The notes under the pieces: generated by a model
What the model saw: only the letters and a program-made list of their open reading frames with translations
The model's database searches: none
What the model was told of the DNA's origin: nothing
Program-made: the position numbers and the translations under genes
Assembly (NCBI GenBank): GCA_934102215.1
Contig: CAKOSH010000002.1
Location: 87,380 to 151,379, forward strand
Length of the DNA stretch: 64,000 nt
Origin: an uncultured Bacilli bacterium
GTDB lineage: Bacteria; Bacillota_I; Bacilli_A; RF39; UBA660
Reading direction: 5' to 3'
Shown: positions 1-64,000 of the stretch, one piece after another
How the letters are laid out: each line of letters starts with the position of its first letter
Position numbering within the stretch: position 1 is the first letter of the stretch

Positions 1-215
1 ATATATGTTTTATTATAAATATGATAATATATTTAAACTTGCTTTTATATTTGATAATGATGATTCTAAACAAATAGATTTAATTATTAAAGATTATGGT
101 TATGAAATACAAGGAATTAATATTAAAAGTAAAAAATAGTTTACAAAATAATGTAAATTTTTGTCATATTTGTTGTTTGCATTTTGTAAATTAGTTATAT
201 TATTAATGTAGGGAG

Positions 216-425
216 ATGGTAAAAGTGATATATCCTTCAATTGACAGACTACTTAATATTATTGATTCAAAGTATAAACTTGTTCATATTGTTGCAGATA
301 GAGCAAAGGTTATGAAAGAGCATAAACATTTTCAAATGCCAGAGAGTGAATATGTTTCTAAGAAAGAAATAGGTAGAGCATTAGAGGAGATTGATAAAGG
401 ATTAATTGTTGTTAAAGAAAATTAA
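216..425 (+). CDS. rpoZ: DNA-directed RNA polymerase subunit omega
   Basis: 69 aa. PSIDRLLNIIDSKYKLV...ALEEIDKGL matches Firmicutes RpoZ (B. subtilis YloH: PSIDSLMNKLDSKYTLV...ALEEIDAGL). Confidence 0.7.
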   Translation: MVKVIYPSIDRLLNIIDSKYKLVHIVADRAKVMKEHKHFQMPESEYVSKKEIGRALEEIDKGLIVVKEN

Positions 426-503
426 TCTTTTTGTTTGGAAAAATCTAGGACTAGTATTTTTTTTGAAAATGTGGTATATTCTTTATAGCATTTAAACTTT
501 TAT

Positions 504-2174
504 TTGAAGGGACGTGATATTATGAGTAAGATTAATATAATGAGTTTAGGTGGACTTAATGAAAATGGTAAAAATTTATATTTAGTAAGTGTTAATAATA
601 AAATACTTATATTTGATTGTGGTATGAAATATGCTCCTGAAAAGATGTATGGAGTAGATTATGTTATACCTGATTTTACATATTTAGTTGAACATAAAAA
701 AGATATAGTAGGTGTATTTATAAGCCATCCACATAGAGAAAATATGGGAGCACTTACTGATTTAGTAAAAGCAATACCTGATATAAATGTTTATGCTTCA
801 GCATATACTAGTGAAATAATTAAATATGAATGCATGGAAGATAAAGTTGAAATAAAGAATCTACATGTTATTAAAGCACATAGAAAATTAGAATTTAATA
901 AAGATTTTAGTGTATTTCCATTTAACGTAACACATAGTAGTCCTGAAACATTGGGATATTCAGTTAATACTAAAGATGGTGCGATTATATATATGGCTGA
1001 CTTTATTATAGATCCAACTATGAATGGTAATTATGATATGGATTTAGGTAAACTTGCATATATTGGTAAACAAGGAGTACTTTGTTTAATGGCAGAAAGT
1101 GTATTTGCTGAAAAGAAAGGGCATACTTCTCCTAATCATAAACTTGAAGGATTCTTTAAAAAAGTTGTTGATAAAGCAGAAGGTAGAATTATATTTACTG
1201 TTTTACCACTTCATATATATACTATTCAAGAAATATTTAATTCATTAAAAGGCAAAAATAGAAAAGTAGTTATTATGGGAAAAGAACTTCATAGTATAGT
1301 TTCTATATGTGTTAAAAATAAATATTTAGATATTGAAGAAGATATGATTGGTAATTTAACTAATCTTAAAGATGATAATTCAGTAATATTAATAAGTAAT
1401 GATAGAGAGACTCCATATTCTAATATAAATAGAATAATAAATGGTCATGATAAATTTATTAGTTTACTTGAAACTGATACAATTTGTTTTGCTGAACCAA
1501 GTTATGATGCATATGAAAAATTACTTGTTAAAATAATGAATGAACTTGCAATAAAAGGTGTAAATATAGTACCTATTCCTAAAGAAAAGAGTGTACGTCA
1601 TCATGCGTCTAGTGAAGACTTAATGATGCTTATAAAACTATTTAACCCTAAATATTATATGCCTATAAAAGGTGAATATAGATATCAAGTAGAAAATGGT
1701 AATTTAGCATATAAAGTAGGTATACCTAAAGAAAATATATTACTTAAAGAAAATGGTGATATAGTTACTTTTGAAGATGGAAAACTTGTTGATAATTTCG
1801 ATAAAATATTTGTAGATGATATATTAATAGATGGTAATTTTGCTGAAGATGTAGGTGAACTTGTACTTAAAGATAGAGAACTTTTAAGTAATAATGGACT
1901 TGTTGTTATATCAAGTACACTTAGTAAAAAAGATAAAAGTATTGTTATTGAACCAGAAGTTATGACAAGAGGATTTATATATGCCAAAGACAATATGGAT
2001 ATAATTAGTGAAATTAAAAGAATAGCTTTAGAAGTTATTAAAGATAATACTTTTTCAAATAAATATGCTGATTATGTTAAGATAAGAAATGATTTAAGAG
2101 AAAAAGTTGGTGATTATTTATATAAAGAGACTCAATGTAAACCAGTTATATTAACTGTTATACAAGAGTTGTAG
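504..2174 (+). CDS. rnj: Ribonuclease J (metallo-beta-lactamase/beta-CASP family)
   Basis: 556 aa. N-terminus MSLGGLNENGKNLY is typical of RNase J, with beta-lactamase fold motifs. Motif II reads HPHREN instead of the canonical HGHEDH. Confidence 0.8.
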   Translation: MKGRDIMSKINIMSLGGLNENGKNLYLVSVNNKILIFDCGMKYAPEKMYGVDYVIPDFTYLVEHKKDIVGVFISHPHRENMGALTDLVKAIPDINVYASAYTSEIIKYECMEDKVEIKNLHVIKAHRKLEFNKDFSVFPFNVTHSSPETLGYSVNTKDGAIIYMADFIIDPTMNGNYDMDLGKLAYIGKQGVLCLMAESVFAEKKGHTSPNHKLEGFFKKVVDKAEGRIIFTVLPLHIYTIQEIFNSLKGKNRKVVIMGKELHSIVSICVKNKYLDIEEDMIGNLTNLKDDNSVILISNDRETPYSNINRIINGHDKFISLLETDTICFAEPSYDAYEKLLVKIMNELAIKGVNIVPIPKEKSVRHHASSEDLMMLIKLFNPKYYMPIKGEYRYQVENGNLAYKVGIPKENILLKENGDIVTFEDGKLVDNFDKIFVDDILIDGNFAEDVGELVLKDRELLSNNGLVVISSTLSKKDKSIVIEPEVMTRGFIYAKDNMDIISEIKRIALEVIKDNTFSNKYADYVKIRNDLREKVGDYLYKETQCKPVILTVIQEL

Positions 2175-2183
2175 GAGGAAGTT

Positions 2184-3308
2184 ATGATTTATTTAGATTA
2201 CAGTGCGACTACACCTGTTGATGAAAGAGTACTTGATTCTTATTGTAAGGTTACAAGAGAGTTTATAGGAAATGCTAATTCTATTCATACTCTTGGTGTT
2301 AAGTCAAAAGAATTATTATTACAGGCTACTAATCAAATCGCAGAAATACTTAATTGTCATCCTAAAGAATTAATATTTACTAGTGGTGCTAGTGAAAGTA
2401 ATACAACTGCTATAAAAGGAGTGGCATTTAGATATGCTAGAAGAGGTAAACATATAATAACTTCTAAACTTGAACATAAAAGTGTTTTAGAAGTTATGGG
2501 ATATTTAAGTAATATTGGTTATGAAATAGATTTTGTTAATATACTTCCTAATGGACAAATAGATTTAAAACATTTAGGAGAATTAATAAGAGATGATACT
2601 ATACTTGTAAGTATATGTGCAGTTAATAGTGAAACAGGATTTAGACAACCACTTAAAACTATAAGACAAACTATTAATAAAAAGAATCCTAATGTTATAT
2701 TCCATAGTGATTTAACACAAGCACTTGGTAAGACTAAGTTTTATTTAAGTGACCTTGATTTAGCTAGTTTTTCTAGTCATAAGATTTATTCACCAAAAGG
2801 AATTGGAATTTTATATAAAAAAAGAGATTTACAAATAGATACATTAATATATGGTACTACTGAAAATTGTCCATTTAGGGGTGGAACTCCAGCATTACCA
2901 CTTATTGTTTCATTTGCTAAAGGTATGAGACTTGCTAATGATAAATTAGATTCTAATATAAAAAAATGTGAGAAATTAAAAAGTGAATTATTAAAAGGAC
3001 TTTCTAAATATCCTATACAAATAAATTCTAATGATTTATGTGTTCCTCAAATAGTTAACTTTAGTTTACTTAAGATAAAGTCTGAAACATTTGTTCATGC
3101 TCTTGAAAGATATGATGTGTATGTAAGTACAACAACAGCATGTTCTAGTTTAGAAGAAAGTACTGTACTTAAAGCCATTGCTAATGGAGATAAGAGTGTA
3201 TCAACTACATCTATTAGAGTTAGTTTAAGTCATTTAACTACTATGACAGAAATACATGAATTTTTAGAAATATTTGATAAAGTATGGAATGAGTTGTTGT
3301 TAAAATGA
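2184..3308 (+). CDS. Cysteine desulfurase (class V aminotransferase, NifS/NifZ-like)
   Basis: 374 aa. PLP-lysine motif SSHKIYSPKGIG. Lies immediately upstream of thiI, the NifZ-ThiI arrangement of Firmicutes. Confidence 0.75.
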   Translation: MIYLDYSATTPVDERVLDSYCKVTREFIGNANSIHTLGVKSKELLLQATNQIAEILNCHPKELIFTSGASESNTTAIKGVAFRYARRGKHIITSKLEHKSVLEVMGYLSNIGYEIDFVNILPNGQIDLKHLGELIRDDTILVSICAVNSETGFRQPLKTIRQTINKKNPNVIFHSDLTQALGKTKFYLSDLDLASFSSHKIYSPKGIGILYKKRDLQIDTLIYGTTENCPFRGGTPALPLIVSFAKGMRLANDKLDSNIKKCEKLKSELLKGLSKYPIQINSNDLCVPQIVNFSLLKIKSETFVHALERYDVYVSTTTACSSLEESTVLKAIANGDKSVSTTSIRVSLSHLTTMTEIHEFLEIFDKVWNELLLK

Positions 3309-4480
3309 AAAAAGTAATATTAATTAAATATGGTGAACTTACTACTAAAAAAGATAATAGAAAATTCTTTATTAAAACATTAAAGAATAATATTTTTGAT
3401 AAATTAAGTGATTATGATATTGTTGTTACTGATGACTATTATCGTATGTTTATAGAAGTAAATGAAGATGATATTGATTCTATTATCGATAAGCTTAAAT
3501 GTATATTTGGTATACATGAAATAGCTGTTTGTTATAAAGATGAAAATGTAAATGAGGAAGAAATCAAGAAAATATCTTTAATGGTTATGAAGGAAGAAGA
3601 CTTTTGTACGTTTAAAGTGGAAACTAAAAGAAGTGATAAAAGTTTTCCTATTAAGTCAATGGATATGAATAATATTATAGGTTCACTTATTCTTAAGAAT
3701 ATTGAATGTAAAGTAGATGTTCATAATCCTGAAATTATTCTTAATATTGAAATAAGACGTGAAGGTTTTTATGTTTATACAAAAAGTATTAAGTGTTTAG
3801 GTGGATATCCTGTAGGTACTTTAGGTCGCGGGCTTTTAATGCTTAGTGGTGGAATAGATTCTCCAGTTGCTGGATATATGACTATTAAAAGAGGAGTAGA
3901 ATTATATTATTTATATTTTGAAAGTAGACCACACACAAGTATAGAAGCTAGAAATAAAGTAAGAGATCTTGCAAGAAAACTAGAAAAATATAATACTAAT
4001 GGTAAACTTATGGTAATAAATTTTACTAAAATACAAGAAACTATATATAAAAATTTAGATACAACATACTTAATTACAATAATGAGAAGAATGATGTATA
4101 GAATAGCAGAAAGAGTTGCTAAAAAGAATAAATGTTTAGCAATAGTAAATGGAGAAAGTGTAGGGCAAGTAGCAAGTCAAACATTATCAAGTATGATTGC
4201 TGTTAATGATGTTACAAACTATCCAATATTAAGACCACTTTGTTCATTTGATAAACTTGATATAATAGAAATATCAAAGAAAATTGATACATATGATATA
4301 TCAATACTTCCATATGAAGACTGTTGTACAGTTTTTGTACCAAGACATCCTGTTATTAATCCTAATTTAAAACATATTTATAGTGAAGAAGCAAAGATTG
4401 ATTTTGATACTTTAATAAATGAAGCAGTTAATACTATTGAGGTAGTTGATTTAAAAGAAATTAAAAGTGATTTGTTATAA
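3305..4480 (+). CDS. thiI: tRNA 4-thiouridine synthase ThiI
   Basis: 391 aa. THUMP-like N-terminus and PP-loop SGGIDSPVAG. Translationally coupled to the desulfurase. Confidence 0.85.
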   Translation: MKKVILIKYGELTTKKDNRKFFIKTLKNNIFDKLSDYDIVVTDDYYRMFIEVNEDDIDSIIDKLKCIFGIHEIAVCYKDENVNEEEIKKISLMVMKEEDFCTFKVETKRSDKSFPIKSMDMNNIIGSLILKNIECKVDVHNPEIILNIEIRREGFYVYTKSIKCLGGYPVGTLGRGLLMLSGGIDSPVAGYMTIKRGVELYYLYFESRPHTSIEARNKVRDLARKLEKYNTNGKLMVINFTKIQETIYKNLDTTYLITIMRRMMYRIAERVAKKNKCLAIVNGESVGQVASQTLSSMIAVNDVTNYPILRPLCSFDKLDIIEISKKIDTYDISILPYEDCCTVFVPRHPVINPNLKHIYSEEAKIDFDTLINEAVNTIEVVDLKEIKSDLL

Positions 4481-4537
4481 TCACTTTTTAAGTATAAATT
4501 TAACATTAATATACATAATATTTAATGGTGAATAGAT

Positions 4538-4693
4538 ATGCTTATGAATAATAAATTTAGTAAAAGAAATAGTTTACTTTATAAAATGAAATGTATTAAT
4601 ACAAGAAATATGGAATATCAAGAATGTGATAATTTTGAATATGGTAGAATAGAAAAGTACAATGATAAATGTTGTACTCGTAAATGTAAATAG
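4538..4693 (+). CDS. Small cysteine-rich hypothetical peptide (51 aa), not in the ORF track
   Basis: Hand translation gives MLMNNKFSKRNSLLYKMKCINTRNMEYQECDNFEYGRIEKYNDKCCTRKCK. Six Cys in 51 aa in a Cys-poor genome. Weak GGTGA RBS 7 nt upstream. May be spurious. Confidence 0.2.
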   Translation: MLMNNKFSKRNSLLYKMKCINTRNMEYQECDNFEYGRIEKYNDKCCTRKCK

Positions 4694-4903
4694 TCAAATG
4701 ACTATTTTTTTCTGCATTAAAAATGAGATTGATTTTGGTATAGATATCTTTATTATAAATACTACCATAAACACCTACAATGATCATTCTATATCATATT
4801 TGATACGTCAATTATTAGTCATATATATTATTTATGTAAAAATCACAAAAAAGTAGTGTTTTATTATTTTATCGCTTATATAAATACTAGGAGATAATAT
4901 AAT

Positions 4904-5557
4904 ATGGAGTATGATTTAAATTTTCTTAAAAATGATAATGTAATAAATATAACTAAAATTAAGAACTTTGTTATAGATGAATTAATTACCATTATTAATT
5001 ATGATAATGTAATTATGAATTATTTGGTAAAAGAAGATAATGATGCAACGGTAAAATATGAAGATATTACAGAAAAATGGTTGGGTTTAAAACTAAGTAA
5101 TTTTCCTATGATAAAAAAATACGAAATGAATGACTATTTCAATTATAAAAATAAAAAATATAAATATGATGGACACTTTATTAAATATAGTTTTGATGAA
5201 GGAGAAGAAGAATTTGCAAAATGGTTGTCAAAATTGACTGATAAGCAAATAACTTTAATGCCTAAAATAAATTATCCTTTAAGTGTGAGAGTGCCAGATT
5301 ATAGAATAGGTAATAAATATTATGATTTAAAAACAATTTATGGTAATGATAAGCAAATAATTTATCATAAAATTCGAGGAAATAGTAACCAATCAAAAAG
5401 ATTTATTTTTGATATTTCTGAAAAAAGTTTATTGACATTAGAGGAATTATTACAACAATTAAATAAAATATTTAGTAGTTTTAATACTGATGTAAACTGG
5501 GTAGAAATGATAGGTATAAGATATAATGATAAGTTTATGATGTTTAAAAGAAAATAA
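4904..5557 (+). CDS. Hypothetical protein
   Basis: 217-aa ORF with an AGGAG RBS. No recognisable motif. Confidence 0.4.
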   Translation: MEYDLNFLKNDNVINITKIKNFVIDELITIINYDNVIMNYLVKEDNDATVKYEDITEKWLGLKLSNFPMIKKYEMNDYFNYKNKKYKYDGHFIKYSFDEGEEEFAKWLSKLTDKQITLMPKINYPLSVRVPDYRIGNKYYDLKTIYGNDKQIIYHKIRGNSNQSKRFIFDISEKSLLTLEELLQQLNKIFSSFNTDVNWVEMIGIRYNDKFMMFKRK

Positions 5558-5561
5558 AAAA

Positions 5562-5606
5562 TTGGCTAACCCCCGCGGAATTTCGCAAGGATTGCCAATT
5601 TCTTAT
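5562..5606 (+). terminator. Rho-independent terminator-like hairpin (AATTGGCTAACC...GGATTGCCAATT)
   Basis: Inverted repeat with an unusually GC-rich core (CCCCCGCGG) directly after the stop codon, followed by TTTCTT. Confidence 0.4.
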
Positions 5607-5758
5607 GCTTAAATTCTAACATTATATTCTATGTTTTGTCAATGAAAACATTAAACATTTTGAAATATTTATTGTATCAATTTTTCTTTTATGATATTTT
5701 TCTTTAACTTTTAACTTTTATTTGTTATAATATTTACGAAAAGAAGGGAAAAGTAATT

Positions 5759-6952
5759 ATGAAAATATTATGTGTAAATGCTGGTAGTTCTTCTTTAAAA
5801 TTTCAATTAGTTGAAATGCCAGAGGAAAAATTAATAATAAGTGGTTATATTGAAAAGATTGGACTAAAAGATAGTTTTTGGACAACTAAAGTAAATGGTG
5901 AAAAAATTAAAGGTGAAAGATACTTAAAGAATCATAAAGAGGCTGCTGAAGTTTTAATAGAAGAATTATTAAAACATAAAGCTGTAGAATCTTTAGATGA
6001 AATTAAAGGTGTAGGACATAGAGTTTTACATGGTGGTGAAAAATATAGTGATTCAGTTATTATTACTGATGAAGTAATTCAAGATATTAAGGATTTAACT
6101 AAATTAGGTCCACTTCATCATCCAGGAAACTTAGCTGGAATTGAAGCAATGCAAAAAGCATTACCAGGTGTACCAATGGTTGCTGTATATGATACTGCAT
6201 TCCATCAAACAATGCCTAAAGTAAACTATATGTATCCAGTACCAATGGAATGGTATACAAAATATGGTGTTCGTAAATATGGATTTCATGGAACAAGTCA
6301 TAAATATATAACATTAAAAATGAAAGAAAAATTAGGTAAAGATGATGTTAATCTAATTATTTGTCATATTGGTAGTGGTGCTTCAATTAGTGCGATTAAA
6401 GATGGAAAATGCTATGATACAAGTATGGGAATTACTCCACTTGATGGACTTATGATGGGAACAAGAAGTGGTGCAATAGATCCATCTATCTTAGAATATG
6501 TAAGTAAAGAGTCAGGAGAAAGTCTTGAAGATTTAACAAATGATTTAAATAAGAAGAGTGGACTTCTTGGAATTTCAGGATACTCTGATAGCCGTGATGT
6601 TGAAGCTGCAAGAGATGCAGGAGATAAAAATGCTACTTTAGCATTAGATATGTATAATGATAGAATAGCTAAATACATTGCTGAATACTATATTAAACTA
6701 GATGGTAAAGTTGATGCTTTAGTATTTACAGCTGGTGTAGGTGAAAATGGTATTGAAGCAAGAAAAGAGATTCTTAGAAGACTTAATGCTTTAGGAATTA
6801 AAGTTGATGAAGAAAAGAATAGCAAAATTGCTAGTTATAAGAATGAAAACGAAGGAATTATTTCAAGTGATGAATCAAGTGTTCCAGTATATGTTCTTCC
6901 AACTAATGAAGAAATTATGATTATTAAAGATACTTATAATTTAGTAAAATAG
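5759..6952 (+). CDS. ackA: Acetate kinase
   Basis: 397 aa. N-terminus ILCVNAGSSSLKFQL and the full-length ASKHA fold are canonical AckA. Confidence 0.9.
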   Translation: MKILCVNAGSSSLKFQLVEMPEEKLIISGYIEKIGLKDSFWTTKVNGEKIKGERYLKNHKEAAEVLIEELLKHKAVESLDEIKGVGHRVLHGGEKYSDSVIITDEVIQDIKDLTKLGPLHHPGNLAGIEAMQKALPGVPMVAVYDTAFHQTMPKVNYMYPVPMEWYTKYGVRKYGFHGTSHKYITLKMKEKLGKDDVNLIICHIGSGASISAIKDGKCYDTSMGITPLDGLMMGTRSGAIDPSILEYVSKESGESLEDLTNDLNKKSGLLGISGYSDSRDVEAARDAGDKNATLALDMYNDRIAKYIAEYYIKLDGKVDALVFTAGVGENGIEARKEILRRLNALGIKVDEEKNSKIASYKNENEGIISSDESSVPVYVLPTNEEIMIIKDTYNLVK

Positions 6953-6966
6953 AAAAGAGATATTTA

Positions 6967-7926
6967 ATGAGTGATATATATAAATCAATATATAGTGAGG
7001 TAAAAAAATATAAAAGGATCTATATTGCAAGACATATAGGTCCTGATCCAGATGCTTTTGGAAGTCAAATGGCATTAAAAGAATCAATAAAAATTACATT
7101 TCCATCAAAAGAAGTTTATGCAGTTGGAACAACAGTATCAAGATTTAAATATTTTGGTAAAGTTGATAAAGTAACTGATTATGATTATGATAATGCACTA
7201 CTAATAGTTGTAGATACTCCTGATAATAGAAGAGTAGATATAGATAATTTCTTATCATTTAAAAATATTGTTAAGATAGACCATCATCCAAAAGTAGACA
7301 CATTTGGTAAAGTTGAACTTATTGATGACACAGCTAGTTCTGCTAGTGAACTTGTTCTTGAGTTAATAAATAATACAAAATTAAAAATGAATGAAAGTAT
7401 TGCTAATAATCTATTTATTGGAATAGTAAGTGATACTAATAGATTTTTGTTTAGTACGAGTGATAAAACATTTAAACTTATAAGTGAACTTGTTCATAAA
7501 AATAAACTTGATATAGAAAAATTATATAGACAAGTTTACAGTAAACCTTTAAGTGAAGTAAGACTCATGGGATATATAGCATCATCATTAAAAGTAGATA
7601 AATATGGATTTGCTTATATTGAAATAGAAGAAGATGTTATTAATTCATTTGGTGCTGATATAAGTTCTGCATCAAATATGATTAATGACTTCAATAATAT
7701 AAATGAAGTATTAGTATGGGTATTTGTATCTCATGATACTAAAAATAATATGTATAGAGTTAATATAAGAAGTAGAGGGCCAATTATAAATGAGATTGCT
7801 AGTAAATATAGTGGTGGAGGCCATAAATATGCTAGTGGTGTTCGTACTGAATCTCATGAAGTAATTGAAAACTTATTAAATGATTTAAAAAATCTATGTA
7901 AAGAATATAGTGAAAAGGAGAAATAG
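6967..7926 (+). CDS. nrnA: DHH/DHHA1 family phosphoesterase (nanoRNase/pAp phosphatase NrnA-like)
   Basis: 319 aa. HIGPDPDAFGS and DHH motifs, with a GGGH DHHA1 motif near the C-terminus. Confidence 0.7.
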   Translation: MSDIYKSIYSEVKKYKRIYIARHIGPDPDAFGSQMALKESIKITFPSKEVYAVGTTVSRFKYFGKVDKVTDYDYDNALLIVVDTPDNRRVDIDNFLSFKNIVKIDHHPKVDTFGKVELIDDTASSASELVLELINNTKLKMNESIANNLFIGIVSDTNRFLFSTSDKTFKLISELVHKNKLDIEKLYRQVYSKPLSEVRLMGYIASSLKVDKYGFAYIEIEEDVINSFGADISSASNMINDFNNINEVLVWVFVSHDTKNNMYRVNIRSRGPIINEIASKYSGGGHKYASGVRTESHEVIENLLNDLKNLCKEYSEKEK

Positions 7927-7927
7927 T

Positions 7928-8536
7928 ATGGAAGTATTAAATGTTGAAGAGCCTGTTATTGCTGTTAGAGTTTCACAATATCCAGAAGATAAAAAGAATG
8001 AATTTTTATGTTTAGGAAGAAGTAATGTAGGAAAAAGTAGTTTCATAAATACTATTGTTAATAGAAAAAATATAGCAAGAACTAGTTCTAAGCCTGGTAA
8101 AACTACAACATTAAATTTTTATCAAGTAAATAAAGAATTTTATATTGTTGATGTTCCAGGATATGGTTATGCTGCTACTAATAAAAAACAAATAGAAAAA
8201 TTTGGTATAATGATAGAAGAATATTTAAAAACAAGGCAATACTTAAAGCATGTATTTCTTCTAGTTGATTATAGACATAAACCTACAGAAGATGATGTTC
8301 TTATGTATAAATTCTTAAAGTATTATAATTTGCCTGTTACGATAGTGGCTACTAAATATGACAAAGTTAATAGGTCACTTAGAGAAAAGCAAGATGAAGT
8401 TATTAAAAAGACATTAAGTCCTGCTTTAGGTGATGAAATAATTAACTTTTCAAGTGTTACTAAAGTTGGTAAAGAAAGAATTTATGAGATAATTGAAAGT
8501 TATTTCGAAAATGATAAAAAAGATATTGAAAAATAA
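7928..8536 (+). CDS. engB: Ribosome biogenesis GTP-binding protein EngB/YsxC
   Basis: GRSNVGKSSFINTI G1 motif plus DVPGYG. Start moved to the ATG at 7928, which has an AAAGGAGA RBS. Confidence 0.8.
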   Translation: MEVLNVEEPVIAVRVSQYPEDKKNEFLCLGRSNVGKSSFINTIVNRKNIARTSSKPGKTTTLNFYQVNKEFYIVDVPGYGYAATNKKQIEKFGIMIEEYLKTRQYLKHVFLLVDYRHKPTEDDVLMYKFLKYYNLPVTIVATKYDKVNRSLREKQDEVIKKTLSPALGDEIINFSSVTKVGKERIYEIIESYFENDKKDIEK

Positions 8537-8579
8537 TATCTTTTTTTATATAATGGTATTAAGAATAGAGGTTGAGTTT

Positions 8580-9317
8580 ATGAATAAAAAAGGTTTTTCA
8601 TTGTCTGAGTTATTAGTTGTTATAGCAATTATTGCTGTTATTACCATAATAGCTGTTCCAAGTATTATAACAATTAATAAAAATATTAATAAGAGAATGT
8701 ATAAGGAAAAGCAAGAAAAAATAGTTGCTGCTGCTGAATTATATGCAACAAATAATCCGGATATTTTTAATGGTAAAGAGGTAATTCAAATTCCTGTTTC
8801 TGATTTATTAAAAAATGATTATTTAAAACAAGATGTTTCAGTTGGTGATTCAAGTTGTAAGGATAATAGTGAAACTGGAAGTAATGGTGCTGATGGTTGC
8901 GTTGTTAATCCAGTAGATAATAAATCACTTAATAATAAACTTGTTACTATTAGAAAGAAATCAATTGGTGTTATTGCTGAATTTGGTGGTAATGGAGATG
9001 AGAAAACTATTGAAGGTGATACATTAGTTGAACAAGTTTGTGATAGTATTAGACAAGGTGTTATATTAGGTAAATGGGGTACAGGTGAAAATGATACTTG
9101 TGAGTGTCAATATGATAGTACTGGTAAAGTAATTGGTATTTTTAAGAAAGGTACTAATGAAGCAGTTGATGCTTGTATAATTGCTGGTTCTGATCCTAAT
9201 AACTGGTTAAAATATGATGGAGTAGAATGGAGAGTTTTAGGTTTATATAACATTCATAATGATGGAACTAGATTATCTGCTAAAATGATTACTCATCAAA
9301 CAGTAGATGTACAATAA
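8580..9317 (+). CDS. Prepilin-type N-terminal cleavage/methylation domain protein (type IV pilin/pseudopilin-like)
   Basis: Class III signal MNKKGFSLSELLVVIAIIAVI, with G/F cleavage and Glu at +5. C-terminal domain has 6 Cys. Start at the ATG at 8580 with an AGAGG RBS. Confidence 0.65.
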   Translation: MNKKGFSLSELLVVIAIIAVITIIAVPSIITINKNINKRMYKEKQEKIVAAAELYATNNPDIFNGKEVIQIPVSDLLKNDYLKQDVSVGDSSCKDNSETGSNGADGCVVNPVDNKSLNNKLVTIRKKSIGVIAEFGGNGDEKTIEGDTLVEQVCDSIRQGVILGKWGTGENDTCECQYDSTGKVIGIFKKGTNEAVDACIIAGSDPNNWLKYDGVEWRVLGLYNIHNDGTRLSAKMITHQTVDVQ

Positions 9318-9330
9318 CATTAAATAGTAA

Positions 9331-9358
9331 AAGTATTAGAAATAATACTTTTTATTTT
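9331..9358 (+). terminator. Rho-independent terminator
   Basis: Hairpin AAGTATTA-GAAA-TAATACTT followed by TTTATTTT. Confidence 0.5.
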
Positions 9359-9396
9359 GTCATTAATATAGTATAATCATTGTAGGAGAATTAACT

Positions 9397-10161
9397 ATGA
9401 GGGATTACTTTAAATACAGATTTGGTGAAGATATAGAATTTAATATTAAAGATGGAGAATTTGTTTCTATAATAGGTAACAATAATGATTTACTTGTTCA
9501 TACTCTTTTATTTGGAAATAAAAAAGCAAATATATTTCTTGGAGATATAGAACTTAATAAAATAAATATGGGAAAAGCAAGAAGAAGAATGAATTATGTA
9601 CTTTATAAAGATTTAGATATCTTCGTAGCAGAAACTGTTATGGATGAAATAGCATTTGGTCTTGAAAGTCTTGCGATGAGTAAAAATGATATAAAAGAAA
9701 AAATAGAATCAATGGCTAAAAGATTTAAAATGACTGATTTACTTAATAAAGATCCAAATAGTTTAGGATGTAGTGATAAAATTAAAATGAAAATCATGTC
9801 ATCATTAATAATAAGGCCTAAAGTATTTGTTATAGATAATATATTATCACTACTTGATTACAATGATAAAATATTAGTATTTGATATATTAAAAGAATTT
9901 TGTAAAGATACAGGTATTGTTATTAACTTTACTAATGATATTGAAGAAACTATGTATGGTGAAAAAATAATAATCATATATGATAAAAAACTTATATGTG
10001 AAGGTAAGACACTTAGTGTTTTAAATGAAGAAAAGATTCTTAAAAGACTTGGTCTTGGTTTACCATTTATTGTTGAACTTAATAAGTACTTAATGGATTA
10101 TAAATTAATTGATAAATATTATCTTACAAATAAGAAGTTAGTAGGTGCGATATGGAAATAA
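9397..10161 (+). CDS. ecfA1: ECF transporter ATPase component EcfA1-like with a degenerate nucleotide-binding site
   Basis: ABC-ATPase fold at the conserved ecfA-ecfA'-ecfT-truA position. The Walker A region reads IIGNNNDLLVHTL with no GK[ST]. The signature is LGCSDK and Walker B is VFVIDN. Confidence 0.6.
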   Translation: MRDYFKYRFGEDIEFNIKDGEFVSIIGNNNDLLVHTLLFGNKKANIFLGDIELNKINMGKARRRMNYVLYKDLDIFVAETVMDEIAFGLESLAMSKNDIKEKIESMAKRFKMTDLLNKDPNSLGCSDKIKMKIMSSLIIRPKVFVIDNILSLLDYNDKILVFDILKEFCKDTGIVINFTNDIEETMYGEKIIIIYDKKLICEGKTLSVLNEEKILKRLGLGLPFIVELNKYLMDYKLIDKYYLTNKKLVGAIWK

Positions 10162-10997
10162 AGTTTGATCATGTAAGCTATGTAGTAAATGAATTTACAC
10201 CTCTTGAAAAAACTATATTGAATGATGTTTCTTTTAGTATGAAAGGTCCAGGAATATATGCAGTACTTGGCTCTTCTAATAGTGGTAAAACAGCAATAGG
10301 AGATTTAATTAATGCGTTACTTGTGCCAACTAAAGGTAGTGTTAAAATAGGTAGATTTACTAATAATGGAGTTAATAGAATAAAAAATATAGATAAACTT
10401 CGTTTTGATACAGGATATGTATATAAAAATCCATATGATATGTTCTTTAATAATACAGTTAAAAAAGAAATAGAATATGGAATGAAATACTTTAAATATA
10501 AATTAGAAAAAATAGATATGAGAGCAAGTGAAGCACTTAAACTTGTAAGTCTTGATGATAGTTATTTAGATATGAATCCTCAAGATTTATCATTTTGTGA
10601 TGCGAAAAAAGTAGCACTTGCATGCGCTCTTGTATATAATCCAAGCGTATTAATATTAGATGAATTTACCGCAGGACTCACATATAAAGATAAAAATGAA
10701 TTATTAAGATTACTTAGAATACTTAAAACTAAATATAAAAAAATGATAATATTACTTTCTAAAGATACAAGCTTTTGTTATCAAATAGCTGATTATGTAT
10801 ATCTTATGCATATGACTAAACTTGCTTGTGAAGGAGAAAAAGAAATATTAAATAACGTAGAAACATTAAAAGAACTTGATCTTGAAGTTCCACCAATAGT
10901 TGATTTTGTAAATGAATGTAATAAAAATGGACATGAAATATATCACTATACAACAACTCATGATTTAATTAAGGGGGTGTATAGAGATGTATTCTAG
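10152..10997 (+). CDS. ecfA2: ECF transporter ATPase component EcfA2
   Basis: Walker A GSSNSGKT and Walker B LILDEFT are present. The LSGGQ signature is degenerate (LSFCDAKK). The H-loop His appears replaced (LLSKDTS). Confidence 0.65.
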   Translation: MEIKFDHVSYVVNEFTPLEKTILNDVSFSMKGPGIYAVLGSSNSGKTAIGDLINALLVPTKGSVKIGRFTNNGVNRIKNIDKLRFDTGYVYKNPYDMFFNNTVKKEIEYGMKYFKYKLEKIDMRASEALKLVSLDDSYLDMNPQDLSFCDAKKVALACALVYNPSVLILDEFTAGLTYKDKNELLRLLRILKTKYKKMIILLSKDTSFCYQIADYVYLMHMTKLACEGEKEILNNVETLKELDLEVPPIVDFVNECNKNGHEIYHYTTTHDLIKGVYRDVF

Positions 10998-11742
10998 GAA
11001 TTCATTTGGTTCATATTATCCAATTGATTCTTCAGTACATAGACTAAATCCTATTATTAAATTAATTGATTTTCTTATAATAATATTTTTAGTTATATTT
11101 TGTAATTCATTATATATAAATTTATTTATGTTAGGACTTGTTATTATAATGATGTTACTTAGTTTTGTACCTTTGAAGTTTTATATAAATACTTTTTGGT
11201 CATTAAGATATATTTATATTTTGGTAGCATTTATATGTGCTAGTATGAGAATGAATATGAATGGTTATTTAACTATTCTTACTAAGATAGTTGTAGTAGT
11301 AGAATACTTAAATATAATAAGTTATACAACTTCTCCTAGTGAAAGTGCTTATGGAATAGAAAAGTTTCTAGCATGCTTCAATATATTATATTTACCAATA
11401 TCAGGACTTGCTTTTAAAATAAATTCAATGCTTAGATATGTTCCATTATATATGAATGTAGAATATAAAACTTTAAAGGCACAAGCTTCAAGAGGAATAG
11501 ATTATTATCATACTAATATTTTTGGAAGAATGTATGCTGTTATGAGTTTATATTTAAATGTACATAGACTTACAAGAAGAAAGAATAAAGAAATTGCTTT
11601 ATCAAGAGAACTTAAACTATTTAATTTAAGACGTTATAGAACTAATTATAGAACTAATAAAGTAGGTTTTTATGATATATTTTTTACAGCATTTCATATC
11701 TTATTAATACTTGCTTATTTAAAGGATAAAGGTGTAATATGA
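10987..11742 (+). CDS. ecfT: ECF transporter transmembrane component EcfT
   Basis: 251 aa, multi-TM. N-terminal YPIDSSVHRLNPIIKL is the characteristic EcfT/CbiQ start. Confidence 0.75.
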   Translation: MYSRNSFGSYYPIDSSVHRLNPIIKLIDFLIIIFLVIFCNSLYINLFMLGLVIIMMLLSFVPLKFYINTFWSLRYIYILVAFICASMRMNMNGYLTILTKIVVVVEYLNIISYTTSPSESAYGIEKFLACFNILYLPISGLAFKINSMLRYVPLYMNVEYKTLKAQASRGIDYYHTNIFGRMYAVMSLYLNVHRLTRRKNKEIALSRELKLFNLRRYRTNYRTNKVGFYDIFFTAFHILLILAYLKDKGVI

Positions 11743-12467
11743 GATATTTAATGAATATTACTTATGATGGAAGTAAGTTTTATGGATATCAAATTCAAAA
11801 GAATAAGATTACTATAGAAGGTGAACTAGAGAAAATAGTATCAATGATATTTAATGAAAATATTAATATAATAGGTACTTCTAGAACTGATAAAGGAGTA
11901 CATGCGATAAATCAATATTGTCATTTTGATAGTGATAAAAAGATGAATACTGATAGATTAAAACATAGTATAAATAGTTTAATAAATGATTCAATATATA
12001 TTAAGAATATAGTTATAGTAGATGATTTATTTCATTCAAGATATAACTGTATAAAGAAAGAATATATATATAAGATAAATATGAATGATTATGATCCTAT
12101 TAGTAAAGATTATATATATCAATATAATAAAAAGATAGCACGAGAATTATTAGATAAATTTATAAGTAAAGTAAGTGGTAAACATAATTATAAGAGTTTT
12201 ACTTCTGATAAGGATAAGAAATCTTATGAAAGAATAGTTAAAATAGATTATAAAATATCTAAAGGAATACTTTATTTAAGATTTGAATCAAGTGGTTTTT
12301 TAAGATATATGATTAGAAATATAGTAGGTCTTTTACTTGATATAAATGATGGTAAAAAGAGTATTAATGATATTGATGATATATTTAAGAGTGAAAATAG
12401 AGTAACACTAGGAGTATGTGCTAGTCCAGTAGGTCTTTATTTAAATAAAATTTATTTTAAAAAGTAA
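11739..12467 (+). CDS. truA: tRNA pseudouridine(38-40) synthase TruA
   Basis: NITYDGSKFYGYQIQ N-terminus with the catalytic-Asp region RTDKGVHA. Conserved position after ecfT. Confidence 0.85.
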   Translation: MRYLMNITYDGSKFYGYQIQKNKITIEGELEKIVSMIFNENINIIGTSRTDKGVHAINQYCHFDSDKKMNTDRLKHSINSLINDSIYIKNIVIVDDLFHSRYNCIKKEYIYKINMNDYDPISKDYIYQYNKKIARELLDKFISKVSGKHNYKSFTSDKDKKSYERIVKIDYKISKGILYLRFESSGFLRYMIRNIVGLLLDINDGKKSINDIDDIFKSENRVTLGVCASPVGLYLNKIYFKK

Positions 12468-12521
12468 TAGATATTTATTAGTATAAATGATATAATTTTT
12501 ATATAGTAAGGATGTGTGAAT

Positions 12522-13758
12522 ATGAAAGATAAGAAATATATTTATATTACATTAACAATAGTATTTTTAGTAGCTGCATTAGGTATATCTTATGCATAGT
12601 TTAATGCTGTTATAAAAGGTAATGATACTGCTAAAGAGCAGTCTGTTATAACAGGTAATTTAGAACTAACTTTTACTGATGACACTGAAGTTACATTACC
12701 AAATGCAGTACCAGGAGATTCTTATACAAAGACTATTTCAGTAAAGAATACAGGTACATTAGATGCAAGTTATAGTTTAGTATGGCAAGAGTTAACTAAT
12801 GAAATCACTAATGACGAATTAGTTATAGAAGCGACTTGTAAACGTTTAAATAGTTCTAATACAGAAGAAGGTACATGTGAAGCAATAGCTCAAACACCTA
12901 TTAAATCAAATACAATAAAAAAGAACATTTCAATAGAACCTTCTGTTACTCATGAATATACAATTAAAGTAACATTCTTAGATACAGGTAGTTTGCAAGA
13001 TTATAATAAAAAGAAATCATTTAGTGGAAAACTTGGAATTAATGAATATAATTTACCAACATCAGTATCATTTACTGAAGATTCATGGGAAACAATAGCA
13101 GAACTAGTTAAAGCGGGTAAAACAGATACTTATAATGTTGGAAATACTAAAACAATAGATATGGGAACTTATGGTATTCATACAGTACGTGTAGCAAATA
13201 AATCAACACCAAGTGAATGTTCTACTACTGGTTTTTCACAAAGTGCATGTGGATTTGTACTTGAATTTGCAGATATTATAACAACACATGCAATGAAAGA
13301 CTCTGCTACAAATAAAGGTGGATGGCCAGCAACATCAATGAGAACATTTGTAAACAATGATATATATATAATGCAATACCGGAAGAAATAAAGAATGCAA
13401 TAATAGATACAACAGTAGTATCAGGACACGGAAATGAAGATACAGAAAATTTTACATCAACTGATAAATTATATTTATTAGCGCCAAAAGAAATATATAC
13501 AGATTGGTCTGATAATTATGATGATGCAAGATATTTAACAAGAACATTAGATTGTTATATAGCTAAAGAAGTAACAACAAGTAACTATAGTGGAGCTATT
13601 AAAAATAATGAATCTAATGCTGATTATTGGTGGCTTCGTTCGGCACCTTGGCGTAGTAGCTATGACCAGAATTTCTATTGTGTAGGCAAAAATGGTAATT
13701 GGTGTGGACTCAGCGCAGATGATATTTATGGTGTTTCACCAGCATTCCGTATCGGATA
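12522..13758 (+). pseudogene. Disrupted paralog of the TasA/camelysin-like secreted protein at 52013-53245
   Basis: Homologous along its whole length to 52013-53245. In-frame TAG at 12597-12599 where the paralog has TAC (YAYFS vs YA*FN). A +2 frameshift falls in a (TA)5 tract near 13365, against (TA)4 in the paralog. Homology continues about 110 bp past the stop. Confidence 0.75.
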
Positions 13759-13893
13759 GTGTAAAAGAAATGTAAAGAAAGAATGGCGTACAATATTATT
13801 TTGGAGTACTAAAACTGATCCGACTAAAAAATAATAAAGTATGATGTATGTTATAAAAGAATAAAAACAAAATCATTGGAAATTTGAAATTTA

Positions 13894-13911
13894 GGTACTA
13901 GAAATAGTACC
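13894..13911 (+). terminator. Hairpin GGTACTA-GAAA-TAGTACC followed by a T-run
   Basis: Perfect 7-bp stem with a GAAA loop followed by TTTTATGTT. A near-identical hairpin sits at 19364-19381 and a related one at 51907-51924. Confidence 0.45.
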
Positions 13912-13954
13912 TTTTATGTTGTATAATTATCTATAGTATAGAGGTGTGTGTATT

Positions 13955-16900
13955 ATGAATAAAAAGGTTAAAATATTACTTATTGTTATATCTATAACAG
14001 TATTTTTTTATATTGGATATTATTTTATAAAAAGGGATAATAATTTAATTAATATAACTTCTTTATCTAAAGAATTTGTTGCTACTTATTATAATGAATT
14101 AAGTAAGAGTGATTCTAATGAAGAAAAAGATAATATGCTTATTGTAATTTCTCCTAAAAAAATAAAAAATACTTATGGTGCTTCTAATATTATTGAAGCT
14201 CCTAATAATCAATATATATTACAATATGATTCAAAAGAATTAAAAGATAAAGCATTGAATAAATTAAATAATGATAGGAATATTAAAAGTGTTGAAGAAA
14301 ATGAAACGATTGAATTATTTGAATCTAGTGGTACAAGTGAATTTAGTTATAATTCCTGGGGAATAGAAAAAATGTCATTAAATACCGCTAGTGATTTTGC
14401 TAATAGTCAAGAACTTAATAATGTTAATGTTGCAATAATTGATACTGGACTTGATGTTTTATTATTTAATAAATATTATTCTAGTAAACTAGCTGGAACA
14501 TATAATGTACTAGATAATTCAACTAGTTTAGAAGATACTGATGGACATGGAACACATATTGCTGGAACAATTGCTGAAAGTACACCAAATAATATAAAAA
14601 TATTACCAATTAAGGTTTCAACAAATGGTACAATGTATATAACTGATATTGTTGCTGCTATTAACTATATTGTCTATAACAAAAATGCTGATGTAATTAA
14701 TATGAGTTTTGGAAGTTATTATAATTCAGAATCTTTAGAACAAGCAATTATATCTGCAAATTCTAATAATGTTATTTGTGTTGCTGCTGCTGGAAATGAA
14801 AATACATCTAGGTTGAGTTATCCTGCATCATATGACACTACTATTTCAGTTTCATCTATAGATTCGGAATTAAATAAATCTAGTTTCTCTAATTATGGTT
14901 CAAAAATAACATTTACTGCTCCTGGAACAAACATAAAAAGTATTATGGGAAAAGATACAGATATTTCAATAAAAAATGGTAATAACGATGATGATGATCA
15001 TGAAATAATCAGTGGAACTTCAATGGCTACTCCCCATGTTGTAAGTGCAGTAGCAATATTAAAAAGTTATAATAAAAATTTAACTTTAGAGAATACAATT
15101 GATAATTTAAAAGAAAAAACAATTGATTTAGGAGATCCTGGTTGGGATAAATATTATGGATATGGTTTAATTTCATTTGAAAATGTTGAATTTTGTGATA
15201 AAACATATTGTGATGAATTTGGTATTTTTAAAGATGATAATAAACATATTACAGGATTTAAATTAAATGAATTAATCTTTACAAAATATAATTATTACTC
15301 AATAACTAATCTTTTAGCAAGTAAAATTAATATTACATATAATGATAATTCTAGTGAAATAATGTCATTAGGTGATATATCAAATTTAAAAATATTAAAT
15401 TATGATCCAAATTCTTCTCTTAAACAAACTGTAACATTAAATATTGATGATATCAATTTAGATATAGAAGTTACTAATCCAACAGATTATCTTTCTGGAT
15501 GGGAATATAATGTTTTAGAAGGCGATACAATTGAAATTACTGGTTATAAGAGTCATGATTTAAATATAAAGAAATTATATATTCCTGAAACGATTGATTA
15601 TAAAAATGTTATTTCATTTATAGATAATATTAAGTTTAGTGAGATAAGTCGTGATTTTGATAATTATGAATATTTATATTTACCTGAAAAATTTAATAAA
15701 ATAGGTGACTATAATTTTATAAATAGTAAAATTAAATATTTAGAAGGTGATAGTAAATCAGTAAGTGTTGGAAGTCATAGTTTTGAATCTAGTTCTATTA
15801 TTAAAATTGATATTCCAGTAAGTGATGTTTCTGATTACGCATTTAAAAATTGTTTGGAATTACTATATATAAATATAATTGGTAAATCAACATCAAAAAC
15901 TGCTACTATAGGTGACTATGCATTTTATAATTGTAAGAAATTAGAAAAAGTTTTATCTACAAGTGGCGCTAATACTATGTCATTAGGAAATTATGCATTT
16001 TATGATAATATATCTTTATCTACTTTTGAACTAGATATGCATGATAATATAGGTGAGTATGCATTTTATAATACACAGTCATTATTAGCATTAGAATTGG
16101 GTTATGCTTCTTCTTTTGGTAAATATGCTTTTTATGGTAGTGGTATTTATGAAATTGATCTTTCATATAGATTAGAAGAAATAAATGAATCAACTTTTGA
16201 AAACTGTAAAAATTTGCAAAAAGTTTCTTTTACTGCTGGAAAAATTGGTCCAAGAGCATTTTATAATTCAAATATTAAATATATTTCTTTTAGTGATGTT
16301 AATTATATAAGTGAGAATGCATTTGCGTATAATCCAATTAGTGATGGAAATACAACTGTAAGTGATTCAAAAGTTTATGATTATATCTTTGATGTCGGAA
16401 TATATGAAGTAGCAACAAATAAATTAATAATTGGTTTTTCCGGTAAATCTACTACAAAGAAAAGAGTTGAAATTCCTGATTACATAACTGAAATAGGAAA
16501 TTATGCTTTTACTGGAAATAGTGATTTAAAGGAAATAACAATACCTTCAAGTGTTACAAAAATAGGTGATTATGCGTTTATGGATTGCTATCAATTATCT
16601 AATGTATATTTGCTTGGTAATGATGTAACATTCGGAAGTGAAACATTTAAAAGATTATATGAAGGTGAAATTCAAAGTAACAATTTAAATATATATGTAT
16701 ATAAAGATTCACAAGCAAAACAACTTGTAGAAAATTATGGATTAAATTATAGACATTACGAACCGGATAAATATGAAATATTAAATATGAAAGATAAGTA
16801 TGTTGCTAAAAAATATATTACTGGTGAAGATGTTCCTGTTATTAAGTTAACTTATATTGAAAAAGAAGTAAGAGAAGAAATAGTCAGTGATGAAACATTC

Positions 16901-18205
16901 GCTAATGGTCCTATATCAACTGGTCATGCTTTAAATCTTGAATATGAAAATTCAAATTCTGGTCTTCAATATGGTGATACATATATTATTTTAAATATAA
17001 AAAATAGTTTGGGTTATGTTGTTGCTAGTGATGAGAAGGTTCCAATAGTAGTAGTAAAAGCAACTCCTGTATATACTATTCCTAAAAATATAACTGCAAA
17101 GATTGGACAAAAATTATCAGAAATAGTTCTTCCAGATAACTTTGAATGGATGGATAAAGATGAAATAATTAGTGAAATTGGAAGTGTTATTTATAAAGCA
17201 AAATATATTCCAAATGATACTAAAAATTATGAAATAGTTGAAAATATTGAAATACCTGTGTTGGTTGAAAGTTCAAAGACTATAATAATTCCAGATATAA
17301 GTATAAGTAATAAAACATATGATGGAACTAATAATATTAATGTTTCAAATATTAATATTACAAATTTAGATAAAAATGATTATAGTATTGTTAGTGCTAT
17401 TGCTGAAAATGTAAATGTCGGTGAACAAACAGCTGTAGTAAAATTAAGATTAACAGATGATAAATTTTTATTGTATAGTTTTGAAAATAATGAACAAGAA
17501 AGTGAATTTAGAATTTCATTTAATATTGATAAAGCAGATATTATTTTAGAAGATTTATCAAAAGATGTTCATGTTACTTATGATAATGATTATCATAGTA
17601 TTGATATTAATATCAAATCTAATTTAAATTTTGTTATAAAATATTGTGATGAAAATGGTGAATATAATTTTGATGATTTGCCTAAATATAAAGATATGGG
17701 TAGTTATATTATTAAATATAAAGTGTCTATTGATAATAATTATAATGATTATTATAGTCAAAAAACATTAACAATTAATGACAATGTAACATATATAATT
17801 GAAAAATATAGAGTTATTGAAGATTCACATTATATATCAAGAATTATGCCTAATACTACAAAAGATAAATTTACAAGCAATATTAAGCTTGGAACTGATT
17901 ATTCAGTTAATATTGAAACTATTAAATTAGAAGATAAAGATTTATTATATACAGGTTCTAAAACTAGTATATATAGAGGTTCTAATGTTTATGCTGATTA
18001 CATTAATATAGTAATAGGTGATATTGATGGAGATGCTGAAGTTACATCAAGTGATTTATTAAAAGTAAGACAACATTTAATTGGAACAAAAATACTTGGT
18101 GGAATATATTTATTATCAGCAGATATAGATGATGATGCTGAAATTACATCAAGTGATTTACTTAGAATAAGACAACATCTAATTGGAACAAAGGTAATTT
18201 CTTAA
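13955..18205 (+). CDS. Subtilisin-like serine protease (S8) with BspA-type leucine-rich repeats and a C-terminal double dockerin
   Basis: N-terminal TM/signal anchor. S8 catalytic triad motifs DTGLD, HGTHIAGTIA and GTSMATPHV. Central repeats of the IGDYAFYNC(K)KL type (LRR_5/BspA-like). C-terminus has two 22-residue Ca-binding dockerin-type repeats, GDIDGDAEVTSSDLLKVRQHLIG and ADIDDDAEITSSDLLRIRQHLIG. Start placed at the ATG at 13955 with a GAGGTG RBS. Confidence 0.8.
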   Translation: MNKKVKILLIVISITVFFYIGYYFIKRDNNLINITSLSKEFVATYYNELSKSDSNEEKDNMLIVISPKKIKNTYGASNIIEAPNNQYILQYDSKELKDKALNKLNNDRNIKSVEENETIELFESSGTSEFSYNSWGIEKMSLNTASDFANSQELNNVNVAIIDTGLDVLLFNKYYSSKLAGTYNVLDNSTSLEDTDGHGTHIAGTIAESTPNNIKILPIKVSTNGTMYITDIVAAINYIVYNKNADVINMSFGSYYNSESLEQAIISANSNNVICVAAAGNENTSRLSYPASYDTTISVSSIDSELNKSSFSNYGSKITFTAPGTNIKSIMGKDTDISIKNGNNDDDDHEIISGTSMATPHVVSAVAILKSYNKNLTLENTIDNLKEKTIDLGDPGWDKYYGYGLISFENVEFCDKTYCDEFGIFKDDNKHITGFKLNELIFTKYNYYSITNLLASKINITYNDNSSEIMSLGDISNLKILNYDPNSSLKQTVTLNIDDINLDIEVTNPTDYLSGWEYNVLEGDTIEITGYKSHDLNIKKLYIPETIDYKNVISFIDNIKFSEISRDFDNYEYLYLPEKFNKIGDYNFINSKIKYLEGDSKSVSVGSHSFESSSIIKIDIPVSDVSDYAFKNCLELLYINIIGKSTSKTATIGDYAFYNCKKLEKVLSTSGANTMSLGNYAFYDNISLSTFELDMHDNIGEYAFYNTQSLLALELGYASSFGKYAFYGSGIYEIDLSYRLEEINESTFENCKNLQKVSFTAGKIGPRAFYNSNIKYISFSDVNYISENAFAYNPISDGNTTVSDSKVYDYIFDVGIYEVATNKLIIGFSGKSTTKKRVEIPDYITEIGNYAFTGNSDLKEITIPSSVTKIGDYAFMDCYQLSNVYLLGNDVTFGSETFKRLYEGEIQSNNLNIYVYKDSQAKQLVENYGLNYRHYEPDKYEILNMKDKYVAKKYITGEDVPVIKLTYIEKEVREEIVSDETFANGPISTGHALNLEYENSNSGLQYGDTYIILNIKNSLGYVVASDEKVPIVVVKATPVYTIPKNITAKIGQKLSEIVLPDNFEWMDKDEIISEIGSVIYKAKYIPNDTKNYEIVENIEIPVLVESSKTIIIPDISISNKTYDGTNNINVSNINITNLDKNDYSIVSAIAENVNVGEQTAVVKLRLTDDKFLLYSFENNEQESEFRISFNIDKADIILEDLSKDVHVTYDNDYHSIDINIKSNLNFVIKYCDENGEYNFDDLPKYKDMGSYIIKYKVSIDNNYNDYYSQKTLTINDNVTYIIEKYRVIEDSHYISRIMPNTTKDKFTSNIKLGTDYSVNIETIKLEDKDLLYTGSKTSIYRGSNVYADYINIVIGDIDGDAEVTSSDLLKVRQHLIGTKILGGIYLLSADIDDDAEITSSDLLRIRQHLIGTKVIS

Positions 18206-18215
18206 GGAGGACGAA

Positions 18216-19364
18216 ATGAAGAAGTTAAATAAAATCATTACATTTATGTTAGTATTTATGCTGTTTGGACTTAATGTTCAGGCAGCAAGTGCTAATTTAT
18301 CTGTTAGTAAAAGTAGTATATATGTGGGTGATTCTTTTAATGTGACAGTTAAAGCAAATGGAGTAGCCGCATGGAATATTCATATTTCAGCAAGTGGTCC
18401 TGTTAGTGGTTGTAAGTTAGACCAAGCTGATGCTACTGCTGATGCACTCGATACAAACAAAACATTTAGTGTTACATGTAAATCAACTGGAGAAGGAACA
18501 ATAACTGTAACATTAAAGGGTGATGTTACTAGTAGCAGTGATGGTAAGCCAGTAAAACTATCTAGTAGTAAAACTGTAATTGTTAATAAAAAAACTACTA
18601 CAACTACGACTACTAAGAAAACAACTACAACAGCAAAGAAAACAACAACTACTAAAAAAGTAAATGACACAACTACTACAACAACAAAGAAAGTTACAAC
18701 TACACAAAAAGTAGAGAAAAATAATGATGCAACTCTTAAAAATATAACAGTTGATGGATATGACATTAAATTTAGTAGTAATACTTATGAATATACAATT
18801 AACGTTAAAAATAATGTTAATAAATTAAATTTAAATATATCTAAAAATAATGATAAATCTAATTATGAAATAATTGGAAATGATAAGTTAGTAGCTGGTG
18901 AAAATAATATAACAATTAAAGTTACTGCTGAAGATGGAACTGTAAAAGAATATAAAATTAAGGTTATTAAAGAAAAAGAAAATATTGTTTCCAATAATTT
19001 AACACTTAATAATATTAAAATAGATAATTATGAATTGAATTTCTATAAAGATAATTATGAGTACAATTTAAAAATAAATAATGAAGATAAATTAAATATA
19101 TCAGTAGATATAGATTCTAATTTAAAATACGAAATAAGCGGTAATACTAATTTAAAAAATGGTACTCAAATTATTATAAAAGTAACTGATTCAAATGAAG
19201 AAAGTATTTATAAAATAAATATTAAGAAAGATGAATCAAGTACTTTAAATATATGGATGATTATTTCAATAATATGTTTCATTATTATAATTGTATTATT
19301 AATTTTATATATTAAATTAAAGAATTATCATAAAAAAGAAGATATTGTTGTTATTAATGAATAG
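18216..19364 (+). CDS. Membrane-anchored surface protein with an N-terminal beta-sandwich (possibly cohesin/Ig-like) domain, Thr-rich linker and cadherin-like repeats
   Basis: Signal peptide MKKLNKIITFMLVFMLFGLNVQA. A roughly 100-aa domain (SIYVGDSFNVTVKANG...). A poly-Thr linker (TTTTTTTKKTTTT...). Three repeats of the type ATLKNITVDGYDIKFSSNTYEYTINV. C-terminal TM plus KLKNYHKKE tail. Confidence 0.6.
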   Translation: MKKLNKIITFMLVFMLFGLNVQAASANLSVSKSSIYVGDSFNVTVKANGVAAWNIHISASGPVSGCKLDQADATADALDTNKTFSVTCKSTGEGTITVTLKGDVTSSSDGKPVKLSSSKTVIVNKKTTTTTTTKKTTTTAKKTTTTKKVNDTTTTTTKKVTTTQKVEKNNDATLKNITVDGYDIKFSSNTYEYTINVKNNVNKLNLNISKNNDKSNYEIIGNDKLVAGENNITIKVTAEDGTVKEYKIKVIKEKENIVSNNLTLNNIKIDNYELNFYKDNYEYNLKINNEDKLNISVDIDSNLKYEISGNTNLKNGTQIIIKVTDSNEESIYKINIKKDESSTLNIWMIISIICFIIIIVLLILYIKLKNYHKKEDIVVINE

Positions 19365-19388
19365 GTACTAGAAATAGTACTTTTTCTT
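19364..19388 (+). terminator. Rho-independent terminator GGTACTA-GAAA-TAGTAC followed by TTTTTCTTTT
   Basis: Overlaps the TAG stop at 19362-19364. Same hairpin sequence as at 13894. Confidence 0.5.
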
Positions 19389-19424
19389 TTGATAAAGTGT
19401 TTACAATGTATGTTTAAATGTGAT

Positions 19425-19860
19425 AAACTATTATTAGTGAAGCACCTGACCCCTGTAGGCTAGGTATCACACTAATTGTGTTTGAACCTAACTACAAAGT
19501 GAGTTAGGTGATTTTTTTAATCTATGAAGATTAAAGAAATTATTATAAAAAGTAATATGAATATAATAACAAGTAAAAAACTTATTAAAAAATCTTTCTT
19601 ACTCATATAATATCACCTCCTTATTAGAAAAATAATGGAAGTGACACCTAGCCTCAAGTGCTTCGATATGTAGAGTAGCATATATATATAAGTAATGCAA
19701 ATAGGTAAAATTTAATTTTGAGATAGTTTTTCATATTGAAAATTCAATTATTCCCTAGGCGAAAATTTAATTATGAATTATATTTTAGTATGCAAAATTC
19801 AATTTTAAGTAAATTTCAAAAAAATTTATCAATCATATAAAACAAAATGCGAATAGTTTC
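19425..19860 (-). other. Conserved structured element, copy 1: upstream repeats, 5' stem, SD, 29-aa hydrophobic peptide ORF, 3' hairpin and 3' stem. Type I toxin-antitoxin-like
   Basis: Reverse-complement homolog of 61665-62070. 5' stem GGCTAGGTGTCAC (RC of 19641-19653) pairs with 3' GTGATACCTAGCC (RC of 19458-19470). Hairpin ACCTAACT-N8-AGTTAGGT at 19486-19509. Four AAAATT(C/T)AATTTT-type repeats at 19706-19805. Confidence 0.5.
19517..19606 (-). CDS. Small hydrophobic membrane peptide (29 aa), putative type I toxin-like
   Basis: Minus-strand translation gives MSKKDFLISFLLVIIFILLFIIISLIFID, preceded by AAGGAGGTGA. A paralog lies at 61891-61977. Absent from the ORF track because it is below the size cut-off. 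Confidence 0.5.
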   Translation of the reverse strand: MSKKDFLISFLLVIIFILLFIIISLIFID

Positions 19861-19901
19861 ATCTTCTATAATAAATTTCAATCATAAACATATACTTTAC
19901 T

Positions 19902-20132
19902 ATGATAAAAGATATTATTAAGAATAATAAATATTGTATAAGTATAGAAGATAATTTAATATGTATAAAGAATTACATAAGAATTATAGATATAAGTGAA
20001 TCATATATAAAAATTAAATTAAATAATAAAATAATTAAGATTAAAGGGAATAATATGGTTATTAATAGATTAGATGAATGTGATTTATCTATTAAAGGCA
20101 TATTTAATAATATAGAATTTACTCTTGAATAA
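19902..20132 (+). CDS. yqfC: Sporulation protein YqfC-like
   Basis: 76 aa. Pattern NLICIKNYIRII...IKIKGNNMVINRLDE...LSIKGIFNNIEF matches the YqfC family. Sits upstream of yqfD. Confidence 0.6.
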   Translation: MIKDIIKNNKYCISIEDNLICIKNYIRIIDISESYIKIKLNNKIIKIKGNNMVINRLDECDLSIKGIFNNIEFTLE

Positions 20133-21276
20133 AGTAAGAATAGTTGTAAATGAAAATAGTAATAAATTTCTAAATTATTTAATTTATAATAAAATATATT
20201 ATGATTCACTTAATAAATATAATGAATATTTTGTACTAGATGTATCATATGATGATTATTTATATATAAGACGTAGATATAAATGTCATATAGTAAAATA
20301 CTATGGTAAAAAGAATATAGTTAACATATATGAAAATAATAAATATGTATTGTTATCTTTGATAATATCTTTCATGTTACTTTTTTTATTATGTAATACA
20401 ATATTTGATATTAAGATAAATAGTGATGATAAAGATATTGTTAGTATAATAAATGATAGTTTAAAAGATAATGGTATTGATGTATATAAAAGAAAAGTAT
20501 CTTTTAATAAGTTAAATAGTATTAAAAATAAAATACTTGAAGATAATAAAGATACATTGGAATGGATAGAAATAAGAGAGAAAGGATGTATATATTATAT
20601 AGATGTTACTCCTCGTGTTAAATCAAATAATAATGTAGATAATACTTCTCCAAGTGATATAGTAGCTGAAAAAGATGGTGTTATTAAACATATAGTAGTA
20701 CACCGTGGTAGTAAAGTTATTGATAATGGAGATTATGTTAAAAAAGGAGATGTATTAATAAGTGGAAATATCATTAAGAATGAAAATGTTATTGATAAAG
20801 TACATAGTGAAGGAGTAATTTATGCTGAAACATGGAAAACAGTTAATATAAGTATTCCATTTAAAAGAATAGATTATGTATATAAGAAGACTATTAATCA
20901 TTATTATTTAGATATATTTGGTCATGAATTTACTATAAGTGGTAAATATGATAGTGATAAGACAATAAATAAGAAAAGTATAGTTCTTGATAAGCCTTAT
21001 TTATTCTTTAAATTGTATAAAGAAGAAAAGAAAATATATGACTATAATGAGGTTATTTTAAACGAAGAGGAAGCATATACTGAAGCCTTAAATAGAAGTG
21101 TTGATGTTATTAATAAGAAACTCTCTAGTGATGAATATATTATTTCAAAAAAAGTTTTGAAAAAAGAGGTAAAACGTAGTAAAATAAATTTAGAAGTATT
21201 TTTTAAAGTTTATGAGAAAATAGGGGTTACTTCTGAAATACAAGATATGGGAGAAGAGAATGGAGAGTACAATTAG
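20125..21276 (+). CDS. yqfD: Stage IV sporulation protein YqfD-like
   Basis: 383 aa with a single TM near residue 75 and the YqfD-like architecture. Conserved operon context yqfC-yqfD-...-ybeY-dgkA-cdd-era-recO. Confidence 0.7.
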   Translation: MNKVRIVVNENSNKFLNYLIYNKIYYDSLNKYNEYFVLDVSYDDYLYIRRRYKCHIVKYYGKKNIVNIYENNKYVLLSLIISFMLLFLLCNTIFDIKINSDDKDIVSIINDSLKDNGIDVYKRKVSFNKLNSIKNKILEDNKDTLEWIEIREKGCIYYIDVTPRVKSNNNVDNTSPSDIVAEKDGVIKHIVVHRGSKVIDNGDYVKKGDVLISGNIIKNENVIDKVHSEGVIYAETWKTVNISIPFKRIDYVYKKTINHYYLDIFGHEFTISGKYDSDKTINKKSIVLDKPYLFFKLYKEEKKIYDYNEVILNEEEAYTEALNRSVDVINKKLSSDEYIISKKVLKKEVKRSKINLEVFFKVYEKIGVTSEIQDMGEENGEYN

Positions 21277-21859
21277 AAGTGTTATTAAAATGTCATTACC
21301 AACTCTAGTAATAGTTTTAATTATTGTTATTATATTAAGAGTTACACGTATATTAAAAAGTGATAAAAGTAAATTTGTTTTACATGAAGAAATATTTAAT
21401 TTATTATTTCTTGCATATTTGGTTATGTTGTTCCAGTTAGTTACTAGTCAAGATTTACCTGGTGGTGGAACTAATTTAATGCCATTTAGAGAAATAATGA
21501 GATATCCAGTAGGTAGTAATAGTTTTTATAAACAAGTTGTTGGTAATATTGTTTTATTTATACCTCTTGGTTATTTTGCGACAAGTTATGCGAATATTAA
21601 AGGACTTGGTACAATTACTCTTGTATCTCTTTTATCAAGTTTAACTATTGAAAGTGTACAACATTATATAGGTAGAAGTTTTGATATAGATGATATTATT
21701 TTAAATATAGTTGGTGGTATTATAGGTTTCTTACTTTACACTGCACTTAACGCTATTAGAAATAATATGCCTAAATTTTTAAGAAGAGATTGGTTTTTAA
21801 ATATAATTAGTGTTATAATATTAGTTCTTATAGGTTTATATATTTATAAGATTATGTAG
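21260..21859 (+). CDS. VanZ-like family membrane protein
   Basis: 199 aa with 4-5 TM segments. Occupies the slot where phoH usually sits in this operon. Confidence 0.45.
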   Translation: MESTIRSVIKMSLPTLVIVLIIVIILRVTRILKSDKSKFVLHEEIFNLLFLAYLVMLFQLVTSQDLPGGGTNLMPFREIMRYPVGSNSFYKQVVGNIVLFIPLGYFATSYANIKGLGTITLVSLLSSLTIESVQHYIGRSFDIDDIILNIVGGIIGFLLYTALNAIRNNMPKFLRRDWFLNIISVIILVLIGLYIYKIM

Positions 21860-21864
21860 TAGGA

Positions 21865-22314
21865 GTGTGTATGGAAGATTATATAATTAATACAACAAGT
21901 CATGAAGATATTGATATAAGTGAACTTGATAAAGTTATTAGATTTGCATGTAAGCATATGAAAGTAAATAATCCTATGCTTAATATAGTTATTGTTGATA
22001 AAGATAGAATACAACAAATAAATAAAGAATATAGAGATAAAGATGCTGTTACTGATGTTATATCTTTTGCTTTTGAAGAAGTAGATGATGTAGAATATGA
22101 TAACATAAGATTTCTTGGTGAAATATATATTTGTTATGATAGATGTGTAGAACAAGCAAGTGAATATGGTCATAGTATTAAACGTGAGTTTTGCTATTTA
22201 GCAGTTCATGGTTTATTACATTTACTTGGATATGATCATATGAATGAAGAAGACAAGAAAGTTATGAGAGCAAAAGAGGAGGAGATTCTAGGTGAATATG
22301 ATATCACGAGATGA
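21865..22314 (+). CDS. ybeY: rRNA maturation endoribonuclease YbeY
   Basis: HGLLHLLGYDH zinc-binding motif. 149 aa. Confidence 0.85.
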   Translation: MCMEDYIINTTSHEDIDISELDKVIRFACKHMKVNNPMLNIVIVDKDRIQQINKEYRDKDAVTDVISFAFEEVDDVEYDNIRFLGEIYICYDRCVEQASEYGHSIKREFCYLAVHGLLHLLGYDHMNEEDKKVMRAKEEEILGEYDITR

Positions 22315-22690
22315 AAGAAAAGCTCAAAAGGGTATAAAGAAATTCTTTCATAGTTTTACTTATCCAATTAAAGGACTTAGATATGCTTATAGAAACGAAC
22401 AAAATTTAGCATTTGATATAGGAATGGCTCTTGTTGTATCAATACTTGCTTTTGTATTTGAATTAGGTCGTACAGAGTGGGCAATACTTTTACTTACCAT
22501 GGGACTTGTTATTTCTTGCGAACTTATTAATACAGCAATAGAGGCTACAGTTGATCTTATTACTGAAGAATATCATCCACTTGCGAAAGTTGCTAAAGAT
22601 ACAGCAGCTGCAGCAGTATTTGTATTTGCAATAGTTGCTGTTTTAGTTGGAATAATTATATTTGTACCAAAAGTAATAGCGTTATTTTAA
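22292..22690 (+). CDS. dgkA: Diacylglycerol/undecaprenol kinase DgkA
   Basis: 132 aa with 3 TM segments and the ELINTAIE motif. Confidence 0.75.
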   Translation: MNMISRDERKAQKGIKKFFHSFTYPIKGLRYAYRNEQNLAFDIGMALVVSILAFVFELGRTEWAILLLTMGLVISCELINTAIEATVDLITEEYHPLAKVAKDTAAAAVFVFAIVAVLVGIIIFVPKVIALF

Positions 22691-22698
22691 GGAGGAAA

Positions 22699-23079
22699 AT
22701 GAAAGATAAATTATTAAAATTATTAGAAAATAGTTATGCACCTTATTCAAATATGCATTTTGCTTGTATAGTTGAAACAAAGAGTGGTAACTTTTATGAA
22801 GGTGTTAATATAGAAAATGCTTCATTCGGTGGAACTATATGTGCTGAGAGAAATGCAATTAACAATGCAGTTAGTCATGGAGAAAGAGAATTTAAAGCAC
22901 TATATTTAATGACAAGTAGTGATGAAATATGTTATCCATGTAATATATGTAAACAAACATTTTTAGAATTTTTTGATAAAGATGTTATGTTTAATATAAT
23001 GACTCATGATGGTAAAATGGAAGTAATGAGTTTTGAAAAACTAATGAGTACTACATTTACCAAGGAGGATTTAGTATGA
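22699..23079 (+). CDS. cdd: Cytidine deaminase
   Basis: CAERNAI and CYPCNICKQ zinc-ligand motifs. 126 aa. Confidence 0.8.
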   Translation: MKDKLLKLLENSYAPYSNMHFACIVETKSGNFYEGVNIENASFGGTICAERNAINNAVSHGEREFKALYLMTSSDEICYPCNICKQTFLEFFDKDVMFNIMTHDGKMEVMSFEKLMSTTFTKEDLV

Positions 23080-23963
23080 AAAGTGGTTTTGTAAGTTTAA
23101 TTGGTAGACCTAATACAGGAAAAAGTACATTATTAAATCAAATCATAAAAGAAAAGGTAGCAATTATTAGTCCAAAGCCACAAACAACTAGAAATCTAGT
23201 TGAGGGAATATATAATGAAGATGATACTCAAATTATATTTGTAGATACTCCAGGTATACATAAACCAATAGATAAGCTCGGAGTAGCACTTAATAATCAA
23301 GCATATTATTCAATTAATGATGTTGATATATTACTTTTAGTAGTGGATGCAAGTGTTCCATATGGAAAAGGAGATCAATTCATTATTGATAAACTATCTA
23401 GTGTTAAAAAGCCAGTATTCTTAATACTTAATAAAATTGATAAATTAAGTGATGAAGAAATTCTTAAGAAAATAGATGAATATAAGAATTTATATGAATT
23501 TGCTGAAATAATACCAGTATCAGCACTTAAAAATGATAATATTGATAGATTAATTAAAGTATTAAAAGAATATTTACCTGATAATGTTAAATATTTTATG
23601 GATGGTGAAACAACAACTGCTGAAATGGAATTTAGATTATCAGAAATAGTAAGAGAAAAAATATTTATACACACTAATGATGAAGTACCACATTCAATAT
23701 CGTGTAAATTAGTTGGTTATGAAGAAAAGAATAATATTGCTAAAATATATATAGATATTATAGTAGATAGAGATTCACTTCGTAAAATAATAATTGGAAG
23801 TAATGGCAGTATGATTAAAACAATAGGTCATGAAGCAAGACTTGATATGGAAGAATTACTTGGTATGAAAGTATATCTTGAACTTTATTGTAAGACTATT
23901 AAAAAGTGGAGAGAAAAAGAAAAATTCATAAAAGATTTAGGTTATTTAATAAAAAATGATTAA
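23076..23963 (+). CDS. era: GTPase Era
   Basis: GRPNTGKSTL G1 motif, DTPG, NKID and a C-terminal KH domain. 295 aa. Confidence 0.9.
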   Translation: MKSGFVSLIGRPNTGKSTLLNQIIKEKVAIISPKPQTTRNLVEGIYNEDDTQIIFVDTPGIHKPIDKLGVALNNQAYYSINDVDILLLVVDASVPYGKGDQFIIDKLSSVKKPVFLILNKIDKLSDEEILKKIDEYKNLYEFAEIIPVSALKNDNIDRLIKVLKEYLPDNVKYFMDGETTTAEMEFRLSEIVREKIFIHTNDEVPHSISCKLVGYEEKNNIAKIYIDIIVDRDSLRKIIIGSNGSMIKTIGHEARLDMEELLGMKVYLELYCKTIKKWREKEKFIKDLGYLIKND

Positions 23964-24017
23964 TTATTGAATAAATATTTTATTTTTCCTGCAATATAAT
24001 ATTGTAAGGAGAGATAT

Positions 24018-24098
24018 ATGAATAAAAAGGATGCTTGGAATAAGTTTAAAGAGACTGGTAAGATAGAATATTATTTAGAATATAAGAAAGGAAAATAA
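24018..24098 (+). CDS. yqzL: YqzL-like small protein (26 aa), not in the ORF track
   Basis: MNKKDAWNKFKETGKIEYYLEYKKGK behind an AAGGAGAG RBS. YqzL-family pattern (W.F..TG.I..YL.YK) at the conserved era-yqzL-recO position. Followed by a terminator hairpin at 24099-24127. Confidence 0.5.
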   Translation: MNKKDAWNKFKETGKIEYYLEYKKGK

Positions 24099-24132
24099 AG
24101 CATAAAGTAATCTTTATGCTTTTAAAGTAAGT

Positions 24133-24858
24133 ATGAAGATAATTAGTACAGATGGTATTGTAGTAAGTAGTATTCCTTTTAAGGAAAGCAGTAGAATAAT
24201 AAATATTCTTACTAAGGATATGGGAATAGTAGGTTGTATTGTTAAAGGATGTAAAAGTTTAAAAAGTAAATTAAGACTTCCTAGTGAAAAGTTTGCTTAT
24301 GGTACATTTCATTTCTATTATAAAGAAAATGGTCTTTCTACTTTAATAGAAGCTGATATTAAGAATTATTTTATTAATATTAAAAGTGATATTGTTAAGA
24401 TTAGTTATATGTCTTATTTATGTGAACTTGCGACTAATGTATATAAAGAATCTAATAATAGTGAAGTATATGATATTCTTATAAGCGCTTTATTAAAGAT
24501 AGAAGATAATTTTGATCCTAAGATTATTACTAATATAGTAGAAATACAATATTTAAATTATATAGGAATAAGTTTATGTTTAGATTCATGTGTTAATTGT
24601 GGTAGTACAAAAGTAGTAACTTTAAGTACAAGTAGAGGTGGATATTTATGTTCTAATTGTAGGCAAAGTGAACCTATATTAGATGGAAAGATTTTAAAAT
24701 TATTAAGACTTTATAATTATGTAGATATTTCTAAAATAAGTAATTTAGATATAGATAGTGAAGTAAGTAATGCGATTGATAGAATAATCAGTGAGTATTA
24801 TGAAGACTATAGTGGGGTAAGTACAAAAAGTAAGAAATTTTTGAAAGAAATAGAATAA
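24133..24858 (+). CDS. recO: DNA repair protein RecO
   Basis: 241 aa. OB-fold N-terminus and a C4 zinc motif (CVNCGS...CSNCRQ). Conserved position after era. Confidence 0.8.
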   Translation: MKIISTDGIVVSSIPFKESSRIINILTKDMGIVGCIVKGCKSLKSKLRLPSEKFAYGTFHFYYKENGLSTLIEADIKNYFINIKSDIVKISYMSYLCELATNVYKESNNSEVYDILISALLKIEDNFDPKIITNIVEIQYLNYIGISLCLDSCVNCGSTKVVTLSTSRGGYLCSNCRQSEPILDGKILKLLRLYNYVDISKISNLDIDSEVSNAIDRIISEYYEDYSGVSTKSKKFLKEIE

Positions 24859-24869
24859 CATTATTTATA

Positions 24870-24900
24870 AAAAATCATTTGACTTTTCAAATGATTTTTT
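24870..24900 (+). terminator. Rho-independent terminator (AAAAATCATTTGA-CTTT-TCAAATGATTTTTT)
   Basis: Perfect inverted repeat plus a T-tract after recO. Confidence 0.6.
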
Positions 24901-24913
24901 TGTGAAATTTTAT

Positions 24914-24942
24914 TTGACATATTACAACAAAACAAATATAAT
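24914..24942 (+). promoter_or_regulatory. Consensus sigmaA promoter TTGACA-N17-TATAAT for the glycan cluster
   Basis: TTGACA at 24914-24919, a 17-nt spacer, then TATAAT at 24937-24942. Lies 40 bp upstream of the first cluster gene. Confidence 0.5.
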
Positions 24943-24982
24943 ATAGTTAGTTTTTGAAGGGTTGACTTAAAGTGGGGTAGAG

Positions 24983-25606
24983 ATGTATTTAAGAATAAAA
25001 TATTTTTTTGATAAGATAATTGCATTTTTGCTGGTAATAATATTTTTACCTTTTCTATTTATTATTATGCTATTAATTAGATTTGGGGATAGTGGTTCTG
25101 CTTTCTATTTTCAAAAAAGAGTTGGTCAACATGGAAAGGTATTTAAAATAATCAAATTTAGAACTATGAAGAATGATTCTGAAAATCTATTGCTCACAAT
25201 GTTAAAAGATAATAAGATAAGAAATGAATGGTATGAAAATTATAAATTAAAAGAAGATCCAAGAGTTACTAAAATAGGAAAAGTTTTACGCTATTATTCA
25301 CTGGATGAATTACCTCAATTAATTAATGTATTAAAAGGAGATATGTCAATTATTGGGCCAAGACCGGTTGTAATTGATGAATTACAAAAATATGGAAAAT
25401 ATAAGCAAACTATTTTGAAATTAAAGCCAGGTATAACTGGATGGTGGGCTTGTAATGCAACGCCATTTACAACTTACAATGAGAGAATACAATTAGAATA
25501 TTATTATGCAAAAAATGTTTCTTTTCATTTAGATATAAAATGTTTTGCTAGAACAGTTTATACTTTGGTTTTTCAAAGAAAAAATAAAGATAGGAGTAAA
25601 ATATGA
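24983..25606 (+). CDS. Initiating sugar phosphotransferase (bacterial sugar transferase family, PglC/WbaP C-terminal-domain type)
   Basis: 207 aa. N-terminal TM, then KPGITGWWACN and a DELPQLINVLKGDMSIIGPRP motif. Confidence 0.75.
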   Translation: MYLRIKYFFDKIIAFLLVIIFLPFLFIIMLLIRFGDSGSAFYFQKRVGQHGKVFKIIKFRTMKNDSENLLLTMLKDNKIRNEWYENYKLKEDPRVTKIGKVLRYYSLDELPQLINVLKGDMSIIGPRPVVIDELQKYGKYKQTILKLKPGITGWWACNATPFTTYNERIQLEYYYAKNVSFHLDIKCFARTVYTLVFQRKNKDRSKI

Positions 25607-26631
25607 AAGTTTTAATAATGTGTGGTGGAACTGGAAAACGTTTATGGCCAAAGTCTTGTGTAGAAAAGCCTAAACAATTCCAAGCAGTGTTAGATGATAA
25701 AACTATGTTGCAACATACTTACGAAAGAATGCGCAAGTATGTTAGTAAGGATGACATATATTTTTCAACGACTGATGAATATTCAAAATATATATTTGAC
25801 CAAATTATTGAAGTTAATACAAAAAATATTGTTATTGAACCTGTATCAAAAAATACTGCTCCAAGTATTTTGTTATCAGTTTTGTATATATATAATCAGA
25901 TAAAGTCTAATTTTAATTTGATTGTTGTACCATCAGATCATTTAATATTAAATGAATCCGAATTTATAAAGAAACTAGAAAAAGCTGATGGAGAATTAAA
26001 TCAAAATAAAGATAGAATATTGACATTCGGTATTATCCCTAATAGAATTGAAACTGGTTATGGTTATATTAATATCGATATGGACAAGTGCGATAATTAT
26101 GGCTTTTTTAAAGCAAATACATTTGTAGAAAAGCCAAATTATGAGCTTGCTAAGAAGTATTATGATTCAAAAAAGTACCTATGGAATAGTGGAATCTATA
26201 TTTTTAATTCAAATTTTATATTAAACGAATTTAAAAAAAATAACAAAAAGGATTTTGATATAATCAATAATATTGTTAACAATACTACTGACACACAAAA
26301 AGAATATAATAAGTGTGAAAATATTTCTATTGATTATGCAATAATGGAAAAATCAAATGATATATATGTTATGCCAGTTGATTTTCAATGGGATGATTTG
26401 GGAACATGGTGTTCATTAAAAAAATATTTACTTGATGAAGATAAAAAAAATTATAGGCGTGGTAATGTGACTTTTAATAAGTGTATTAACAATTTTGTTT
26501 ATAGCGATGATAAAGAAATAATAATTAATGATTTAGATGATATATACTGTATAAATTGTAATGGTAAAATAATTGTTGGAAAGGTTGATAAATTATCTGA
26601 CGTTTATTTGCTAAAGGAGAATGAAAAATGA
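25603..26631 (+). CDS. Mannose-1-phosphate guanylyltransferase-like nucleotidyltransferase
   Basis: VLIMCGGTGKRLWP...PKQF N-terminus typical of ManC/GDP-mannose pyrophosphorylase. 342 aa. Confidence 0.65.
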   Translation: MKVLIMCGGTGKRLWPKSCVEKPKQFQAVLDDKTMLQHTYERMRKYVSKDDIYFSTTDEYSKYIFDQIIEVNTKNIVIEPVSKNTAPSILLSVLYIYNQIKSNFNLIVVPSDHLILNESEFIKKLEKADGELNQNKDRILTFGIIPNRIETGYGYINIDMDKCDNYGFFKANTFVEKPNYELAKKYYDSKKYLWNSGIYIFNSNFILNEFKKNNKKDFDIINNIVNNTTDTQKEYNKCENISIDYAIMEKSNDIYVMPVDFQWDDLGTWCSLKKYLLDEDKKNYRRGNVTFNKCINNFVYSDDKEIIINDLDDIYCINCNGKIIVGKVDKLSDVYLLKENEK

Positions 26632-27794
26632 AAATTCTATATTTAACAAAATTTTTGCCTTATCCAGCATATGGTGGTGGCCTAAAAAGAAACTTAGCAT
26701 GGATTAATTTTTTTAAAAAGAGAGTTGAAATTGATGTGCTTGGTTTTTATAATGAACAAATCAATAATAAAACATATTTTGATTATAATGATAACTTAAA
26801 AATTAATTATATTAAATTTAAAAAAAATCTTGTTAAAGCTGGGTTAATGAGTATTGCTCATGGTAGTTCATTAATAAATAGTCAATACTATTCTAAACAA
26901 ATGGAAAATAAAATTAAAGAACTTATAAAAAATAATAACTATGATTATGTTTTTATTTCTGAAATTGCTATGGCACAATATGCTAAATTTACGGGTAATA
27001 TACCAATTTTATATGATGATCATAATGTTGAATATGAACTTATAAATAGAACGTCAAAATTTTCTAAATTTCCAATAAATATTTTTTTGAAATTGGAAAG
27101 TAAAAAAATAATGAAAGAGGAAACTAAAATTCTTACTAACTCTTATAAAAATTTTTTTGTTAGTGATAGGGATTTGAATTTTTTCGATAGTAAAATTAAA
27201 GATAAAAGTATTGTTGTTAATAATTCATTTGATGATAGATATGATATAAATAGTGAAATGAGTGACATGCCAACCTTAATATTTGTAGGTAATTTATCAT
27301 GGAAACCTAATAAGCATGGATTATTGCATTTCATAAATAATGTTTATTTAAAATTATATGAGAAAAATAAAAAAATTAAATTTAATATTGTTGGTTCTTG
27401 TTTGCCAAAAGAAATAGCTAATTTTAATAATAAGTATAATATAAGTATTTATGAGAATGCAACTGAACAGGAAAAAGATAAATTAATTAATGAATCTTGG
27501 ATTACAATTGTTCCAGTGTATTTTGGTAGTGGAACTAGAATAAAAATACTAGAATATTGGTCACATGGAAAAACTGTATTAAGTACTTCAATTGGTGCTG
27601 AGGGATTAGAAAGTTCAAAAGGAACATTTATCATTGATACAGATGACGAACAAATTAATAGTTTTCAAAAATTATTACTTTCTAAAGAAAAACTAAAAGA
27701 ATTTGGTAAATATAATTATAAAATATTTAAAGAAAATTATTGTGAGGAGGTTATATATGAAAATACTTTATATAAGTCCATCTTTACCAAATGA
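26628..27794 (+). CDS. Glycosyltransferase, GT-B fold (GT1/GT4-like)
   Basis: 388 aa. C-terminal GT1 motif region (EYWSHGKTVLSTSIGAEG). Confidence 0.6.
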   Translation: MKILYLTKFLPYPAYGGGLKRNLAWINFFKKRVEIDVLGFYNEQINNKTYFDYNDNLKINYIKFKKNLVKAGLMSIAHGSSLINSQYYSKQMENKIKELIKNNNYDYVFISEIAMAQYAKFTGNIPILYDDHNVEYELINRTSKFSKFPINIFLKLESKKIMKEETKILTNSYKNFFVSDRDLNFFDSKIKDKSIVVNNSFDDRYDINSEMSDMPTLIFVGNLSWKPNKHGLLHFINNVYLKLYEKNKKIKFNIVGSCLPKEIANFNNKYNISIYENATEQEKDKLINESWITIVPVYFGSGTRIKILEYWSHGKTVLSTSIGAEGLESSKGTFIIDTDDEQINSFQKLLLSKEKLKEFGKYNYKIFKENYCEEVIYENTLYKSIFTK

Positions 27795-28911
27795 TTTTTC
27801 AAGAATTAGAACTAAAAATATAATAAATTCACTATTAAATGATGGTAATTCTGTGAGTCTTGTTTCATTAACAACTGAAAAAGATTATAAATTACGTGAT
27901 GAAAATTTATTAAAAAAATTGAATGATGTAAAAATATTTAAGCAAAGTAAATTAACTTCAATATTAAATTGCTTTTTAAATCTATTTTTGCCTATTTCAC
28001 TGCAAGAAGCTTATGTTAATAACAGAAAACTTCATAAATATTTAAAAAAATGCAACAAGGAATATGATTTGATTTATATCAAAAGGTTAAGAATGGCTCA
28101 ATATGCAAAATATTTTGATGATAAAAAGGTTATTATTGATTTAACAGATTCATTAACTAAATATTATGAGAGAGTTTCTAAAAAAGTAAATGGATTAAAA
28201 AAGATTTTAAACTTAGAAGAATATTTTAAACACAAAATTAATGAAAAAAGAGTTGTAAATAAGTATAAATCAGTAGTTTGTTCAAATGAAGAAAAAAAAT
28301 ATTTGATAAATAAGTTAGGTTGCAATGTTAATAATATTTATGTTGTTGAAAATTTAATAGATTTTGATTTATGGGATGTGTCATTTAATATTAAAAAGTT
28401 AAAAGAAAAAAATAAGTTGGTTTTTTCTGGAATGATGGATTATGATCCTAATATTATTGCAGTAAATTATTTTGCTAAAAATGTGTTGGATAAATTGGAT
28501 AGTAAATATGAGCTGTATGTAATTGGAAAAAATAAATCAAAAGAATTAATTAGTAATAAAAAAATTAAATACATTGGATACGTTGAAAGTATGCGAGATG
28601 AATTAAGTAAATACGATATTTATGTGTGCCCAATAATAGCTGGTTCAGGTGTTAAAAATAAGATTTTACAAGCTATGTCAGTGGGTTTACCTATAGTTTC
28701 AACGAAATTAGGAGTTGAAGGTTTGAATAAAGAATGTAAAAAAAATATATATGTAGTAAATGACAATTTTGATTTTTTAAATGCCATCGATAAAATAAAT
28801 AATTTGTCAGATTTAGAATTTGAGAAATTAATTAAGGAACAAAAAGACTGCATAAAGAAAAGTTATGATATATCAGTTGCAGCGAAAAAAATACGAGGTA
28901 TTATGAAATGA
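27758..28911 (+). CDS. Glycosyltransferase, GT-B fold (GT1/GT4-like)
   Basis: C-terminal KILQAMSVGLPIVSTKLGVEG motif. Start placed at the ATG at 27758 (MKILYISPS), inside the longer track ORF. Confidence 0.6.
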
Positions 28912-29564
28912 AAAAGATTTGTTTGGTATATCATGCAATTGGAGAAAGTAATAAATTTATGAGTGTTGATTTTAATCAATTTCAATTACAAATAGATTAC
29001 TTGATAAGAAAAAAGTTTGAGTTTTGTCATATCGAAGAACTTTTAAACAAGAATAATGGAAACAATGTATGCATATTTTTCGATGATGCATTGCCATCAA
29101 GTGAAATTGCAATGCAATATTTAGAAAAAATGAATATAAAATATTCGATTGGAGTTATAGAAAATAATAGTGTATGTATTAATTTTAAAAAATTAAATTA
29201 TGCTGAATTGTTATTTCATACAAAAAATCATAGGAACTTATGTGAATTGACTGAAGAAGAGTTAAAATACGAATTAAAAGTTGATAACCAAAATTTAAAT
29301 AAAAAAATAATTATTTATCCTATGGGCTTATATAATAAAAGAGTTTTGGAAAATGTTATTAATAAAAAATTTTCGATTGGATTAACAGTATTACCATTTC
29401 ATATAACAAAAAGAAGTAATAAGCTAAAGCTACCAAGAATATGTGTAAATGGTTATTTAAAATTGAGTAAATTTAAATTTTTTTTAACAAAATCAGGCAA
29501 TTGTTATTTACATTTAGCTTTTTTAAAAAGAAAAGTTTTAAAACAAAATTATTTAGATAGGTAG
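28908..29564 (+). CDS. Polysaccharide deacetylase-like (CE4/NodB-type) protein
   Basis: FFDDALPS (a TFDD-like motif 1) and HTKNH (H-x3-H motif 2). 218 aa. Confidence 0.4.
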   Translation: MKKICLVYHAIGESNKFMSVDFNQFQLQIDYLIRKKFEFCHIEELLNKNNGNNVCIFFDDALPSSEIAMQYLEKMNIKYSIGVIENNSVCINFKKLNYAELLFHTKNHRNLCELTEEELKYELKVDNQNLNKKIIIYPMGLYNKRVLENVINKKFSIGLTVLPFHITKRSNKLKLPRICVNGYLKLSKFKFFLTKSGNCYLHLAFLKRKVLKQNYLDR

Positions 29565-29571
29565 GTGTTAT

Positions 29572-30609
29572 ATGAATAAAATTTTAAGTGTAATAAGATA
29601 TAAATATTCTTTAAATCAACTTTTTAATTATGCAAAATACAAATTATCAAAAAAGAAGGAAATTTTAAATTATAGACCAATATGGACAATATTATATCTT
29701 AGCGATTTATGCAATTTAAAATGTAAAATGTGTCCCCATCACGCAAAAAATGATAATGATTTTGAGTTTCAAAAAAAATTAGGAAAAAAGTTTATTAGTT
29801 TAGAATTAGTTGCTAAAATATATGAAAAATTTCCGGAAACAATATTAGTAATGTTAGGTGGAGTAGGAGAACCAACGCTTCATCCAAAGTTTAAAGAAAT
29901 AGTTGAGTTGACAGCAAAGAACAGAAAGAAAATAAATTTAATAACTAATGGAACATTATTAACTGATGACACTATGGAATATATAGTTAAAGAAAAGTAT
30001 TTTAATCAAATATCTATAAGCTTGAATGCTTCTAATGAAAGTGAATATCAAAAAATTAGTGATGTTGATAAATCATATTTTTACGTAGTTGTTAATAATA
30101 TTAAGAAACTTGTTGAATTAAAGAAAAAATATAATTCGAAAATAGAAATAGTTGTTAGTGGAGTATGTAGCAAAGAATTTGTAAATTCCGCTTATGATTT
30201 TTTAAGATTTTGTGATAGTTTAGGAGTGGATAGAATTGATTTACATAGATATATTGACTTTGATATTCATGATTCATTAACCGATATTGATGAATTTTCA
30301 GATGACATATTAAAAATTCATCGATTTGCTAGTAAAAATATTAAAACTAGATGTAATTTACCACATCAAATAACAAAAACATCCTATAAAAAAGGTTGTG
30401 AGTGGTTCTTTAAAAATATATCATTTGATTCATATGGAAATATTGGAAGTTGTGGTAGAGTTATTTCTCCTGATTCGAGTTATGGAAATATAAACAATGA
30501 TGAAGATATATGGAATAATAAATACATGCAAAAAATGAGAAAAGATTTTATCGAAAAAGATGTTGTAACTAAATATTGCAAAAAATGTATAGAGAATCAT
30601 CAAATTTGA
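29572..30609 (+). CDS. Radical SAM enzyme with a C-terminal SPASM/twitch-like Cys cluster
   Basis: CNLKCKMC (CX3CX2C) near the N-terminus. C-terminal cysteines CEWFF...GSCGRV...YCKKC. Confidence 0.75.
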   Translation: MNKILSVIRYKYSLNQLFNYAKYKLSKKKEILNYRPIWTILYLSDLCNLKCKMCPHHAKNDNDFEFQKKLGKKFISLELVAKIYEKFPETILVMLGGVGEPTLHPKFKEIVELTAKNRKKINLITNGTLLTDDTMEYIVKEKYFNQISISLNASNESEYQKISDVDKSYFYVVVNNIKKLVELKKKYNSKIEIVVSGVCSKEFVNSAYDFLRFCDSLGVDRIDLHRYIDFDIHDSLTDIDEFSDDILKIHRFASKNIKTRCNLPHQITKTSYKKGCEWFFKNISFDSYGNIGSCGRVISPDSSYGNINNDEDIWNNKYMQKMRKDFIEKDVVTKYCKKCIENHQI

Positions 30610-30652
30610 AATATAAATATAAATAAAAAATATAATAAGCTGGAGTAATTTT

Positions 30653-31141
30653 ATGAATGGATTTCTTGTAAATGATGTATTTATTTTTATCTTTGATATA
30701 TCCTTAAGAAAAAGTATAAGTGAGTTTATTAATATGAATAAAAATAAGCTGTTTTATATAACTGAATATAATAAACCTTTTTTAGTTAATGAAAATTTAT
30801 TTTTTAATTTAAGTTATAGTGGAAAATATGGTGTTTTAGTAATATCCAAAAGAAATATTGGTGTTGACATAGAAAAAATAAGAAAATTTGAATATAAAAA
30901 AATTTGTAATTCATTATTTTCAAAAAAAGAAATTGGATACTGTTCTAATATTTACAAATTCTATACTTTGTGGACTTTAAAAGAAGCTTATATTAAATTT
31001 ATTGGTCATGGAATAAATGAAATTAGAAAAATAATTTTTGAAGTGAATGATAATAAGTTATATAACAGTAAAAAAAACTCAGAATTTTTTTCGTTAAAAT
31101 TTCAAGATTATATAATATCAGTATTTAAAGAAAAGGAGTAG
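30653..31141 (+). CDS. 4'-phosphopantetheinyl transferase (Sfp type)
   Basis: GVDIEKI (GxDxE) and WTLKEAYIKFIGHG (W..KEA..K..G) motifs. The true start may be an internal ATG. Confidence 0.65.
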   Translation: MNGFLVNDVFIFIFDISLRKSISEFINMNKNKLFYITEYNKPFLVNENLFFNLSYSGKYGVLVISKRNIGVDIEKIRKFEYKKICNSLFSKKEIGYCSNIYKFYTLWTLKEAYIKFIGHGINEIRKIIFEVNDNKLYNSKKNSEFFSLKFQDYIISVFKEKE

Positions 31142-31145
31142 GAAT

Positions 31146-32246
31146 ATGAATATAAGAAATAGATGTTTTATTACTATTAATGTTGATGAAGAACTTGATT
31201 TGAAAATAATAAAAAATATAAAAAAAGTTGAAGATTTGTCTGGAAAATATGATGCTATTATTTTAGGGTGTAAAGACCAACTTATAAATGAAAAGAAATT
31301 AGATGATATGGGATTGGTAAGATTTAAAGATTATTTTTGTATTCAGGAAATTCTAAAATTACTTAATAAAAAGAAATTATGTTTGTTATTGGGTAGCTGC
31401 ATTTTATACGACATAGATAAAATGATTAGAAACTCTAATTTATTTATGAATGAATATGAAATAATATATAAAGATGTTGATATAGTAGAAGAATTATCAT
31501 TAAATTTCAATTATCCTGATGAATTATTATCAAATGTTGATTTGTTATTATATACATTTGATAATTCAAAATATAGAATGAGCAATGATGATGTTATCTC
31601 TAAACTTAATAAGACATGTAAAAAAATATCTATTTCAGGTTGTATTTTCAGCGGATATTTTCCTCAAACAAATTTAGGAAAAAATGAAACGAATCCATAT
31701 GGGTATGAAGATTATATAAATAAAATTTTTATTTGTGAATTGAAAGATAATAATATTGATAAAATGATTAGTGCTGGTGAAAATATCGATAAAATAATTT
31801 ATAAATTAGAAAATGCAAATTATTATTCAAAATTATTTTTAGATGAATGGTTTGATAAAAGTTTGAGATTTTTAAAAATAAGTGAGTTAAATTGTGATAT
31901 TAAGGTGTACGATTTTGTTAAAAATAATTACAAAAATGATTTATTATATAGATCTTCAGAACATCCAACATCAATAATAATAAAAGAAATTTGTAATCAA
32001 ATTATAAATTTTCTTAATATTAATGATAAGAGATTTTTAAACGATAAAGTAACCAATGTTACTGTAGATATGCCAATATATCCTTCTGTTCTAAAATATC
32101 TTGGAATTTCAAAAAATAATGTTAAGATTTCTTTATGTAACATAAAAACAAAAAAAATAGATTATGTAACTTTTGAAGGATATATTAATACATATTATAA
32201 TTTGTATTTAGATTATAAAGAAAGGACAAATAAAAATAATGAATAA
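31146..32246 (+). CDS. Hypothetical protein (soluble, cluster-specific)
   Basis: 366-aa ORF, translationally coupled within the cluster. No diagnostic motif recognised. Confidence 0.4.
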   Translation: MNIRNRCFITINVDEELDLKIIKNIKKVEDLSGKYDAIILGCKDQLINEKKLDDMGLVRFKDYFCIQEILKLLNKKKLCLLLGSCILYDIDKMIRNSNLFMNEYEIIYKDVDIVEELSLNFNYPDELLSNVDLLLYTFDNSKYRMSNDDVISKLNKTCKKISISGCIFSGYFPQTNLGKNETNPYGYEDYINKIFICELKDNNIDKMISAGENIDKIIYKLENANYYSKLFLDEWFDKSLRFLKISELNCDIKVYDFVKNNYKNDLLYRSSEHPTSIIIKEICNQIINFLNINDKRFLNDKVTNVTVDMPIYPSVLKYLGISKNNVKISLCNIKTKKIDYVTFEGYINTYYNLYLDYKERTNKNNE

Positions 32247-33819
32247 ATATATTATTGATGATTATCTTGTTTTTAATGAAAATGTTGAAAAATGGAAAAA
32301 TAAATTGGGTTTATATCAAAATGGAACAGTAGTTATAAATTCTGAAAAAAATGTTGAATTATATGAAATAATATGTGCATGCATAAAATTAAAAATTACT
32401 TTTGTTCTTTTAGATATTATATTACCTGAGATTAGAAAAAATAATATCATTAAAGAGTGTTGTCCAAATGCATTAATAGATTCTAATTACAATATCAAAC
32501 ATATTCATGATAATAAATTAAACTTAAGTAATAATATTGCTTATATAATTTTTACTTCTGGTACAACTGGCGTTCCAAAAGGTATAAAAATTACGTATGA
32601 TAATTTATTTGCTTTTATGAAATCAATATCACAAAACATTAATTTTAAAAGTAAAACAATTATATCATTTACTTCAATATCTTTCGACATTTTTATTTTG
32701 GAATCTGTTGTTGCATTGTATAATAAAATGAAGATTGTAATAGTTAAAGATGAAGATAGAATAAATCCTAGTAAAATAATCAAGTTAATTAATGAGAATA
32801 ATGTTAATTTTCTTCAATGTACTCCTTCTGCTTTAAAATTATTGTTAGCATATGATAATTCTTTTATTCATAATATAGATGAACTTTTATTGGGTGGGGA
32901 AAAATTTGAATATAAATTATTATCAAAGATAAAAGAAAACTTCAATGGAATTCTATACAACTTGTATGGGCCAAGTGAAACAACAGTTTATGTTACTTTA
33001 AAGAAAGTTGATACAGAAATTACAGTTGGAAAAGTTTTTGATGAAAAAAATCATATTTATATCGTTGATAAAAACTTAAATGTTTTGGACCAAAATGAAG
33101 TAGGCGAAGTATTAATATGCGGAATATGTGTTGGTGATAATTATATAAATAGAAATAACGCTTTTTTTGAATTTAAAGGTATGAGTGCTTTTCATAGTGG
33201 CGATTATGGAAAGATAAATACTAAAGGTGAACTAATTATATTAGATAGAATTGATAATCAAATTAAAATTAATGGATATAGAATTGAAAAAGAAGAAATT
33301 GAAAATAACATTTTAAATATCAATGGTATTGATGATAATAAAATATATTATGATTCAAATGAAAAAATATTAATTGATTATTATATAGGAAAAAAGATAG
33401 ATGATAAATTTATAATTAATTATTTAAAAAAACTATTACCTTATTACATGATACCTCATTATTATGTTCAAATACCATATTTTATTTATAATAATAACGG
33501 AAAATTAGATATTAAAGCAACACATGAAAAATTTAATAGTATATTTTTGAGTGAAAATAAAAAATACTCTGATTTAATAAATTTTATAAATTCTATAGGA
33601 CTAATACATATTGATTCTATTAACATAGATGACACACTAATAAGTAAGGGGATTGATTCTATAGTACTTATTTCTATTTTGGTTGAAATTGAAAGAAAAT
33701 ATAATGTTAATATTGATACATATTTAGATACAATAAAAAATATAATGTATTTTAAAGATTTATATAAAATTTTTATAAATTTACAAAGAGAAAATAATAA
33801 TGGAGAAACGCATGAATAA
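32239..33819 (+). CDS. Adenylation domain (AMP-binding) fused to a carrier-protein domain (DltA/DltC-like didomain)
   Basis: A3 motif IIFTSGTTGVPKGI, A5 NLYGPSETTV, A8 INGYRIEKEEIE and A10 NNNGKLD. The C-terminal 80 aa carry the GIDSI phosphopantetheine-attachment motif. Confidence 0.8.
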   Translation: MNKYIIDDYLVFNENVEKWKNKLGLYQNGTVVINSEKNVELYEIICACIKLKITFVLLDIILPEIRKNNIIKECCPNALIDSNYNIKHIHDNKLNLSNNIAYIIFTSGTTGVPKGIKITYDNLFAFMKSISQNINFKSKTIISFTSISFDIFILESVVALYNKMKIVIVKDEDRINPSKIIKLINENNVNFLQCTPSALKLLLAYDNSFIHNIDELLLGGEKFEYKLLSKIKENFNGILYNLYGPSETTVYVTLKKVDTEITVGKVFDEKNHIYIVDKNLNVLDQNEVGEVLICGICVGDNYINRNNAFFEFKGMSAFHSGDYGKINTKGELIILDRIDNQIKINGYRIEKEEIENNILNINGIDDNKIYYDSNEKILIDYYIGKKIDDKFIINYLKKLLPYYMIPHYYVQIPYFIYNNNGKLDIKATHEKFNSIFLSENKKYSDLINFINSIGLIHIDSINIDDTLISKGIDSIVLISILVEIERKYNVNIDTYLDTIKNIMYFKDLYKIFINLQRENNNGETHE

Positions 33820-34627
33820 TATTTCTTTTATAATTTCAACATTAGGAAATTCTAATAAATTAAATGCTATGATAAGTTTTCTAACAAATTCCTTAAATGA
33901 TGAAGTAATTGTTGTTGATAATAGTGCAAATAATATTTTGAAAGGTAAATACAAAAATTGTATAACTATATGGGAAAAAAAATCCGGATTAAGTAACGCA
34001 AGAAATTGTGGCGCGCATTTAGCAAAAAATAATTTAATGTTTTTTCTTGATGATGATTTAATATTACCAAATGATTTTTTTGAAAGCCTAATTAATTATA
34101 GAAATATTGAAAATGAATTAGTTGGTTTTAAAATAACACCTGAGTATATTCCTGATTACTTACCTCAAAAATATTGGTATTTAGTGGGATACAAAAATTT
34201 GTATACTAAAAAAACTGTACTGAAAAAGAATGAATATTTGGGTGGATGTGCGTTATTAATGAGTAAAAAAGTATATAATGATATAGGAGGGTTCAATTCT
34301 AAATTTGGTCATACTAGAGAAAATATGGGTGCTAATGAGGATGTTTTATTTCAACAACAAGCATTAAAAAAGAAATATACAATTATATTTGAACCCAAAA
34401 TAGATATAATACATTGTTGGAATGGTAGTTATGAGTCATTATTAAAGAGAATTGAAATTCAAGCACGAAATGATTATCAATTAGATAGAAAAAGTATAAA
34501 AAAGTATTTAAAAATTTTAAAATTTCTAATTTTGAAAAAAATATATAAAAATCAATGTAGTAAATTGTTTTATTACAAAAAATATGTTACATATATTAAT
34601 ATGTATAAATCTGAAAGGAAGTGGTAA
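33800..34627 (+). CDS. Glycosyltransferase family 2-like
   Basis: ISFIISTLGNSN...VVVDNS...FLDDD GT-A motifs (DXD). Confidence 0.55.
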   Translation: MEKRMNNISFIISTLGNSNKLNAMISFLTNSLNDEVIVVDNSANNILKGKYKNCITIWEKKSGLSNARNCGAHLAKNNLMFFLDDDLILPNDFFESLINYRNIENELVGFKITPEYIPDYLPQKYWYLVGYKNLYTKKTVLKKNEYLGGCALLMSKKVYNDIGGFNSKFGHTRENMGANEDVLFQQQALKKKYTIIFEPKIDIIHCWNGSYESLLKRIEIQARNDYQLDRKSIKKYLKILKFLILKKIYKNQCSKLFYYKKYVTYINMYKSERKW

Positions 34628-34628
34628 A

Positions 34629-35351
34629 ATGACTGAATATGCTATAATTCTTGGCGCAGCTTCTGGAATTGGGAAAGCATGTTATAAGAAAATGGTTAGT
34701 GAATATCCTAATATTAGCTATATTTTGGTGGATAAGGAAGTGGTAAATATTAGAGATAATGATAAATATATTAAAACTGACTTAAGTAATAATAAAGAAT
34801 TAGAAGCTTTACTTAAAAAAATAGATAGTTTAAATGGTAAAATTATTTTTTTAGTTAATTCTGTTGGATATCAAGAAAATATTGATGTATTAGATATATC
34901 TAAATATGATATGCTTAAAATGTTTGAAACAACTGTTTTTTCTATTTTCAAAATTGAACAATTGGTTCTTAAAAAAATGATAAAATATCAAACAAACAAT
35001 CAATCTATTGTTAATATAACTTCGATTCATTCAAATATAATAAGAGAGATTGCACATTATTCTTCTGCTAAAGCTGCTTTGACAATGCTATCTAAGGAGT
35101 TAGCATATAGAGTTGCTGAACATAATATAAGGATAAATTGTATTGAACCTGGGTCAACACTTACACCTTTATTAAAGAAAGACTTATATAATGATACTTT
35201 AATAAATGAGGCTGCAAAAAATATTCCCATGAAAAGACATGCATATCCTGAAGAAATTGCTGAATTAGCATGGTTTTTAGTGTCTGAAAAGTCAAAATAT
35301 ATAACAGGCGTTTCAATACAATGTGATGGTGGTTTGTCACTAATAATATAA
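34629..35351 (+). CDS. Short-chain dehydrogenase/reductase (SDR)
   Basis: ILGAASGIGKA Rossmann motif, catalytic YSSAKAA (YxxxK) and a C-terminal GGL motif. Confidence 0.75.
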   Translation: MTEYAIILGAASGIGKACYKKMVSEYPNISYILVDKEVVNIRDNDKYIKTDLSNNKELEALLKKIDSLNGKIIFLVNSVGYQENIDVLDISKYDMLKMFETTVFSIFKIEQLVLKKMIKYQTNNQSIVNITSIHSNIIREIAHYSSAKAALTMLSKELAYRVAEHNIRINCIEPGSTLTPLLKKDLYNDTLINEAAKNIPMKRHAYPEEIAELAWFLVSEKSKYITGVSIQCDGGLSLII

Positions 35352-35367
35352 TAAGGTAATGTAATAT

Positions 35368-36588
35368 ATGGGTGAGTTAGGTATAAATTTAGGATGGTAT
35401 GAACATTCTGTTATAGAATTTTCAAAATATATAGATAAGTGTTTAAAACTTAACATAAAATATGTTAGGGTAGTTTTGTCATCTTGGAGTTTAAATGCAT
35501 TAATGGATTTTAACAAGATTAAAGAATTATATTATGTATTAGATTTATGCAATAAAAATAATATTGCTGTTCATTTAGTATTAATGAATTTTGTTGATTT
35601 TAAAGATAATGTGTACAATGATACAAATAATGATAAATACTCTTGGAAATATAATAAGTATCATAAAGAAAATAAATTCGATAAGAAAATGTTTTTTAAA
35701 CATTTTGATTCTAATCTAAAAAGTGATATTGATAATCTTTTTCAAGGCATATTAAAATATGACAATATTAAAAAGGTAGAAATAATGAATGAAGTTGATC
35801 AACTTGAAATAAATGAAAAAATAATCTTCTCATGGATTAATGAAATAGTTTTCTTTTTAAAAATGAAATATCCAAATTATGAGTATATTGTAAGTATTTC
35901 AGATTATACGAAATTTAAAAAATATAAAAAAAATATATTGTGTAATGTAGATTTGCATATGTATAGTTTTCCTTATGACTATATGAGTTTAAATATGATA
36001 AAAACAGATACAAGATTTGTAGGTGAATATGCAAAATATTCTGATAGACCAAATATTGAAGCACTAAATTCAAAAATTTATTTTGCTTCTGGTTTATGGT
36101 TATCAAGTTTATTAAATTATGAAATTACACCTTTACATTGGTGGTGGAATGAAGTTATTTTTTCTAAAGATTATCAAGATATAATAAAAAATTTTAATTC
36201 AAATAAATTTTCTTTGGATTCAGTGGAATATGAGTTAATAAATATGAATTGTATAGGTGATAAAATTGATAGACATGAAATGAAAAAAGTATTTGTTAGA
36301 TTGAGCAGTTTATTTTTACATCCAAGTCGTATTTTTGATGAATATAATAATATAAAAAAATATATAAGTAAAAAAATTTTTAGTAGAAATAAATTTATAT
36401 ATTTTAAAAAAGATGAATTATTCTTTATAGAAACATATAGCACAATAGATATTAGTAACCTTTGTTTAAATAAATGTTTATGTATTTACGACGTGATTAA
36501 TAAGATAAAGTTTTCAAAAAAGAAAATATTGTCACCTGGATTATATATAGTTGGAGATGTTGAAAATGAAGTTTTTAGTAGGCTGTGA
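35368..36588 (+). CDS. Hypothetical protein, possibly a TIM-barrel glycoside-hydrolase-like (GH5/GH113-type) fold
   Basis: 406 aa. IMNEVD resembles the GH5 NEP acid/base motif. Weak. Confidence 0.35.
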   Translation: MGELGINLGWYEHSVIEFSKYIDKCLKLNIKYVRVVLSSWSLNALMDFNKIKELYYVLDLCNKNNIAVHLVLMNFVDFKDNVYNDTNNDKYSWKYNKYHKENKFDKKMFFKHFDSNLKSDIDNLFQGILKYDNIKKVEIMNEVDQLEINEKIIFSWINEIVFFLKMKYPNYEYIVSISDYTKFKKYKKNILCNVDLHMYSFPYDYMSLNMIKTDTRFVGEYAKYSDRPNIEALNSKIYFASGLWLSSLLNYEITPLHWWWNEVIFSKDYQDIIKNFNSNKFSLDSVEYELINMNCIGDKIDRHEMKKVFVRLSSLFLHPSRIFDEYNNIKKYISKKIFSRNKFIYFKKDELFFIETYSTIDISNLCLNKCLCIYDVINKIKFSKKKILSPGLYIVGDVENEVFSRL

Positions 36589-37474
36589 TGTAAAAAATGA
36601 TTCACTAAAAATATTTGATTATGATTTTAAAAATAGTACATATTTTATTAATACAATTAATGTCGAGTATATATCTTGCATGTATAGTGTTAATAAGACT
36701 ATATATGCTTTAACTGATCTTAATTTTAAAAATAGCAATACTGGTGGTTATTTAAATATAATTACAGGAGATAAAGTTAAAAAAGTAATGTTAAACTCTG
36801 AAAATCCTTGTCATATTGCAAAACATAAAAACGATTTTTTTATATCAAATTGTTCTTCTAATTTTATAACTGTATATAATATCAAGAAAAATATAGAAAA
36901 GAAAATTCCGTTAAATTGTAATTCTAATACGCATTTTACTTTTTTTACTAAATATGGATTGTTAATAATTGATTCAATGAGAAATCAATTATTAGTATAT
37001 AATAAATCTAAAATAACAATGTTATATCAATTTAAAATGAATGATTTTCCAAGACAATTTTGCGTGCATGACAAAATCTTATATGTTATTTGTGAAAAAT
37101 CGTGTAATTTATATAGTCTTGAATTAAAAAATAATTGTGTAAAATTAGTTAATTTACAAAACTTTAAATTTGATAAAAATTCTACTGGTTGTGTAATTAA
37201 AAGTATAGATAAGAATATATTGATGTGTACAATAAGAGGGAGTAATAAAATATTAATATTCAATGTGAAAAATAAAATACCTGTATTGATAGGAACATAT
37301 GATAGTGAAGGCAACTGTCCAAAGGATTTTATTGTTAAAGATAAAATTCTTTTAGTAGTAAATGAAAAATCAAATTCTATATCAATTTTTAAAATTGAAA
37401 ATGGCTATAAATTAAAACTAATAAAAAAAATAAAAAGAATCATTAGCCCTGCGTGCATATCTTTTTATGGTTAA
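36551..37474 (+). CDS. Hypothetical protein (possible beta-propeller)
   Basis: 307 aa. Repetitive beta-rich composition. No diagnostic motif. Confidence 0.35.
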   Translation: MEMLKMKFLVGCDVKNDSLKIFDYDFKNSTYFINTINVEYISCMYSVNKTIYALTDLNFKNSNTGGYLNIITGDKVKKVMLNSENPCHIAKHKNDFFISNCSSNFITVYNIKKNIEKKIPLNCNSNTHFTFFTKYGLLIIDSMRNQLLVYNKSKITMLYQFKMNDFPRQFCVHDKILYVICEKSCNLYSLELKNNCVKLVNLQNFKFDKNSTGCVIKSIDKNILMCTIRGSNKILIFNVKNKIPVLIGTYDSEGNCPKDFIVKDKILLVVNEKSNSISIFKIENGYKLKLIKKIKRIISPACISFYG

Positions 37475-37500
37475 GCTTATTTAGGAAGGAATATAACAAT

Positions 37501-38505
37501 ATGTTTAGTGTAGTGATTAAAAGTGATTTGAATGAAAAAGATATTAAGGATTGGAAATATCTTTGGAAAAATTCCAAATATAGAAGAGTATATAATTCTT
37601 ATGAGTGGTATAATTCATGTAAAAAGAATTTTAAAGGCAAATATTTGGCTTTATATGTTTACAAAGATAATAAATTGGCGGCTATTTTACCATTTAAAGT
37701 ATTATTTGGCAAAGTTTATGTTTCACCAGGTGGTAGATTTATAGATAAAAGTTCAAATTTATTTAAAGAAAATTGTAATATAATTAATTTTGTAATAAAA
37801 AAGCAATTAAAAAATAAAATAATTATATTTAAAGAAGTTCCAGAAGAAGAATTGAAATTTTATGATAATGAATGCTTTTGCAAAATGAGTTCTATTAATC
37901 CATATGCTAAAATTGATGAAAATTTATCAGTAATTTCTAAAAGAACAATTAAAAATATAAATAAAATATTAAATGAAAATAATGGTGACTTTTCATTAAA
38001 AATATATAAAGGCGATAATATAAGAAATAATATAAATACTGTCTTTGAAATTGAAAAAAATAGTAATAAAGTAAAAAAGCATAGAACTATTTTTAATAGC
38101 AAAAAGGTTTGTAATTTTTTTAACGATATATCATCATATGAAGGAACAAGATTATTTGTTTTGGAATATAAGAGTAATAGTATTGCGCATACATTAGATT
38201 TTTTGAATAGTGATTATCTACTAGGTTGTCACACTGCCTATTTAGATGAATATAGTAAGCTATTGCCAGGAAAAATATTAACATATTTTGTAATGCGTTA
38301 TTGCTATGCAAACGATATATTAAAATATGATTTTTCAAGAGGTGAATGTGATAAAAAAAATCAATTTGCTAAAGACAAAACATATAATTATAATTTAATA
38401 TATTGTGGTTATTGTTTAAAGCTAATTTTAAAATTATATTATAAAATAATTTATTTAATGAAGATGGTAAAGAGATTTTTAAGAAAATATAAAATTATTA
38501 GATGA
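37501..38505 (+). CDS. FemAB/GNAT-like acyl- or aminoacyl-transferase family protein (tentative)
   Basis: Roughly 335 aa. N-terminal region resembles FemAB/BioF2-like acetyltransferase proteins. Start placed at the internal ATG at 37501. Confidence 0.4.
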   Translation: MFSVVIKSDLNEKDIKDWKYLWKNSKYRRVYNSYEWYNSCKKNFKGKYLALYVYKDNKLAAILPFKVLFGKVYVSPGGRFIDKSSNLFKENCNIINFVIKKQLKNKIIIFKEVPEEELKFYDNECFCKMSSINPYAKIDENLSVISKRTIKNINKILNENNGDFSLKIYKGDNIRNNINTVFEIEKNSNKVKKHRTIFNSKKVCNFFNDISSYEGTRLFVLEYKSNSIAHTLDFLNSDYLLGCHTAYLDEYSKLLPGKILTYFVMRYCYANDILKYDFSRGECDKKNQFAKDKTYNYNLIYCGYCLKLILKLYYKIIYLMKMVKRFLRKYKIIR

Positions 38506-38587
38506 AAAAAACTGTTATTAATATGAGATAAGGATTTTATTTTAAAAAAATAAATGCTATAATTACAAATAGTGAGTGGTGATTTAA

Positions 38588-39613
38588 ATGATTACGTATG
38601 CTGGAACGTTTATTACTGGTTTTTCAAGTGTGGTAGAAGATAATTTGAAATCAAAAATTAATAATTGTGAAATATTAACTGTATTAGATGGATTAATAAT
38701 ATTTAGATGTAGTGAAGATATATTGAACTCAAGAATTCCGTTTTTGAACAATATATATTATGTTATTGATTTTAAACAGACAGATTCAAATACTAATTAT
38801 AATTTTTCTTTACAAAATTTTGCTAAAAAAGTTAATGTTAATATAAATGAACTAAAAAAATTTATTAAGAAAAATAGTGATTTTAAAATATTAACTATAG
38901 ATAAAAACCAGCCTACAAGTGTAAACTTTAAACTGATTGAACCATTAGAAAAGTTGATTATATCAAAATGTGGATTAAGGCTTAATAAGAGAAATCCTAA
39001 AACTGAATTTATTATTTTAAGAAGAAGTGAGGATCTTATATTATTTATGTTAAAAATATCTAACAATCGCCAAACAGAAAAAACATTGAAAAAAGGTGAA
39101 TTACGACCTGAACTTGCTAATTTAATGATATCTCTTTCAAATCTTAATGATACTGATATAGTTATAGACCCATTTTGTGGTAGTGGTGCAATACCTAAAG
39201 AAGTTATAAGACATTTTCCATATAATATGTGTTTTGCAAGTGATATAGATGATAATTTAGTTTCAATATTAAAAAAAGAGTATAAAGAAAATAATAAAAA
39301 ATTATTTATCAAAAAGAGAGATGCTTTAGATTTGAGCTATTTTGAAAATAATTTTATTGATGCCATTATAACTGATCCCCCATGGAATGTATACAATAAA
39401 CAAGATATAAATTTTGAAAAATTTTACGAAAAAATGTTGATTAGTTTTAAAAGAATTTTAAAAGATAGTGGTTGTATAATTATTTTAATGGGTAACATTG
39501 AAGAATTTGAAAAAGCTTTGTCTTTAGTTCCAGAATTAATTTTATTTAATAAAATTGATACTCTAGTTAATGGTAAGAAGGCAAGTGTGTATGTAATAAA
39601 GAAACACATATAG
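38588..39613 (+). CDS. Class I SAM-dependent methyltransferase, THUMP/UPF0020 family (m2G RNA or N6-adenine type)
   Basis: Motif I VIDPFCGSGAIP followed by motif IV ITDPPW, with about 170 aa N-terminal to motif I. Confidence 0.55.
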   Translation: MITYAGTFITGFSSVVEDNLKSKINNCEILTVLDGLIIFRCSEDILNSRIPFLNNIYYVIDFKQTDSNTNYNFSLQNFAKKVNVNINELKKFIKKNSDFKILTIDKNQPTSVNFKLIEPLEKLIISKCGLRLNKRNPKTEFIILRRSEDLILFMLKISNNRQTEKTLKKGELRPELANLMISLSNLNDTDIVIDPFCGSGAIPKEVIRHFPYNMCFASDIDDNLVSILKKEYKENNKKLFIKKRDALDLSYFENNFIDAIITDPPWNVYNKQDINFEKFYEKMLISFKRILKDSGCIIILMGNIEEFEKALSLVPELILFNKIDTLVNGKKASVYVIKKHI

Positions 39614-39621
39614 GAGATTAT

Positions 39622-40566
39622 ATGAAAATAATTCAATTTGAAAGTAATGTGAGAGACTATATATGGGGTGGAACAAAATTAAGAAATAAATATCATAAAA
39701 AATCAAAATGTAATGAAATAGCCGAATCATGGGAATTATCTGCTCATTTAGAATATCCTTCAATAATAACAAACGAAAATATTTCTTTTAATGAGTTGCT
39801 GAAAAGAAAAGATATTCATAGGTTGTTAGGATATAATTATTTAAAATACTCATCATTTCCATTATTAGTAAAATTAATAGATACTAAAGATAAATTATCT
39901 GTTCAAATTCATCCTACAAATGATTATGCTAAAAAGTATGAGAATGATAAAGGAAAAAGTGAACTTTGGTATATTTTAGAAGCAAAAAAAGATGCTGGTA
40001 TATATATTGGGTTAAAATCAAGATATTCTAAGTATGAAATAGAAAAACTTGTTAAAGATAATAAACTATTTGGTGAACTTAATTTTTTTCCTGTAAAGGC
40101 TGGTGATAGTTTTTATATTCCTGCTGGAACTATTCATGCTATTGGAAGTGGAATAACTTTAGTTGAAGTTCAACAAAACTCGAATATTACTTATAGATTA
40201 TATGATTATAATAGAATAGATAAGAATGGTAAAACTAGAGAATTGAACATAGATAAAGCGTTGGATGTATATGATGTTAAGTTTAATCAATTAAAATATA
40301 TAAAGAAAAATATTAATACTTTATCATTCGATAAAGCATTTAAAAATCATTACTTTAAAATAAAATTGTTGAAGATAAAAAACGAATACAATTTAAAAAC
40401 AAGTTATAAGTCGTTTAAGTTTGTAATTTGTTTAGGTGGAAGTTGCTTTGTAAAGACAGCTAAAAAAATAATTTTTTTAGAAAAAGGTGATTCTTGTATG
40501 ATTTTGGCAAATAGTAGATATAACTTATTTGTTGGTGAATGTAATTTAATGGTTATATATATATAA
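39622..40566 (+). CDS. manA: Mannose-6-phosphate isomerase, class I
   Basis: SVQIHPTND motif and cupin fold. 314 aa. Confidence 0.65.
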   Translation: MKIIQFESNVRDYIWGGTKLRNKYHKKSKCNEIAESWELSAHLEYPSIITNENISFNELLKRKDIHRLLGYNYLKYSSFPLLVKLIDTKDKLSVQIHPTNDYAKKYENDKGKSELWYILEAKKDAGIYIGLKSRYSKYEIEKLVKDNKLFGELNFFPVKAGDSFYIPAGTIHAIGSGITLVEVQQNSNITYRLYDYNRIDKNGKTRELNIDKALDVYDVKFNQLKYIKKNINTLSFDKAFKNHYFKIKLLKIKNEYNLKTSYKSFKFVICLGGSCFVKTAKKIIFLEKGDSCMILANSRYNLFVGECNLMVIYI

Positions 40567-40635
40567 AAACATTTAATAAAAATAAATATTTAATGATATT
40601 AAATTTGAAATAATAATATCTTTTTTTAAAATAAA

Positions 40636-40662
40636 TTAGCACTCATGTATTGACAATGCTAA
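40636..40662 (+). promoter_or_regulatory. CIRCE-like operator 1 (TTAGCACTC-N9-CAATGCTAA)
   Basis: 7/9 and 9/9 matches to the CIRCE half-sites. Overlaps the -35 of the hrcA promoter. Confidence 0.55.
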
Positions 40663-40677
40663 AAATAGTGATATAAT
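40650..40677 (+). promoter_or_regulatory. SigmaA promoter TTGACA-N16-TGaTATAAT for the hrcA operon
   Basis: TTGACA at 40650-40655 and an extended -10 TGATATAAT ending at 40677. Confidence 0.55.
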
Positions 40678-40681
40678 TAAT

Positions 40682-40708
40682 CTAGCACTGAAAGAAAAGG
40701 AGTGCTAA
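40682..40708 (+). promoter_or_regulatory. CIRCE operator 2 (CTAGCACTG-N9-GAGTGCTAA)
   Basis: Near-consensus CIRCE inverted repeat with a 9-nt spacer, immediately upstream of the hrcA SD and start. Confidence 0.7.
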
Positions 40709-40716
40709 GGAGGTAT

Positions 40717-41718
40717 ATGATGATAGGTAGTAGACAAAGAGATTTATTAAGGACAATAGTTGAAGAATATGTTAAAACAGCAAGACCTGTTGGTAGTAAA
40801 TCTTTATGTAAGAAATTTAAATGTTCAAGTGCTACTATACGTAATGATATGGCTGAACTTGAAAGTTTAGGTTATCTTGAAAAAACACATATATCTTCAG
40901 GAAGAATTCCATCTGAAATGGGTTATAGATATTATGTAGATAACTTGATGGAACCTAAAAAAATAAGTGGTGAAGATATGCTTAAACTTCAAACTATATT
41001 TAATAATCGTGATTTAGAACTTAATGATGCGATTAGTAAAAGTTTAGAAATAATAAGTGATATCACAAACTATACTTCAGTTGTTTTAGGTAAAGAATCA
41101 AGTGATAACAAATTATCTAAAGTAGAAGTAATTCCAGTTGGTGAAAGAGGCCTTGTAGCTATTGTAATCACTGATAAAGGTCATGTTGAAAATAAGAATT
41201 TATCTATTGATGAAAACATACCATTAAGTGAGGTTGCTAAGACTACAGAGTTATTAAATAAAATGCTTGTTGGAACACCTATTGATGATGTACCTAGTAA
41301 ACTAGAATTTGAAATAAAACCAATAATTAGAAATTATATTGAAAATTATGAAGTTTTATATAATGCATTTTATAATGCACTATCAAATTTCACTAGTGAA
41401 AGGGATGTCAAATTCAGTGGGAAAACTAATATATTAAAACAACCAGAATTCAGTACAGTTGATGATGTTAAAAATATCATAAGTAAATTTGAAAGCAAAG
41501 ATATGGTGAATAAAATTGAAGAGGCTAATGATGAGGTTAAGGTATATATTGGTAGTGAGAGTGAAATTGATGACAATGTAACAATAGTTAAAACTAAATA
41601 TAAGGCTAACAATGGAACTGAAGGAACTATTGCTGTTATAGGACCTAAAAGAATGGAATATGATAGAGTCGTAAATATGCTTGAATATTTAAAAGAACAT
41701 ATAGAGAGGAAGAAATGA
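40717..41718 (+). CDS. hrcA: Heat-inducible transcription repressor HrcA
   Basis: RQRDLLRTIVEEYVKTARPVGSK winged-helix N-terminus. Start at the ATG at 40717 after the AAGGAGG SD. Gene order hrcA-grpE-dnaK. Confidence 0.85.
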   Translation: MMIGSRQRDLLRTIVEEYVKTARPVGSKSLCKKFKCSSATIRNDMAELESLGYLEKTHISSGRIPSEMGYRYYVDNLMEPKKISGEDMLKLQTIFNNRDLELNDAISKSLEIISDITNYTSVVLGKESSDNKLSKVEVIPVGERGLVAIVITDKGHVENKNLSIDENIPLSEVAKTTELLNKMLVGTPIDDVPSKLEFEIKPIIRNYIENYEVLYNAFYNALSNFTSERDVKFSGKTNILKQPEFSTVDDVKNIISKFESKDMVNKIEEANDEVKVYIGSESEIDDNVTIVKTKYKANNGTEGTIAVIGPKRMEYDRVVNMLEYLKEHIERKK

Positions 41719-42347
41719 TGTCAAAAAAACATACAGAAGAAAAAGAAAATAATAATAAAATAAATGAAGAAACAAAAGAAGAAGTAAATGAACAAACTTC
41801 TAATGAAAGCACATGTGAATGTGAAACAAATGAAGATAGTTGTTGTTCAGGATCATGTGGCGGATGTTCTGGATGCGGAAGCATAGACCCTGAAACAATG
41901 ATTCAGATACTTGGAAGTAGAAATAAGGAACTTGAAGAAAAATATATGAGACTTCAAGCTGAATTCTTAAACTTTAAGACAAGAACTCAAAGTGAAATAA
42001 GTAAAATGCTTCAATATGAAGGAGAAGATTTCATTAAAGAAATACTTGTTCTTAAAGATAATTTTGAAAGAGCTATTTCTATGGATGATAATGATTTAAG
42101 TGATGAAGTAAGTAAATTCTTAAGTGGATTTAAAATGATACTTGGAAATTTAACTGCATTACTTGATAAATATGATGTACATGAAATTGAATGTCTAGGA
42201 CTTGAATTTGATCCTCATGTAGCTGAAGCAGTACTAACTGAACATGATGAAAATAAACCTGAAAATGTAGTACTTGAAGTTCTTACTAAAGGATATAAAT
42301 ACAAAGATAAAGTTATTAGACATGCGATGGTAAAAGTAAATAAATAA
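41715..42347 (+). CDS. grpE: Nucleotide exchange factor GrpE
   Basis: C-terminal GrpE fold with a coiled coil (EEKYMRLQAEFLNFKTR). Unusual Cys-rich N-terminal tail. Confidence 0.85.
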   Translation: MMSKKHTEEKENNNKINEETKEEVNEQTSNESTCECETNEDSCCSGSCGGCSGCGSIDPETMIQILGSRNKELEEKYMRLQAEFLNFKTRTQSEISKMLQYEGEDFIKEILVLKDNFERAISMDDNDLSDEVSKFLSGFKMILGNLTALLDKYDVHEIECLGLEFDPHVAEAVLTEHDENKPENVVLEVLTKGYKYKDKVIRHAMVKVNK

Positions 42348-42365
42348 ATTAAAAAGGAGAGATAA

Positions 42366-44207
<1,842 letters not shown>

Positions 44208-44277
44208 TTAATATGAGTTAGGGCTCAAGAAATTGGGCCCTTAATTCTTATATAATACTAAGTAATAAGGAGAAGTT

Positions 44278-46044
44278 ATGGATAAATACAAATGGGATTT
44301 AACTAAGATATTTAAAAGTGATAAAGAGTTTAATGATACTATAGAAGAAGTAAATCAATTATTAGATGAAATAATTAAGTATAAAGGAAGAATATTTGAA
44401 AGTACTGATACACTACTTGAATTTCTAAAACTTGATACAAAGATAGATATGCTTACTGAAAGAGTATATATTTATGCTTATTTAGGTCATTATGATAATA
44501 TGAGTGATAATGAATTCTTACATAAGAAAGAAAAAGCAAGTAATTTAATTAATAAAAGTTCTAGTGTAAGAGCATTCATAAATCCTGAAATATTAAGTAA
44601 AGATTATGATGAAGTAAAAGAAATGTTATCTTTAAATTCTGAACTTAGTAAATATAGTTTTACATTTGAAAAGATATTTAGAAGTAAAAAATATGTTTTA
44701 AGTGAAAAAGAAGAAACTATACTTTCTAATGTTAATGAAGCATTAAGAACTTCTATAGATGCATTTAATGCTCTTAATAATGTTGATATCTCACTTGGAT
44801 TTATTAAAGATGAAGATGGTAAAAGAGTAGAACTAACGAATTCCAATTATGGTAAATACATTACTTCTAATAATAGAAATGTTAGAAAAAATGCATTTAA
44901 AAAAGATAATAAATATTATGAAAATCATATAAATACATTAAGTGCTTTATATATAGGTAAAGTTAAAACTAATGCATTTTCTGCTAAAACTAGAAAATAT
45001 GATAGTATTTTGGATATGTACTTATATGATGATAAGATTAGTACTAAATTATATGAAAATTTAATTAAGATTACTAATAAGAATACTAAGTATTTAAAAG
45101 ATTATTATAGATTAAAAGGAAGTATGCTTGGATATAAATTACATATGTATGATTTATATGTTAACACGTCTTCTATGCCTAAAAAAGATATTTCATATGA
45201 AGAAGGAATTAAGATAGTTAATGAAGCACTTAAGCCACTTGGAGAAGAATACTTAAAAGTATTTAATAAACTTTTAAATAATAATTGTGTTTCAGTATAT
45301 CCAAGTAAGGCTAAAAGAAGTGGTGCTTTTGAATGGTGTACGTATGGTATAGAACCTTATGTATCATTAAATTATGAAAATGATATAGATTCAGTAAGTA
45401 CTCTTGCTCATGAGATGGGGCATGCTATGCATAGCTATTATAGTAATAAAAATCAAGATTACATTAATGCTGATTATCCTATCTTTTTAGCAGAAATCGC
45501 ATCAACTGTAAATGAAGTATTATTATCAAACTATTTAATTGATAATACAAATGATGTTAATGAAAAAATATATTATATTGTTGAATTTTTAGATAAGTTT
45601 AAAGGTACTGTTTATAGACAAATGATGTTTGCTGAATTTGAAGATATAATTCATAAGAAATATGAAAATGGAGAAGTAATCACTAAAGATTTATTATGTA
45701 AAACATATTATGATTTAAATCGTAAACAATTTAATGGCGCTGTTCTTGTTGATAAAGATATTCAATACGAATGGTCTAAAATACCTCATTTCTATACTTC
45801 ATTTTATGTTTATAAATATGCAACTGGATTTATAAGTGCTCTTCTTATTGCTGATAAATTAATTCATGATAAAGGTTTTAAAGATAAATATATAGAATTT
45901 TTAAGTAGTGGTTGTAGTGATTATCCACAAGAGTTATTAAATAAACTTGGTATTGATTTAAATGATGAGAATACTTTAAATAATGCTTTCTTATTATTTA
46001 ATGATAAAGTAAAATTACTAAATAAATATGTGAATGGAGAGTAG
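44278..46044 (+). CDS. pepF: Oligoendopeptidase F (M3B)
   Basis: HEMGHAMHS zinc motif. 588 aa. Confidence 0.85.
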
Positions 46045-46046
46045 TT

Positions 46047-47195
46047 ATGGAAAAAAGAGATTATTATGAAGTTCTTGGTGTATCTAAAGATGCAACTGAT
46101 GCTGAAATTAAGTCTGCTTTTAGAAAGAAAGCTAAAGAATTTCATCCAGATTTAAATAAGAGTCCTGATGCTCCTGAAAAGTTTAAAGAAGCTCAAGAAG
46201 CATATGCTTGTTTAAGCGATAAAGATAAACGTGCTGCCTACGATAAATATGGTCATGCTGCATTTGATAATCCTTATGGTGGAGCAGGCACAGGTGCTTC
46301 ATATGGTGGTAATCCATTTGGTGGTGCTGCTGGATTTGACTTTAGTGATATATTTGATGATTTATTTTCAGGTGGATTTGGTGGTTCATTCGGAAGTTCT
46401 TTTGGTGGAAGTAGTAGAAGCTCTTCTCGTGCTAGAAAAGGTAGTGATACCCTATATGGTATGAAGATTGACTTTATGGAAGCAGTCTATGGATGTAAAA
46501 AAGATATAGATCTTGAATACTATGAAACTTGTAGTGATTGTGATGGAAAAGGTGGACATGGAGAAGAAACATGTGAAGACTGTGGTGGACGAGGATATGT
46601 TATTAAACAAACTAATACTATCTTAGGAACAATACAATCAAAAACAACTTGTCCTACTTGTGGTGGAACAGGTAAATCATTTAAATCTAAATGTACTAGT
46701 TGTAAAGGAACAGGTAAAGTAAAAGTAAATAAAACTATTACAATAGATATACCAGCAGGTATTGATACTGGAGAACAATTAAGACTTAGTGGAAAAGGTG
46801 AAGCAGGTATAAATGGTGGTCCTAATGGAGACTTATATATTGAAATAAAAGTTACACCACATGAATTATATAGACGTGAAGGAAATGATGTTTATATAGA
46901 TTTACCTGTATCAATAACAGACTTATGTCTTGGATGTAAAAAAAGTATTAAGACAATGGATGGTACAGTTGAACTTAAAATAAAAGAAGGAAGTCAACCA
47001 GGAGATATACTTAGAATTAAAGGAAAAGGTATAAATAATCCAGATTCATGGAAAAAAGGAGACTTCTATTGTGTTCTTAAACTTATTATTCCAAGAAATC
47101 TAACTAGAAATCAAAAGAATATATTAAATGAACTAGATGATACAGATGTAAGTGATGAACCAGAATTTACTAAATTTAACAGATTGAATAAATAG
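46047..47195 (+). CDS. dnaJ: Chaperone DnaJ
   Basis: J-domain with HPD, a G/F-rich region and four CxxCxGxG zinc-finger repeats. Confidence 0.9.
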
Positions 47196-47200
47196 TAAAA

Positions 47201-47230
47201 CTAGAAAATATTAGAAATTTCTAGTTTTTT
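47201..47230 (+). terminator. Rho-independent terminator after dnaJ
   Basis: CTAGAAA...TTTCTAG inverted repeat followed by TTTTTTC. Confidence 0.5.
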
Positions 47231-47288
47231 CTTGTCTTTTGACTTTTTAAATGTTATATTAGAAGTCCTAGTTGAAAGAGGTGTATGG

Positions 47289-47783
47289 ATGAAAGACAAA
47301 ATATATTTAGATGAAAAGGGTTATCATGATTATTTAGCTGGAATAGAAGCATTAAAAGAACAACTTGCGACTATGAAGGCTGCTAGATTTGGATTAAAGA
47401 GTATTTATACTGATCCTGATTCATTAAGTGAAGCTTTAGAACAACATAAAAGAGAAGAAATTAGACTAAGTGAAAAAATTATTGCTAGAAAAAGTGATTT
47501 AAAAAGAATAGTTATTGTAGCAAGAGATTTAGGAAGTTCAGAAGTTATTGATATTAATGATACAGTTAATGTACTTTTAGATGGAGATGAAATGACATTT
47601 ACATTAGTAACAGGTACTCCTGATTTTGATGCTGAAATACCTAAAATAACAGTAGATAGTCCACTTGGTAAAGCAGTATATTTAAAAGAAGTGGGTTACG
47701 TTGGTTCTTATACAGTAGGAAATAGAACTAATAAAGTTGAAATAGTTTCAAAAGAAAAAGAAGTTAAACTTGAATTAAAGTAA
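47289..47783 (+). CDS. GreA/GreB-family transcription elongation factor-like protein
   Basis: N-terminal coiled-coil region and a C-terminal FKBP-like segment (ITVDSPLGKAVYLKEVGYVG). Start at the ATG at 47289 with an AAAGAGGTG RBS. Confidence 0.5.
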   Translation: MKDKIYLDEKGYHDYLAGIEALKEQLATMKAARFGLKSIYTDPDSLSEALEQHKREEIRLSEKIIARKSDLKRIVIVARDLGSSEVIDINDTVNVLLDGDEMTFTLVTGTPDFDAEIPKITVDSPLGKAVYLKEVGYVGSYTVGNRTNKVEIVSKEKEVKLELK

Positions 47784-47818
47784 TGATTTAATTGATTTAT
47801 TAATTGTGGGGAAATATA

Positions 47819-48334
47819 ATGGGAGAAAAATGTACTTTTATTGATTTTGATGGAGTTATACTTGATTCTGAAGAAAGAATGTTAGAAAGAAAATATGATT
47901 CTGGTTTTCATAATCATAAAGATGGTAGTGAATATGATAAGTATTTTGAATATACAAATATGTATCCAGAAGAATGGGATTATATAATAAGAGAAGCTAA
48001 TTCAATTAATGATTCAGTTGAAATAATTAGAGAATTAGAACATTTAAAAAGAAGAATTGCTATTCTAACAAAAATACATACTTTATATGAAATGAGAGTT
48101 AAGATAGAAGATTTAAGAAATAATAGAAAAATAAATAGTCCAGTTATTTTTGTTCCACCTAAAATTAATAAACATGAAGTAGTATTACCAAATGGACAAT
48201 TACTTATAGATGATTCTAAAAGGAATATATATGGATGGATAGAACATGGTGGTACTGGTCTTATATTTGATAAAGCATTATCTGAAGATACAGCTGATAA
48301 AGTTAAAAGTTTAGAATTTTTATTAAAAAAGTAG
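47819..48334 (+). CDS. HAD-like hydrolase (possibly a 5'(3')-deoxyribonucleotidase-type enzyme)
   Basis: FIDFDGVI (HAD motif I, DxDGV). 171 aa. Confidence 0.35.
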   Translation: MGEKCTFIDFDGVILDSEERMLERKYDSGFHNHKDGSEYDKYFEYTNMYPEEWDYIIREANSINDSVEIIRELEHLKRRIAILTKIHTLYEMRVKIEDLRNNRKINSPVIFVPPKINKHEVVLPNGQLLIDDSKRNIYGWIEHGGTGLIFDKALSEDTADKVKSLEFLLKK

Positions 48335-48372
48335 TTTAAATTTTATTCATGATTTATAGACAAAAAGGCGCT

Positions 48373-48405
48373 TATATGATATAATATGAGCGTTTTTTTA
48401 ATAAA
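48373..48405 (+). terminator. Rho-independent terminator-like hairpin
   Basis: GGCGCTTATA...TATGAGCG stem followed by TTTTTTTA. Confidence 0.4.
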
Positions 48406-48469
48406 ATTCATAAAAAAAGTAGTGTTTTTAAAATTTATTTCGTATATAACTATTAGGAGGACAAAAAAG

Positions 48470-50209
48470 ATGGCATTTATTGATAAATCTATTATTGATG
48501 AAATTAAATCTAAAAATGATATTGTAGATGTCATTGGAAGCTATATAAGTCTTAATGATAAGAATAAGGCTTTATGTCCTTTTCACGATGATCATAGTCC
48601 ATCATTTAGTGTTCAAAAAGATAAACAAATATATAAATGCTTTAGTTGTGGAGAAAGTGGTAATGTTATAACATTCGTTCAAAAATATAATGGTATAACA
48701 TTTACTGAAGCACTTAAGATGCTTGCTGATAGAGCAGGTATTCCACTCAACGTAAGTACAACACGTAAAGTAAATACTAAATATGAAAAATTGTATGAGA
48801 TAAATGATACAGTTAATAAATATTTTAAAGCAAATTTACTTTCAAATGAAGGTGTTAAAGCAATAAAATATCTAGAAGACAGAAATATATCTAAAGACAT
48901 TATTAATGAATTTAATATAGGACTTTCTACTAGTAACAAATTATCAAATATATTATCTAAGAAATACTCATATGATGAACTTGTTAAATTAGATATATGT
49001 AAAGATATAAATGGTAGATATTATGATACATTTCAAGATAGAATAATATTTCCAATAATAGATGAAAATAATAATGTAATAGCGTTTAGTGGTAGAAAGT
49101 ATACAAATGAAGACTTAAATAATAATACACTTCCTAAATATTCTAATACTAAAGAAACAGATATATTTAAGAAAAGTGAAGTATTTTATAATATAAATAA
49201 TGCTATAAATGAAATAAAAAAGAAAAGAGAAATAGTTATCACTGAAGGATTTATGGATACTATAAGAATGTCATCTATAGGTTATAAGAATGTAGTTGCG
49301 ATAATGGGTACAGCTTTCACTGAAAAACATCTTCTTAAAATAAAGAAATGGAAATGTAAAGTAATACTTAATTTAGATCAAGATGATGCTGGTGTTAAAG
49401 GTACAATAGAAGCAGGAGAAACATTACTTAAAAATAATATAGATACAGAAGTGATAGTATTTGATGATTATAAAGATAGTGATGAATTTATTAAAAATAA
49501 AGGAAGTGATTCATTTAAAATTGCTTATGATAATAGAGTATCTTTTATAGATTTTAAACTTAAATATCTAAAACGTAAAAGAAATATGAAAGATGCTGTA
49601 GAAAAAGCAAAATATATAAAAGAAGCAGTACTCGCATTAAATGATTTAGATAGTCAAATACTTATAGATTTAAAAATAAAAGATATCGCAGAGGAATTTG
49701 GTATAAGTGAAAGTGATATAAGAAATGAAATAAAACTTAATAAGAAAATGGCTATTAAAAATGTAGAAGAGCCTAAAAAAGTAACAAGATATAATAAGTA
49801 TGATAAAAGTGAACTTAGAATACTTTATCTAATGCTTAATTATGAAGATGTAATACTGTATTTTGAAAATACACTAGGTTACTTAATACAAGATGATAGA
49901 GCCTTACTTGCATATAAAATAATTGAATTTAGAAATGATTATGGTTATTATAACTATAGTGATTTTGTAGATTATATATCAGATAATGAAAAACTCATGA
50001 ATGTACTTAAAGAAGTAATGAAATATCATAATAATGAAGACTATACTATGGAAGAACTTGATGATTATATTAATACTATAAAAATGTATTCAATAAAGAA
50101 AAGAATAGATACATTAAAGATAGAAATGAGTGAAACATTTGATATAAATAAGAAAATAGAAATAGCAAAGAAAATAGAAAATATAAATAAGGAAGTGTTG
50201 AAATGGTAA
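48470..50209 (+). CDS. dnaG: DNA primase DnaG
   Basis: Zinc-binding [11 protein letters not shown]...CFSCG and a TOPRIM domain. Start at 48470 (MAFIDKS) with a TAGGAGG RBS. Confidence 0.85.
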
Positions 50210-51294
50210 ACAATATTAAAACTTTTGAAGAAAGAGTAAAAGAATTAGTTGATGAAGGTAAGAAGCAAGGTTTTCTAACTTATGAACAAATCGCAAAGAA
50301 AACAATTGATTTAGACTTAGATGCGAATGCTTTAGATGAACTTTATAATGCTTTAAGTGAAAATCAAATTGAAGTAAAAGCAGAAGATGAAGAAGATGGT
50401 GGAAACATTGATTTAAAGAATGATATTATTATTGATGATGTTCCTGATGAAAGTAAGGATATGAGTGTTAATGATAATGTTAGAATGTACTTAAAAGAAA
50501 TAGGTAAAATAAGTTTGTTATCATTAGAAGAAGAACAAGAATTATCAAGAAGAGTTGCTGAAGGGGATGAACAAGCTAAAAATATACTTGCTGAATCTAA
50601 CCTTAGACTTGTTGTTTCAATTGCTAAAAGATATGTAGGACGTGGATTACTATTCTTGGATTTAATTCAAGAAGGTAACATTGGACTTATGAAAGCAGTT
50701 GAAAAGTTTGATTATGATAAAGGATATAAATTTAGTACTTATGCTACTTGGTGGATAAGACAAGCAATTACAAGAGCACTAGCAGATCAAGCAAGAACAA
50801 TAAGAGTTCCAGTTCATATGGTAGAAACAATAAATAAAATGGCTCGTATAGAAAGACAAATGACATTAGAACTTAACCGTGAACCAACAGATCAAGAACT
50901 TGCTAAAAAGATGGGACTTTCAGTAGATAAAATAGTTGAAATAAGAAAGATTAGTCAAGATCCAGTAAGTTTAGAAACACCTATAGGTGAAGAAGATGAT
51001 TCACATTTAGGAGACTTCCTTGCTGATGAAAGAACTATGTCTCCAGAAGAATTCGCAACATATGAAATACTTAAAGATGAATTAAGAGAAGTACTTGATA
51101 CACTTACTGTACGTGAAAAAGAAGTATTAGAACTTAGATTTGGTTTATTTGATGGATCTAGTCATACGTTAGAAGAAGTAGGTAAACAATTCAAAGTTAC
51201 AAGAGAAAGAATTAGACAAATAGAAGCAAAAGCTCTTAGAAAATTAAGACACCCATCAAGAGCTAAAAAACTAAAGGATTTCTTAATTGAATAG
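50203..51294 (+). CDS. sigA: RNA polymerase sigma factor SigA (RpoD)
   Basis: Regions 2-4 conserved ([31 protein letters not shown]). Follows dnaG. Confidence 0.9.
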
Positions 51295-51907
51295 AATAGA
51301 AACTATATATTCATTAATAGATAAAAATGATAAAGTAGTAGATGTAGGGTGTGATCAAGCAAAACTAGGTATAATGCTTGCTAAAACTAATATAAAATCT
51401 ATTGCTAGTGATATAAGTATTAATGTAATAAATAGAGCAAAAGAAGATATAAATAAACTAGGATTAAGTGAATATATAGATTTAAGAGTATCAAATGGAC
51501 TATCTAATATAAAGAATGGTGAAGCAGATACTTTAGTACTTTCAGGTATGGGAACACATACTATATTAGAAATACTAAATAATACAGATTTAAGATTTAA
51601 AAAAATAATAACTATATCTAATAATTATCATGATATATTAAGAACTAAAATGAATGATTTAAATTATAAAATAGATAAAGAAATTATCATAAAAGAAAAT
51701 AATAAATATTATAATTTAATAGAGTTTATTGAAGGAAATAATAATCTTACAAGAAAAGAAATATTACTTGGTAAAAATCATAAAGACACTTCTTTATATA
51801 ATGAATATTTAGATTATTTAAGAAACAAATATATCAATATAAAAAAACAATCACAAGATAAGAATGACAAAATAGATGAGATGTTAGAATATATAAATAA
51901 AGAATAG
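51287..51907 (+). CDS. trmK: tRNA (adenine22-N1)-methyltransferase TrmK (YqfN)
   Basis: [20 protein letters not shown] motif. Conserved dnaG-sigA-trmK order. Confidence 0.7.
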
Positions 51908-51930
51908 ATACTAGAAATAGTGTCTTTTTT
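51907..51930 (+). terminator. Rho-independent terminator GATACTA-GAAA-TAGTGTC followed by TTTTTT
   Basis: Hairpin related to those at 13894 and 19364. Confidence 0.5.
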
Positions 51931-51954
51931 ACTAAGATAAAATGAAATAAATAT

Positions 51955-51987
51955 TTGATTGTATGAGAATAGTTTTTGTGCTATACT
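51955..51987 (+). promoter_or_regulatory. Putative sigmaA promoter TTGATT-N17-TGcTATACT
   Basis: -35-like TTGATT and an extended -10, 25 bp upstream of the start codon at 52013. Confidence 0.4.
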
Positions 51988-52012
51988 TTTTAGTATAAGG
52001 AAGGTAAGAGAT

Positions 52013-53245
52013 ATGAAAGATAACAAAATAATATTTGGAACATTGATTGTATTACTTTTACTTTTAACAGTAGGACTTTCTTATGCGTACTTTAGTACTG
52101 CTGTAAAAGGAAATGATAATGCAAAAAATGTAGTAGTGGAAGCTGGAACACTAAAACTTACATATACTGATGGACCAGCAATAAATGCACAGTATATAAA
52201 ACCAGAATGGTCAACAACAAAAGAGGTATCAGTAAAGAATAATGGTACATTAGATGCTTATTACAATGTAATTTGGCAATCACTAACAAATGGAATTACT
52301 AACGATGAATTAGTTTTAAGTGCAACATGTCAAAGATTAAATGCATCAGGTACAGTAGAGGGAACATGTGAAGCTATACCACAAGCACCAATAAGTGATA
52401 TGACTATAGCAAAAAAGATATCAATTGAATCAGGAATTACTCATAAATATACTTTCACAATATTATTCAAAGAAACAAATGCTGTTCAAAATTATAATCA
52501 AGGAAAGGAATTTAATGGAGTTTTAGGTATTGAAGAATATAAAGCACCTGATTTTTCAACTGATAGTTGGGCAACAATAATAGCAAATGTAAAAGCTGGG
52601 TATGGAAGTGAGTATGTTGTTGGAAGTACAAAAGAAGTAAACCTTGGAACAACATATGGAACACATACTTTAAGAGTAGCAAATACTTCTACACCAAGCG
52701 AATGTAGTACAAATGGCTTTTCACAAACAGCATGTGGGTTTGTACTTGAATTTGCAGATGTTATAGCAAAACATAATATGAATGATACTGTTACGAATGT
52801 AGGAGGATGGCCAGCAACATCAATGAGAACATTTGTAAATAATGATATATATAATGCAATGCCAGAAGAAATAAAGAATGCAATAATAGATACAACAGTG
52901 ATATCAGGACATGGAAAAAGTGATACAGAAAATTTCACATCAACAGATAAGTTATATTTACTAAGTACAGCAGAAGTATGGGCACAAGGAAGTTCATATA
53001 CAATAAATGAAGATACAGCAAGAGATGTAACAAGACAATTAGATTATTATAAAAATTTAGGAACAAGTACTAGCAATTACAGTGGAGCTATTAAGAATAA
53101 TGGATCTAGTACTTATTATTGGTGGCTTCGCGCGGCTTATTCTGGCTCTGACACTGATTTCTACCGTGTGTATCACAGCGGTTACTGCGATATCAGCATT
53201 GCTAGTGATACAAATGGCGTGGCTCCAGCTTTCCGATTGGGTTAA
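52013..53245 (+). CDS. Secreted protein with a TasA/camelysin-type (SipW-cognate-like) signal peptide and a conserved C-terminal WWLR...PAFR domain
   Basis: N-terminus MKDNKIIFGTLIVLLLLLTVGLSYAYFS...AGTLKLT resembles the TasA/CalY N-terminus (AYFSD...GTLDL). C-terminal YWWLRAAYSG...GVAPAFRLG. Intact paralog of the pseudogene at 12522-13758. Confidence 0.7.
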   Translation: MKDNKIIFGTLIVLLLLLTVGLSYAYFSTAVKGNDNAKNVVVEAGTLKLTYTDGPAINAQYIKPEWSTTKEVSVKNNGTLDAYYNVIWQSLTNGITNDELVLSATCQRLNASGTVEGTCEAIPQAPISDMTIAKKISIESGITHKYTFTILFKETNAVQNYNQGKEFNGVLGIEEYKAPDFSTDSWATIIANVKAGYGSEYVVGSTKEVNLGTTYGTHTLRVANTSTPSECSTNGFSQTACGFVLEFADVIAKHNMNDTVTNVGGWPATSMRTFVNNDIYNAMPEEIKNAIIDTTVISGHGKSDTENFTSTDKLYLLSTAEVWAQGSSYTINEDTARDVTRQLDYYKNLGTSTSNYSGAIKNNGSSTYYWWLRAAYSGSDTDFYRVYHSGYCDISIASDTNGVAPAFRLG

Positions 53246-53678
53246 TGTGTAAAGCGTATGTAAACTAGAGCAAAACGAAATTAGTTAAGAGAACTAAAAC
53301 AAATCCGAATAAATAATAATAAGGTATAACGAATGTTATTAGGTGACTACTCCATGCGTAAGCATGGATAGGCGACTATGAGAAACAAATAAATTAAAGA
53401 TATAAGGAAGTAACCTGCCTTTAGGCAGGAAATGGAAATTTTGAATTTATGTAAATTCAAAATTTTTTATTGATGTGTAAAAATATAAATCTTAAAATAA
53501 ATATGTAGTAAATCTTAAGAAAGGAAATTGAAAAGTAAAATTTATTTAATACAAGATTAATATTATGTTGTACTAGTTTAATAAAAGTATATAGATAGCG
53601 CTAGCAATAGTGCTTTTTATGTGAAAAAATTTAAATTTGATGACAATTAATGTGATGTGTGATATCATTGATTTGGTG

Positions 53679-54356
53679 ATGAAAGTGAAGAAATTTATTA
53701 AAATAATTATTTGTGTGAATTTAATATTTATATTATGTAGTTGTGGTAGTGATGAAGTAGAACTAAATTATACTACTAAAAAAGTAGGAGATGAAACTAT
53801 TTATACTATTAAAACTAAAAAATATGTAACAAGTGATGAAGCAACTGATTTAGTAATGATTAATGTTAAAGATTATGGAATCATGGTAGCAGAATTATAT
53901 CCTGATAAAGCTCCAATTACTGTTGAAAACTTTAAGAAACTTGTAAGCAATAACTTTTATAGTGGACTCATATTTCATAGAGTTATAAATGGATTTGTTA
54001 TTCAAACTGGGGACCCTAATGGTAATGGCAGTGGTGGTAGTAATGAAACTATCAAAGGTGAATTTGAAGCAAATGGTGTTAAAAATGATATCAGTCATGT
54101 AAGAGGAGTACTTTCAATGGCAAGACGTGGAAGTGATCCTGAAACTGATGAAACACTTAATTCAGCATCAAGTCAATTCTATATTGTACAAGATGATGCG
54201 ACTTATTTAGATGGAAATTATGCTGGCTTTGGTAAACTAGTAAGTGGATATGATGTTCTTGATAGAATAGCAAGTGTAAAAACTAATATGAATGATAAAC
54301 CTCTTACTGATATAGTTATTGAAAATGTTAGATTCGTTAAATATTACGAGGAATAA
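53679..54356 (+). CDS. Peptidyl-prolyl cis-trans isomerase (cyclophilin-type) lipoprotein
   Basis: Lipobox ILCSCG, then a cyclophilin motif FHRVINGFVIQTGDP. Confidence 0.75.
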   Translation: MKVKKFIKIIICVNLIFILCSCGSDEVELNYTTKKVGDETIYTIKTKKYVTSDEATDLVMINVKDYGIMVAELYPDKAPITVENFKKLVSNNFYSGLIFHRVINGFVIQTGDPNGNGSGGSNETIKGEFEANGVKNDISHVRGVLSMARRGSDPETDETLNSASSQFYIVQDDATYLDGNYAGFGKLVSGYDVLDRIASVKTNMNDKPLTDIVIENVRFVKYYEE

Positions 54357-54357
54357 T

Positions 54358-55188
54358 ATGATACTAGATGGTAAAAATTTAAGTGCTAAAATTAAAGATG
54401 AATTAAAAGGAAATATAAATTCATATAAAGAAACACCTGTACTTGCAGTTATAACAATTGGAAAGTATAATGAAAAATTTGTTAATAATAAAAAGAAAGC
54501 ATGTGAATATGTTGGTATGAGTTTTTTACATGTTTCTTTTGATGAAAGTGTTAAAGAAGAAAAAGTTATTAAAAGAATTAAAGAACTTAATAAAGATAAA
54601 TATATTAATGGTATTATAGTACAGTTACCACTTCCATTTGGATTTCATGAAGATAAAATCATTGATGCGATAGATACATCTAAAGATGTAGATGGATTTA
54701 AAAATGGAAGTATATTTATTCCTCCAGTAGCACTTGGTATTATGGAACTATTTGATTATTATAAAATTAATCTTGAAGGTAAAAATGTACTTGTTATTGG
54801 AAGAAGTAAACGTGTTGGAATTCCAATTATGATGGAATGTTTAAAGAGAAATGCTAGTGTAAGTATATGTCATTCTAAAACTAATAATTTAATTGAATAT
54901 ACTAGAGGGTCTGATATTATAATATCATGTGTAGGTAAGAAAGATTTAATAACAAAATCAATGATTAAACCAGGAACTATTATTATTGATGTAGGAATTA
55001 CTTATGAAAATAATAAAGTATATGGTGATGTTAAAAATAATGTTCATGATAAATGTTCATATATAACGCCAGTACCAGGAGGTGTAGGTCCAATGACTGT
55101 TATTATGCTTGTTAAAAATACATTTGAGGCTTATAAGAAACAAAATGGAATCGTTGATATGTTTGATATAGGGAGTAGTAATGGATAA
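54358..55188 (+). CDS. folD: Bifunctional methylenetetrahydrofolate dehydrogenase/cyclohydrolase FolD
   Basis: MILDGKNLSAKIK N-terminus and a GRSKRVGIP Rossmann segment. About 277 aa. Confidence 0.85.
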   Translation: MILDGKNLSAKIKDELKGNINSYKETPVLAVITIGKYNEKFVNNKKKACEYVGMSFLHVSFDESVKEEKVIKRIKELNKDKYINGIIVQLPLPFGFHEDKIIDAIDTSKDVDGFKNGSIFIPPVALGIMELFDYYKINLEGKNVLVIGRSKRVGIPIMMECLKRNASVSICHSKTNNLIEYTRGSDIIISCVGKKDLITKSMIKPGTIIIDVGITYENNKVYGDVKNNVHDKCSYITPVPGGVGPMTVIMLVKNTFEAYKKQNGIVDMFDIGSSNG

Positions 55189-55996
55189 TAAAGCAATAGA
55201 GAAAAGTATAATTAAAACATATAGAAAAGAAATATGGGCTAAATTTGTTAAAGGAGTTAAAGAATTTAAACTTGTTAATGAAGGTGATAAAGTAGCAGTA
55301 TGTATAAGTGGAGGAAAAGATTCATTTTTACTTGCTAAATGTATGCAAGAATTAAAACGTCATGGTGATGTTAATTTTGATTTAGTATTTATATGTATGA
55401 ATCCAGGATATAATGAACGTAATCTTGAACTTATTAAATCTAATGCTAAACTTATGGATATAGATTTACATATATTTACTACTGATATATTTAGTATTGT
55501 TGAAAGTCAAAAAGTAAGTCCATGTTACTTATGTGCTAGAATGAGAAGAGGTGCTTTATATAATGAAGCAATGAAACTTGGGTGTAATAAGATAGCACTA
55601 GGTCATCATTTTGATGATGTTGTTGAAACTATATTATTAAGTATGTTTTATGCGAGTGAATATAAGACAATGATGCCTAAACTTCATAGTGAGAATTTTC
55701 CTGGTATGGAACTTATAAGACCACTTTATTATGTACATGAACATGATATTTTGAGATTTGCAAATGGAAATAATCTTACATTTATAAATTGTGCTTGTAA
55801 GTTTACTGAAAGAAGTGAACATGAGAATAATTCTAAAAGACGTGAAATAAAGAACTTAATAAGTGAACTTAAAAAAATTAATCCAAATATAGACTACAAC
55901 ATATTTAAATCTACATTCAATGTTAACTTAAATACAATACTTGGATATTATAAGTATGATGAAAAACATTTCTTTTTAGATGATTTTGATAAATAG
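55181..55996 (+). CDS. ttcA: tRNA 2-thiocytidine biosynthesis protein TtcA-like PP-loop ATPase
   Basis: CISGGKDS PP-loop and CYLCARMRRG (CxxC...RRG), typical of TtcA. Confidence 0.7.
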   Translation: MDNKAIEKSIIKTYRKEIWAKFVKGVKEFKLVNEGDKVAVCISGGKDSFLLAKCMQELKRHGDVNFDLVFICMNPGYNERNLELIKSNAKLMDIDLHIFTTDIFSIVESQKVSPCYLCARMRRGALYNEAMKLGCNKIALGHHFDDVVETILLSMFYASEYKTMMPKLHSENFPGMELIRPLYYVHEHDILRFANGNNLTFINCACKFTERSEHENNSKRREIKNLISELKKINPNIDYNIFKSTFNVNLNTILGYYKYDEKHFFLDDFDK

Positions 55997-56072
55997 AGTT
56001 TCTTTTTAGAAATTCTTTTTTAATGTTATTGAAGATTATGTGAAAATTTGATATCATTATTGGAGAATAGAG

Positions 56073-56711
56073 GTGGATATGAAAAAGATAATATATTTGA
56101 TATTTACTATTATTATTAGTTTTACATTTGTAAGTGTTGATGCGATTGATATAACAAAGAAAGGTGAAATAACTGGTGAATATACATATGGTGATGTAAT
56201 TATTAGTGATACTGATGTGTATTTGTATAAAGTAGGTGATTTAGATACAGATGGTAATCTTACTTATAATAATGAATTTAGTACATTTACTGATAATATA
56301 TATGGATTAAATGCATCAGAATATAAAGAGTTAGTAAGTAAAGTTAATAAGCATATAAAAGATAATAATATTAATTATATGAAAAAGACTACTACTGATA
56401 ATCATGGATTATTTAAATTTGATGATTTAATAGTTGGATTATATTTAGTTAGAATAGATGATAAAGTCATTAGTAATAAATATACATACACAAGTAGTCC
56501 ATTATTGATAACTATACCTACATATGATGAGGTAAGACTTGAAGATAATTATAATGTACTTGCTGTACTTAAGGCTAGTGAAAGTATCAAAGAGGAAGAA
56601 ACTCCTAAGACATTTGATCCGATAGTTAATTATTTGATACTTGGTGGTATGTCACTTGTAATTATAATTGGAATAGTTGTATATATGGTAAAGAGAGGAA
56701 GTAAAAAGTGA
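56073..56711 (+). CDS. Pilus-associated surface protein (minor pilin-like) with a C-terminal TM anchor
   Basis: Signal peptide, then a Cna-B/isopeptide-like segment HGLFKFDDLIVGLYLVR. C-terminal ...ETPKTFDPIVN-TM-KRGSKK with no canonical LPxTG. Translationally coupled to the major pilin. Confidence 0.5.
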   Translation: MDMKKIIYLIFTIIISFTFVSVDAIDITKKGEITGEYTYGDVIISDTDVYLYKVGDLDTDGNLTYNNEFSTFTDNIYGLNASEYKELVSKVNKHIKDNNINYMKKTTTDNHGLFKFDDLIVGLYLVRIDDKVISNKYTYTSSPLLITIPTYDEVRLEDNYNVLAVLKASESIKEEETPKTFDPIVNYLILGGMSLVIIIGIVVYMVKRGSKK

Positions 56712-58192
56712 AGAAGTATTTAAAATTATTTATTTTATTAATAGGATTTATGGCATGTTCTTTTGTTCATGCTGAAACTGAAATTACTTTTGATAGTACT
56801 AGAAGGGGTATAACTGATAATGAGAGTTATTATATAACTAATAAGGCTATTTTTACTGTTAATAATGTAGTTTCTACTGATAGTTTTAAAGCATATAAAA
56901 TACTTGATGCTTATTATAATGAAAATGCTAATACAATTACATATGATTTTACTAATGATTTTCAAGCATATTTAAAGACTACTACTGACTATAAAGATCT
57001 TACTTCTAGTGATTATTATTCTTTAAGTAGTGGTTCATTGACTAGTGGAAGTACTCTTACATCTAGTACGCTTGATAAACTTGTAAGTGGTTATGCATCA
57101 TATATTAAAACTAATAATGTAAGTGGAAGTCTTATGAATGTAAGTGGTAATACTGCATCACTGAGTTTAGAAGCGGGTTCTTATTTAATACTTCCTGTGT
57201 CTACTACTAAAGTATATTCTGTAATGGTTGGTAATTTAGATTTTACTGCTGAAGATGAAAAATATTGGAATTTAAATGATGAAACGATTGTTGCTAAAGT
57301 AAGTGAAGCTAAAGTAGAAAAATATGTTGATGATAATAAAGATTCTGCTGATCATAGTATAGGTGAGATATATACTTATACAATTAAAGCAACAGTAATA
57401 CAATATCCAACTAATGCTACTAATAAAACATTTAAAATAGTTGATACATTGGATAAAAGTATAACACTTACTGGAATTAATACAATCATTGTTAAAGATG
57501 GTGATACACTTCTTACTACTGATTCTGGTGTCATTAAAAATGCAAGCAGTAAAATAGTCGCAACAATTACTTATTCAAATAATATACTTACAATAGATTT
57601 CAATGTTGATAATCTTACAAGCACTAATATTACTATTACATATAATGCTTCATTAAATACTTCATTAAATGAAGAATCTTATTCTGATTGTAGTGGAAGT
57701 AAAAATAAAGTTAAATTAGTATATTCAAATGATCCATATGGTACTGGTACTTATGAAACTGAAGAAAAAGAAACTACTGTTTATACACATTGGCTTCAAA
57801 TATTAAAATTTGAAGGAAATGATCAAACTAAGGTATTAAGTGGAGCTAAATTTGAAATATATAGTGATGTTGAACTTAAAAATAAAATAGGTGATATGGT
57901 AAGTGGAGAAGATGGTATTGCTACATACAATGGAATTAAAGCAGGAACATATTATTTAAAAGAGGTTAGTGCTCCTAGTGGGTATAGAAAGATTAATGAT
58001 ATATTAACTGCAGATATAAAAAAAGAATCATGTTTATATCGAATTCATGTATCTAATACCAAAAATGGTTTATTACCTTTCACTGGAGGAAGTGGTAGTT
58101 CTTCATATATAGTTATAGGTGGAATTATAATTTTTATAGGAACTTGTTCTATGATATATTATCGTAAGAAGAATATGGTAACTAATGAATAA
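56708..58192 (+). CDS. Sortase-dependent major pilin (LPxTG cell-wall anchor, E-box)
   Basis: Signal peptide. E-box YYLKEVSAPSGY (YxLxETxAPxGY). Sorting signal LPFTGG, then a hydrophobic stretch and YYRKKN. Confidence 0.7.
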   Translation: MKKYLKLFILLIGFMACSFVHAETEITFDSTRRGITDNESYYITNKAIFTVNNVVSTDSFKAYKILDAYYNENANTITYDFTNDFQAYLKTTTDYKDLTSSDYYSLSSGSLTSGSTLTSSTLDKLVSGYASYIKTNNVSGSLMNVSGNTASLSLEAGSYLILPVSTTKVYSVMVGNLDFTAEDEKYWNLNDETIVAKVSEAKVEKYVDDNKDSADHSIGEIYTYTIKATVIQYPTNATNKTFKIVDTLDKSITLTGINTIIVKDGDTLLTTDSGVIKNASSKIVATITYSNNILTIDFNVDNLTSTNITITYNASLNTSLNEESYSDCSGSKNKVKLVYSNDPYGTGTYETEEKETTVYTHWLQILKFEGNDQTKVLSGAKFEIYSDVELKNKIGDMVSGEDGIATYNGIKAGTYYLKEVSAPSGYRKINDILTADIKKESCLYRIHVSNTKNGLLPFTGGSGSSSYIVIGGIIIFIGTCSMIYYRKKNMVTNE

Positions 58193-59009
58193 GAAGAAAT
58201 TACCTATTATAATATTTTCTTTGTTAATAGTAGTTGGATTTATTATTATGTTTTATCCATTTATAATGAAGTTATTTAATAAGAATGAAAGTAAATATAT
58301 CATCAGTGACTATACTAATAAGATTTCTAAAGAGAATGATGAAGATAAGGCTAATATATTAGAAAGTGCTCGTAAATATAATGAATCTTTATCTAGTGTT
58401 AAAGTAGTTGATTCATTTGAAAATAATAATGATATTGTTTCTAGTGAGTATTTGAAATTATTAAACTTTGATGATAATGGTTTAATTGGTTATATTAAGA
58501 TACCTAAAATTGATATAGAACTTCCTATATATCATGGAACTAGTAATAAGACATTGGAAAGAGGAGTAGGTCATTTTGAGGGTAGTTCTCTTCCAATAGG
58601 CGGGAAAAGTACTCATAGCATTTTAACTGGTCATAGGGGACTTCCGTTAAATAAATTATTTACTGATTTAGATAGATTAGTTGTTGATGATAAATTTTAT
58701 ATATATGTTATGGATGAAGTACTTACTTATAGTGTTGATGATATAAGAGTAGTAGAACCAGATGATTTATCTAATTTAGATATAGTAGATGGAGAAGACT
58801 ATGTTACATTAATAACATGTACTCCTTATGGACTTAATACTCATAGATTACTTGTTAGAGGTAAAAGATTACTTAATGATACTGATTTACCTGTTATAGA
58901 AAGTGAACCCGAAATTGAACTAAATAGTTCTCTTATATATTTTGGTATTATATTTATAAGTTTTGTTGTTTATATTGTTATAAGAAGAAAAAATAATTAT
59001 ATTTTATAA
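58185..59009 (+). CDS. Class C (pilus-assembly) sortase
   Basis: N-terminal TM. Catalytic motifs LTGHRG and TLITCTPYG, plus Arg in LLVRGKR. C-terminal TM anchor. Confidence 0.8.
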   Translation: MNKKKLPIIIFSLLIVVGFIIMFYPFIMKLFNKNESKYIISDYTNKISKENDEDKANILESARKYNESLSSVKVVDSFENNNDIVSSEYLKLLNFDDNGLIGYIKIPKIDIELPIYHGTSNKTLERGVGHFEGSSLPIGGKSTHSILTGHRGLPLNKLFTDLDRLVVDDKFYIYVMDEVLTYSVDDIRVVEPDDLSNLDIVDGEDYVTLITCTPYGLNTHRLLVRGKRLLNDTDLPVIESEPEIELNSSLIYFGIIFISFVVYIVIRRKNNYIL

Positions 59010-59055
59010 ATTTAGGCATGAAAAAACTCTTGAAATGAATCCAAGAGTTCTTTTA

Positions 59056-59655
59056 TTATCTGTTGTAGTATTCAACGATTAATGCTTCATTAATTTCTGA
59101 ATTTAATTCTTCACGTTCTGGATATCTTACATAAGTACCAGACTTTTTAGTTTTGTCTACAGTTACGAATGATGGGATATTAATATCCATATTCATGCAT
59201 TCATTAATAACTGGATGATCAAGTGATGTTTCTTTAACAGAAATAACACTTCCAACTTTAACTCTAAATGATGGAATATCTACTTTTTTACCATCTACTA
59301 AAATATGTCCGTGATTAACAAGTTGTCTTGCAGCTCTTCTAGTTTTAGCAAATCCCATTCTATAAACTAAGTTATCTAATCTACTTTCTAAAAGTATTAA
59401 TAAGTTATAACCATGGATACCTTGCATTTTACCAGCAGCTACAAAAGTCTTTTCGAATTGTTTTTCAGAAAGTCCATACATAAATCTAACTTTTTGTTTT
59501 TCATGTAATTGAACACCATATTCACTAAGTTTCTTTCTACTAGTTCCATGAATTCCAGGAGCAGTAGGTTTACGTCTTAATTCTTTACCTGTTTCAAGTG
59601 TTGAAAAACCATATCTTCTAGATTTTTTATATACTGGTCCGATATATCTTGACAT
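59056..59655 (-). CDS. rpsD: 30S ribosomal protein S4
   Basis: [16 protein letters not shown]...GIHG. 199 aa. Confidence 0.9.
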
Positions 59656-59901
59656 AGTATTTGTTCCTCCTTTACAAATATTTTTGTATTAAAGGCCACC
59701 TTTCTAATTATAGGGAGTTTCTTATTTACTTTCGCTTTGGCAGAAGTTACTTGTTTTTTGTACTAAAGAAACACATTATAATTATATGGGCACTGCCAAA
59801 TAAATACTTAATAAAGTATATAATAAATTTTACGAAAAATCAAGAAATAATTGCTATAAACGTAGGAAATATGCTATAATTTTGATTATGGAGATGATAT
59901 T

Positions 59902-60438
59902 ATGGTAAAAAATACTATGAAAATGAAAGTTAAAAGACCAAAAAGAGAAAGAAATAAGAATAAAATAGAGGTTAGTGATAATGATAAAATTAAGTCAGCA
60001 GTATATACTTTAGTAGGTGTACTTGTATTTATAGGTGTTGTTTATGGATTTGTTTTATTAATGGAAAAGGGTGGACTTTTTGAAGAAGGATATACTAAAC
60101 CAACAAGTGAGGCTACTGAAATAAGCAGTGAATATATTGCGGGTAGTACTACATTTACTCGTGATATGGGTGAATACTATGTTTTATTTGATGACTTTAG
60201 TAATTTAAAGAGTGATTCATATGTTAGTTATTTAGCAGGTAAAAGTGATATTAAAGTTTATAAAGTTGATTTAAGTAAACCAGAAAATAAAGTATTCAAA
60301 AGTGAAGAAAGTAATAAGAATGCTAAAAGAGCAAGTGAACTTAAAATAAATGATGTTACTCTTATTAGAATTAAGAATGGTAAAATAGTTAACTATATAG
60401 AATCTAGTAATAAGATAGAGGAATATTTAAGTAAATGA
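59902..60438 (+). CDS. Hypothetical membrane protein with a basic N-terminus
   Basis: 178 aa. KRPKRERNKNK, then a single TM. Confidence 0.4.
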   Translation: MVKNTMKMKVKRPKRERNKNKIEVSDNDKIKSAVYTLVGVLVFIGVVYGFVLLMEKGGLFEEGYTKPTSEATEISSEYIAGSTTFTRDMGEYYVLFDDFSNLKSDSYVSYLAGKSDIKVYKVDLSKPENKVFKSEESNKNAKRASELKINDVTLIRIKNGKIVNYIESSNKIEEYLSK

Positions 60439-61310
60439 TAGAAACATTAAAAAGTAAATTTGAATGTATAGAAGATGCTAGCTTATTAAATTACAATACT
60501 TATAAATTAAATACAAAATGTAAATTACTCATGTTTCCTAAAGACATATATGAATTAGAAGAAATGGTATACATCTTAGGTGATAATAAATATTTTATTA
60601 TAGGAAATGGTTCTAATATAATATTACCTAATTATTATGATGGAGTAGTTATTAAACTTAAATTCTTAAATAATTATAGTATTACTGATGATAATGTTTT
60701 AAAAGTTGATTCAGGTGTCATGATTAATAAACTTGCATTAGAAATATCTAAACTTGGTTATAAAGGTTTTGAATGGGCAAGTGGTATTCCTGGAACAATA
60801 GGTGGATGTATATATAATAATGCTGGTTGTTATGGTAGTGAAATAAGTGATAATTTAATAAGTGTTACTATTCTTAATGATAATAGAATATATGATTTAA
60901 CTAAAGATGAACTACAATTTTCATATAGAAATTCATTATTAAAGGGAAGTAATAAGTTTATAATACTTAAAGCAAAGTTTCAACTTGAGAAAGGAAACTC
61001 TGAAGAACTTCTTGATCTTATTAAAACAAGAACTATTAAGAGAAAAGAAAATCAACCACTTGAGTATCCTTCATGTGGAAGTGTATTTAGAAATCCAGAA
61101 GGATATATTGCTGGTAAATTAATAGATGATTCTGGTTTAAAAGGTAAGACAGTAGGTGGAGCAGTTATTAGTGAAAAACATGCAAATTTCATTATCAATA
61201 AAGGCAATGCTACTCCAAAAGATATTATCTCATTAATAGATATAATAAAGAAAACAATTAAAAAGAACTATAATATTGATTTAGTTCTTGAACAAGAAAT
61301 AATAAAATAA
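60435..61310 (+). CDS. murB: UDP-N-acetylenolpyruvoylglucosamine reductase MurB
   Basis: FAD-binding GNGSNIL and a C-terminal GSVFRNP motif. 291 aa. Confidence 0.85.
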   Translation: MIETLKSKFECIEDASLLNYNTYKLNTKCKLLMFPKDIYELEEMVYILGDNKYFIIGNGSNIILPNYYDGVVIKLKFLNNYSITDDNVLKVDSGVMINKLALEISKLGYKGFEWASGIPGTIGGCIYNNAGCYGSEISDNLISVTILNDNRIYDLTKDELQFSYRNSLLKGSNKFIILKAKFQLEKGNSEELLDLIKTRTIKRKENQPLEYPSCGSVFRNPEGYIAGKLIDDSGLKGKTVGGAVISEKHANFIINKGNATPKDIISLIDIIKKTIKKNYNIDLVLEQEIIK

Positions 61311-61342
61311 AAAGTAAATAAAAAAGCGATTTCTCACTTAAA

Positions 61343-61510
61343 TTATTTACTTTTTTTACTTGACTTAATTTCTTTAGTTGACATTCTAACTTTTTTTCCA
61401 TCAACTTTAACTGTTTGTAAATTAACTTTTTGAGTTTTCTTAGTTGCCTTTAATGAAAAAGGTCTATTTTGAGCACTCATATTTTTTCTATTTGATACAT
61501 TCTTTGCCAT
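61343..61510 (-). CDS. rpmB: 50S ribosomal protein L28 (bL28), not in the ORF track
   Basis: Hand translation gives MAKNVSNRKNMSAQNRPFSLKATKKTQKVNLQTVKVDGKKVRMSTKEIKSSKKSK. Resembles bL28 (…NLQKV..DGK.K.V.VS..ALKSGK). Strong AGAGGAGG SD. Confidence 0.65.
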   Translation of the reverse strand: MAKNVSNRKNMSAQNRPFSLKATKKTQKVNLQTVKVDGKKVRMSTKEIKSSKKSK

Positions 61511-61664
61511 TTTTAACTTGCCTCCTCTTTTTAAGCCAAATATAATTTAACATAAAAAAGTAGTTAAGTAAAGTAAAAAATGACTTTTTTATGATATTTT
61601 GTGATTAATTGGTAATATAAATGAGATAATTTTATTATTTAATTATAAAATGTAACATTTTTAA

Positions 61665-62070
61665 AAATTAGTTAAAATTCAATTTTAGAAATCAATAATT
61701 GAATTTTTCTATATAGTTTTAGTAATTATTGACATTAAATTTTTATCGAAATTAAATTTTGAAATAATACTTGATGTGATAATTAAATTTTACCAATTTG
61801 TATCATTATTTCATATGTGTTAATCTACCACTGAAGTGCCTGAGGCTAGGCGTCACCTTCATTATTTTAAAAATAGGGAGGTGGTATTATATGAGTAAAA
61901 AAGATTTATTAATAAGTTTATTACTTATTATTTATATATTACTTGCTATAATAATTTTATTAATTATTTATAACTAATAAAATCGCCTAACTCACTTTGT
62001 AGTTAGGCAAAACACACATTGTGACGCCTAGCCACAGGGGGTCAGGTGCTTCACTAACAATAGTTTATCA
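61665..62070 (+). other. Conserved structured element, copy 2 (paralog of 19425-19860, inverted): upstream repeats, 5' stem, SD, 28-aa peptide ORF, 3' hairpin and 3' stem
   Basis: 5' stem GGCTAGGCGTCAC (61844-61856) is perfectly complementary to GTGACGCCTAGCC (62021-62033). Hairpin GCCTAACT-N8-AGTTAGGC at 61985-62008. AAAATTCAATTTT repeats at 61674, 61698 (reverse complement), 61750 and 61782. Confidence 0.5.
61891..61977 (+). CDS. Small hydrophobic membrane peptide (28 aa), putative type I toxin-like
   Basis: MSKKDLLISLLLIIYILLAIIILLIIYN behind a GGGAGGTGG SD. Paralog of the peptide at 19517-19606. Confidence 0.5.
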   Translation: MSKKDLLISLLLIIYILLAIIILLIIYN

Positions 62071-62303
62071 TAATTTAATATATATTGTAAATGATTAATA
62101 ATAATTTTTATTTGCTATAACTTATTTAAATGGTAAAATGCAATTTACGTAAAATTGCGATAATATCAAGAGAAAATGCAAGATTTCCTCTTGATTTTTA
62201 ATAAAAAATATGTAAAATATATGCTGAAAGAAGGAAATTATTGCATACTAAAACGATTTTTGATTATTTTTCAAAAATTAAATGCAAAAAATAAATTGTA
62301 ATA

Positions 62304-63547
62304 ATCAATTGTTTTCTTTCATTAATGTTAATCTTATTTTTTTAAGATTTTGTAACTAAGATTAACATCTTCCTTAGGAATATCCCTAAGGCTTAATGCT
62401 TTATAGACATCTTCACCATATTTATTTTTAAATAGTGAAGATGGAGTTTGATAATTCAAACTCTTTCTTTGAACGTTATTGATATTATTCATGATATCAT
62501 CAACGTTCTTTTTTGTTAGTGTATCAAAAGATATGCCTTTTTGAAGTACATATCTTATAAACTCATGATTTCTTTCTATAGAACCTTTTTGCCAAGATGA
62601 GTAAGATTCAGTGTAAAATAAATTTACCAATTTTTCACCAGTTTCTGAATCTATCTCTATTTCTACTGGCAAAGAAAATTCCCAACCATTATCTGTTAAA
62701 ATAACTTCAAACATTGATTTAAATGTATCATTATCTAATTTCTTTTTTAAATAATTAAATACCTTTGTAACTTCAGATGGTTTATATTTATTTATAAGAA
62801 ACATAAGCATCAGTTTTTCACTTTTAAAGAATAGTGTCATAATGCATTTAACATCTTCAAATTTACCAATTACTGTATCCATTTCAACAATGTTTGCATT
62901 AGGGTGTTTATTGATATATTCCAGGTAATCACTGTATCTACGACCTGCTTTTATAGAATTGTTGTTTGAAATAGTTTTAACAGTTTCTTTTCTTTCTCTT
63001 TTCTTATAAGCAAATGATCTAGATAACATCTCATCATTTATACTTGGGAAATAGCCTTTATGAACATATTTATAAAATGTTTGAATGCTTTTAGGAAACT
63101 CTTCTTCTATTTCATGAAAGATATGCATTATTGGTTGATTTTTATCTTTAATTCTATCTTTAAAGAAATCATTCCAGTATTCAACTTCATCTATTGTCAT
63201 ATCTATTCCAATTCTTGAATATTTTAATTTGTTTTCGTAATCCTTCTGAGCTTCTCTAAAGTTATAATAATACTTTCTTTTGTGACAATATGTTTTCTCA
63301 GAACATCCTTGGCATACAAATGGAAATCTATTAGTTTTCTCACAAGCAAGAGTAAGTTTATTTGATTTTCTTCTTTCTTTTATTTCTCTTGATATAGTTG
63401 AAGATTGAACTTCAATAACTCTAGCTATATCTTTTAGTTTATAATTTTCTTTTAATAAGTTTTCAATTAACATTCTGTCCTCAATTGTAAGTCTTTCTTT
63501 TTTCATTTTTTAAAACCTCCTTCATATAAAGAAAACAATTGATTGAG
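62304..63547 (-). mobile_element. IS30-family insertion sequence
   Basis: A roughly 1.24 kb unit bounded by imperfect terminal inverted repeats. AATCAATTGTTTTCTTT at about 62306-62322 matches the reverse complement of 63528-63546. It carries a single transposase ORF. Confidence 0.7.
62334..63506 (-). CDS. IS30-family DDE transposase
   Basis: N-terminal HTH LTIEDRMLIENLLKENYKLKDIARVIEVQSSTISREIKERR matches the IS30 pattern (...STISRE.kR.). DDE residues lie in EMDTV, ILTDNGWEF and SIERNH. Confidence 0.8.
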   Translation of the reverse strand: MKKERLTIEDRMLIENLLKENYKLKDIARVIEVQSSTISREIKERRKSNKLTLACEKTNRFPFVCQGCSEKTYCHKRKYYYNFREAQKDYENKLKYSRIGIDMTIDEVEYWNDFFKDRIKDKNQPIMHIFHEIEEEFPKSIQTFYKYVHKGYFPSINDEMLSRSFAYKKRERKETVKTISNNNSIKAGRRYSDYLEYINKHPNANIVEMDTVIGKFEDVKCIMTLFFKSEKLMLMFLINKYKPSEVTKVFNYLKKKLDNDTFKSMFEVILTDNGWEFSLPVEIEIDSETGEKLVNLFYTESYSSWQKGSIERNHEFIRYVLQKGISFDTLTKKNVDDIMNNINNVQRKSLNYQTPSSLFKNKYGEDVYKALSLRDIPKEDVNLSYKILKK

Positions 63548-63698
63548 TAATATTAAACACTATTAAATGATTAAATGCAACTACGATATTTTTGAAACAT
63601 AAAAGTTGCATTATGCTATTTAAGTAATATTTTATTTGCTATAAATTGACTTTTTTAAAATATTTTAGTATTATATACTCAAAATTGGTGGGGTAAGT

Positions 63699-64000
63699 AT
63701 GAAAAAAGAAACTAAAAGGTATTATTTGGTTGAATATTTAGGAAGTAAAACAAAAAGATTATCAAGTGTTTATGAATATGAGAAAATGCTTAGAGATATT
63801 AGCTTATATAATAAAAGAAAATATTCAAAGTATTTATGTGGTAATGTAAGTTATATTGTTAATTATGATGAAAGTGTTACTGCGACTATTCATATTTATA
63901 ATAAACTTGTAGGACCTCTTACAATAAGTGAAATAGATAGTTATACAAGTGCTTTTACTGAAGAAGAATTAATGAGTAAATTTGAATGTGAATTTCTTAC
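63699..64000 (+). CDS. Hypothetical protein, truncated by the window end
   Basis: ORF beginning MKKETKRYYLVEYLGSK after GGTGGGG. It runs off the end of the window. Confidence 0.3.
   Translation, partial: MKKETKRYYLVEYLGSKTKRLSSVYEYEKMLRDISLYNKRKYSKYLCGNVSYIVNYDESVTATIHIYNKLVGPLTISEIDSYTSAFTEEELMSKFECEFL

Follow-up and report, generated by a model that had tools for sequence, protein, structure and literature searches.

A subtilisin-like protease with a C-terminal dockerin and the adjoining membrane stalk gene: most likely a one-to-one surface-display cassette with exchangeable cargo

Most of what is known of cohesin-dockerin pairing concerns its part in holding together large polysaccharide-degrading complexes. 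The window, a stretch of 64,000 nucleotides, carries a gene for a subtilisin-like protease that ends in a dockerin (gene A) and is directly followed by a gene for a membrane-anchored protein (gene B). The question raised by this locus is what the dockerin of A attaches to. Gene A contains the following features:

13955..18205, plus strand: gene A, dockerin-bearing subtilisin-like protease, 1416 aa from the ATG at 13955
13955..14038, plus strand: signal-anchor of A, aa 1–28, hydrophobic core at aa 7–25 (hydropathy, sequence)
14420..15166, plus strand: Peptidase_S8 catalytic domain, aa 156–404, D163/H198/S356 (Pfam, sequence)
15722..16759, plus strand: BspA-type leucine-rich repeats, aa ~590–935, limits approximate (Pfam)
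17783..18004, plus strand: small beta module ("X-like module"), aa 1277–1350, directly before the dockerin
18005..18202, plus strand: dockerin of A, aa 1351–1416, two Ca-binding F-hand repeats (Pfam, PDB matches, predicted fold)

Judged by its profile match and catalytic triad, the product of gene A, for which the identical gene model is also present on public contigs, is a Peptidase S8 (subtilase). The PF00082 match covers the catalytic domain (E = 1.7e-42, Pfam), and the motifs DTG at 163, HGTH at 198 and GTSMA at 354 keep the Asp-His-Ser order. The leucine-rich repeats were identified through PF13306 (LRR_5), which matches A in three stretches (E = 8.7e-45, Pfam; best stretch aa 676–793), along with a weak LRR_8 match at aa 843–890 (Pfam); this region probably has a role in target binding. 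The N-terminal anchor, the complete subtilisin domain and the leucine-rich repeat array listed in a preliminary description of this DNA are all confirmed by these data. The N-terminal signal-anchor contains no obvious AXA cleavage site. Because a Pfam search for an Inhibitor_I9 propeptide detected none in A, its pro-region is a putative one.

The C-terminal domain of A is a genuine dockerin according to its profile match, its PDB sequence matches and its predicted fold. Dockerin_1 (PF00404) matches aa 1355–1409 with 34.3 bits when the whole of A is searched and with 40.8 bits for the C-terminus alone, the Pfam cut-off being 22.9 bits; nearly all partner loci pass this cut-off too. The best PDB sequence match is the dockerin of a C. 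thermocellum S8 protease (8x39, E = 2.2e-10). As described earlier, the domain features two 22-residue Ca-binding repeats (DIDGDAEVTSSDLLKVRQHLIG and DIDDDAEITSSDLLRIRQHLIG), with 12 residues between them. The repeats read DIDGDAEVTSSD-LLKVRQHLIG and DIDDDAEITSSD-LLRIRQHLIG, with Asp/Asn at the Ca-binding positions 1, 3, 5 and 12. What had been called a double dockerin is a single dockerin module with its usual two repeats. A protein search with the dockerin tail yielded 11 fragments, which formed the basis of the structure model and of the converse linkage test described below. In the 140-aa AF2 model, helices at positions 89–99, 107–113 and 123–134 match the three-helix dockerin fold, and the prediction joins the beta module and the dockerin into a single rigid unit (pLDDT 93.8, pTM 0.86). 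Superposition of the dockerin model on a type I dockerin of C. thermocellum gives 0.9 Å, and its predicted fold is indistinguishable from those of cohesin-binding type I dockerins.

Gene B and the boundaries of the A-B pair comprise the following features:

13892..13927, plus strand: upstream cassette boundary, with the first copy of a 19-nt direct repeat (13892–13910) and a hairpin (13893–13912)
18206..18215, plus strand: 10-nt spacer between A and B with the GGAGGA Shine-Dalgarno sequence of B
18216..19364, plus strand: gene B, membrane-anchored stalk protein, 382 aa
18216..18284, plus strand: signal peptide of B, aa 1–23, ending VQA/AS (sequence; A-A-S site conserved in the alignment)
18285..18593, plus strand: B_N, 100-aa beta-sandwich, candidate dockerin receptor
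18594..18722, plus strand: Thr/Lys-rich linker of B, 24 Thr in 44 residues (sequence)
18723..19235, plus strand: two cadherin-like beta-sandwich repeats of B, aa 170–254 and 259–340
19248..19313, plus strand: C-terminal transmembrane helix of B, aa ~345–366, then a 16-aa basic cytoplasmic tail
19362..19380, plus strand: second copy of the 19-nt direct repeat, overlapping the B stop codon, with the same hairpin and then a T-run

The signal peptide, N-terminal beta-sandwich, Thr linker and C-terminal transmembrane helix previously assigned to B are all present. Pfam identifies PF12733 at aa 174–252 (E = 3.1e-10), and the family HMM resolves two cadherin-like repeats in place of the three proposed before. 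B carries only one B_N domain. An antisense ORF at 18380..18766 was dismissed as a by-product of the Thr-codon-rich linker of B.

As stated in the preliminary description, B starts 10 nt past the stop codon of A, and the GGAGGA located between this stop and the ATG of B implies translational coupling. Hairpins flank the pair on both sides; the upstream one is terminator-like and is followed by a promoter-like site, TAGAAA-17-TATAAT, at 13899–13927. Homology with two relatives (loci L004 and L022) resumes exactly at 13893. Upstream of A we identified the reported pseudogene, which starts at 12522; its codon 25 is followed by an in-frame TAG, and a frameshift lies near 13370. The region directly downstream of B contains the sporulation genes yabP and yqfD, and an Rfam search of the B-yabP spacer found nothing. 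Of the toxin-like element placed here earlier, these being the immediate neighbours, there is only a 29-aa hydrophobic ORF on the minus strand (19517..19606). Nor is the pair outside conserved synteny, as the cassette of close relatives occupies this same truA-yabP interval.

The linkage of B_N to dockerins extends well beyond this locus. In 65 of 65 testable loci, the B_N gene lies directly 3' of a gene ending in a beta module and a dockerin. When loci were sought with B_N as the query, a search run on the closer B_N alignment, the dockerin end was located ~85–110 nt upstream of mature B_N in 18/18 genome and 43/43 testable metagenome loci. The converse search, with the dockerin as the query, placed B_N 13–18 nt downstream on 4/4 contigs. 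The upstream heads include S8 with leucine-rich repeats, Peptidase_C1 (papain-like), M6, Amidase_3, Lactamase_B (metallo-beta-lactamase), DUF11 and unknown domains, and some upstream genes have choline-binding repeats as their sole head; among the cargo classes sampled we identified no glycoside hydrolase head. A conspecific contig carries a different head on the same cassette. Across these cargo swaps conservation is confined to gene B, the dockerin and the beta module. The beta module accompanies the dockerin in every cargo class, and it is there (17783..18004) that homology with relatives of different cargo resumes; the head-swapping breakpoints lie near 13963 and 17785. The hosts are low-GC Bacillota and MAGs labelled Saccharibacteria, two phyla, with one or two cassettes found per genome. 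These comparisons of gene order, which hold whatever the enzyme, strongly back the earlier proposal that membrane protein B is the partner of the dockerin. Since the protease is one among several interchangeable heads, the system is not specific to protease display as had been suggested. A cellulosome-type complex was rejected in view of the single B_N in B, the lack of glycoside hydrolase cargo among the classes sampled and the one or two cassettes per genome.

The same loci bear on two other readings of the operon. B could act on A as an export or folding helper, as a substrate or as a tethered inhibitor of the head, which the tight operon coupling would fit equally well. However, the heads are unrelated and comprise both enzymes and non-enzymes (S8, C1, M6, amidase, MBL, choline-binding repeats), so a head-specific helper or inhibitor cannot explain the conservation; moreover, B varies with the dockerin and not with the head. 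We consider this role for B very improbable. A hypervariable region beside a conserved small partner gene, together with strain-level replacement, is also reminiscent of a polymorphic toxin/immunity-type system, but here the polarity is reversed: it is the N-terminal and central parts that vary, while the C-terminus and the gene after it stay constant. Also, B is a 382-aa exported membrane protein and not a small cytoplasmic immunity protein. Contradicted by this architecture and rejected on polarity, the toxin reading has next to no likelihood.

Dockerin-like modules without a known partner exist in many non-cellulolytic organisms. The dockerin of A could accordingly be a module of this kind, a Ca2+-dependent stabiliser or a wall or glycan binder without a protein partner, with its linkage to B reflecting a joint function in adhesion; the functionally ambiguous second dockerin of C. 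thermocellum dDoc_0689 offers a further precedent (PMC12484212). In 58 distinct dockerin/B_N pairs, however, the putative recognition stretch NSADLLK.RQHLLG is nearly invariant in both repeats, as expected of a protein-binding face, and the B_N surface motifs AAWN.H and GPVSGC are likewise almost invariant. With the modelled fold of the domain also matching that of cohesin-binding dockerins, we regard a partnerless dockerin as improbable. In the same pairs, mutual information between dockerin and B_N gave a clade signal only, and the mirror-tree correlation (r = 0.81) is a value expected for linked genes.

The AF2 model of B_N (aa 24–126) is a confident beta-sandwich (pLDDT 85) of ~100 residues and 8 strands, compared with ~140–150 residues and a nine-stranded jelly-roll in cohesins. 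The alignment of relatives features the AAWN.H motif as invariant and two Cys. This family, for which Pfam has no model, numbers at least 730 clusters at 50% identity. B_N matches no Pfam family above its threshold, and Pfam Cohesin (PF00963) does not match the window's own B_N even at E ≤ 10. Sub-threshold Cohesin matches occur in 7 of 61 B_N relatives (best E = 0.0076), whereas BatD is the commoner weak match (33/61). A PDB profile search with B_N found no cohesin. As a protein search for cohesins returned only 11 close CipA relatives, some of them frameshifted, we used instead a small alignment of five genuine cohesins from the PDB matches. The hhalign comparison of B_N with real cohesins gave 11.5% (score 23.3) against 0.1–0.5% for control families, a level that ~1% of shuffles reach, and the signal was mostly localised to the first two strands. 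The type I cohesin HMM produced colinear weak matches of ≥10 bits in 7 of 135 B_N family members and in none of five control sets; in this comparison one DUF11 sequence scores about equal to single cohesins. The reciprocal search of cohesins with the B_N HMM found none (4 bits or less). Cohesins 2w1n, 2vo8 and 2xdh are among the top fold neighbours of B_N, with invasin, macroglobulin, CARDB and Ig-like domains scoring equal to them. The preliminary description had allowed for a small cohesin or an Ig-like module at this position; the beta-sandwich stands, but neither the profile searches nor the fold comparison singles out a cohesin.

Another explanation is that the partner of the dockerin is a canonical cohesin whose gene lies at a different place in the genome or belongs to a partner organism, and that B is a co-transcribed adhesin or stalk without dockerin contact. 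B_N falls short of the Pfam Cohesin cut-off and no known cohesin is as short, as this explanation would have it, and the scan for cohesins covered the window and six-frame ORF translations of related loci adding up to ~0.5 million residues. This material contained no canonical cohesin, and the 65/65 adjacency across cargo classes and two phyla, with conservation across cargo swaps limited to gene B, the dockerin and the beta module, argues against it as well. We therefore consider a cohesin encoded elsewhere unlikely.

Based on this, the coupled operon of A and B probably encodes an enzyme and its dedicated surface anchor, in which the dockerin would bind B_N and the head is exchangeable; most likely, the locus is a cassette for surface display in which one dockerin pairs with one receptor and the cargo can be swapped. 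We propose that A, consisting of the subtilisin-type catalytic domain, the BspA-type repeats and the rigid C-terminal unit of beta module and type-I-like dockerin, would be exported via its N-terminal signal-anchor. B would be a type I membrane protein with its C-terminal helix in the membrane, its stalk formed by the two cadherin-like domains and the Thr-rich linker, and B_N at the distal tip. Binding of the A dockerin to B_N, presumably Ca2+-dependent, would hold the protease at the cell surface even if removal of the N-terminal pro-region freed A from its own anchor. Gene B, together with the beta module and dockerin of A, would represent a constant "socket", on which the enzyme head may be exchanged by recombination. 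More tentatively, B_N may be a compact dockerin receptor of a new type and not a cohesin, which together with the tail of beta module and dockerin would form a portable "plug-and-display" cassette that has spread between low-GC Bacillota and Saccharibacteria (CPR), on both sides gut and rumen organisms of small genome; by swapping the head (proteases, wall amidase and others), strains may change their attack on, or attachment to, host or partner cells.

Such an arrangement resembles several characterised systems. The C. thermocellum S8 protease Clo1313_0689 (PDB 8x39/8x3a) carries a double dockerin and binds the cell-bound scaffoldin ScaD (PMC12484212). That protein has two dockerin modules, belongs to a cellulosome producer and binds canonical multi-partner cohesins encoded elsewhere, whereas A has one dockerin, a preceding beta module and leucine-rich repeats, and its probable dedicated partner is encoded by the gene that starts 10 nt further on. 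The papain-like cysteine peptidase RflaF_05439 of R. flavefaciens binds the monovalent cell-surface anchor ScaE through an X-module-dockerin dyad (PMC12484212; PMC3573020). The beta module and dockerin of A, predicted as one unit, and the C1 heads in sister loci are consistent with this arrangement. From Ruminococcus, single-cohesin proteins held by a transmembrane anchor have been reported, as have "AF2-only" cohesin families that sequence profiles fail to detect; like the candidate receptor B, these are monovalent, membrane-anchored dockerin receptors, and their cohesins escape Pfam/CDD profiles (PMC13463774). However, Ruminococcus genomes encode dozens of dockerin proteins, mostly CAZymes, whereas A and B pair one-to-one within an operon, no glycoside hydrolase is among the heads found and B_N is only a candidate cohesin fold.

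Cohesin-dockerin use outside cellulose degradation is exemplified by the C. perfringens NagH/NagJ toxin complex (2ozn, 2w1n, 2vo8) and the A. fulgidus cohesin (2xdh), and the cohesins that the fold comparison placed near B_N belong to this set. Those cohesins differ in being full-size and profile-recognised and in residing inside enzymes, with no membrane stalk and no fixed gene adjacency. The amylosome of R. bromii and the mucinolysome of Limousia are gut-bacterial extensions of the principle that include dockerin-bearing peptidases (PMC4611034; PMC12997984). These are multi-enzyme systems with polyvalent scaffoldins, in contrast to the single enzyme and single receptor of A-B, present as one or two cassettes per genome.

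The A-B pair would represent the dockerin plug in its simplest form, with one enzyme, one membrane stalk and adjoining genes, in uncultured bacteria of gut and rumen whose genomes measure ~1.5 Mb and in MAGs labelled Saccharibacteria, with proteases, not glycoside hydrolases, making up most of the heads. Should the docking prove true, B_N would define a new receptor domain family missed by current profiles, the cassette would provide an annotation rule for surface-displayed enzymes in poorly known lineages, and its many orthogonal dockerin/receptor pairs would constitute a natural modular display system for protein engineering. That strains exchange heads while the anchor stays fixed also points to selection on the surface-presented content of these cells.

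The cassette lies in a window of ~24% G+C throughout and comprises the following two genes:

13955–18205, + strand: gene A, S8 protease with a C-terminal dockerin, 1416 residues from the ATG at 13955
18216–19364, + strand: gene B, membrane-anchored stalk protein, beginning 10 nt past the TAA of gene A

The gene A model is identical on two public contigs. Pfam searches placed a Peptidase_S8 domain at residues 156–404 (E 1.7e-42), BspA-type LRR_5 repeats in three stretches (E 8.7e-45), a weak match to YDG, and Dockerin_1 at residues 1355–1409 (34.3 bits with the whole protein and 40.8 bits with the C-terminus alone; curated cut-off 22.9 bits). The subtilase motifs DTG (at 163), HGTH (198) and GTSMA (354) give the triad D163/H198/S356, and the sole strongly hydrophobic stretch of the protein corresponds to residues 7–25. 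The C-terminal 101 residues match dockerins in the PDB, the top one being that of the C. thermocellum S8 protease (8x39, E 2.2e-10). The AF2 model of the last 140 residues (pLDDT 93.8, pTM 0.86) features a beta module (residues 1–77 of the fragment) followed by three helices. Profile, PDB matches and model thus agree with the preliminary description of a dockerin on an S8 protease, and together indicate that this dockerin is genuine; it consists of one dockerin module, which has the normal pair of repeats, and not of the double dockerin first proposed.

The spacer between the two genes, GGAGGACGAA, contains a Shine-Dalgarno sequence positioned for coupled translation. The product of gene B is composed of a signal peptide, the N-terminal domain B_N (residues 24–126), a linker with 24 threonines among 44 residues, two cadherin-like repeats (residues 170–254 and 259–340; Pfam PF12733, E 3.1e-10) where three had been counted initially, a TM helix at approximately residues 345–366 and a 16-residue tail. 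No Pfam family matched B_N of the window above threshold. The pair as first described is therefore real, with four details corrected. A 128-residue antisense ORF (18380–18766, − strand) is made up almost entirely of Val/Phe runs and was rejected as a gene, since it mirrors the Thr-rich codons of the linker in gene B.

An exhaustive profile search returned 730 B_N clusters at 50% identity with E ≤ 1e-3, 368 of them with E ≤ 1e-10. In this family B_N is almost always N-terminal. Most of the members that were scanned have cadherin-like repeats after it, and P0082 and P0146, the two that were read as sequences, have a TM helix as well. With B_N as the query, species-representative genomes yielded 18 loci and metagenomes 47. 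The same-strand ORF directly upstream of B_N ends in a homologue of the beta module plus dockerin of A in 18/18 genome loci, as it does in all 43 metagenome loci with enough upstream sequence (the remaining four of the 47 start <210 nt before B_N and are outside the count), with the dockerin ending ~85–110 nt before mature B_N. Conversely, with the dockerin tail as the query, a B_N gene was found 13–18 nt downstream in 4/4 contigs. Across both query directions, the linkage therefore holds in 65/65 loci.

The tail and gene B are the sole constant parts of these loci. An S8 head with LRRs is present in 19 loci and in the window, a papain-family C1 peptidase in nine loci, and an unassigned head with Listeria-Bacteroides repeats in seven; there are also single or rare cases of M6 metallopeptidase, Amidase_3, metallo-beta-lactamase with choline-binding repeats, DUF11, and choline-binding repeats alone. 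A role of B as helper, inhibitor or substrate of the enzyme head fails to explain variable heads combined with a constant tail and B; a relation of B to the dockerin tail can account for this pattern. We consider it likely that B_N is the partner of the dockerin. Both dockerin repeats carry a nearly invariant NSADLLK.RQHLLG, and B_N has two invariant motifs, AAWN.H and GPVSGC, which is consistent with a conserved interface. The representative search also returned P0161, a high-G+C protein of 1470 residues in which six B_N-like repeats in tandem precede Cadherin and fn3 domains; should B_N prove to be a dockerin receptor, P0161 would be a polyvalent, scaffoldin-like relative.

B_N had been described initially as compatible with a small cohesin or Ig-like module. 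The AF2 model (pLDDT 85, eight strands) bears out the beta-sandwich. Pfam Cohesin gave no match in the window's own B_N. Foldseek ranked the non-cellulosomal A. fulgidus cohesin 2xdh eighth, amid macroglobulin and CARDB domains. Sub-threshold Pfam matches among 61 diverse B_N relatives were to BatD (33), Big_3_5 (13), FlgH (9) and Cohesin (7; best E 0.0076). We aligned five authentic type I cohesins (1AOH, a CipA relative, 1G1K, 5NRM_A and 4UMS_A), with sequences verified against the PDB. Compared with this alignment by hhalign, the B_N family gave 11.5% probability and a score of 23.3; reversed profiles scored 10–12, the score of 23.3 was reached by 1/100, 0/100 and 1/100 shuffles, and cadherin-like and beta-module families gave 0.1–0.5%. 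A cohesin HMM run without filters produced weak colinear matches in the B_N family, 7/135 at ≥10 bits (top 16.5), whereas none of five control sets (reversed B_N, shuffled B_N, cadherin-like domains, the rest of the B proteins, and cargo windows) reached 10 bits, the highest value being 8.6. The reciprocal search with the B_N profile against cohesins found nothing (≤4 bits). The cohesin-like signal resides mainly in the first two strands, and one DUF11 sequence scores on par with single cohesins. Neither the window nor ~0.5 million residues of six-frame translated ORFs of the related loci yielded a canonical cohesin. A much reduced cohesin and a CARDB/DUF11-type Ig fold would fit the compact beta-sandwich of B_N equally well, and true homology to cohesins is a possibility to which we lean slightly less than to its opposite.

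In the mechanism we propose, A would be exported and at first held by its N-terminal signal-anchor. What separates this anchor from the catalytic domain is probably a pro-region cut off at maturation; we infer this by analogy with other subtilases, because no Inhibitor I9 profile hit was obtained in A with Pfam. Mature A would otherwise be free unless retained, and the dockerin at its opposite end would plug into B_N, which the stalk of B (the Thr-rich linker and the two cadherin-like domains) would keep away from the membrane. The LRRs of A probably bind the target.

Comparison of related loci (L-numbers) localised the exchange of heads. In L004 and L022 the flanks are 85–90% identical in DNA to the window and 13963–17785 is replaced by an unrelated C1-peptidase head, with 13893–13962 and 17786–19394 (beta module, dockerin and gene B) still 86–90% identical. 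L021, conspecific by its flanks (97.6% DNA identity), has a dockerin 98.7% identical in protein sequence; its gene (479–5593) compared with 13955–18205 is 55% identical in the S8 domain and 25–30% in the LRRs. In L011 (5495–9760) the dockerin is 61% identical, but the S8 domain 72% and the LRRs 51%. These identity patterns show that enzyme heads pass from one lineage to another separately from the anchor module, one breakpoint lying at the start of the beta module. In L003, a complete MAG chromosome (CP091739.1), neither the dockerin tail nor gene B reads through in a single frame (9559–10513); both are spread over several, probably through an assembly frameshift error and not through decay.

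A 19-nt exact direct repeat, TAGGTACTAGAAATAGTAC, flanks the cassette at 13892–13910 and 19362–19380 (chance expectation 0.05 copies). The second copy overlaps the stop codon of gene B, and both copies form hairpins that lead into a T-run; the repeat is possibly a terminator that was duplicated, or a scar left by recombination. The genes downstream of B are the sporulation genes yabP and yqfD. The pair had been placed outside conserved synteny; however, the close relatives L003, L004 and L021–L023 carry the cassette at the same site, between truA and yabP/yqfD. Distant genomes show other neighbours. The surroundings of the cassette contain these elements:

12522–13760: disrupted gene of ~410 codons; codon 25 is followed by an in-frame TAG, and the frame shifts near 13370
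19486–19509, + strand: terminator-like hairpin facing the 29-residue ORF
19517–19606, − strand: very hydrophobic 29-residue ORF, MSKKDFLISFLLVIIFILLFIIISLIFID, with a strong ribosome-binding site, AAGGAGGTGATAT, upstream

The preliminary description set the pair between a pseudogene and a toxin-like element. The former stands as the disrupted gene; downstream, the next genes are yabP/yqfD, and the 29-residue ORF is possibly a type I toxin-like peptide. At its N-terminus the disrupted gene resembles a TasA/camelysin-type signal, and YWWLRS occurs in its C-terminus. The segment containing it (12465–13892) is absent from the site in L004 and L022, and L003 has a copy, 69% identical, at another location (897–1963). 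The spacer between B and yabP (19395–19835) has no alignable counterpart in L004, L022 or L023, whose gap at this position is only ~140–150 nt, and Rfam gave no match in this region.

The cassette extends to genomes of higher G+C, with 13 loci at 34–49%. Contigs of 40–49% G+C came from genomes (L006, L007, L012, L013, L018 and L020) and metagenomes (L031, L033–L035 and L038), and the six genome loci come from MAGs labelled by their depositors as Candidatus Saccharibacteria or Nanosyncoccaceae. In the high-GC loci checked, cassette and flanks have the same G+C, and the flanking genes of L007 cluster with Saccharibacteria-named proteins of other assemblies, on contigs of up to 745 kb. The cassette is therefore native both to a low-GC Bacillota lineage with ~1.5 Mb chromosomes and to Saccharibacteria-labelled genomes. 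Its presence in the latter suggests that it is shared across phyla with the 24% G+C Bacillota. One MAG, CAZZAK01, contains two separate cassettes, L005 and L016, whose B_N domains are 62% and 46% identical to that of the window; because their B_N domains and dockerins have both diverged, the two pairs may be orthogonal.

Cellulosome producers are known to anchor dockerin-bearing proteases to the cell: in C. thermocellum, a double dockerin of an S8 protease binds ScaD, and a cysteine peptidase of R. flavefaciens binds ScaE via an X-dockerin dyad (PMC12484212, PMC3573020). Mucinolysomes contain dockerin-peptidases (PMC12997984), and transmembrane-anchored single cohesins and profile-invisible cohesins are newly described in Ruminococcus (PMC13463774). 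The cassette is related to these known systems, with new features: the lack of glycoside hydrolase heads within our sample, a candidate receptor domain, B_N, outside all current families, the strict one-to-one operonic pairing of dockerin gene and B_N gene, the swapping of heads at a fixed anchor, and the host range of the cassette.

Follow-up and report, generated by a model that had tools for sequence, protein, structure and literature searches.

The question raised by this locus is whether two short homologous regions, each coding for a small hydrophobic peptide within a predicted structured transcript, are type I toxin-antitoxin modules. [quoted passage not shown] Within the window, by which we mean the whole 64,000-nt stretch of DNA analyzed here, the initial annotation had placed the two regions at 19425-19660 and 61830-62065 and called them homologous. 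Indeed, the two copies align over ~470 nt, promoters included, with a mean column identity of 83%. The regions are real, but the element reaches further than was thought, to about 19392-19850 in copy 1, and each copy is a module of ~460 bp of a multi-copy type:

19392..19850 (approximate), minus strand: whole module, copy 1, comprising an AT-palindrome array, the toxin promoter, the toxin mRNA, and the antisense promoter; the limits are where similarity to non-syntenic copies ends (blastn, an upstream alignment, and the end of the downstream alignment)
61660..62098 (approximate), plus strand: whole module, copy 2, delimited from the sequence, blastn, and an upstream alignment with non-syntenic copies

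These are the only two copies in the window, where an nhmmer search with a profile of the family revealed no further diverged ones. A weak profile match, seen in L015 and L025, comes from the N-terminus of a prepilin-like gene and is not a copy of the module. In each copy we find a conserved promoter, an ORF of 27-29 aa, a 23-bp 5'-3' helix, and a convergent antisense unit of ~85 nt with a promoter and terminator of its own. Searching for further copies elsewhere, as the initial annotation had suggested, we retrieved 43, of which 36 are distinct; they come from four genomes or more and from many contigs of gut metagenomes. There are at least five copies in one 1.5-Mb genome and three in Clostridium sp. 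CAG:524, and two copies each on several metagenome contigs; the hosts are uncultured low-GC gut bacteria.

Peptides of 28-29 aa behind a strong Shine-Dalgarno sequence (SD) had been described in both regions. Both are there, and each ORF is preceded by GGAGG:

19517..19606, minus strand: candidate toxin ORF, copy 1, 29 aa, MSKKDFLISFLLVIIFILLFIIISLIFID, from the ORF list; intact in all short-read copies
61891..61977, plus strand: candidate toxin ORF, copy 2, 28 aa, MSKKDLLISLLLIIYILLAIIILLIIYN, from the ORF list; its SD, GGAGG at 61877-61881, is sequestered

Copy 2 has lost one codon, because its closest relatives have 29 aa. Across the family, the peptide of 27-29 aa consists of MSKKD followed by ~23 hydrophobic residues, with a single predicted transmembrane helix. 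From the charged N-terminus and hydrophobic helix, a likeness to Fst, Ldr, and TxpA had been proposed, but profile searches do not place the peptide in the Fst, Ldr, TxpA, or Hok families. Four peptides gave no Pfam or NCBIfam match to known toxin families at E values up to 10; only noise was returned, such as SecE with an E value of 0.0065, below its cut-off. A protein database search with the two peptides in tandem likewise returned nothing at E values up to 10.

We considered whether the ORF might be fortuitous and the module instead a structured repeat that does not code for protein, be it a structured RNA gene or a small mobile element. A multi-copy unit of this size with sharp homology borders at non-syntenic sites would fit such a repeat, and in a genome of 24% GC, U-rich codons readily give rise to hydrophobic ORFs. 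The way in which the ORF varies argues otherwise. Its frame, start codon, SD, and length of 27-29 codons are kept in every short-read copy; pN/pS ranges from 0.22 to 0.85 and is below 1 in all divergent pairs; the variable sites are distributed 13/6/16 over the three codon positions, with the second position the most conserved; and one copy carries an in-frame duplication of 12 nt. These patterns suggest that the ORF evolves as a translated hydrophobic peptide. The ends of the module also speak against a repeat of this kind: we saw no terminal inverted repeats or target duplications at its borders, and on this ground rejected the idea of transposon-like element ends. Rfam yielded no relevant match, either in a gathering-score scan of the whole window or in a scan of 19300-19900 at E values up to 10. 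We consider it very improbable that the module is a non-coding repeat.

Complementary 13-nt arms had been noted on either side of the ORF, GGCTAGGTGTCAC/GTGATACCTAGCC in copy 1 and GGCTAGGCGTCAC/GTGACGCCTAGCC in copy 2. These arms are present, and the stem is longer than was claimed: 23 bp in two sub-helices, joining the predicted 5' end of the mRNA to its 3' UTR. RNAfold, RNAalifold, and pair counts locate this closing helix as follows:

19641..19664, minus strand: closing helix, 5' arm, copy 1, GAAGCACUUGAGGCUAGGUGUCAC
19439..19470, minus strand: closing helix, 3' arm, copy 1 (19458-19470 and 19439-19448), with a 9-nt G-rich bulge at 19449-19457
61833..61856, plus strand: closing helix, 5' arm, copy 2, GAAGUGCCUGAGGCUAGGCGUCAC
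62021..62052, plus strand: closing helix, 3' arm, copy 2 (62021-62033 and 62043-62052)

The folding analysis that the initial annotation had envisaged bears out a structured RNA around the ORF: RNAfold predicts the helix in both copies, with energies of -77.8 kcal/mol for copy 1 and -76.1 kcal/mol for copy 2, and RNAalifold recovers it from the alignment. Dinucleotide shuffles have mean energies of -39 and -41, respectively, corresponding to z-scores of -9.3 and -8.1, and 0 of 200 shuffles are as stable; the relatives have z-scores of -5 to -9. Full-length copies from several genomes and metagenomes, 24 in all, preserve the helix through compensatory changes and changes that pass via G-U. Over its 23 pairs, 99.1% of 529 cells are paired, compared to 30-41% when the partners are slid. 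The C-to-T change that had been matched to a G-to-A change between the copies is an exchange between U-A and C-G, and there is a further position that goes from G-U to G-C. The support from covariation consists of few events among closely related copies, with 2 of the 23 pairs changed on both sides: pair 20/235 (U-A in 17 copies, C-G in 5, and U-G in 1) and pair 22/233 (U-A in 22 and C-G in 1). Two others take three states via G-U, namely 6/257 (C-G, U-G, U-A) and 21/234 (G-U, G-C, A-U). In control (a), the measure of both-sided change was equalled or exceeded in 19 of 500 shuffles.

Could the hairpins simply be terminators or regulatory signals of neighboring genes, and the long-range complementarity a by-product of duplication? 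Both copies are intergenic and adjoin gene ends, and context hairpins follow many of the copies retrieved. However, the neighbors are unrelated from one module copy to another, the two arms change in coordination although they lie ~190 nt apart, and the z-scores of the fold are far outside the range of the shuffles. We find this explanation scarcely credible.

Within the closing helix, the SD is masked in both window copies by a local anti-SD that adjoins the 5' arm; the long helix itself leaves the SD uncovered. In copy 1, the minimum-free-energy structure contains the following hairpin:

19615..19642, minus strand: SD-sequestering hairpin, copy 1, in which the anti-SD ACUUCC (19642-19637) pairs with GGAGGU (19620-19615)

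For the SD of copy 1, the unpaired probability is 0.00 whether the mRNA is free, bound by the antisense RNA, or nascent; for seven relatives and the two window copies alike, it does not exceed 0.03. A second structural class has an extra hairpin between the 5' arm and the SD, and there the SD is only partly masked in silico (unpaired probability 0.1-0.6). The interior of the ORF in the predicted mRNA holds AU-rich hairpins.

On the opposite strand, a conserved TTTACA motif just past the 3' stem had been suggested to drive an antisense RNA. The motif is indeed promoter-like, consisting of TTTACA, 18 nt, and TAAACT with an upstream TG, and it is followed by a terminator-like hairpin and a T-run:

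19400..19429, plus strand: predicted antisense promoter, copy 1, TTTACA, 18 nt, (TG)A-TAAACT (promoter scan)
62062..62091, minus strand: predicted antisense promoter, copy 2, TTTACA, 18 nt, (TG)A-TAAACT (promoter scan)
19486..19509, both strands: stop-proximal hairpin, copy 1, with toxin-strand loop CACUUUGU; the opposite strand is the predicted antisense terminator, followed by T7 (terminator scan on the plus strand)
61983..62010, both strands: stop-proximal hairpin, copy 2, which is the predicted antisense terminator on the minus strand (terminator scan)
19436..19519, plus strand: predicted antisense RNA of ~85 nt, copy 1, the candidate antitoxin, with ends placed from the promoter and terminator
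~62055 to 61973, minus strand: predicted antisense RNA, copy 2, placed from the promoter and terminator

The hexamers of the antisense promoter are conserved at 98-99%, the spacer at 84%, and the flank at 66%, and the distance between the hexamers is kept although the spacer sequence is not; judging from the sequences, this is the conservation pattern of a promoter. The predicted antisense RNA is complementary to the toxin 3' UTR as far as the toxin stop codon, where it ends; the complementary stretch takes in the 3' arm of the closing helix. The toxin-strand loop of the stop-proximal hairpin contains the YUNR (U-turn) motif UUUG, and all 22 nt of this hairpin are invariant in copies picked by a different pattern. 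Eighteen copies have A-U as its outer pair and five have G-C, in agreement with the covariation originally claimed for it. On the toxin strand, the terminator scan found no intrinsic terminator in the conserved module of either copy, and homology stops at the antisense -35 element. The module thus sets no 3' end for the toxin mRNA, a point against the type I reading.

We rejected one way in which the antisense RNA might act on translation and found no support for another. For action in trans on the 5' UTR or SD, in the style of fst or sprA1, the duplex energies were no better than those of dinucleotide shuffles in seven copies. For a switch like that of SR4, in which the 5' arm, released upon antisense binding, would mask the SD, the accessibility of the SD was unchanged in the first structural class and inconsistent in the second. 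Translational control by the antisense RNA is not supported, since modelled binding leaves SD accessibility unchanged.

Upstream of the 5' arm, we identified a candidate toxin promoter in each copy, preceded by an array of AT-rich palindromes:

19672..19700, minus strand: predicted toxin promoter, copy 1, TTGCAT (19700-19695), 17 nt, TG-n-TACTCT (-10 at 19677-19672), with the predicted start at G19664 (read from the sequence)
61798..61826, plus strand: predicted toxin promoter, copy 2, TTGTAT, 17 nt, TG-n-TAATCT, with the predicted start at G61833 (sequence and alignment)
19707..19804, minus strand: four palindromic repeats (A/T)AAATT-N-AATTTT upstream of the toxin promoter, copy 1, at 19707-17, 19739-49, 19762-72, and 19794-804 (pattern count; kept in non-syntenic copies)
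61674..61791, plus strand: AT-palindrome repeats, copy 2, at 61674-84, 61697-707, 61750-60, and 61781-91, plus a degenerate one near 61733 (pattern count and sequence)

The TTG of the -35 element and TGnTAnnyT are kept in nearly all full-length copies. A consensus scan missed the toxin promoter of copy 1 because only three of six positions match in each hexamer. The pattern AATTRAATTTT has 9 matches in the window compared to 3.1 expected, and 8 of the 9 fall inside the two modules; the array may have a regulatory function.

The anatomy of the module, the conservation and covariation of its structure, the coding-type conservation of its ORF, its conserved promoter and terminator signals, its spread in multiple copies, and its absence from known families are shown. 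This anatomy proves a structured mRNA for a hydrophobic peptide together with an antisense unit, and not toxicity. The same features could belong to a conserved gene for a small membrane protein and its regulatory cis-antisense RNA, with no toxin-antitoxin pair at all; the peptide would be physiological, perhaps a membrane modulator or linked to stress or sporulation, and the RNA structure would tune stability or translation. Such a gene would be at home in the setting observed, which is the housekeeping chromosome and not a plasmid or prophage: blastn against plasmid and phage collections gave no match, and scans of viral contigs gave chance high-GC matches or none. In contrast, several diverging paralogues per small genome, together with decay, SD mutations, and masking, form the hallmark combination of a type I toxin and not of an ordinary small protein. 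Two decayed copies, L008 and L021, keep the antisense half and have lost the toxin promoter and SD; L022 and L036 have mutated SDs; and the translational masking is extreme. We regard the small membrane protein gene as unlikely, and it is likely that each copy constitutes a chromosomal, type I toxin-antitoxin-like module that is complete in itself. By its sequence features, the module is probably a new type I family of a well-known kind. The type I interpretation in the initial annotation is supported, and all of its predictions that can be tested in silico held.

A mechanism for this type I module can be modelled on bsrG/SR4 and txpA/RatA. The promoter (TTGnaT, 17 nt, TGnTAnyyT) would drive a toxin mRNA of ~230 nt whose first base would lie at the foot of the 23-bp helix formed with the 3' UTR, and this helix would enclose the anti-SD/SD hairpin, the ORF with its AU-rich hairpins, and the stop-proximal hairpin. 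From the opposite strand, the promoter just past the 3' arm would drive the ~85-nt antisense RNA, ended by the complement of the stop-proximal hairpin. With its ends paired and its SD masked, the closed toxin mRNA would be stable and poorly translated. First contact would be made between the loop of the antisense terminator and the complementary, YUNR-bearing loop of the toxin hairpin; the antisense RNA would then invade the 3' arm of the closing helix to form an 85-bp duplex, and cleavage of this duplex by RNase III would open both mRNA ends to decay. If the antisense RNA were lost, the peptide would build up in the membrane and harm the cell. We infer on this model that both RNAs are made, where exactly they end, that RNase III takes part, and that the peptide is toxic.

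Our literature searches found no description of this module family. A more specific proposal, possible but doubtful, is that this is an undescribed family limited to an uncultured lineage of gut Firmicutes with ~1.5 Mb genomes and 24% GC, in which the antitoxin would only open the end-tying helix, such that end protection and not SD access would be regulated; the terminator-less toxin mRNA would be matured by 3' trimming to the helix, and a protein binding the four to five 13-bp AT palindromes would govern toxin transcription.

The initial annotation had taken hok and fst as models. These are more distant, and hok has no more than the fold-back principle in common with the module; the nearest architecture known is that of bsrG/SR4 of Bacillus subtilis (PMC3834814), which is experimentally proven (PMC3834814; PMC6562991). 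Helix P1 of the bsrG mRNA consists of nt 1-35 paired with nt 232-262, and a small stem-loop atop P1 holds the SD; the loop of the hairpin near the stop codon contacts the SR4 terminator loop first, and SR4 then invades the 3' arm of P1 (PMC3834814, PMC6562991). As in bsrG/SR4, which lies in the SPbeta prophage, and the related bsrE/SR5, a long 5'-3' helix encloses an SD stem-loop and the ORF in our module. The convergent antisense at the 3' side, with a terminator loop complementary to the toxin hairpin loop and a body over the 3' arm, is shared too, judging by the geometry of the predicted antisense unit, and so are a small hydrophobic peptide and a low-GC Gram-positive host. In contrast, there is no sequence relationship as judged from the family libraries alone (Pfam/NCBIfam for the peptide and Rfam for the RNA, with no match). 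BsrG has 38 aa, whereas the module peptide has 27-29 aa with a charged N-terminus and is hydrophobic to its C-terminal end. The antisense RNAs of the BsrE-G-H families overlap the ORF (PMC8594479), whereas the ~85-nt antisense RNA predicted here goes no further than the stop codon. A dedicated terminator follows P1 of bsrG by one nucleotide, and the module has none such; SR4 binding lengthens the masking of the SD from 4 to 8 bp, and no such switch is seen here in silico. Finally, bsrG is a prophage gene, whereas the module is multi-copy in the housekeeping chromosome.

In hok/sok of plasmid R1 and aapA/IsoA of Helicobacter pylori, a 5'-3' long-distance interaction likewise keeps the full-length toxin mRNA stable and inert, as in the fold-back inhibition of hok (PMC6733600). 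Small hairpins also mask the SD during transcription, and there are several chromosomal copies (PMC6733600). In these systems, however, the long-distance interaction supplies the anti-SD and 3' trimming activates the mRNA, whereas the anti-SD of the module is local. Their antisense RNAs lie at the 5' side over the leader or ORF (PMC8594479), whereas that of the module is confined to the 3' UTR, and their hosts are Gram-negative. We found no match to the Hok profile and none to Sok in the Rfam scans. With fst/RNAII (par of pAD1) and sprA1/SprA1as, the module shares a Gram-positive host and convergent RNAs whose overlap covers the 3' UTR only and not the ORF (PMC8594479). The SD is again in a 5' stem-loop, and the first contact of fst/RNAII is loop-loop (PMC6562991). 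The functional pairing of these systems involves the 5' translation initiation region and not the overlap, whereas pairing of the module antisense there is at the level of shuffles. Fst peptides have a charged C-terminal tail, unlike the module peptide, and profile searches gave no match to Fst, Ldr, or PepA1. In txpA/RatA of the B. subtilis skin element, the antisense RNA overlaps the 3' end and acts purely through RNase III-dependent decay, and the SD is masked in a stem (PMC6562991); this is the mechanism proposed above for the module. No homology to this system was detected, and T1TAdb has the RatA overlap include the ORF (PMC8594479); the passages on txpA mention no 5'-3' closing helix.

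Beyond the points that follow, the finding would not surprise a specialist. The 43 natural variants, decayed copies included, form a small mutational map that spans the peptide, the closing helix, and the SD hairpin and could guide experiments. If our interpretation is correct, it would add a type I family whose hosts are uncultured bacteria of the human and animal gut that have reduced genomes. A further consequence would be that the bsrG-type design, in which a helix closes the mRNA from 5' to 3', the SD is masked, and a 3' antisense RNA attacks the helix, recurs without sequence homology, which would suggest either convergence on this RNA-level solution or its very old conservation.

The initial annotation had flagged two homologous regions of 235 nt; aligning them, we find that the homology runs well past these limits, over ~470 aligned nt with a mean column identity of 83%. 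Two module cores of 20-22 nt each occur exactly twice in the window, compared with 0 occurrences expected by chance. Copy 1 lies in conserved synteny in five relatives, and the unrelated neighbours found at other copies delimit the module to ~19392-19850 (minus strand); copy 2 lies at ~61660-62098 (plus strand). As had been proposed, each copy carries a small candidate toxin ORF behind a strong Shine-Dalgarno (SD) sequence, GGAGG, 9 nt ahead of the ORF. These were taken from an ORF listing:

19517-19606, minus strand: candidate toxin ORF of copy 1, MSKKDFLISFLLVIIFILLFIIISLIFID
61891-61977, plus strand: candidate toxin ORF of copy 2, MSKKDLLISLLLIIYILLAIIILLIIYN, one codon shorter than that of its closest relatives (28 vs 29 aa)

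A search for further copies, using exact-pattern scans of species-representative genomes and metagenome contigs, returned 43 copies, 36 of them distinct. Because each scan needs an exact 18-20-mer, these counts are lower bounds and the invariance of the search cores arises partly by construction; the 22-nt hairpin near the stop codon is nevertheless invariant also in the set picked by the other pattern. Clostridium sp. CAG:524 has three copies, the 1.53-Mb MAG chromosome CP091739.1 has five, and a 'Bacilli bacterium' MAG and an uncultured MAG have one each; the rest lie on human-gut and other metagenome contigs, several of which carry two. No module copy was found in the plasmid collection, the phage collection or viral contigs. 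The setting in the window is that of a housekeeping chromosome, with yqfD, ybeY, cdd, era, recO, dnaK, pepF, dnaG, murB and rpsD between and around the two copies. Upstream of copy 1, 13946-19364 holds two genes, encoding a 1419-aa secreted protein (subtilase S8 domain, BspA-type leucine-rich repeats and dockerin) and then a 382-aa protein that carries a cadherin-like domain and is membrane-anchored at its C-terminus. Beside copy 2, ~30 nt past its antisense promoter, is an IS30-family insertion of ~1.5 kb (62124-63629; transposase with HTH_38 domain at 62334-63506, minus strand), flanked by the 18-nt direct repeat TTTTATTTGCTATAA(C/A)TT and missing from seven related, otherwise collinear metagenome contigs.

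We analysed coding potential in the short-read copies and left out those of CP091739.1, because T-run length shifts that break the ORF there (copies L005, L014 and L017) look like homopolymer sequencing errors, not real frameshifts. In all short-read copies the start codon and reading frame are preserved and the ORF spans 27-29 codons, except that in one copy, at L028:6825-7068, an in-frame 12-nt duplication (DFLISFLIS...) yields 33 aa. In divergent pairs pN/pS is 0.22-0.85. Of the variable sites, 13 fall at the first codon position, 6 at the second and 16 at the third, so that the position fixing hydrophobicity is the most conserved. The peptide begins with an invariant MSKK(D/E) and is I/L/V/F-rich from there through to the C-terminus. 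The charged N-terminus and hydrophobic stretch suggested earlier are present, but the proposed likeness to Fst, Ldr and TxpA does not extend to family membership: the peptides match no toxin family in Pfam or NCBIfam. The peptide was also not found in the predicted-protein collection.

The predicted transcripts fold with RNAfold to -77.8 (copy 1) and -76.1 kcal/mol (copy 2), far below the average of ~-40 kcal/mol for dinucleotide shuffles (z = -9.3 and -8.1); none of 200 shuffles matches the native fold, and folds of divergent relatives have z of -5 to -9. [quoted passage not shown] For copy 1, RNAfold places its arms as follows:

19664-19641, minus strand: 5' arm, GAAGCACUUGAGGCUAGGUGUCAC
19470-19458, minus strand: 3' arm, part 1, GUGAUACCUAGCC
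19448-19439, minus strand: 3' arm, part 2, CAGGUGCUUC

This helix is longer than the complementary 13-mers originally described, which are both present and differ between the copies by a U-A to C-G exchange and one G-U to G-C position, as claimed; the stop-proximal hairpin likewise covaries, its outer pair being A-U in one copy and G-C in the other. The bulge is conserved and SD-like (UACAGGGGU at 19449-19457 in copy 1, ACAGGGGGU at 62034-62042 in copy 2). In the copy 1 fold, ACUUCC adjoining the 5' arm pairs with GGAGGU, so the SD is occluded within a hairpin that stacks on the long helix; in this model it is the local hairpin, not the long helix itself, that covers the SD. Two classes of 5' UTR are seen at columns 26-60 of A2, an alignment of 24 full-length copies. 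In class 1, to which the two window copies belong, the anti-SD hairpin is short and the SD completely buried; class 2 has an extra ~15-nt hairpin (UUUUCUG...CAGAAGA or ...CAGGGGGG) that follows the 5' arm and precedes the SD, and its SD is partly open in silico.

RNAalifold on A2 recovered both the closing helix and the stop-proximal hairpin. Across the 23 named pairs of the closing helix, 99.1% of 529 cells are standard pairs and only five are unpaired, compared with 30-41% paired when the 3' partners were slid by 1-3 columns. The compensatory pairing noted from the two copies is also seen in the family: two pairs have changed on both sides (20/235, with U-A 17, C-G 5 and U-G 1; 22/233, with U-A 22 and C-G 1), and two more pass through three states via G-U (6/257, C-G, U-G and U-A; 21/234, G-U, G-C and A-U). 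Because the copies are closely related, independent events are few, and in control (a) the observed value for pairs changed on both sides was reached in 19 of 500 shuffles. This makes the covariation supportive rather than overwhelming, and more weight falls on fold stability and the slid controls.

The conserved TTTACA/TAAAC motif reported on the opposite strand beyond the 3' stem scores as a promoter in both copies, and the same consensus scan gives a terminator:

19400-19429, plus strand: antisense promoter of copy 1, TTTACA, 18 nt, TAAACT, with upstream TG
62091-62062, minus strand: antisense promoter of copy 2, TTTACA, 18 nt, TAAACT, with upstream TG
Opposite strand, both copies: antisense intrinsic terminator, formed by the stop-proximal hairpin as read on this strand and a T-rich tail, T7 or TTTTATT

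Together they predict an antisense RNA of ~85 nt that spans the toxin 3' UTR with its complete 3' arm and terminates at the stop codon of the toxin ORF. Among 39 distinct sequences the hexamers are 99% (-35) and 98% (-10) conserved, the spacer, constant in length, 84%, and the flank past the -35 hexamer 66%, the pattern expected for a real promoter. The predicted toxin promoter (copy 1, minus strand: TTGCAT, 17 nt, TG-n-TACTCT) was read from the sequence and is kept in the family; it is weaker by consensus than the antisense promoter and was overlooked by the scan. It would place the toxin start at the G of the closing helix's first pair. No toxin-strand terminator was found within the conserved module. 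Ahead of each toxin promoter is an array of 13-bp AT palindromes, (A/T)AAATT-N-AATTTT, located by pattern count:

19707-19804, minus strand: array of copy 1, four palindromes, centres spaced 32, 23 and 32 nt, the proximal one at ~-45 to -57
61674-61791, plus strand: array of copy 2, five palindromes

AATTRAATTTT has 9 matches in the 64-kb window compared with 3.1 expected, eight of them in the two arrays. The array is kept in non-syntenic copies, travelling with the module; it may serve as an operator array or UP element, or may be curved DNA.

Three copies are decayed. One (L008:3298-3705) has lost the toxin promoter, 5' arm and SD but still has its ORF and antisense unit; in a second (L007:914-1321) the 5' part is swapped for an unrelated hairpin; the third (L021:7305-7415) is an orphan fragment reduced to the segment of 3' UTR and antisense. 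Two further copies (L022:4015-4256 and L036:2413-2653) have a mutated SD, GGAGATG. Such decay, in which the toxin side goes and the antisense half stays, would be expected if the peptide is harmful.

How might the candidate antisense act? Its complementarity to the 5' UTR or SD is nowhere above shuffle level, so we reject action like that of RNAII of par or SprA1as. We also ran a model of the antisense-bound state in which the overlapped region may not pair. In the nine class 1 copies, the two of the window among them, the SD remains equally masked (unpaired probability <=0.03), and in class 2 copies there is no consistent effect (0.1-0.6); an induced SD switch like that of SR4 is thus unsupported. 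Control of decay is the best-supported mechanism that remains. The closed toxin mRNA would have both ends locked in the 23-bp helix; the antisense would first contact the complementary loop of the toxin's stop-proximal hairpin, CACUUUGU, which carries a YUNR (U-turn) motif, and next invade the 3' arm of the closing helix. The resulting 85-bp duplex may then be an RNase III substrate, freeing the 5' end, by analogy with txpA/RatA (PMC6562991) and bsrG/SR4 (PMC3834814).

By architecture, bsrG/SR4 is the closest system. In bsrG, nt 1-35 pair with nt 232-262 to form helix P1, with the SD in SL1 atop it, and the SR4 terminator loop touches loop L3 before SR4 pairs with the P1 3' arm (PMC3834814). 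The module differs from bsrG/SR4 in that its antisense is shorter and goes no further than the stop codon, the toxin lacks a dedicated terminator, the peptide is built differently, modelling in silico shows no induced SD switch, and there are several chromosomal copies instead of a prophage copy. The hok and fst systems named initially are more distant. The module has the fold-back principle in common with hok/sok and aapA/IsoA, but there the antisense is on the 5' side and the long-range helix provides the anti-SD (PMC6733600, PMC8594479); with fst/RNAII and sprA1 it has in common an overlap limited to the 3' UTR, but lacks the 5' complementarity through which they act. Rfam gave no match at gathering score across the window, and none at E up to 10 in 19300-19900. 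On these comparisons the module belongs to no described family. [quoted passage not shown]

Follow-up and report, generated by a model that had tools for sequence, protein, structure and literature searches.

A strain-variable glycan island of an uncultured Bacilli bacterium with an optional carrier-protein cassette containing a glycine-type adenylation domain

The analysed window, a stretch of 64,000 nucleotides from an uncultured human-gut Bacilli bacterium, carries between recO and hrcA an accessory island of 15.75 kb (window positions 24867-40620), which takes the place of a spacer of about 164 bp in strains whose flanks are 97% identical and in which hrcA directly follows recO. When the empty-site locus L047 was compared with the window by blastn, homology stopped at position 24866 and restarted at 40621, and the loci L048-L051 were found to be empty sites, too. 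At 90% identity, the RecO cluster contains 313 members versus 15 in the cluster of the island's fused adenylation-carrier protein (A-PCP). The GC content of the island is 22.2%, that of the flanks 23.9% and 27.2%; no repeats were found at the junctions, and no integrase was found.

The island is a single operon of 16 tightly packed, co-directional genes, all on the plus strand, whose reading frames lie at the originally predicted positions, neighbouring genes sharing 4-38 nt or lying 1-82 nt apart. Overlaps of 4 nt connect the gene of the initiating transferase (PGT) with manC, manC with the first and the second GT-B gene (GT1b) with that of the CE4-like deacetylase, and overlaps of 8 nt connect the genes of the WcbI-family protein, A-PCP, and the GT-A glycosyltransferase GT2. 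Within the island, the first gene is preceded by a consensus sigma-70-type promoter (TTGACA-N17-TATAAT; 24914-24942, plus strand). Only two sites between 24000 and 41000 match this consensus in 12 of 12 positions, the second one being the hrcA promoter at 40650. Weaker promoter-like matches did not outnumber those in shuffled sequence, so that weight is given solely to the perfect match located in the intergenic leader.

Profile searches against Pfam and NCBIfam confirmed the enzyme classes of the original prediction, as the operon structure had confirmed its promoter and its coupled, co-directional genes. The PGT (24983-25606) is a small monotopic polyprenyl-phosphate sugar-1-phosphate transferase (Bac_transf, E = 1e-59) matching the C-terminal domain of WbaP/EPS_sugtrans proteins, with a hydrophobic helix at residues 12-30. 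It is followed by a ManC-like mannose-1-phosphate guanylyltransferase (25603-26631; NTP_transferase of the GMP_PMI-like type, E = 2e-36), which covers positions 4-339 of the 467 of TIGR01479 and is devoid of a PMI domain, and by two GT-B glycosyltransferases, GT1a (26628-27794; Glyco_trans_1_4; best NCBIfam match to the stp1-like family TIGR03087, far below cut-off) and GT1b (27757-28911; Glyco_trans_1_4, E = 6e-19). The CE4-like polysaccharide deacetylase (28908-29564) reaches 20.3 bits with Polysacc_deac_1, under the cut-off of 23.1; its FDD (D59, D60) and HTxxH (H104, H108) motifs are kept in the L007 homologue, and the L055 homologue has an unmarked match to the same family. A radical SAM/SPASM enzyme (29572-30609; Radical_SAM, E = 4e-18; SPASM, 25.3 bits; all NCBIfam matches far below cut-off) comes next. 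Downstream of the cassette described below are encoded GT2 (33812-34627; Glycos_transf_2, E = 5e-12), a classical SDR resembling FabG and glucose dehydrogenase (34629-35351; adh_short_C2, E = 4e-44), a FemAB/CelD-like GNAT (37501-38505; Acetyltransf_6, PF13480, 29.2 bits, cut-off 22), and, as the last gene and within the island boundary, the class I mannose-6-phosphate isomerase ManA (39622-40566; TIGR00218, 154 bits, cut-off 116).

Where three proteins of unknown function had been listed, a WcbI-fold protein, a GH5-like protein, a beta-propeller, and an m2G-type methyltransferase can now be named. The GH5-like protein (406 residues, 35368-36588) has no match in Pfam and no sequence match in the PDB, and its AF2 model (pLDDT 88.6) adopts a predicted clan GH-A TIM barrel with a beta-sandwich, for which Foldseek retrieved the GH5 mannanase ManDH5 as best match (E = 9e-13) as well as PslG. 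Its invariant residues N141-E142, H197, Y199, and E220 include an intact NE...E catalytic signature, it is predicted to be cytoplasmic as it has no signal peptide, and it belongs to a very small family of 33 representatives in 1.84 billion. The adjacent gene (36566-37474) encodes a lactonase-type seven-bladed beta-propeller (PF10282, E = 8e-17), a variable accessory component found in part of the clusters that have the cassette and in part of those that lack it. The methyltransferase (38588-39613), of UPF0020 type with a DPPW motif (PF01170, E = 1e-19), has a catalytic domain resembling N2-guanine RNA methyltransferases; its matches to TIGR01177 and EmtA-like proteins are far below cut-off, no THUMP domain was detected, and its N-terminal 165 residues have no domain match.

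None of the 16 proteins has a condensation, MBOAT/DltB, or DltD domain, in agreement with the original prediction, and none is a flippase, polymerase, ligase, or exporter, so that a surface polysaccharide is a presumed product. Only the PGT has a membrane segment; as neither hydrophobic segments nor signal peptides were found in the other 15 proteins, the chemistry is expected to be cytoplasmic.

Between the radical SAM and GT2 genes lies a cassette of three genes. The first one (30653-31141) encodes a short Sfp-type 4'-phosphopantetheinyl transferase (PPTase; ACPS, E = 3.5e-12; AusB-like, E = 5e-23) with the motifs GVDIE and WTLKEA. The third one (32239-33819) encodes A-PCP, a protein of 526 residues with AMP-binding and PP-binding domains (TIGR01733-like); in an alignment with LgrA, the carrier match runs through GIDS474I, whose Ser474 is invariant. 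DltA models reach only 177-184 bits with cut-offs of 476-560, which speaks against a plain DltA. The mannose-fed glycan cluster thus holds a genuine A-PCP didomain and a dedicated PPTase, as had been proposed. The ten-residue specificity code of the A domain, DILQLGLVYK in the window and DILQLGMVWK in every other homologue encoded in a glycan cluster, is of the glycine type: published glycine codes are DILQLGMIWK, with Leu/Met299, Leu/Met322, Ile/Val330, and Trp331 (PMC12283262), and DILQLGVI (PMC5466765). The window protein has Tyr in place of the canonical Trp at position 331. The code was mapped with a GrsA segment, and as a self-check this mapping reproduced DAWTIAAIC. Judged from the code, glycine is most likely the substrate.

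The second cassette gene (31146-32246), which overlaps the start of the A-PCP gene, encodes a WcbI-family protein (PF18588, 60.4 bits, cut-off 29.2). The only significant fold matches of its AF2 model are the structures 4bqn and 4bqo (E = 5e-11) of WcbI from Burkholderia pseudomallei, and its Cys85 and His273, both invariant, align with Cys14 and His201 of WcbI, which hold the acetyl thioester (PMC4104973). An additional N-terminal region of about 75 residues is poorly modelled. WcbI binds CoA and acetyl-CoA and 'requires an unidentified partner'; an acetyltransferase function has been suggested for it, but it has never displayed transferase activity (PMC4104973). By its modelled fold, the window protein is a putative CoA/thioester-binding acyltransferase, which we propose to act as a glycyl-S-PCP:glycan transferase; the original prediction, having seen no transferase of the Dlt or condensation type, had called for a novel transfer step.

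Comparison with related clusters separates a conserved core from this cassette. The core (GT1-GT1-CE4-rSAM-GT2-FemAB-like-SDR-GH5-like-MTase, together with PGT and ManC) is common to at least ten other lineages, the methyltransferase being found in nearly all related clusters, whereas WcbI and A-PCP occur in only four (the window, L007, L057, and L067). In all four, they are adjacent or overlap; the window has them after the radical SAM gene, the other three after the methyltransferase gene. The PPTase was seen only in the window lineage. The core without the pair, in conserved gene order, is present in L059, L062, L071/L077, L072, and L076. L055 has neither A-PCP nor WcbI between the radical SAM and SDR genes, and protein searches of the L053 lineage (349 contigs) gave no matching A-PCP or WcbI cluster; the cassette-negative loci L055, L060, and L063 end shortly past the methyltransferase gene, where a cassette may follow further downstream. 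PPTase, WcbI, and A-PCP hence form an optional decoration cassette.

The best overall explanation, to which we assign a probability of about one half, is a two-layer island in which the WcbI-family protein glycylates an undecaprenyl-linked glycan in the cytoplasm with Gly-S-PCP as donor. In the first layer, PGT, ManC/ManA, the two GT-B and one GT-A glycosyltransferases, the CE4-like deacetylase, the radical SAM/SPASM enzyme, the SDR, the cytoplasmic GH5-like protein, the FemAB/CelD-like GNAT, and the m2G-type methyltransferase would work at the cytoplasmic membrane face, building and tailoring on undecaprenyl phosphate an oligosaccharide that contains mannose. PGT, ManC, ManA, the three glycosyltransferases, and the mannanase-like fold of the GH5-like protein support such a glycan assembly. 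In the second layer, the PPTase would convert the PCP to its holo form, and the A domain would adenylate glycine and charge the carrier with it to give Gly-S-PCP. Cys85 and His273 of the WcbI-family protein, whose gene is translationally coupled to that of A-PCP, may then hold the phosphopantetheine thioester between them, and the protein may move the glycyl group onto the lipid-linked glycan, either to a hydroxyl group (ester) or to an amine that the CE4-like deacetylase has exposed (amide). Genes outside the island would have to provide for export, polymerisation, or ligation.

It is possible, but unlikely, that these roles are swapped, i.e. that the GNAT accepts Gly-S-PCP in place of aminoacyl-tRNA and glycylates the glycan, the WcbI-family protein being an acetyl-CoA-dependent O-acetyltransferase. 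The GNAT shares the operon with A-PCP and belongs to PF13480, a member of the FemAB-type GNAT superfamily; FemX-type enzymes use aminoacyl-tRNA as donor, and the Fem enzymes of Staphylococcus aureus transfer glycine. Moreover, WcbI of B. pseudomallei is an acetyl-CoA-binding protein with a proposed acetyltransferase role (PMC4104973), and distant WcbI homologues are present in glycan clusters devoid of a carrier, so that a plain acetyl-CoA-dependent role is conceivable. However, the GNAT is a core protein with abundant homologues of about 50% identity in clusters lacking A-PCP, and its donor can therefore not generally be Gly-S-PCP; it is WcbI, not the GNAT, that is gained and lost along with A-PCP and shows translational coupling with it.

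Somewhat less likely still, the island makes, instead of a surface glycan, a small bioactive compound of the glyco or nucleoside type: sugars would be attached to and altered on a carrier-tethered unit, as in mitosane formation, and the methyltransferase would confer self-resistance by RNA methylation. In mitomycin biosynthesis, these enzyme classes do act on an ACP-bound substrate (PMC8621148), the island proteins other than PGT are soluble and include no flippase, polymerase, or exporter, and the methyltransferase, which is kept across the core clusters, has RNA N2-guanine methyltransferases including EmtA as best named relatives. Yet these matches score far below the family cut-offs and a THUMP domain was not detected, a polyprenyl-phosphate sugar transferase belongs to the conserved core, GH5/PslG-like hydrolases are typical of exopolysaccharide operons, and the carrier is missing from most core clusters, whose product can thus not be carrier-built.

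The original prediction, in which an amino or acyl group is tailored on the PCP by the radical SAM enzyme and the SDR and then passed on to the glycan by a transferase that is either novel or FemAB-like, is weakened by the comparative data and now appears improbable. All enzyme classes do reside in one operon, and butirosin provides a precedent, as a carrier-bound aminoacyl group is tailored and then transferred to a sugar by the BtrI/J/K/H system. But the order of the radical SAM, SDR, and GNAT genes is kept in clusters without A-PCP, PCP, or PPTase, which argues against carrier-dependent tailoring enzymes, and glycine, the predicted substrate, has no side chain to be tailored. Furthermore, a class-III aminotransferase stands in place of the SDR in the L053/L071 lineage, an exchange in the carrier-less L071 that points to a keto-sugar-type substrate. 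That A-PCP and PPTase are a stand-alone NRPS-like fragment or DltA-like ligase that merely happens to lie in the island, functionally unrelated to the glycan genes, is disfavoured and very improbable: homologues of about 27-38% identity do have RiPP-type, BtrH_N, or VanW genes instead of glycan genes as neighbours, but those of at least 51-53% identity are all located in core glycan clusters, always beside WcbI and never in NRPS clusters, the genes overlap their neighbours in one operon, and the DltA scores are low.

Among known systems, mitomycin and butirosin biosynthesis also combine ligase, carrier, glycosyltransferase, deacetylase, reductase, and radical SAM enzyme, but the island-type glycosyltransferases, deacetylase, radical SAM enzyme, and SDR persist without a carrier in related clusters, the core includes a polyprenyl-phosphate PGT, and a BtrH-type transferase is absent from the island. 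The mitomycin set comprises the ligase MitE, the ACP MmcB, the ACP-dependent glycosyltransferase MitB, the deacetylase MitC, the reductases MitF/H, and the radical SAM enzyme MitD (PMC8621148). PslG (5bx9) and the GH5 beta-mannanases (9gpe) share with the GH5-like protein the clan GH-A barrel and the signature of an NE acid/base and an E nucleophile, and PslG is a glycosidase of an exopolysaccharide operon, as the island protein belongs to a mannose-fed glycan operon; the island protein differs by its missing signal peptide, its tiny family, and the lack of sequence-level family membership. WcbI of B. pseudomallei has Pfam family, fold, and thioester-holding Cys/His pair in common with the window protein, and its gene, too, lies in a cluster for a manno-configured capsule, but identity is only about 17-18%, the N-terminal extension is missing, and WcbI stands alone rather than being coupled to an A-PCP. 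In the DltABCD system, as predicted here, an amino acid is adenylated, bound as thioester to a phosphopantetheinyl carrier, and passed to a cell-envelope glycopolymer, and DltA is among the named matches of the A domain. In the island, however, ligase and carrier are fused into one protein, glycine instead of D-alanine is the predicted substrate, DltB and DltD are absent, and, with PGT as sole membrane protein, the chemistry must be cytoplasmic, unlike that of Dlt. AlmG, a membrane enzyme of the lipid A late-acyltransferase type, has no counterpart in the island, AlmF is a separate carrier, and the acceptor predicted for the island, whose host is a Bacilli organism of the Gram-positive type, is a glycan initiated by the PGT. 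AlmEFG of Vibrio cholerae, which modifies lipid A with glycine (PMC4278540), nevertheless shows how a glycine-activating DltA-like enzyme and a carrier decorate a surface glycolipid. A carrier mini-pathway in a glycan locus is of a known kind, since an AMP-ligase-type enzyme and a carrier within an O-antigen cluster provide the N-acyl substituent of a sugar in the wbe system. Its tetronate branch includes a carrier protein and a hexapeptide-type acetyltransferase, in contrast to the WcbI fold of our candidate, and builds and tailors an acyl group in place of the predicted plain amino acid. This branch of V. cholerae O1 consists of wbeK-O, with wbeL needed for tetronate (PMC3441752). Alongside Dlt, AlmEFG, and Wbe-tetronate, the Gly-S-PCP/WcbI route would represent a new form of carrier-protein-dependent glycan decoration.

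The window is very AT-rich (GC content about 25%) and contains, between recO (24133-24858) and the hrcA-grpE-dnaK genes (from 40702), 16 co-directional ORFs on the forward strand, which overlap their neighbours by 4-38 nt or lie no more than 82 nt from them. Ahead of the first gene, its leader carries TTGACA-N17-TATAAT (24914-24942), a 12/12 match to the promoter consensus and one of two such matches within 24000-41000, the other being the hrcA promoter. In a nucleotide alignment with the empty-site strain L047 (L-numbers designate the compared contigs or loci), whose flanks are 97% identical, homology stops at 24866 and restarts at 40621, and about 164 unrelated bases take the place of the intervening DNA; the island is therefore defined as 24867-40620, including the promoter, a methyltransferase gene and manA. 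Its GC content is slightly lower (22.2%), and no direct repeats, integrase or tRNA were found at its junctions. In the segment 40621-40701, some 30 bp separate the end of the island from the downstream hrcA control region, in which the 12/12 promoter (40650-40677, with extended TG) is flanked by inverted-repeat elements (TTAGCACT...AGTGCTAA) resembling CIRCE operators. No Rfam family was detected in the window.

On contigs with a RecO more than 90% identical, recO is followed directly by hrcA, and clustering at 90% gives 313 members for RecO versus 15 for the adenylation-carrier didomain protein (A-PCP) of the island. More than 20 human-gut metagenomic contigs, some of them from Hadza samples, encode the identical A-PCP protein, and its gene context is the same in all. 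Only a minority of gut strains that are otherwise nearly identical carry the island, which makes it a candidate cause of surface differences between strains of this uncultured human-microbiome member. The window has further variable sites. In a second strain-variable region (12459-19359), three ORFs are missing from the 93-97% identical strain L047; they encode a 1419-aa subtilase (13946-18205) containing BspA-type LRRs and a dockerin, a cadherin-like protein of 382 aa (18216-19364) and a protein of 132 aa. Strain L049 carries another insert there, encoding a Peptidase_M73/DUF6273 protein. At a third point (about 47190), L047 and L049 have about 1.8 kb between dnaJ and greA, with a 120-133-aa ORF and a gene for a 475-aa SH3_3-domain protein, which the window lacks. 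Elsewhere, 4904-5557 encodes a protein of 217 aa bearing a toxin domain of contact-dependent inhibition (CdiA_C, Pfam E 8e-11), with no obvious large CdiA body upstream, and 8493-9317 a 274-aa protein whose prepilin-type N-terminal methylation motif suggests a type IV pilin or competence pseudopilin.

Profile searches against Pfam and NCBIfam recovered every domain named in the original prediction: an initiating polyprenyl-phosphate sugar-1-phosphate transferase (Bac_transf; PGT, 24983-25606), a ManC-like NTP_transferase, two GT-B and one GT-A glycosyltransferases, ManA (39622-40566), a radical SAM enzyme with SPASM domain (rSAM), an Sfp/AusB-like phosphopantetheinyl transferase (PPTase, 30653-31141), AMP-binding and PP-binding domains in the 526-aa A-PCP protein (32239-33819), a classical SDR and an Acetyltransf_6 protein (FemAB/CelD-like; GNAT, 37501-38505). 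The CE4 profile match is weak, and the conserved FDD and HTxxH motifs lend it support. The rSAM protein matches PF04055 with 66.6 bits and PF13186 (SPASM) with 25.3 bits (cut-off 21.5) and has both the CxxxCxxC cluster and the C-terminal SPASM Cys motif; it received no equivalog-level NCBIfam assignment, and a search of PDB sequences returned weak TYW1 matches only. The GNAT protein scores 29.2 bits against PF13480 (cut-off 22), and a homologue with 53% identity is named 'CelD/BcsL family acetyltransferase' in one source. In addition, a lactonase-type beta-propeller was recognized by profile match at 36566-37474; PDB sequence searches gave nothing useful for this protein or for GNAT.

The initiating PGT and the glycosyltransferases are as in Wzx/Wzy-dependent polysaccharide loci, yet among all 16 island proteins the single hydrophobic segment is the N-terminal helix of the PGT; there is no multi-pass membrane protein, and Pfam yielded no match in the island to a flippase, polymerase or chain-length regulator. 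It likewise found no condensation (PF00668), thioesterase (PF00975), MBOAT or DltD-type protein among the island products, so that these scans uphold the earlier statement that a DltB/DltD-type or condensation-domain transferase is absent. Membership in the PEP-CTERM/XrtA exopolysaccharide family (stp1/stp2 glycosyltransferases, EpsB_2 PGT, exosortase-associated ligase) was rejected, as every NCBIfam match lies far under its cut-off (TIGR03087, 109-125 versus 317 bits; TIGR03013, 148 versus 393; TIGR03098, 103 versus 592) and the exosortase is absent; the likeness is confined to the enzyme classes.

Two further members of the island were characterized by structure or motif comparison. The 406-aa protein encoded at 35368-36588 has no Pfam, NCBIfam or PDB sequence match and no signal peptide, and its family is very small (33 representatives among 1.84 billion proteins). 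Its AF2 model (pLDDT 88.6) is a (beta/alpha)8 barrel with GH5 beta-mannanases as best PDB matches in Foldseek (ManDH5, E 9e-13), PslG, the Psl exopolysaccharide hydrolase, also being found, and the clan GH-A signature of NE acid/base and Glu nucleophile is invariant or nearly so (N141-E142, H197, Y199, E220). Judged by this model, the protein would belong to clan GH-A with a GH5 fold but falls outside the GH5 sequence models. The UPF0020 methyltransferase (MTase, 38588-39613) carries a DPPW motif, and its catalytic domain comes closest, among named families, to N2-guanine RNA methyltransferases (TIGR01177, EmtA, Trm11, TrmN), all matched far under the cut-offs; PDB sequence matches span this domain only, and no THUMP or RNA-binding domain was detected in the N-terminal 165 residues even at E values up to 10.

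The 526-aa protein was expected to be an adenylation domain fused to a carrier, and this architecture stands. PF00501 is matched with E 7e-42, the core motifs A3, A5, A7, A8 and A10 are present in the translation, and the protein aligns to the A domains of LgrA and GrsA; the top match is TIGR01733 (223 bits, under its cut-off of 317), whereas the DltA equivalog TIGR01734 gives 177 bits versus a cut-off of 560. PF00550 scores 23.3 bits (cut-off 20.8), the LgrA alignment extends through the PCP so that GIDS474 aligns to its GGDS, and D473 and S474 are invariant among the A-PCP homologues; the carrier domain is accordingly genuine. Substrate prediction from the ten-residue code, as earlier proposed, was based on a GrsA-PheA segment, which reproduces GrsA's own code, DAWTIAAIC. 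The residues D150, I151, L154, Q193, L217, G219, L242, V250, Y251 and K422 give the glycine-type code DILQLGLVYK, which agrees with the Gly consensus D-I-L-Q-[LM]-G-[LM]-[IV]-W-K at 9/10 positions, the exception being W331Y; all other A-PCP homologues in glycan clusters have DILQLGMVWK (10/10). Two Gly codes have been published: DILQLGMIWK, in which positions 299 and 322 are Leu or Met, 330 is Ile or Val and 331 is Trp (PMC12283262), and DILQLGVI (PMC5466765). Because the codes of the window protein and its homologues match these, glycine is the predicted substrate, and conservation of the Asp235 equivalent indicates an alpha-amino acid.

More distant A-PCP homologues (about 27-38% identity) lie in RiPP-like, BtrH_N or VanW contexts. 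When the A-PCP alignment was scanned against contigs of GTDB species representatives, no close relative was found (best 37% identity), and these loci were rejected as related systems, since phmmer of the 16 island proteins found the A domain alone in common. Loci L010/L011 (4937-11641) encode a Gly-code A-PCP with 33% identity to the window protein, adjoining a class-II aaRS-like protein, a free PP-binding protein, a BtrH_N protein and an ABC-2 transporter, with a transposase, a serine recombinase and rSAM genes of the SPASM type nearby; they may represent another kind of system for aminoacyl transfer from a carrier, borne on a mobile element. In L039-L042 (about 8300-11400 each), from Bacilli and Clostridia MAGs, a divergent PPTase gene lies by a VanW-like gene whose translation is coupled to that of a stand-alone A domain; as Wzy_C, PrsW and PBP genes are its neighbours, this set may also be an adenylation system linked to the envelope. 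The Bacilli loci among them (L039, L040) were set aside as a different system from that of the island.

The gene between those of the PPTase and the A-PCP (31146-32246) encodes a member of the WcbI family (PF18588, 60.4 bits versus a cut-off of 29.2, profile positions 2-204 of 205), whose type protein B. pseudomallei requires to be fully virulent and to produce its capsule efficiently. In its AlphaFold model (mean pLDDT 74.5) the N-terminal 75 aa are poorly modelled, and the B. pseudomallei WcbI structures 4bqn/4bqo are the sole PDB matches in Foldseek with E <1e-3 (E 5e-11, TM 0.57-0.69). Cys14 and His201 of WcbI flank the acetyl thioester of acetyl-CoA (PMC4104973) and align to Cys85 and His273 of the window protein, both invariant in seven homologues; Tyr97 is not kept (Gly165). 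No activity was shown for the type protein, and its 'unidentified partner' has been sought since 2013 (PMC4104973). More distant WcbI homologues reside in other glycan clusters without carriers.

For the comparative survey, homologues of A-PCP, WcbI, GNAT and the GH5-like protein were searched, their contigs inspected, and all loci scored by phmmer against the 16 island proteins. The set GT1a-GT1b-CE4-rSAM-GT2-GNAT-SDR-GH5-like-MTase was found in at least 10 further lineages, usually with PGT and ManC and in largely the same order (L055/L056, NCBI MAGs GCA_036636615.1 and GCA_036639175.1; L059; L060; L061/L062; L063; L065; L067; L076; L007; and L070/L071/L077, the lineage of L053). This nine-gene core (window 26628-39613), which includes neither a flippase nor a polymerase, thus recurs in a small number of lineages, most of them from the gut. 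WcbI and A-PCP, in contrast, were found in four lineages only (the window species, L007, L057 and L067), adjacent or overlapping in all four; they lie between rSAM and GT2 in the window, together with the PPTase, and directly after the MTase in the other three. Both are missing from the long-context loci L059, L062, L071/L077, L072 and L076, in L055 the SDR follows rSAM directly, and for the very abundant L053 lineage (349 contigs for its GNAT) protein database searches found no corresponding A-PCP or WcbI cluster. As the survey separates core from cassette, rSAM, SDR, GNAT, CE4 and MTase are assigned to the glycan core and predicted to be independent of the carrier. The beta-propeller does not strictly co-vary with the cassette, as L072, L060 and L062 have the former without the latter.

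Aminotransferase genes occur in some of these clusters. In L053/L070/L071/L077, which IS66/IS110 remnants interrupt, a class-III (BioA-like) enzyme occupies the SDR position, a swap that may point to a keto intermediate as the substrate of the SDR. In the clade-B cassette-bearing cluster L007 (11565-16569), A-PCP is followed by a 57-aa ORF, a 532-aa class I/II aminotransferase (best match GntC-like, far under cut-off), another radical SAM enzyme and a phosphoesterase of the PHP family; within 20 kb, no PPTase was seen. The 526-532-aa Aminotran_1_2 gene by A-PCP (L007/L053) was considered as a glycine-using alpha-oxoamine synthase and rejected: by NCBIfam it is an ordinary aminotransferase of class I/II, and there is no such gene in the window.

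Taken together, we favour, at about even odds, the reading that the WcbI-family protein of the island and the fused Gly A-PCP glycylate a lipid-linked glycan on the cytoplasmic side. A bolder version, with a rough probability of 0.35, is that WcbI-family proteins are carrier-protein-dependent acyl or aminoacyl transferases, that the B. pseudomallei partner is a phosphopantetheinyl carrier and, separately, that the core is an undescribed glycoconjugate pathway of a few gut Bacilli. It is a good deal less probable than the favoured reading that GNAT is the glycyl transferase and WcbI an acetyl-CoA O-acetyltransferase; this division of labour is biochemically plausible, but GNAT is ubiquitous in cassette-less clusters while WcbI co-varies with A-PCP. 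Somewhat more doubtful still is a mitomycin-like small-molecule pathway (PMC8621148) with the MTase as RNA-modifying self-resistance gene, which would suit the lack of export and polymerase genes; that the PGT is conserved and that most core clusters have no carrier both argue against it. The original prediction that rSAM and SDR tailor the carrier-bound group, with the FemAB-like protein as a candidate for its transfer, was not borne out and is improbable, because the same genes occur in core clusters without A-PCP and WcbI, and glycine has no side chain; the finding that it said would refute it, homologous blocks confined to standalone NRPS or fatty-acid contexts, was not made, the close A-PCP homologues sitting in glycan clusters. 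That A-PCP is an NRPS fragment unrelated to the glycan genes is very improbable in view of synteny and translational coupling.

According to the favoured glycylation reading, ManA and ManC would supply GDP-mannose, the PGT would prime undecaprenyl phosphate, and the three glycosyltransferases would extend a mannose-containing oligosaccharide, which CE4, rSAM, SDR, GNAT, MTase and the cytoplasmic GH5-like protein would tailor or trim, all core steps taking place on the cytoplasmic side. The cassette would add a single decoration: once the PPTase has activated the PCP and the A domain has charged it with glycine, the WcbI-fold protein would take the phosphopantetheine thioester into its CoA cleft and move the glycyl group to an acceptor, either a hydroxyl or an amine exposed by CE4. 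Export and attachment would have to be encoded elsewhere in the genome.

Aminoacylation of surface glycans, as in D-alanyl teichoic acids and glycyl lipid A, alters surface charge, antimicrobial-peptide resistance and immune recognition, and to our knowledge only two transfer chemistries are understood for it, DltB/DltD and AlmG. If the proposal is true, A-PCP and the WcbI-fold protein would constitute a third, DltB/AlmG-independent and cytoplasmic route, moving as a mobile gene pair; its main value lies in a concrete, testable hypothesis for WcbI-family function. The tetronate branch of V. cholerae O1 wbe likewise involves an ACP. Carrier-protein-dependent decoration of envelope glycans is already known from Dlt, AlmEFG (PMC4278540) and the wbe tetronate branch (PMC3441752), and our literature search found no directly matching precedent for A-PCP/WcbI or a glycyl-polysaccharide. 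Because the defining features of the Dlt, Alm and PEP-CTERM families were tested and not found, the island is placed, by its sequence, outside all three. Dlt consists of the DltA equivalog, a separate DltC, the MBOAT protein DltB and DltD, whereas the island has a fused carrier, no multi-pass membrane protein and no DltD-like match. Compared with Dlt, AlmEFG and wbe together, it is distinguished by a fused Gly-type A-PCP, by a WcbI-fold partner in place of DltB/DltD, AlmG or a hexapeptide acetyltransferase, by wholly cytoplasmic components, and by an optional WcbI-A-PCP gene pair, joined by the PPTase in the window lineage, whose setting is a gut-Bacilli core cluster that is otherwise undescribed.
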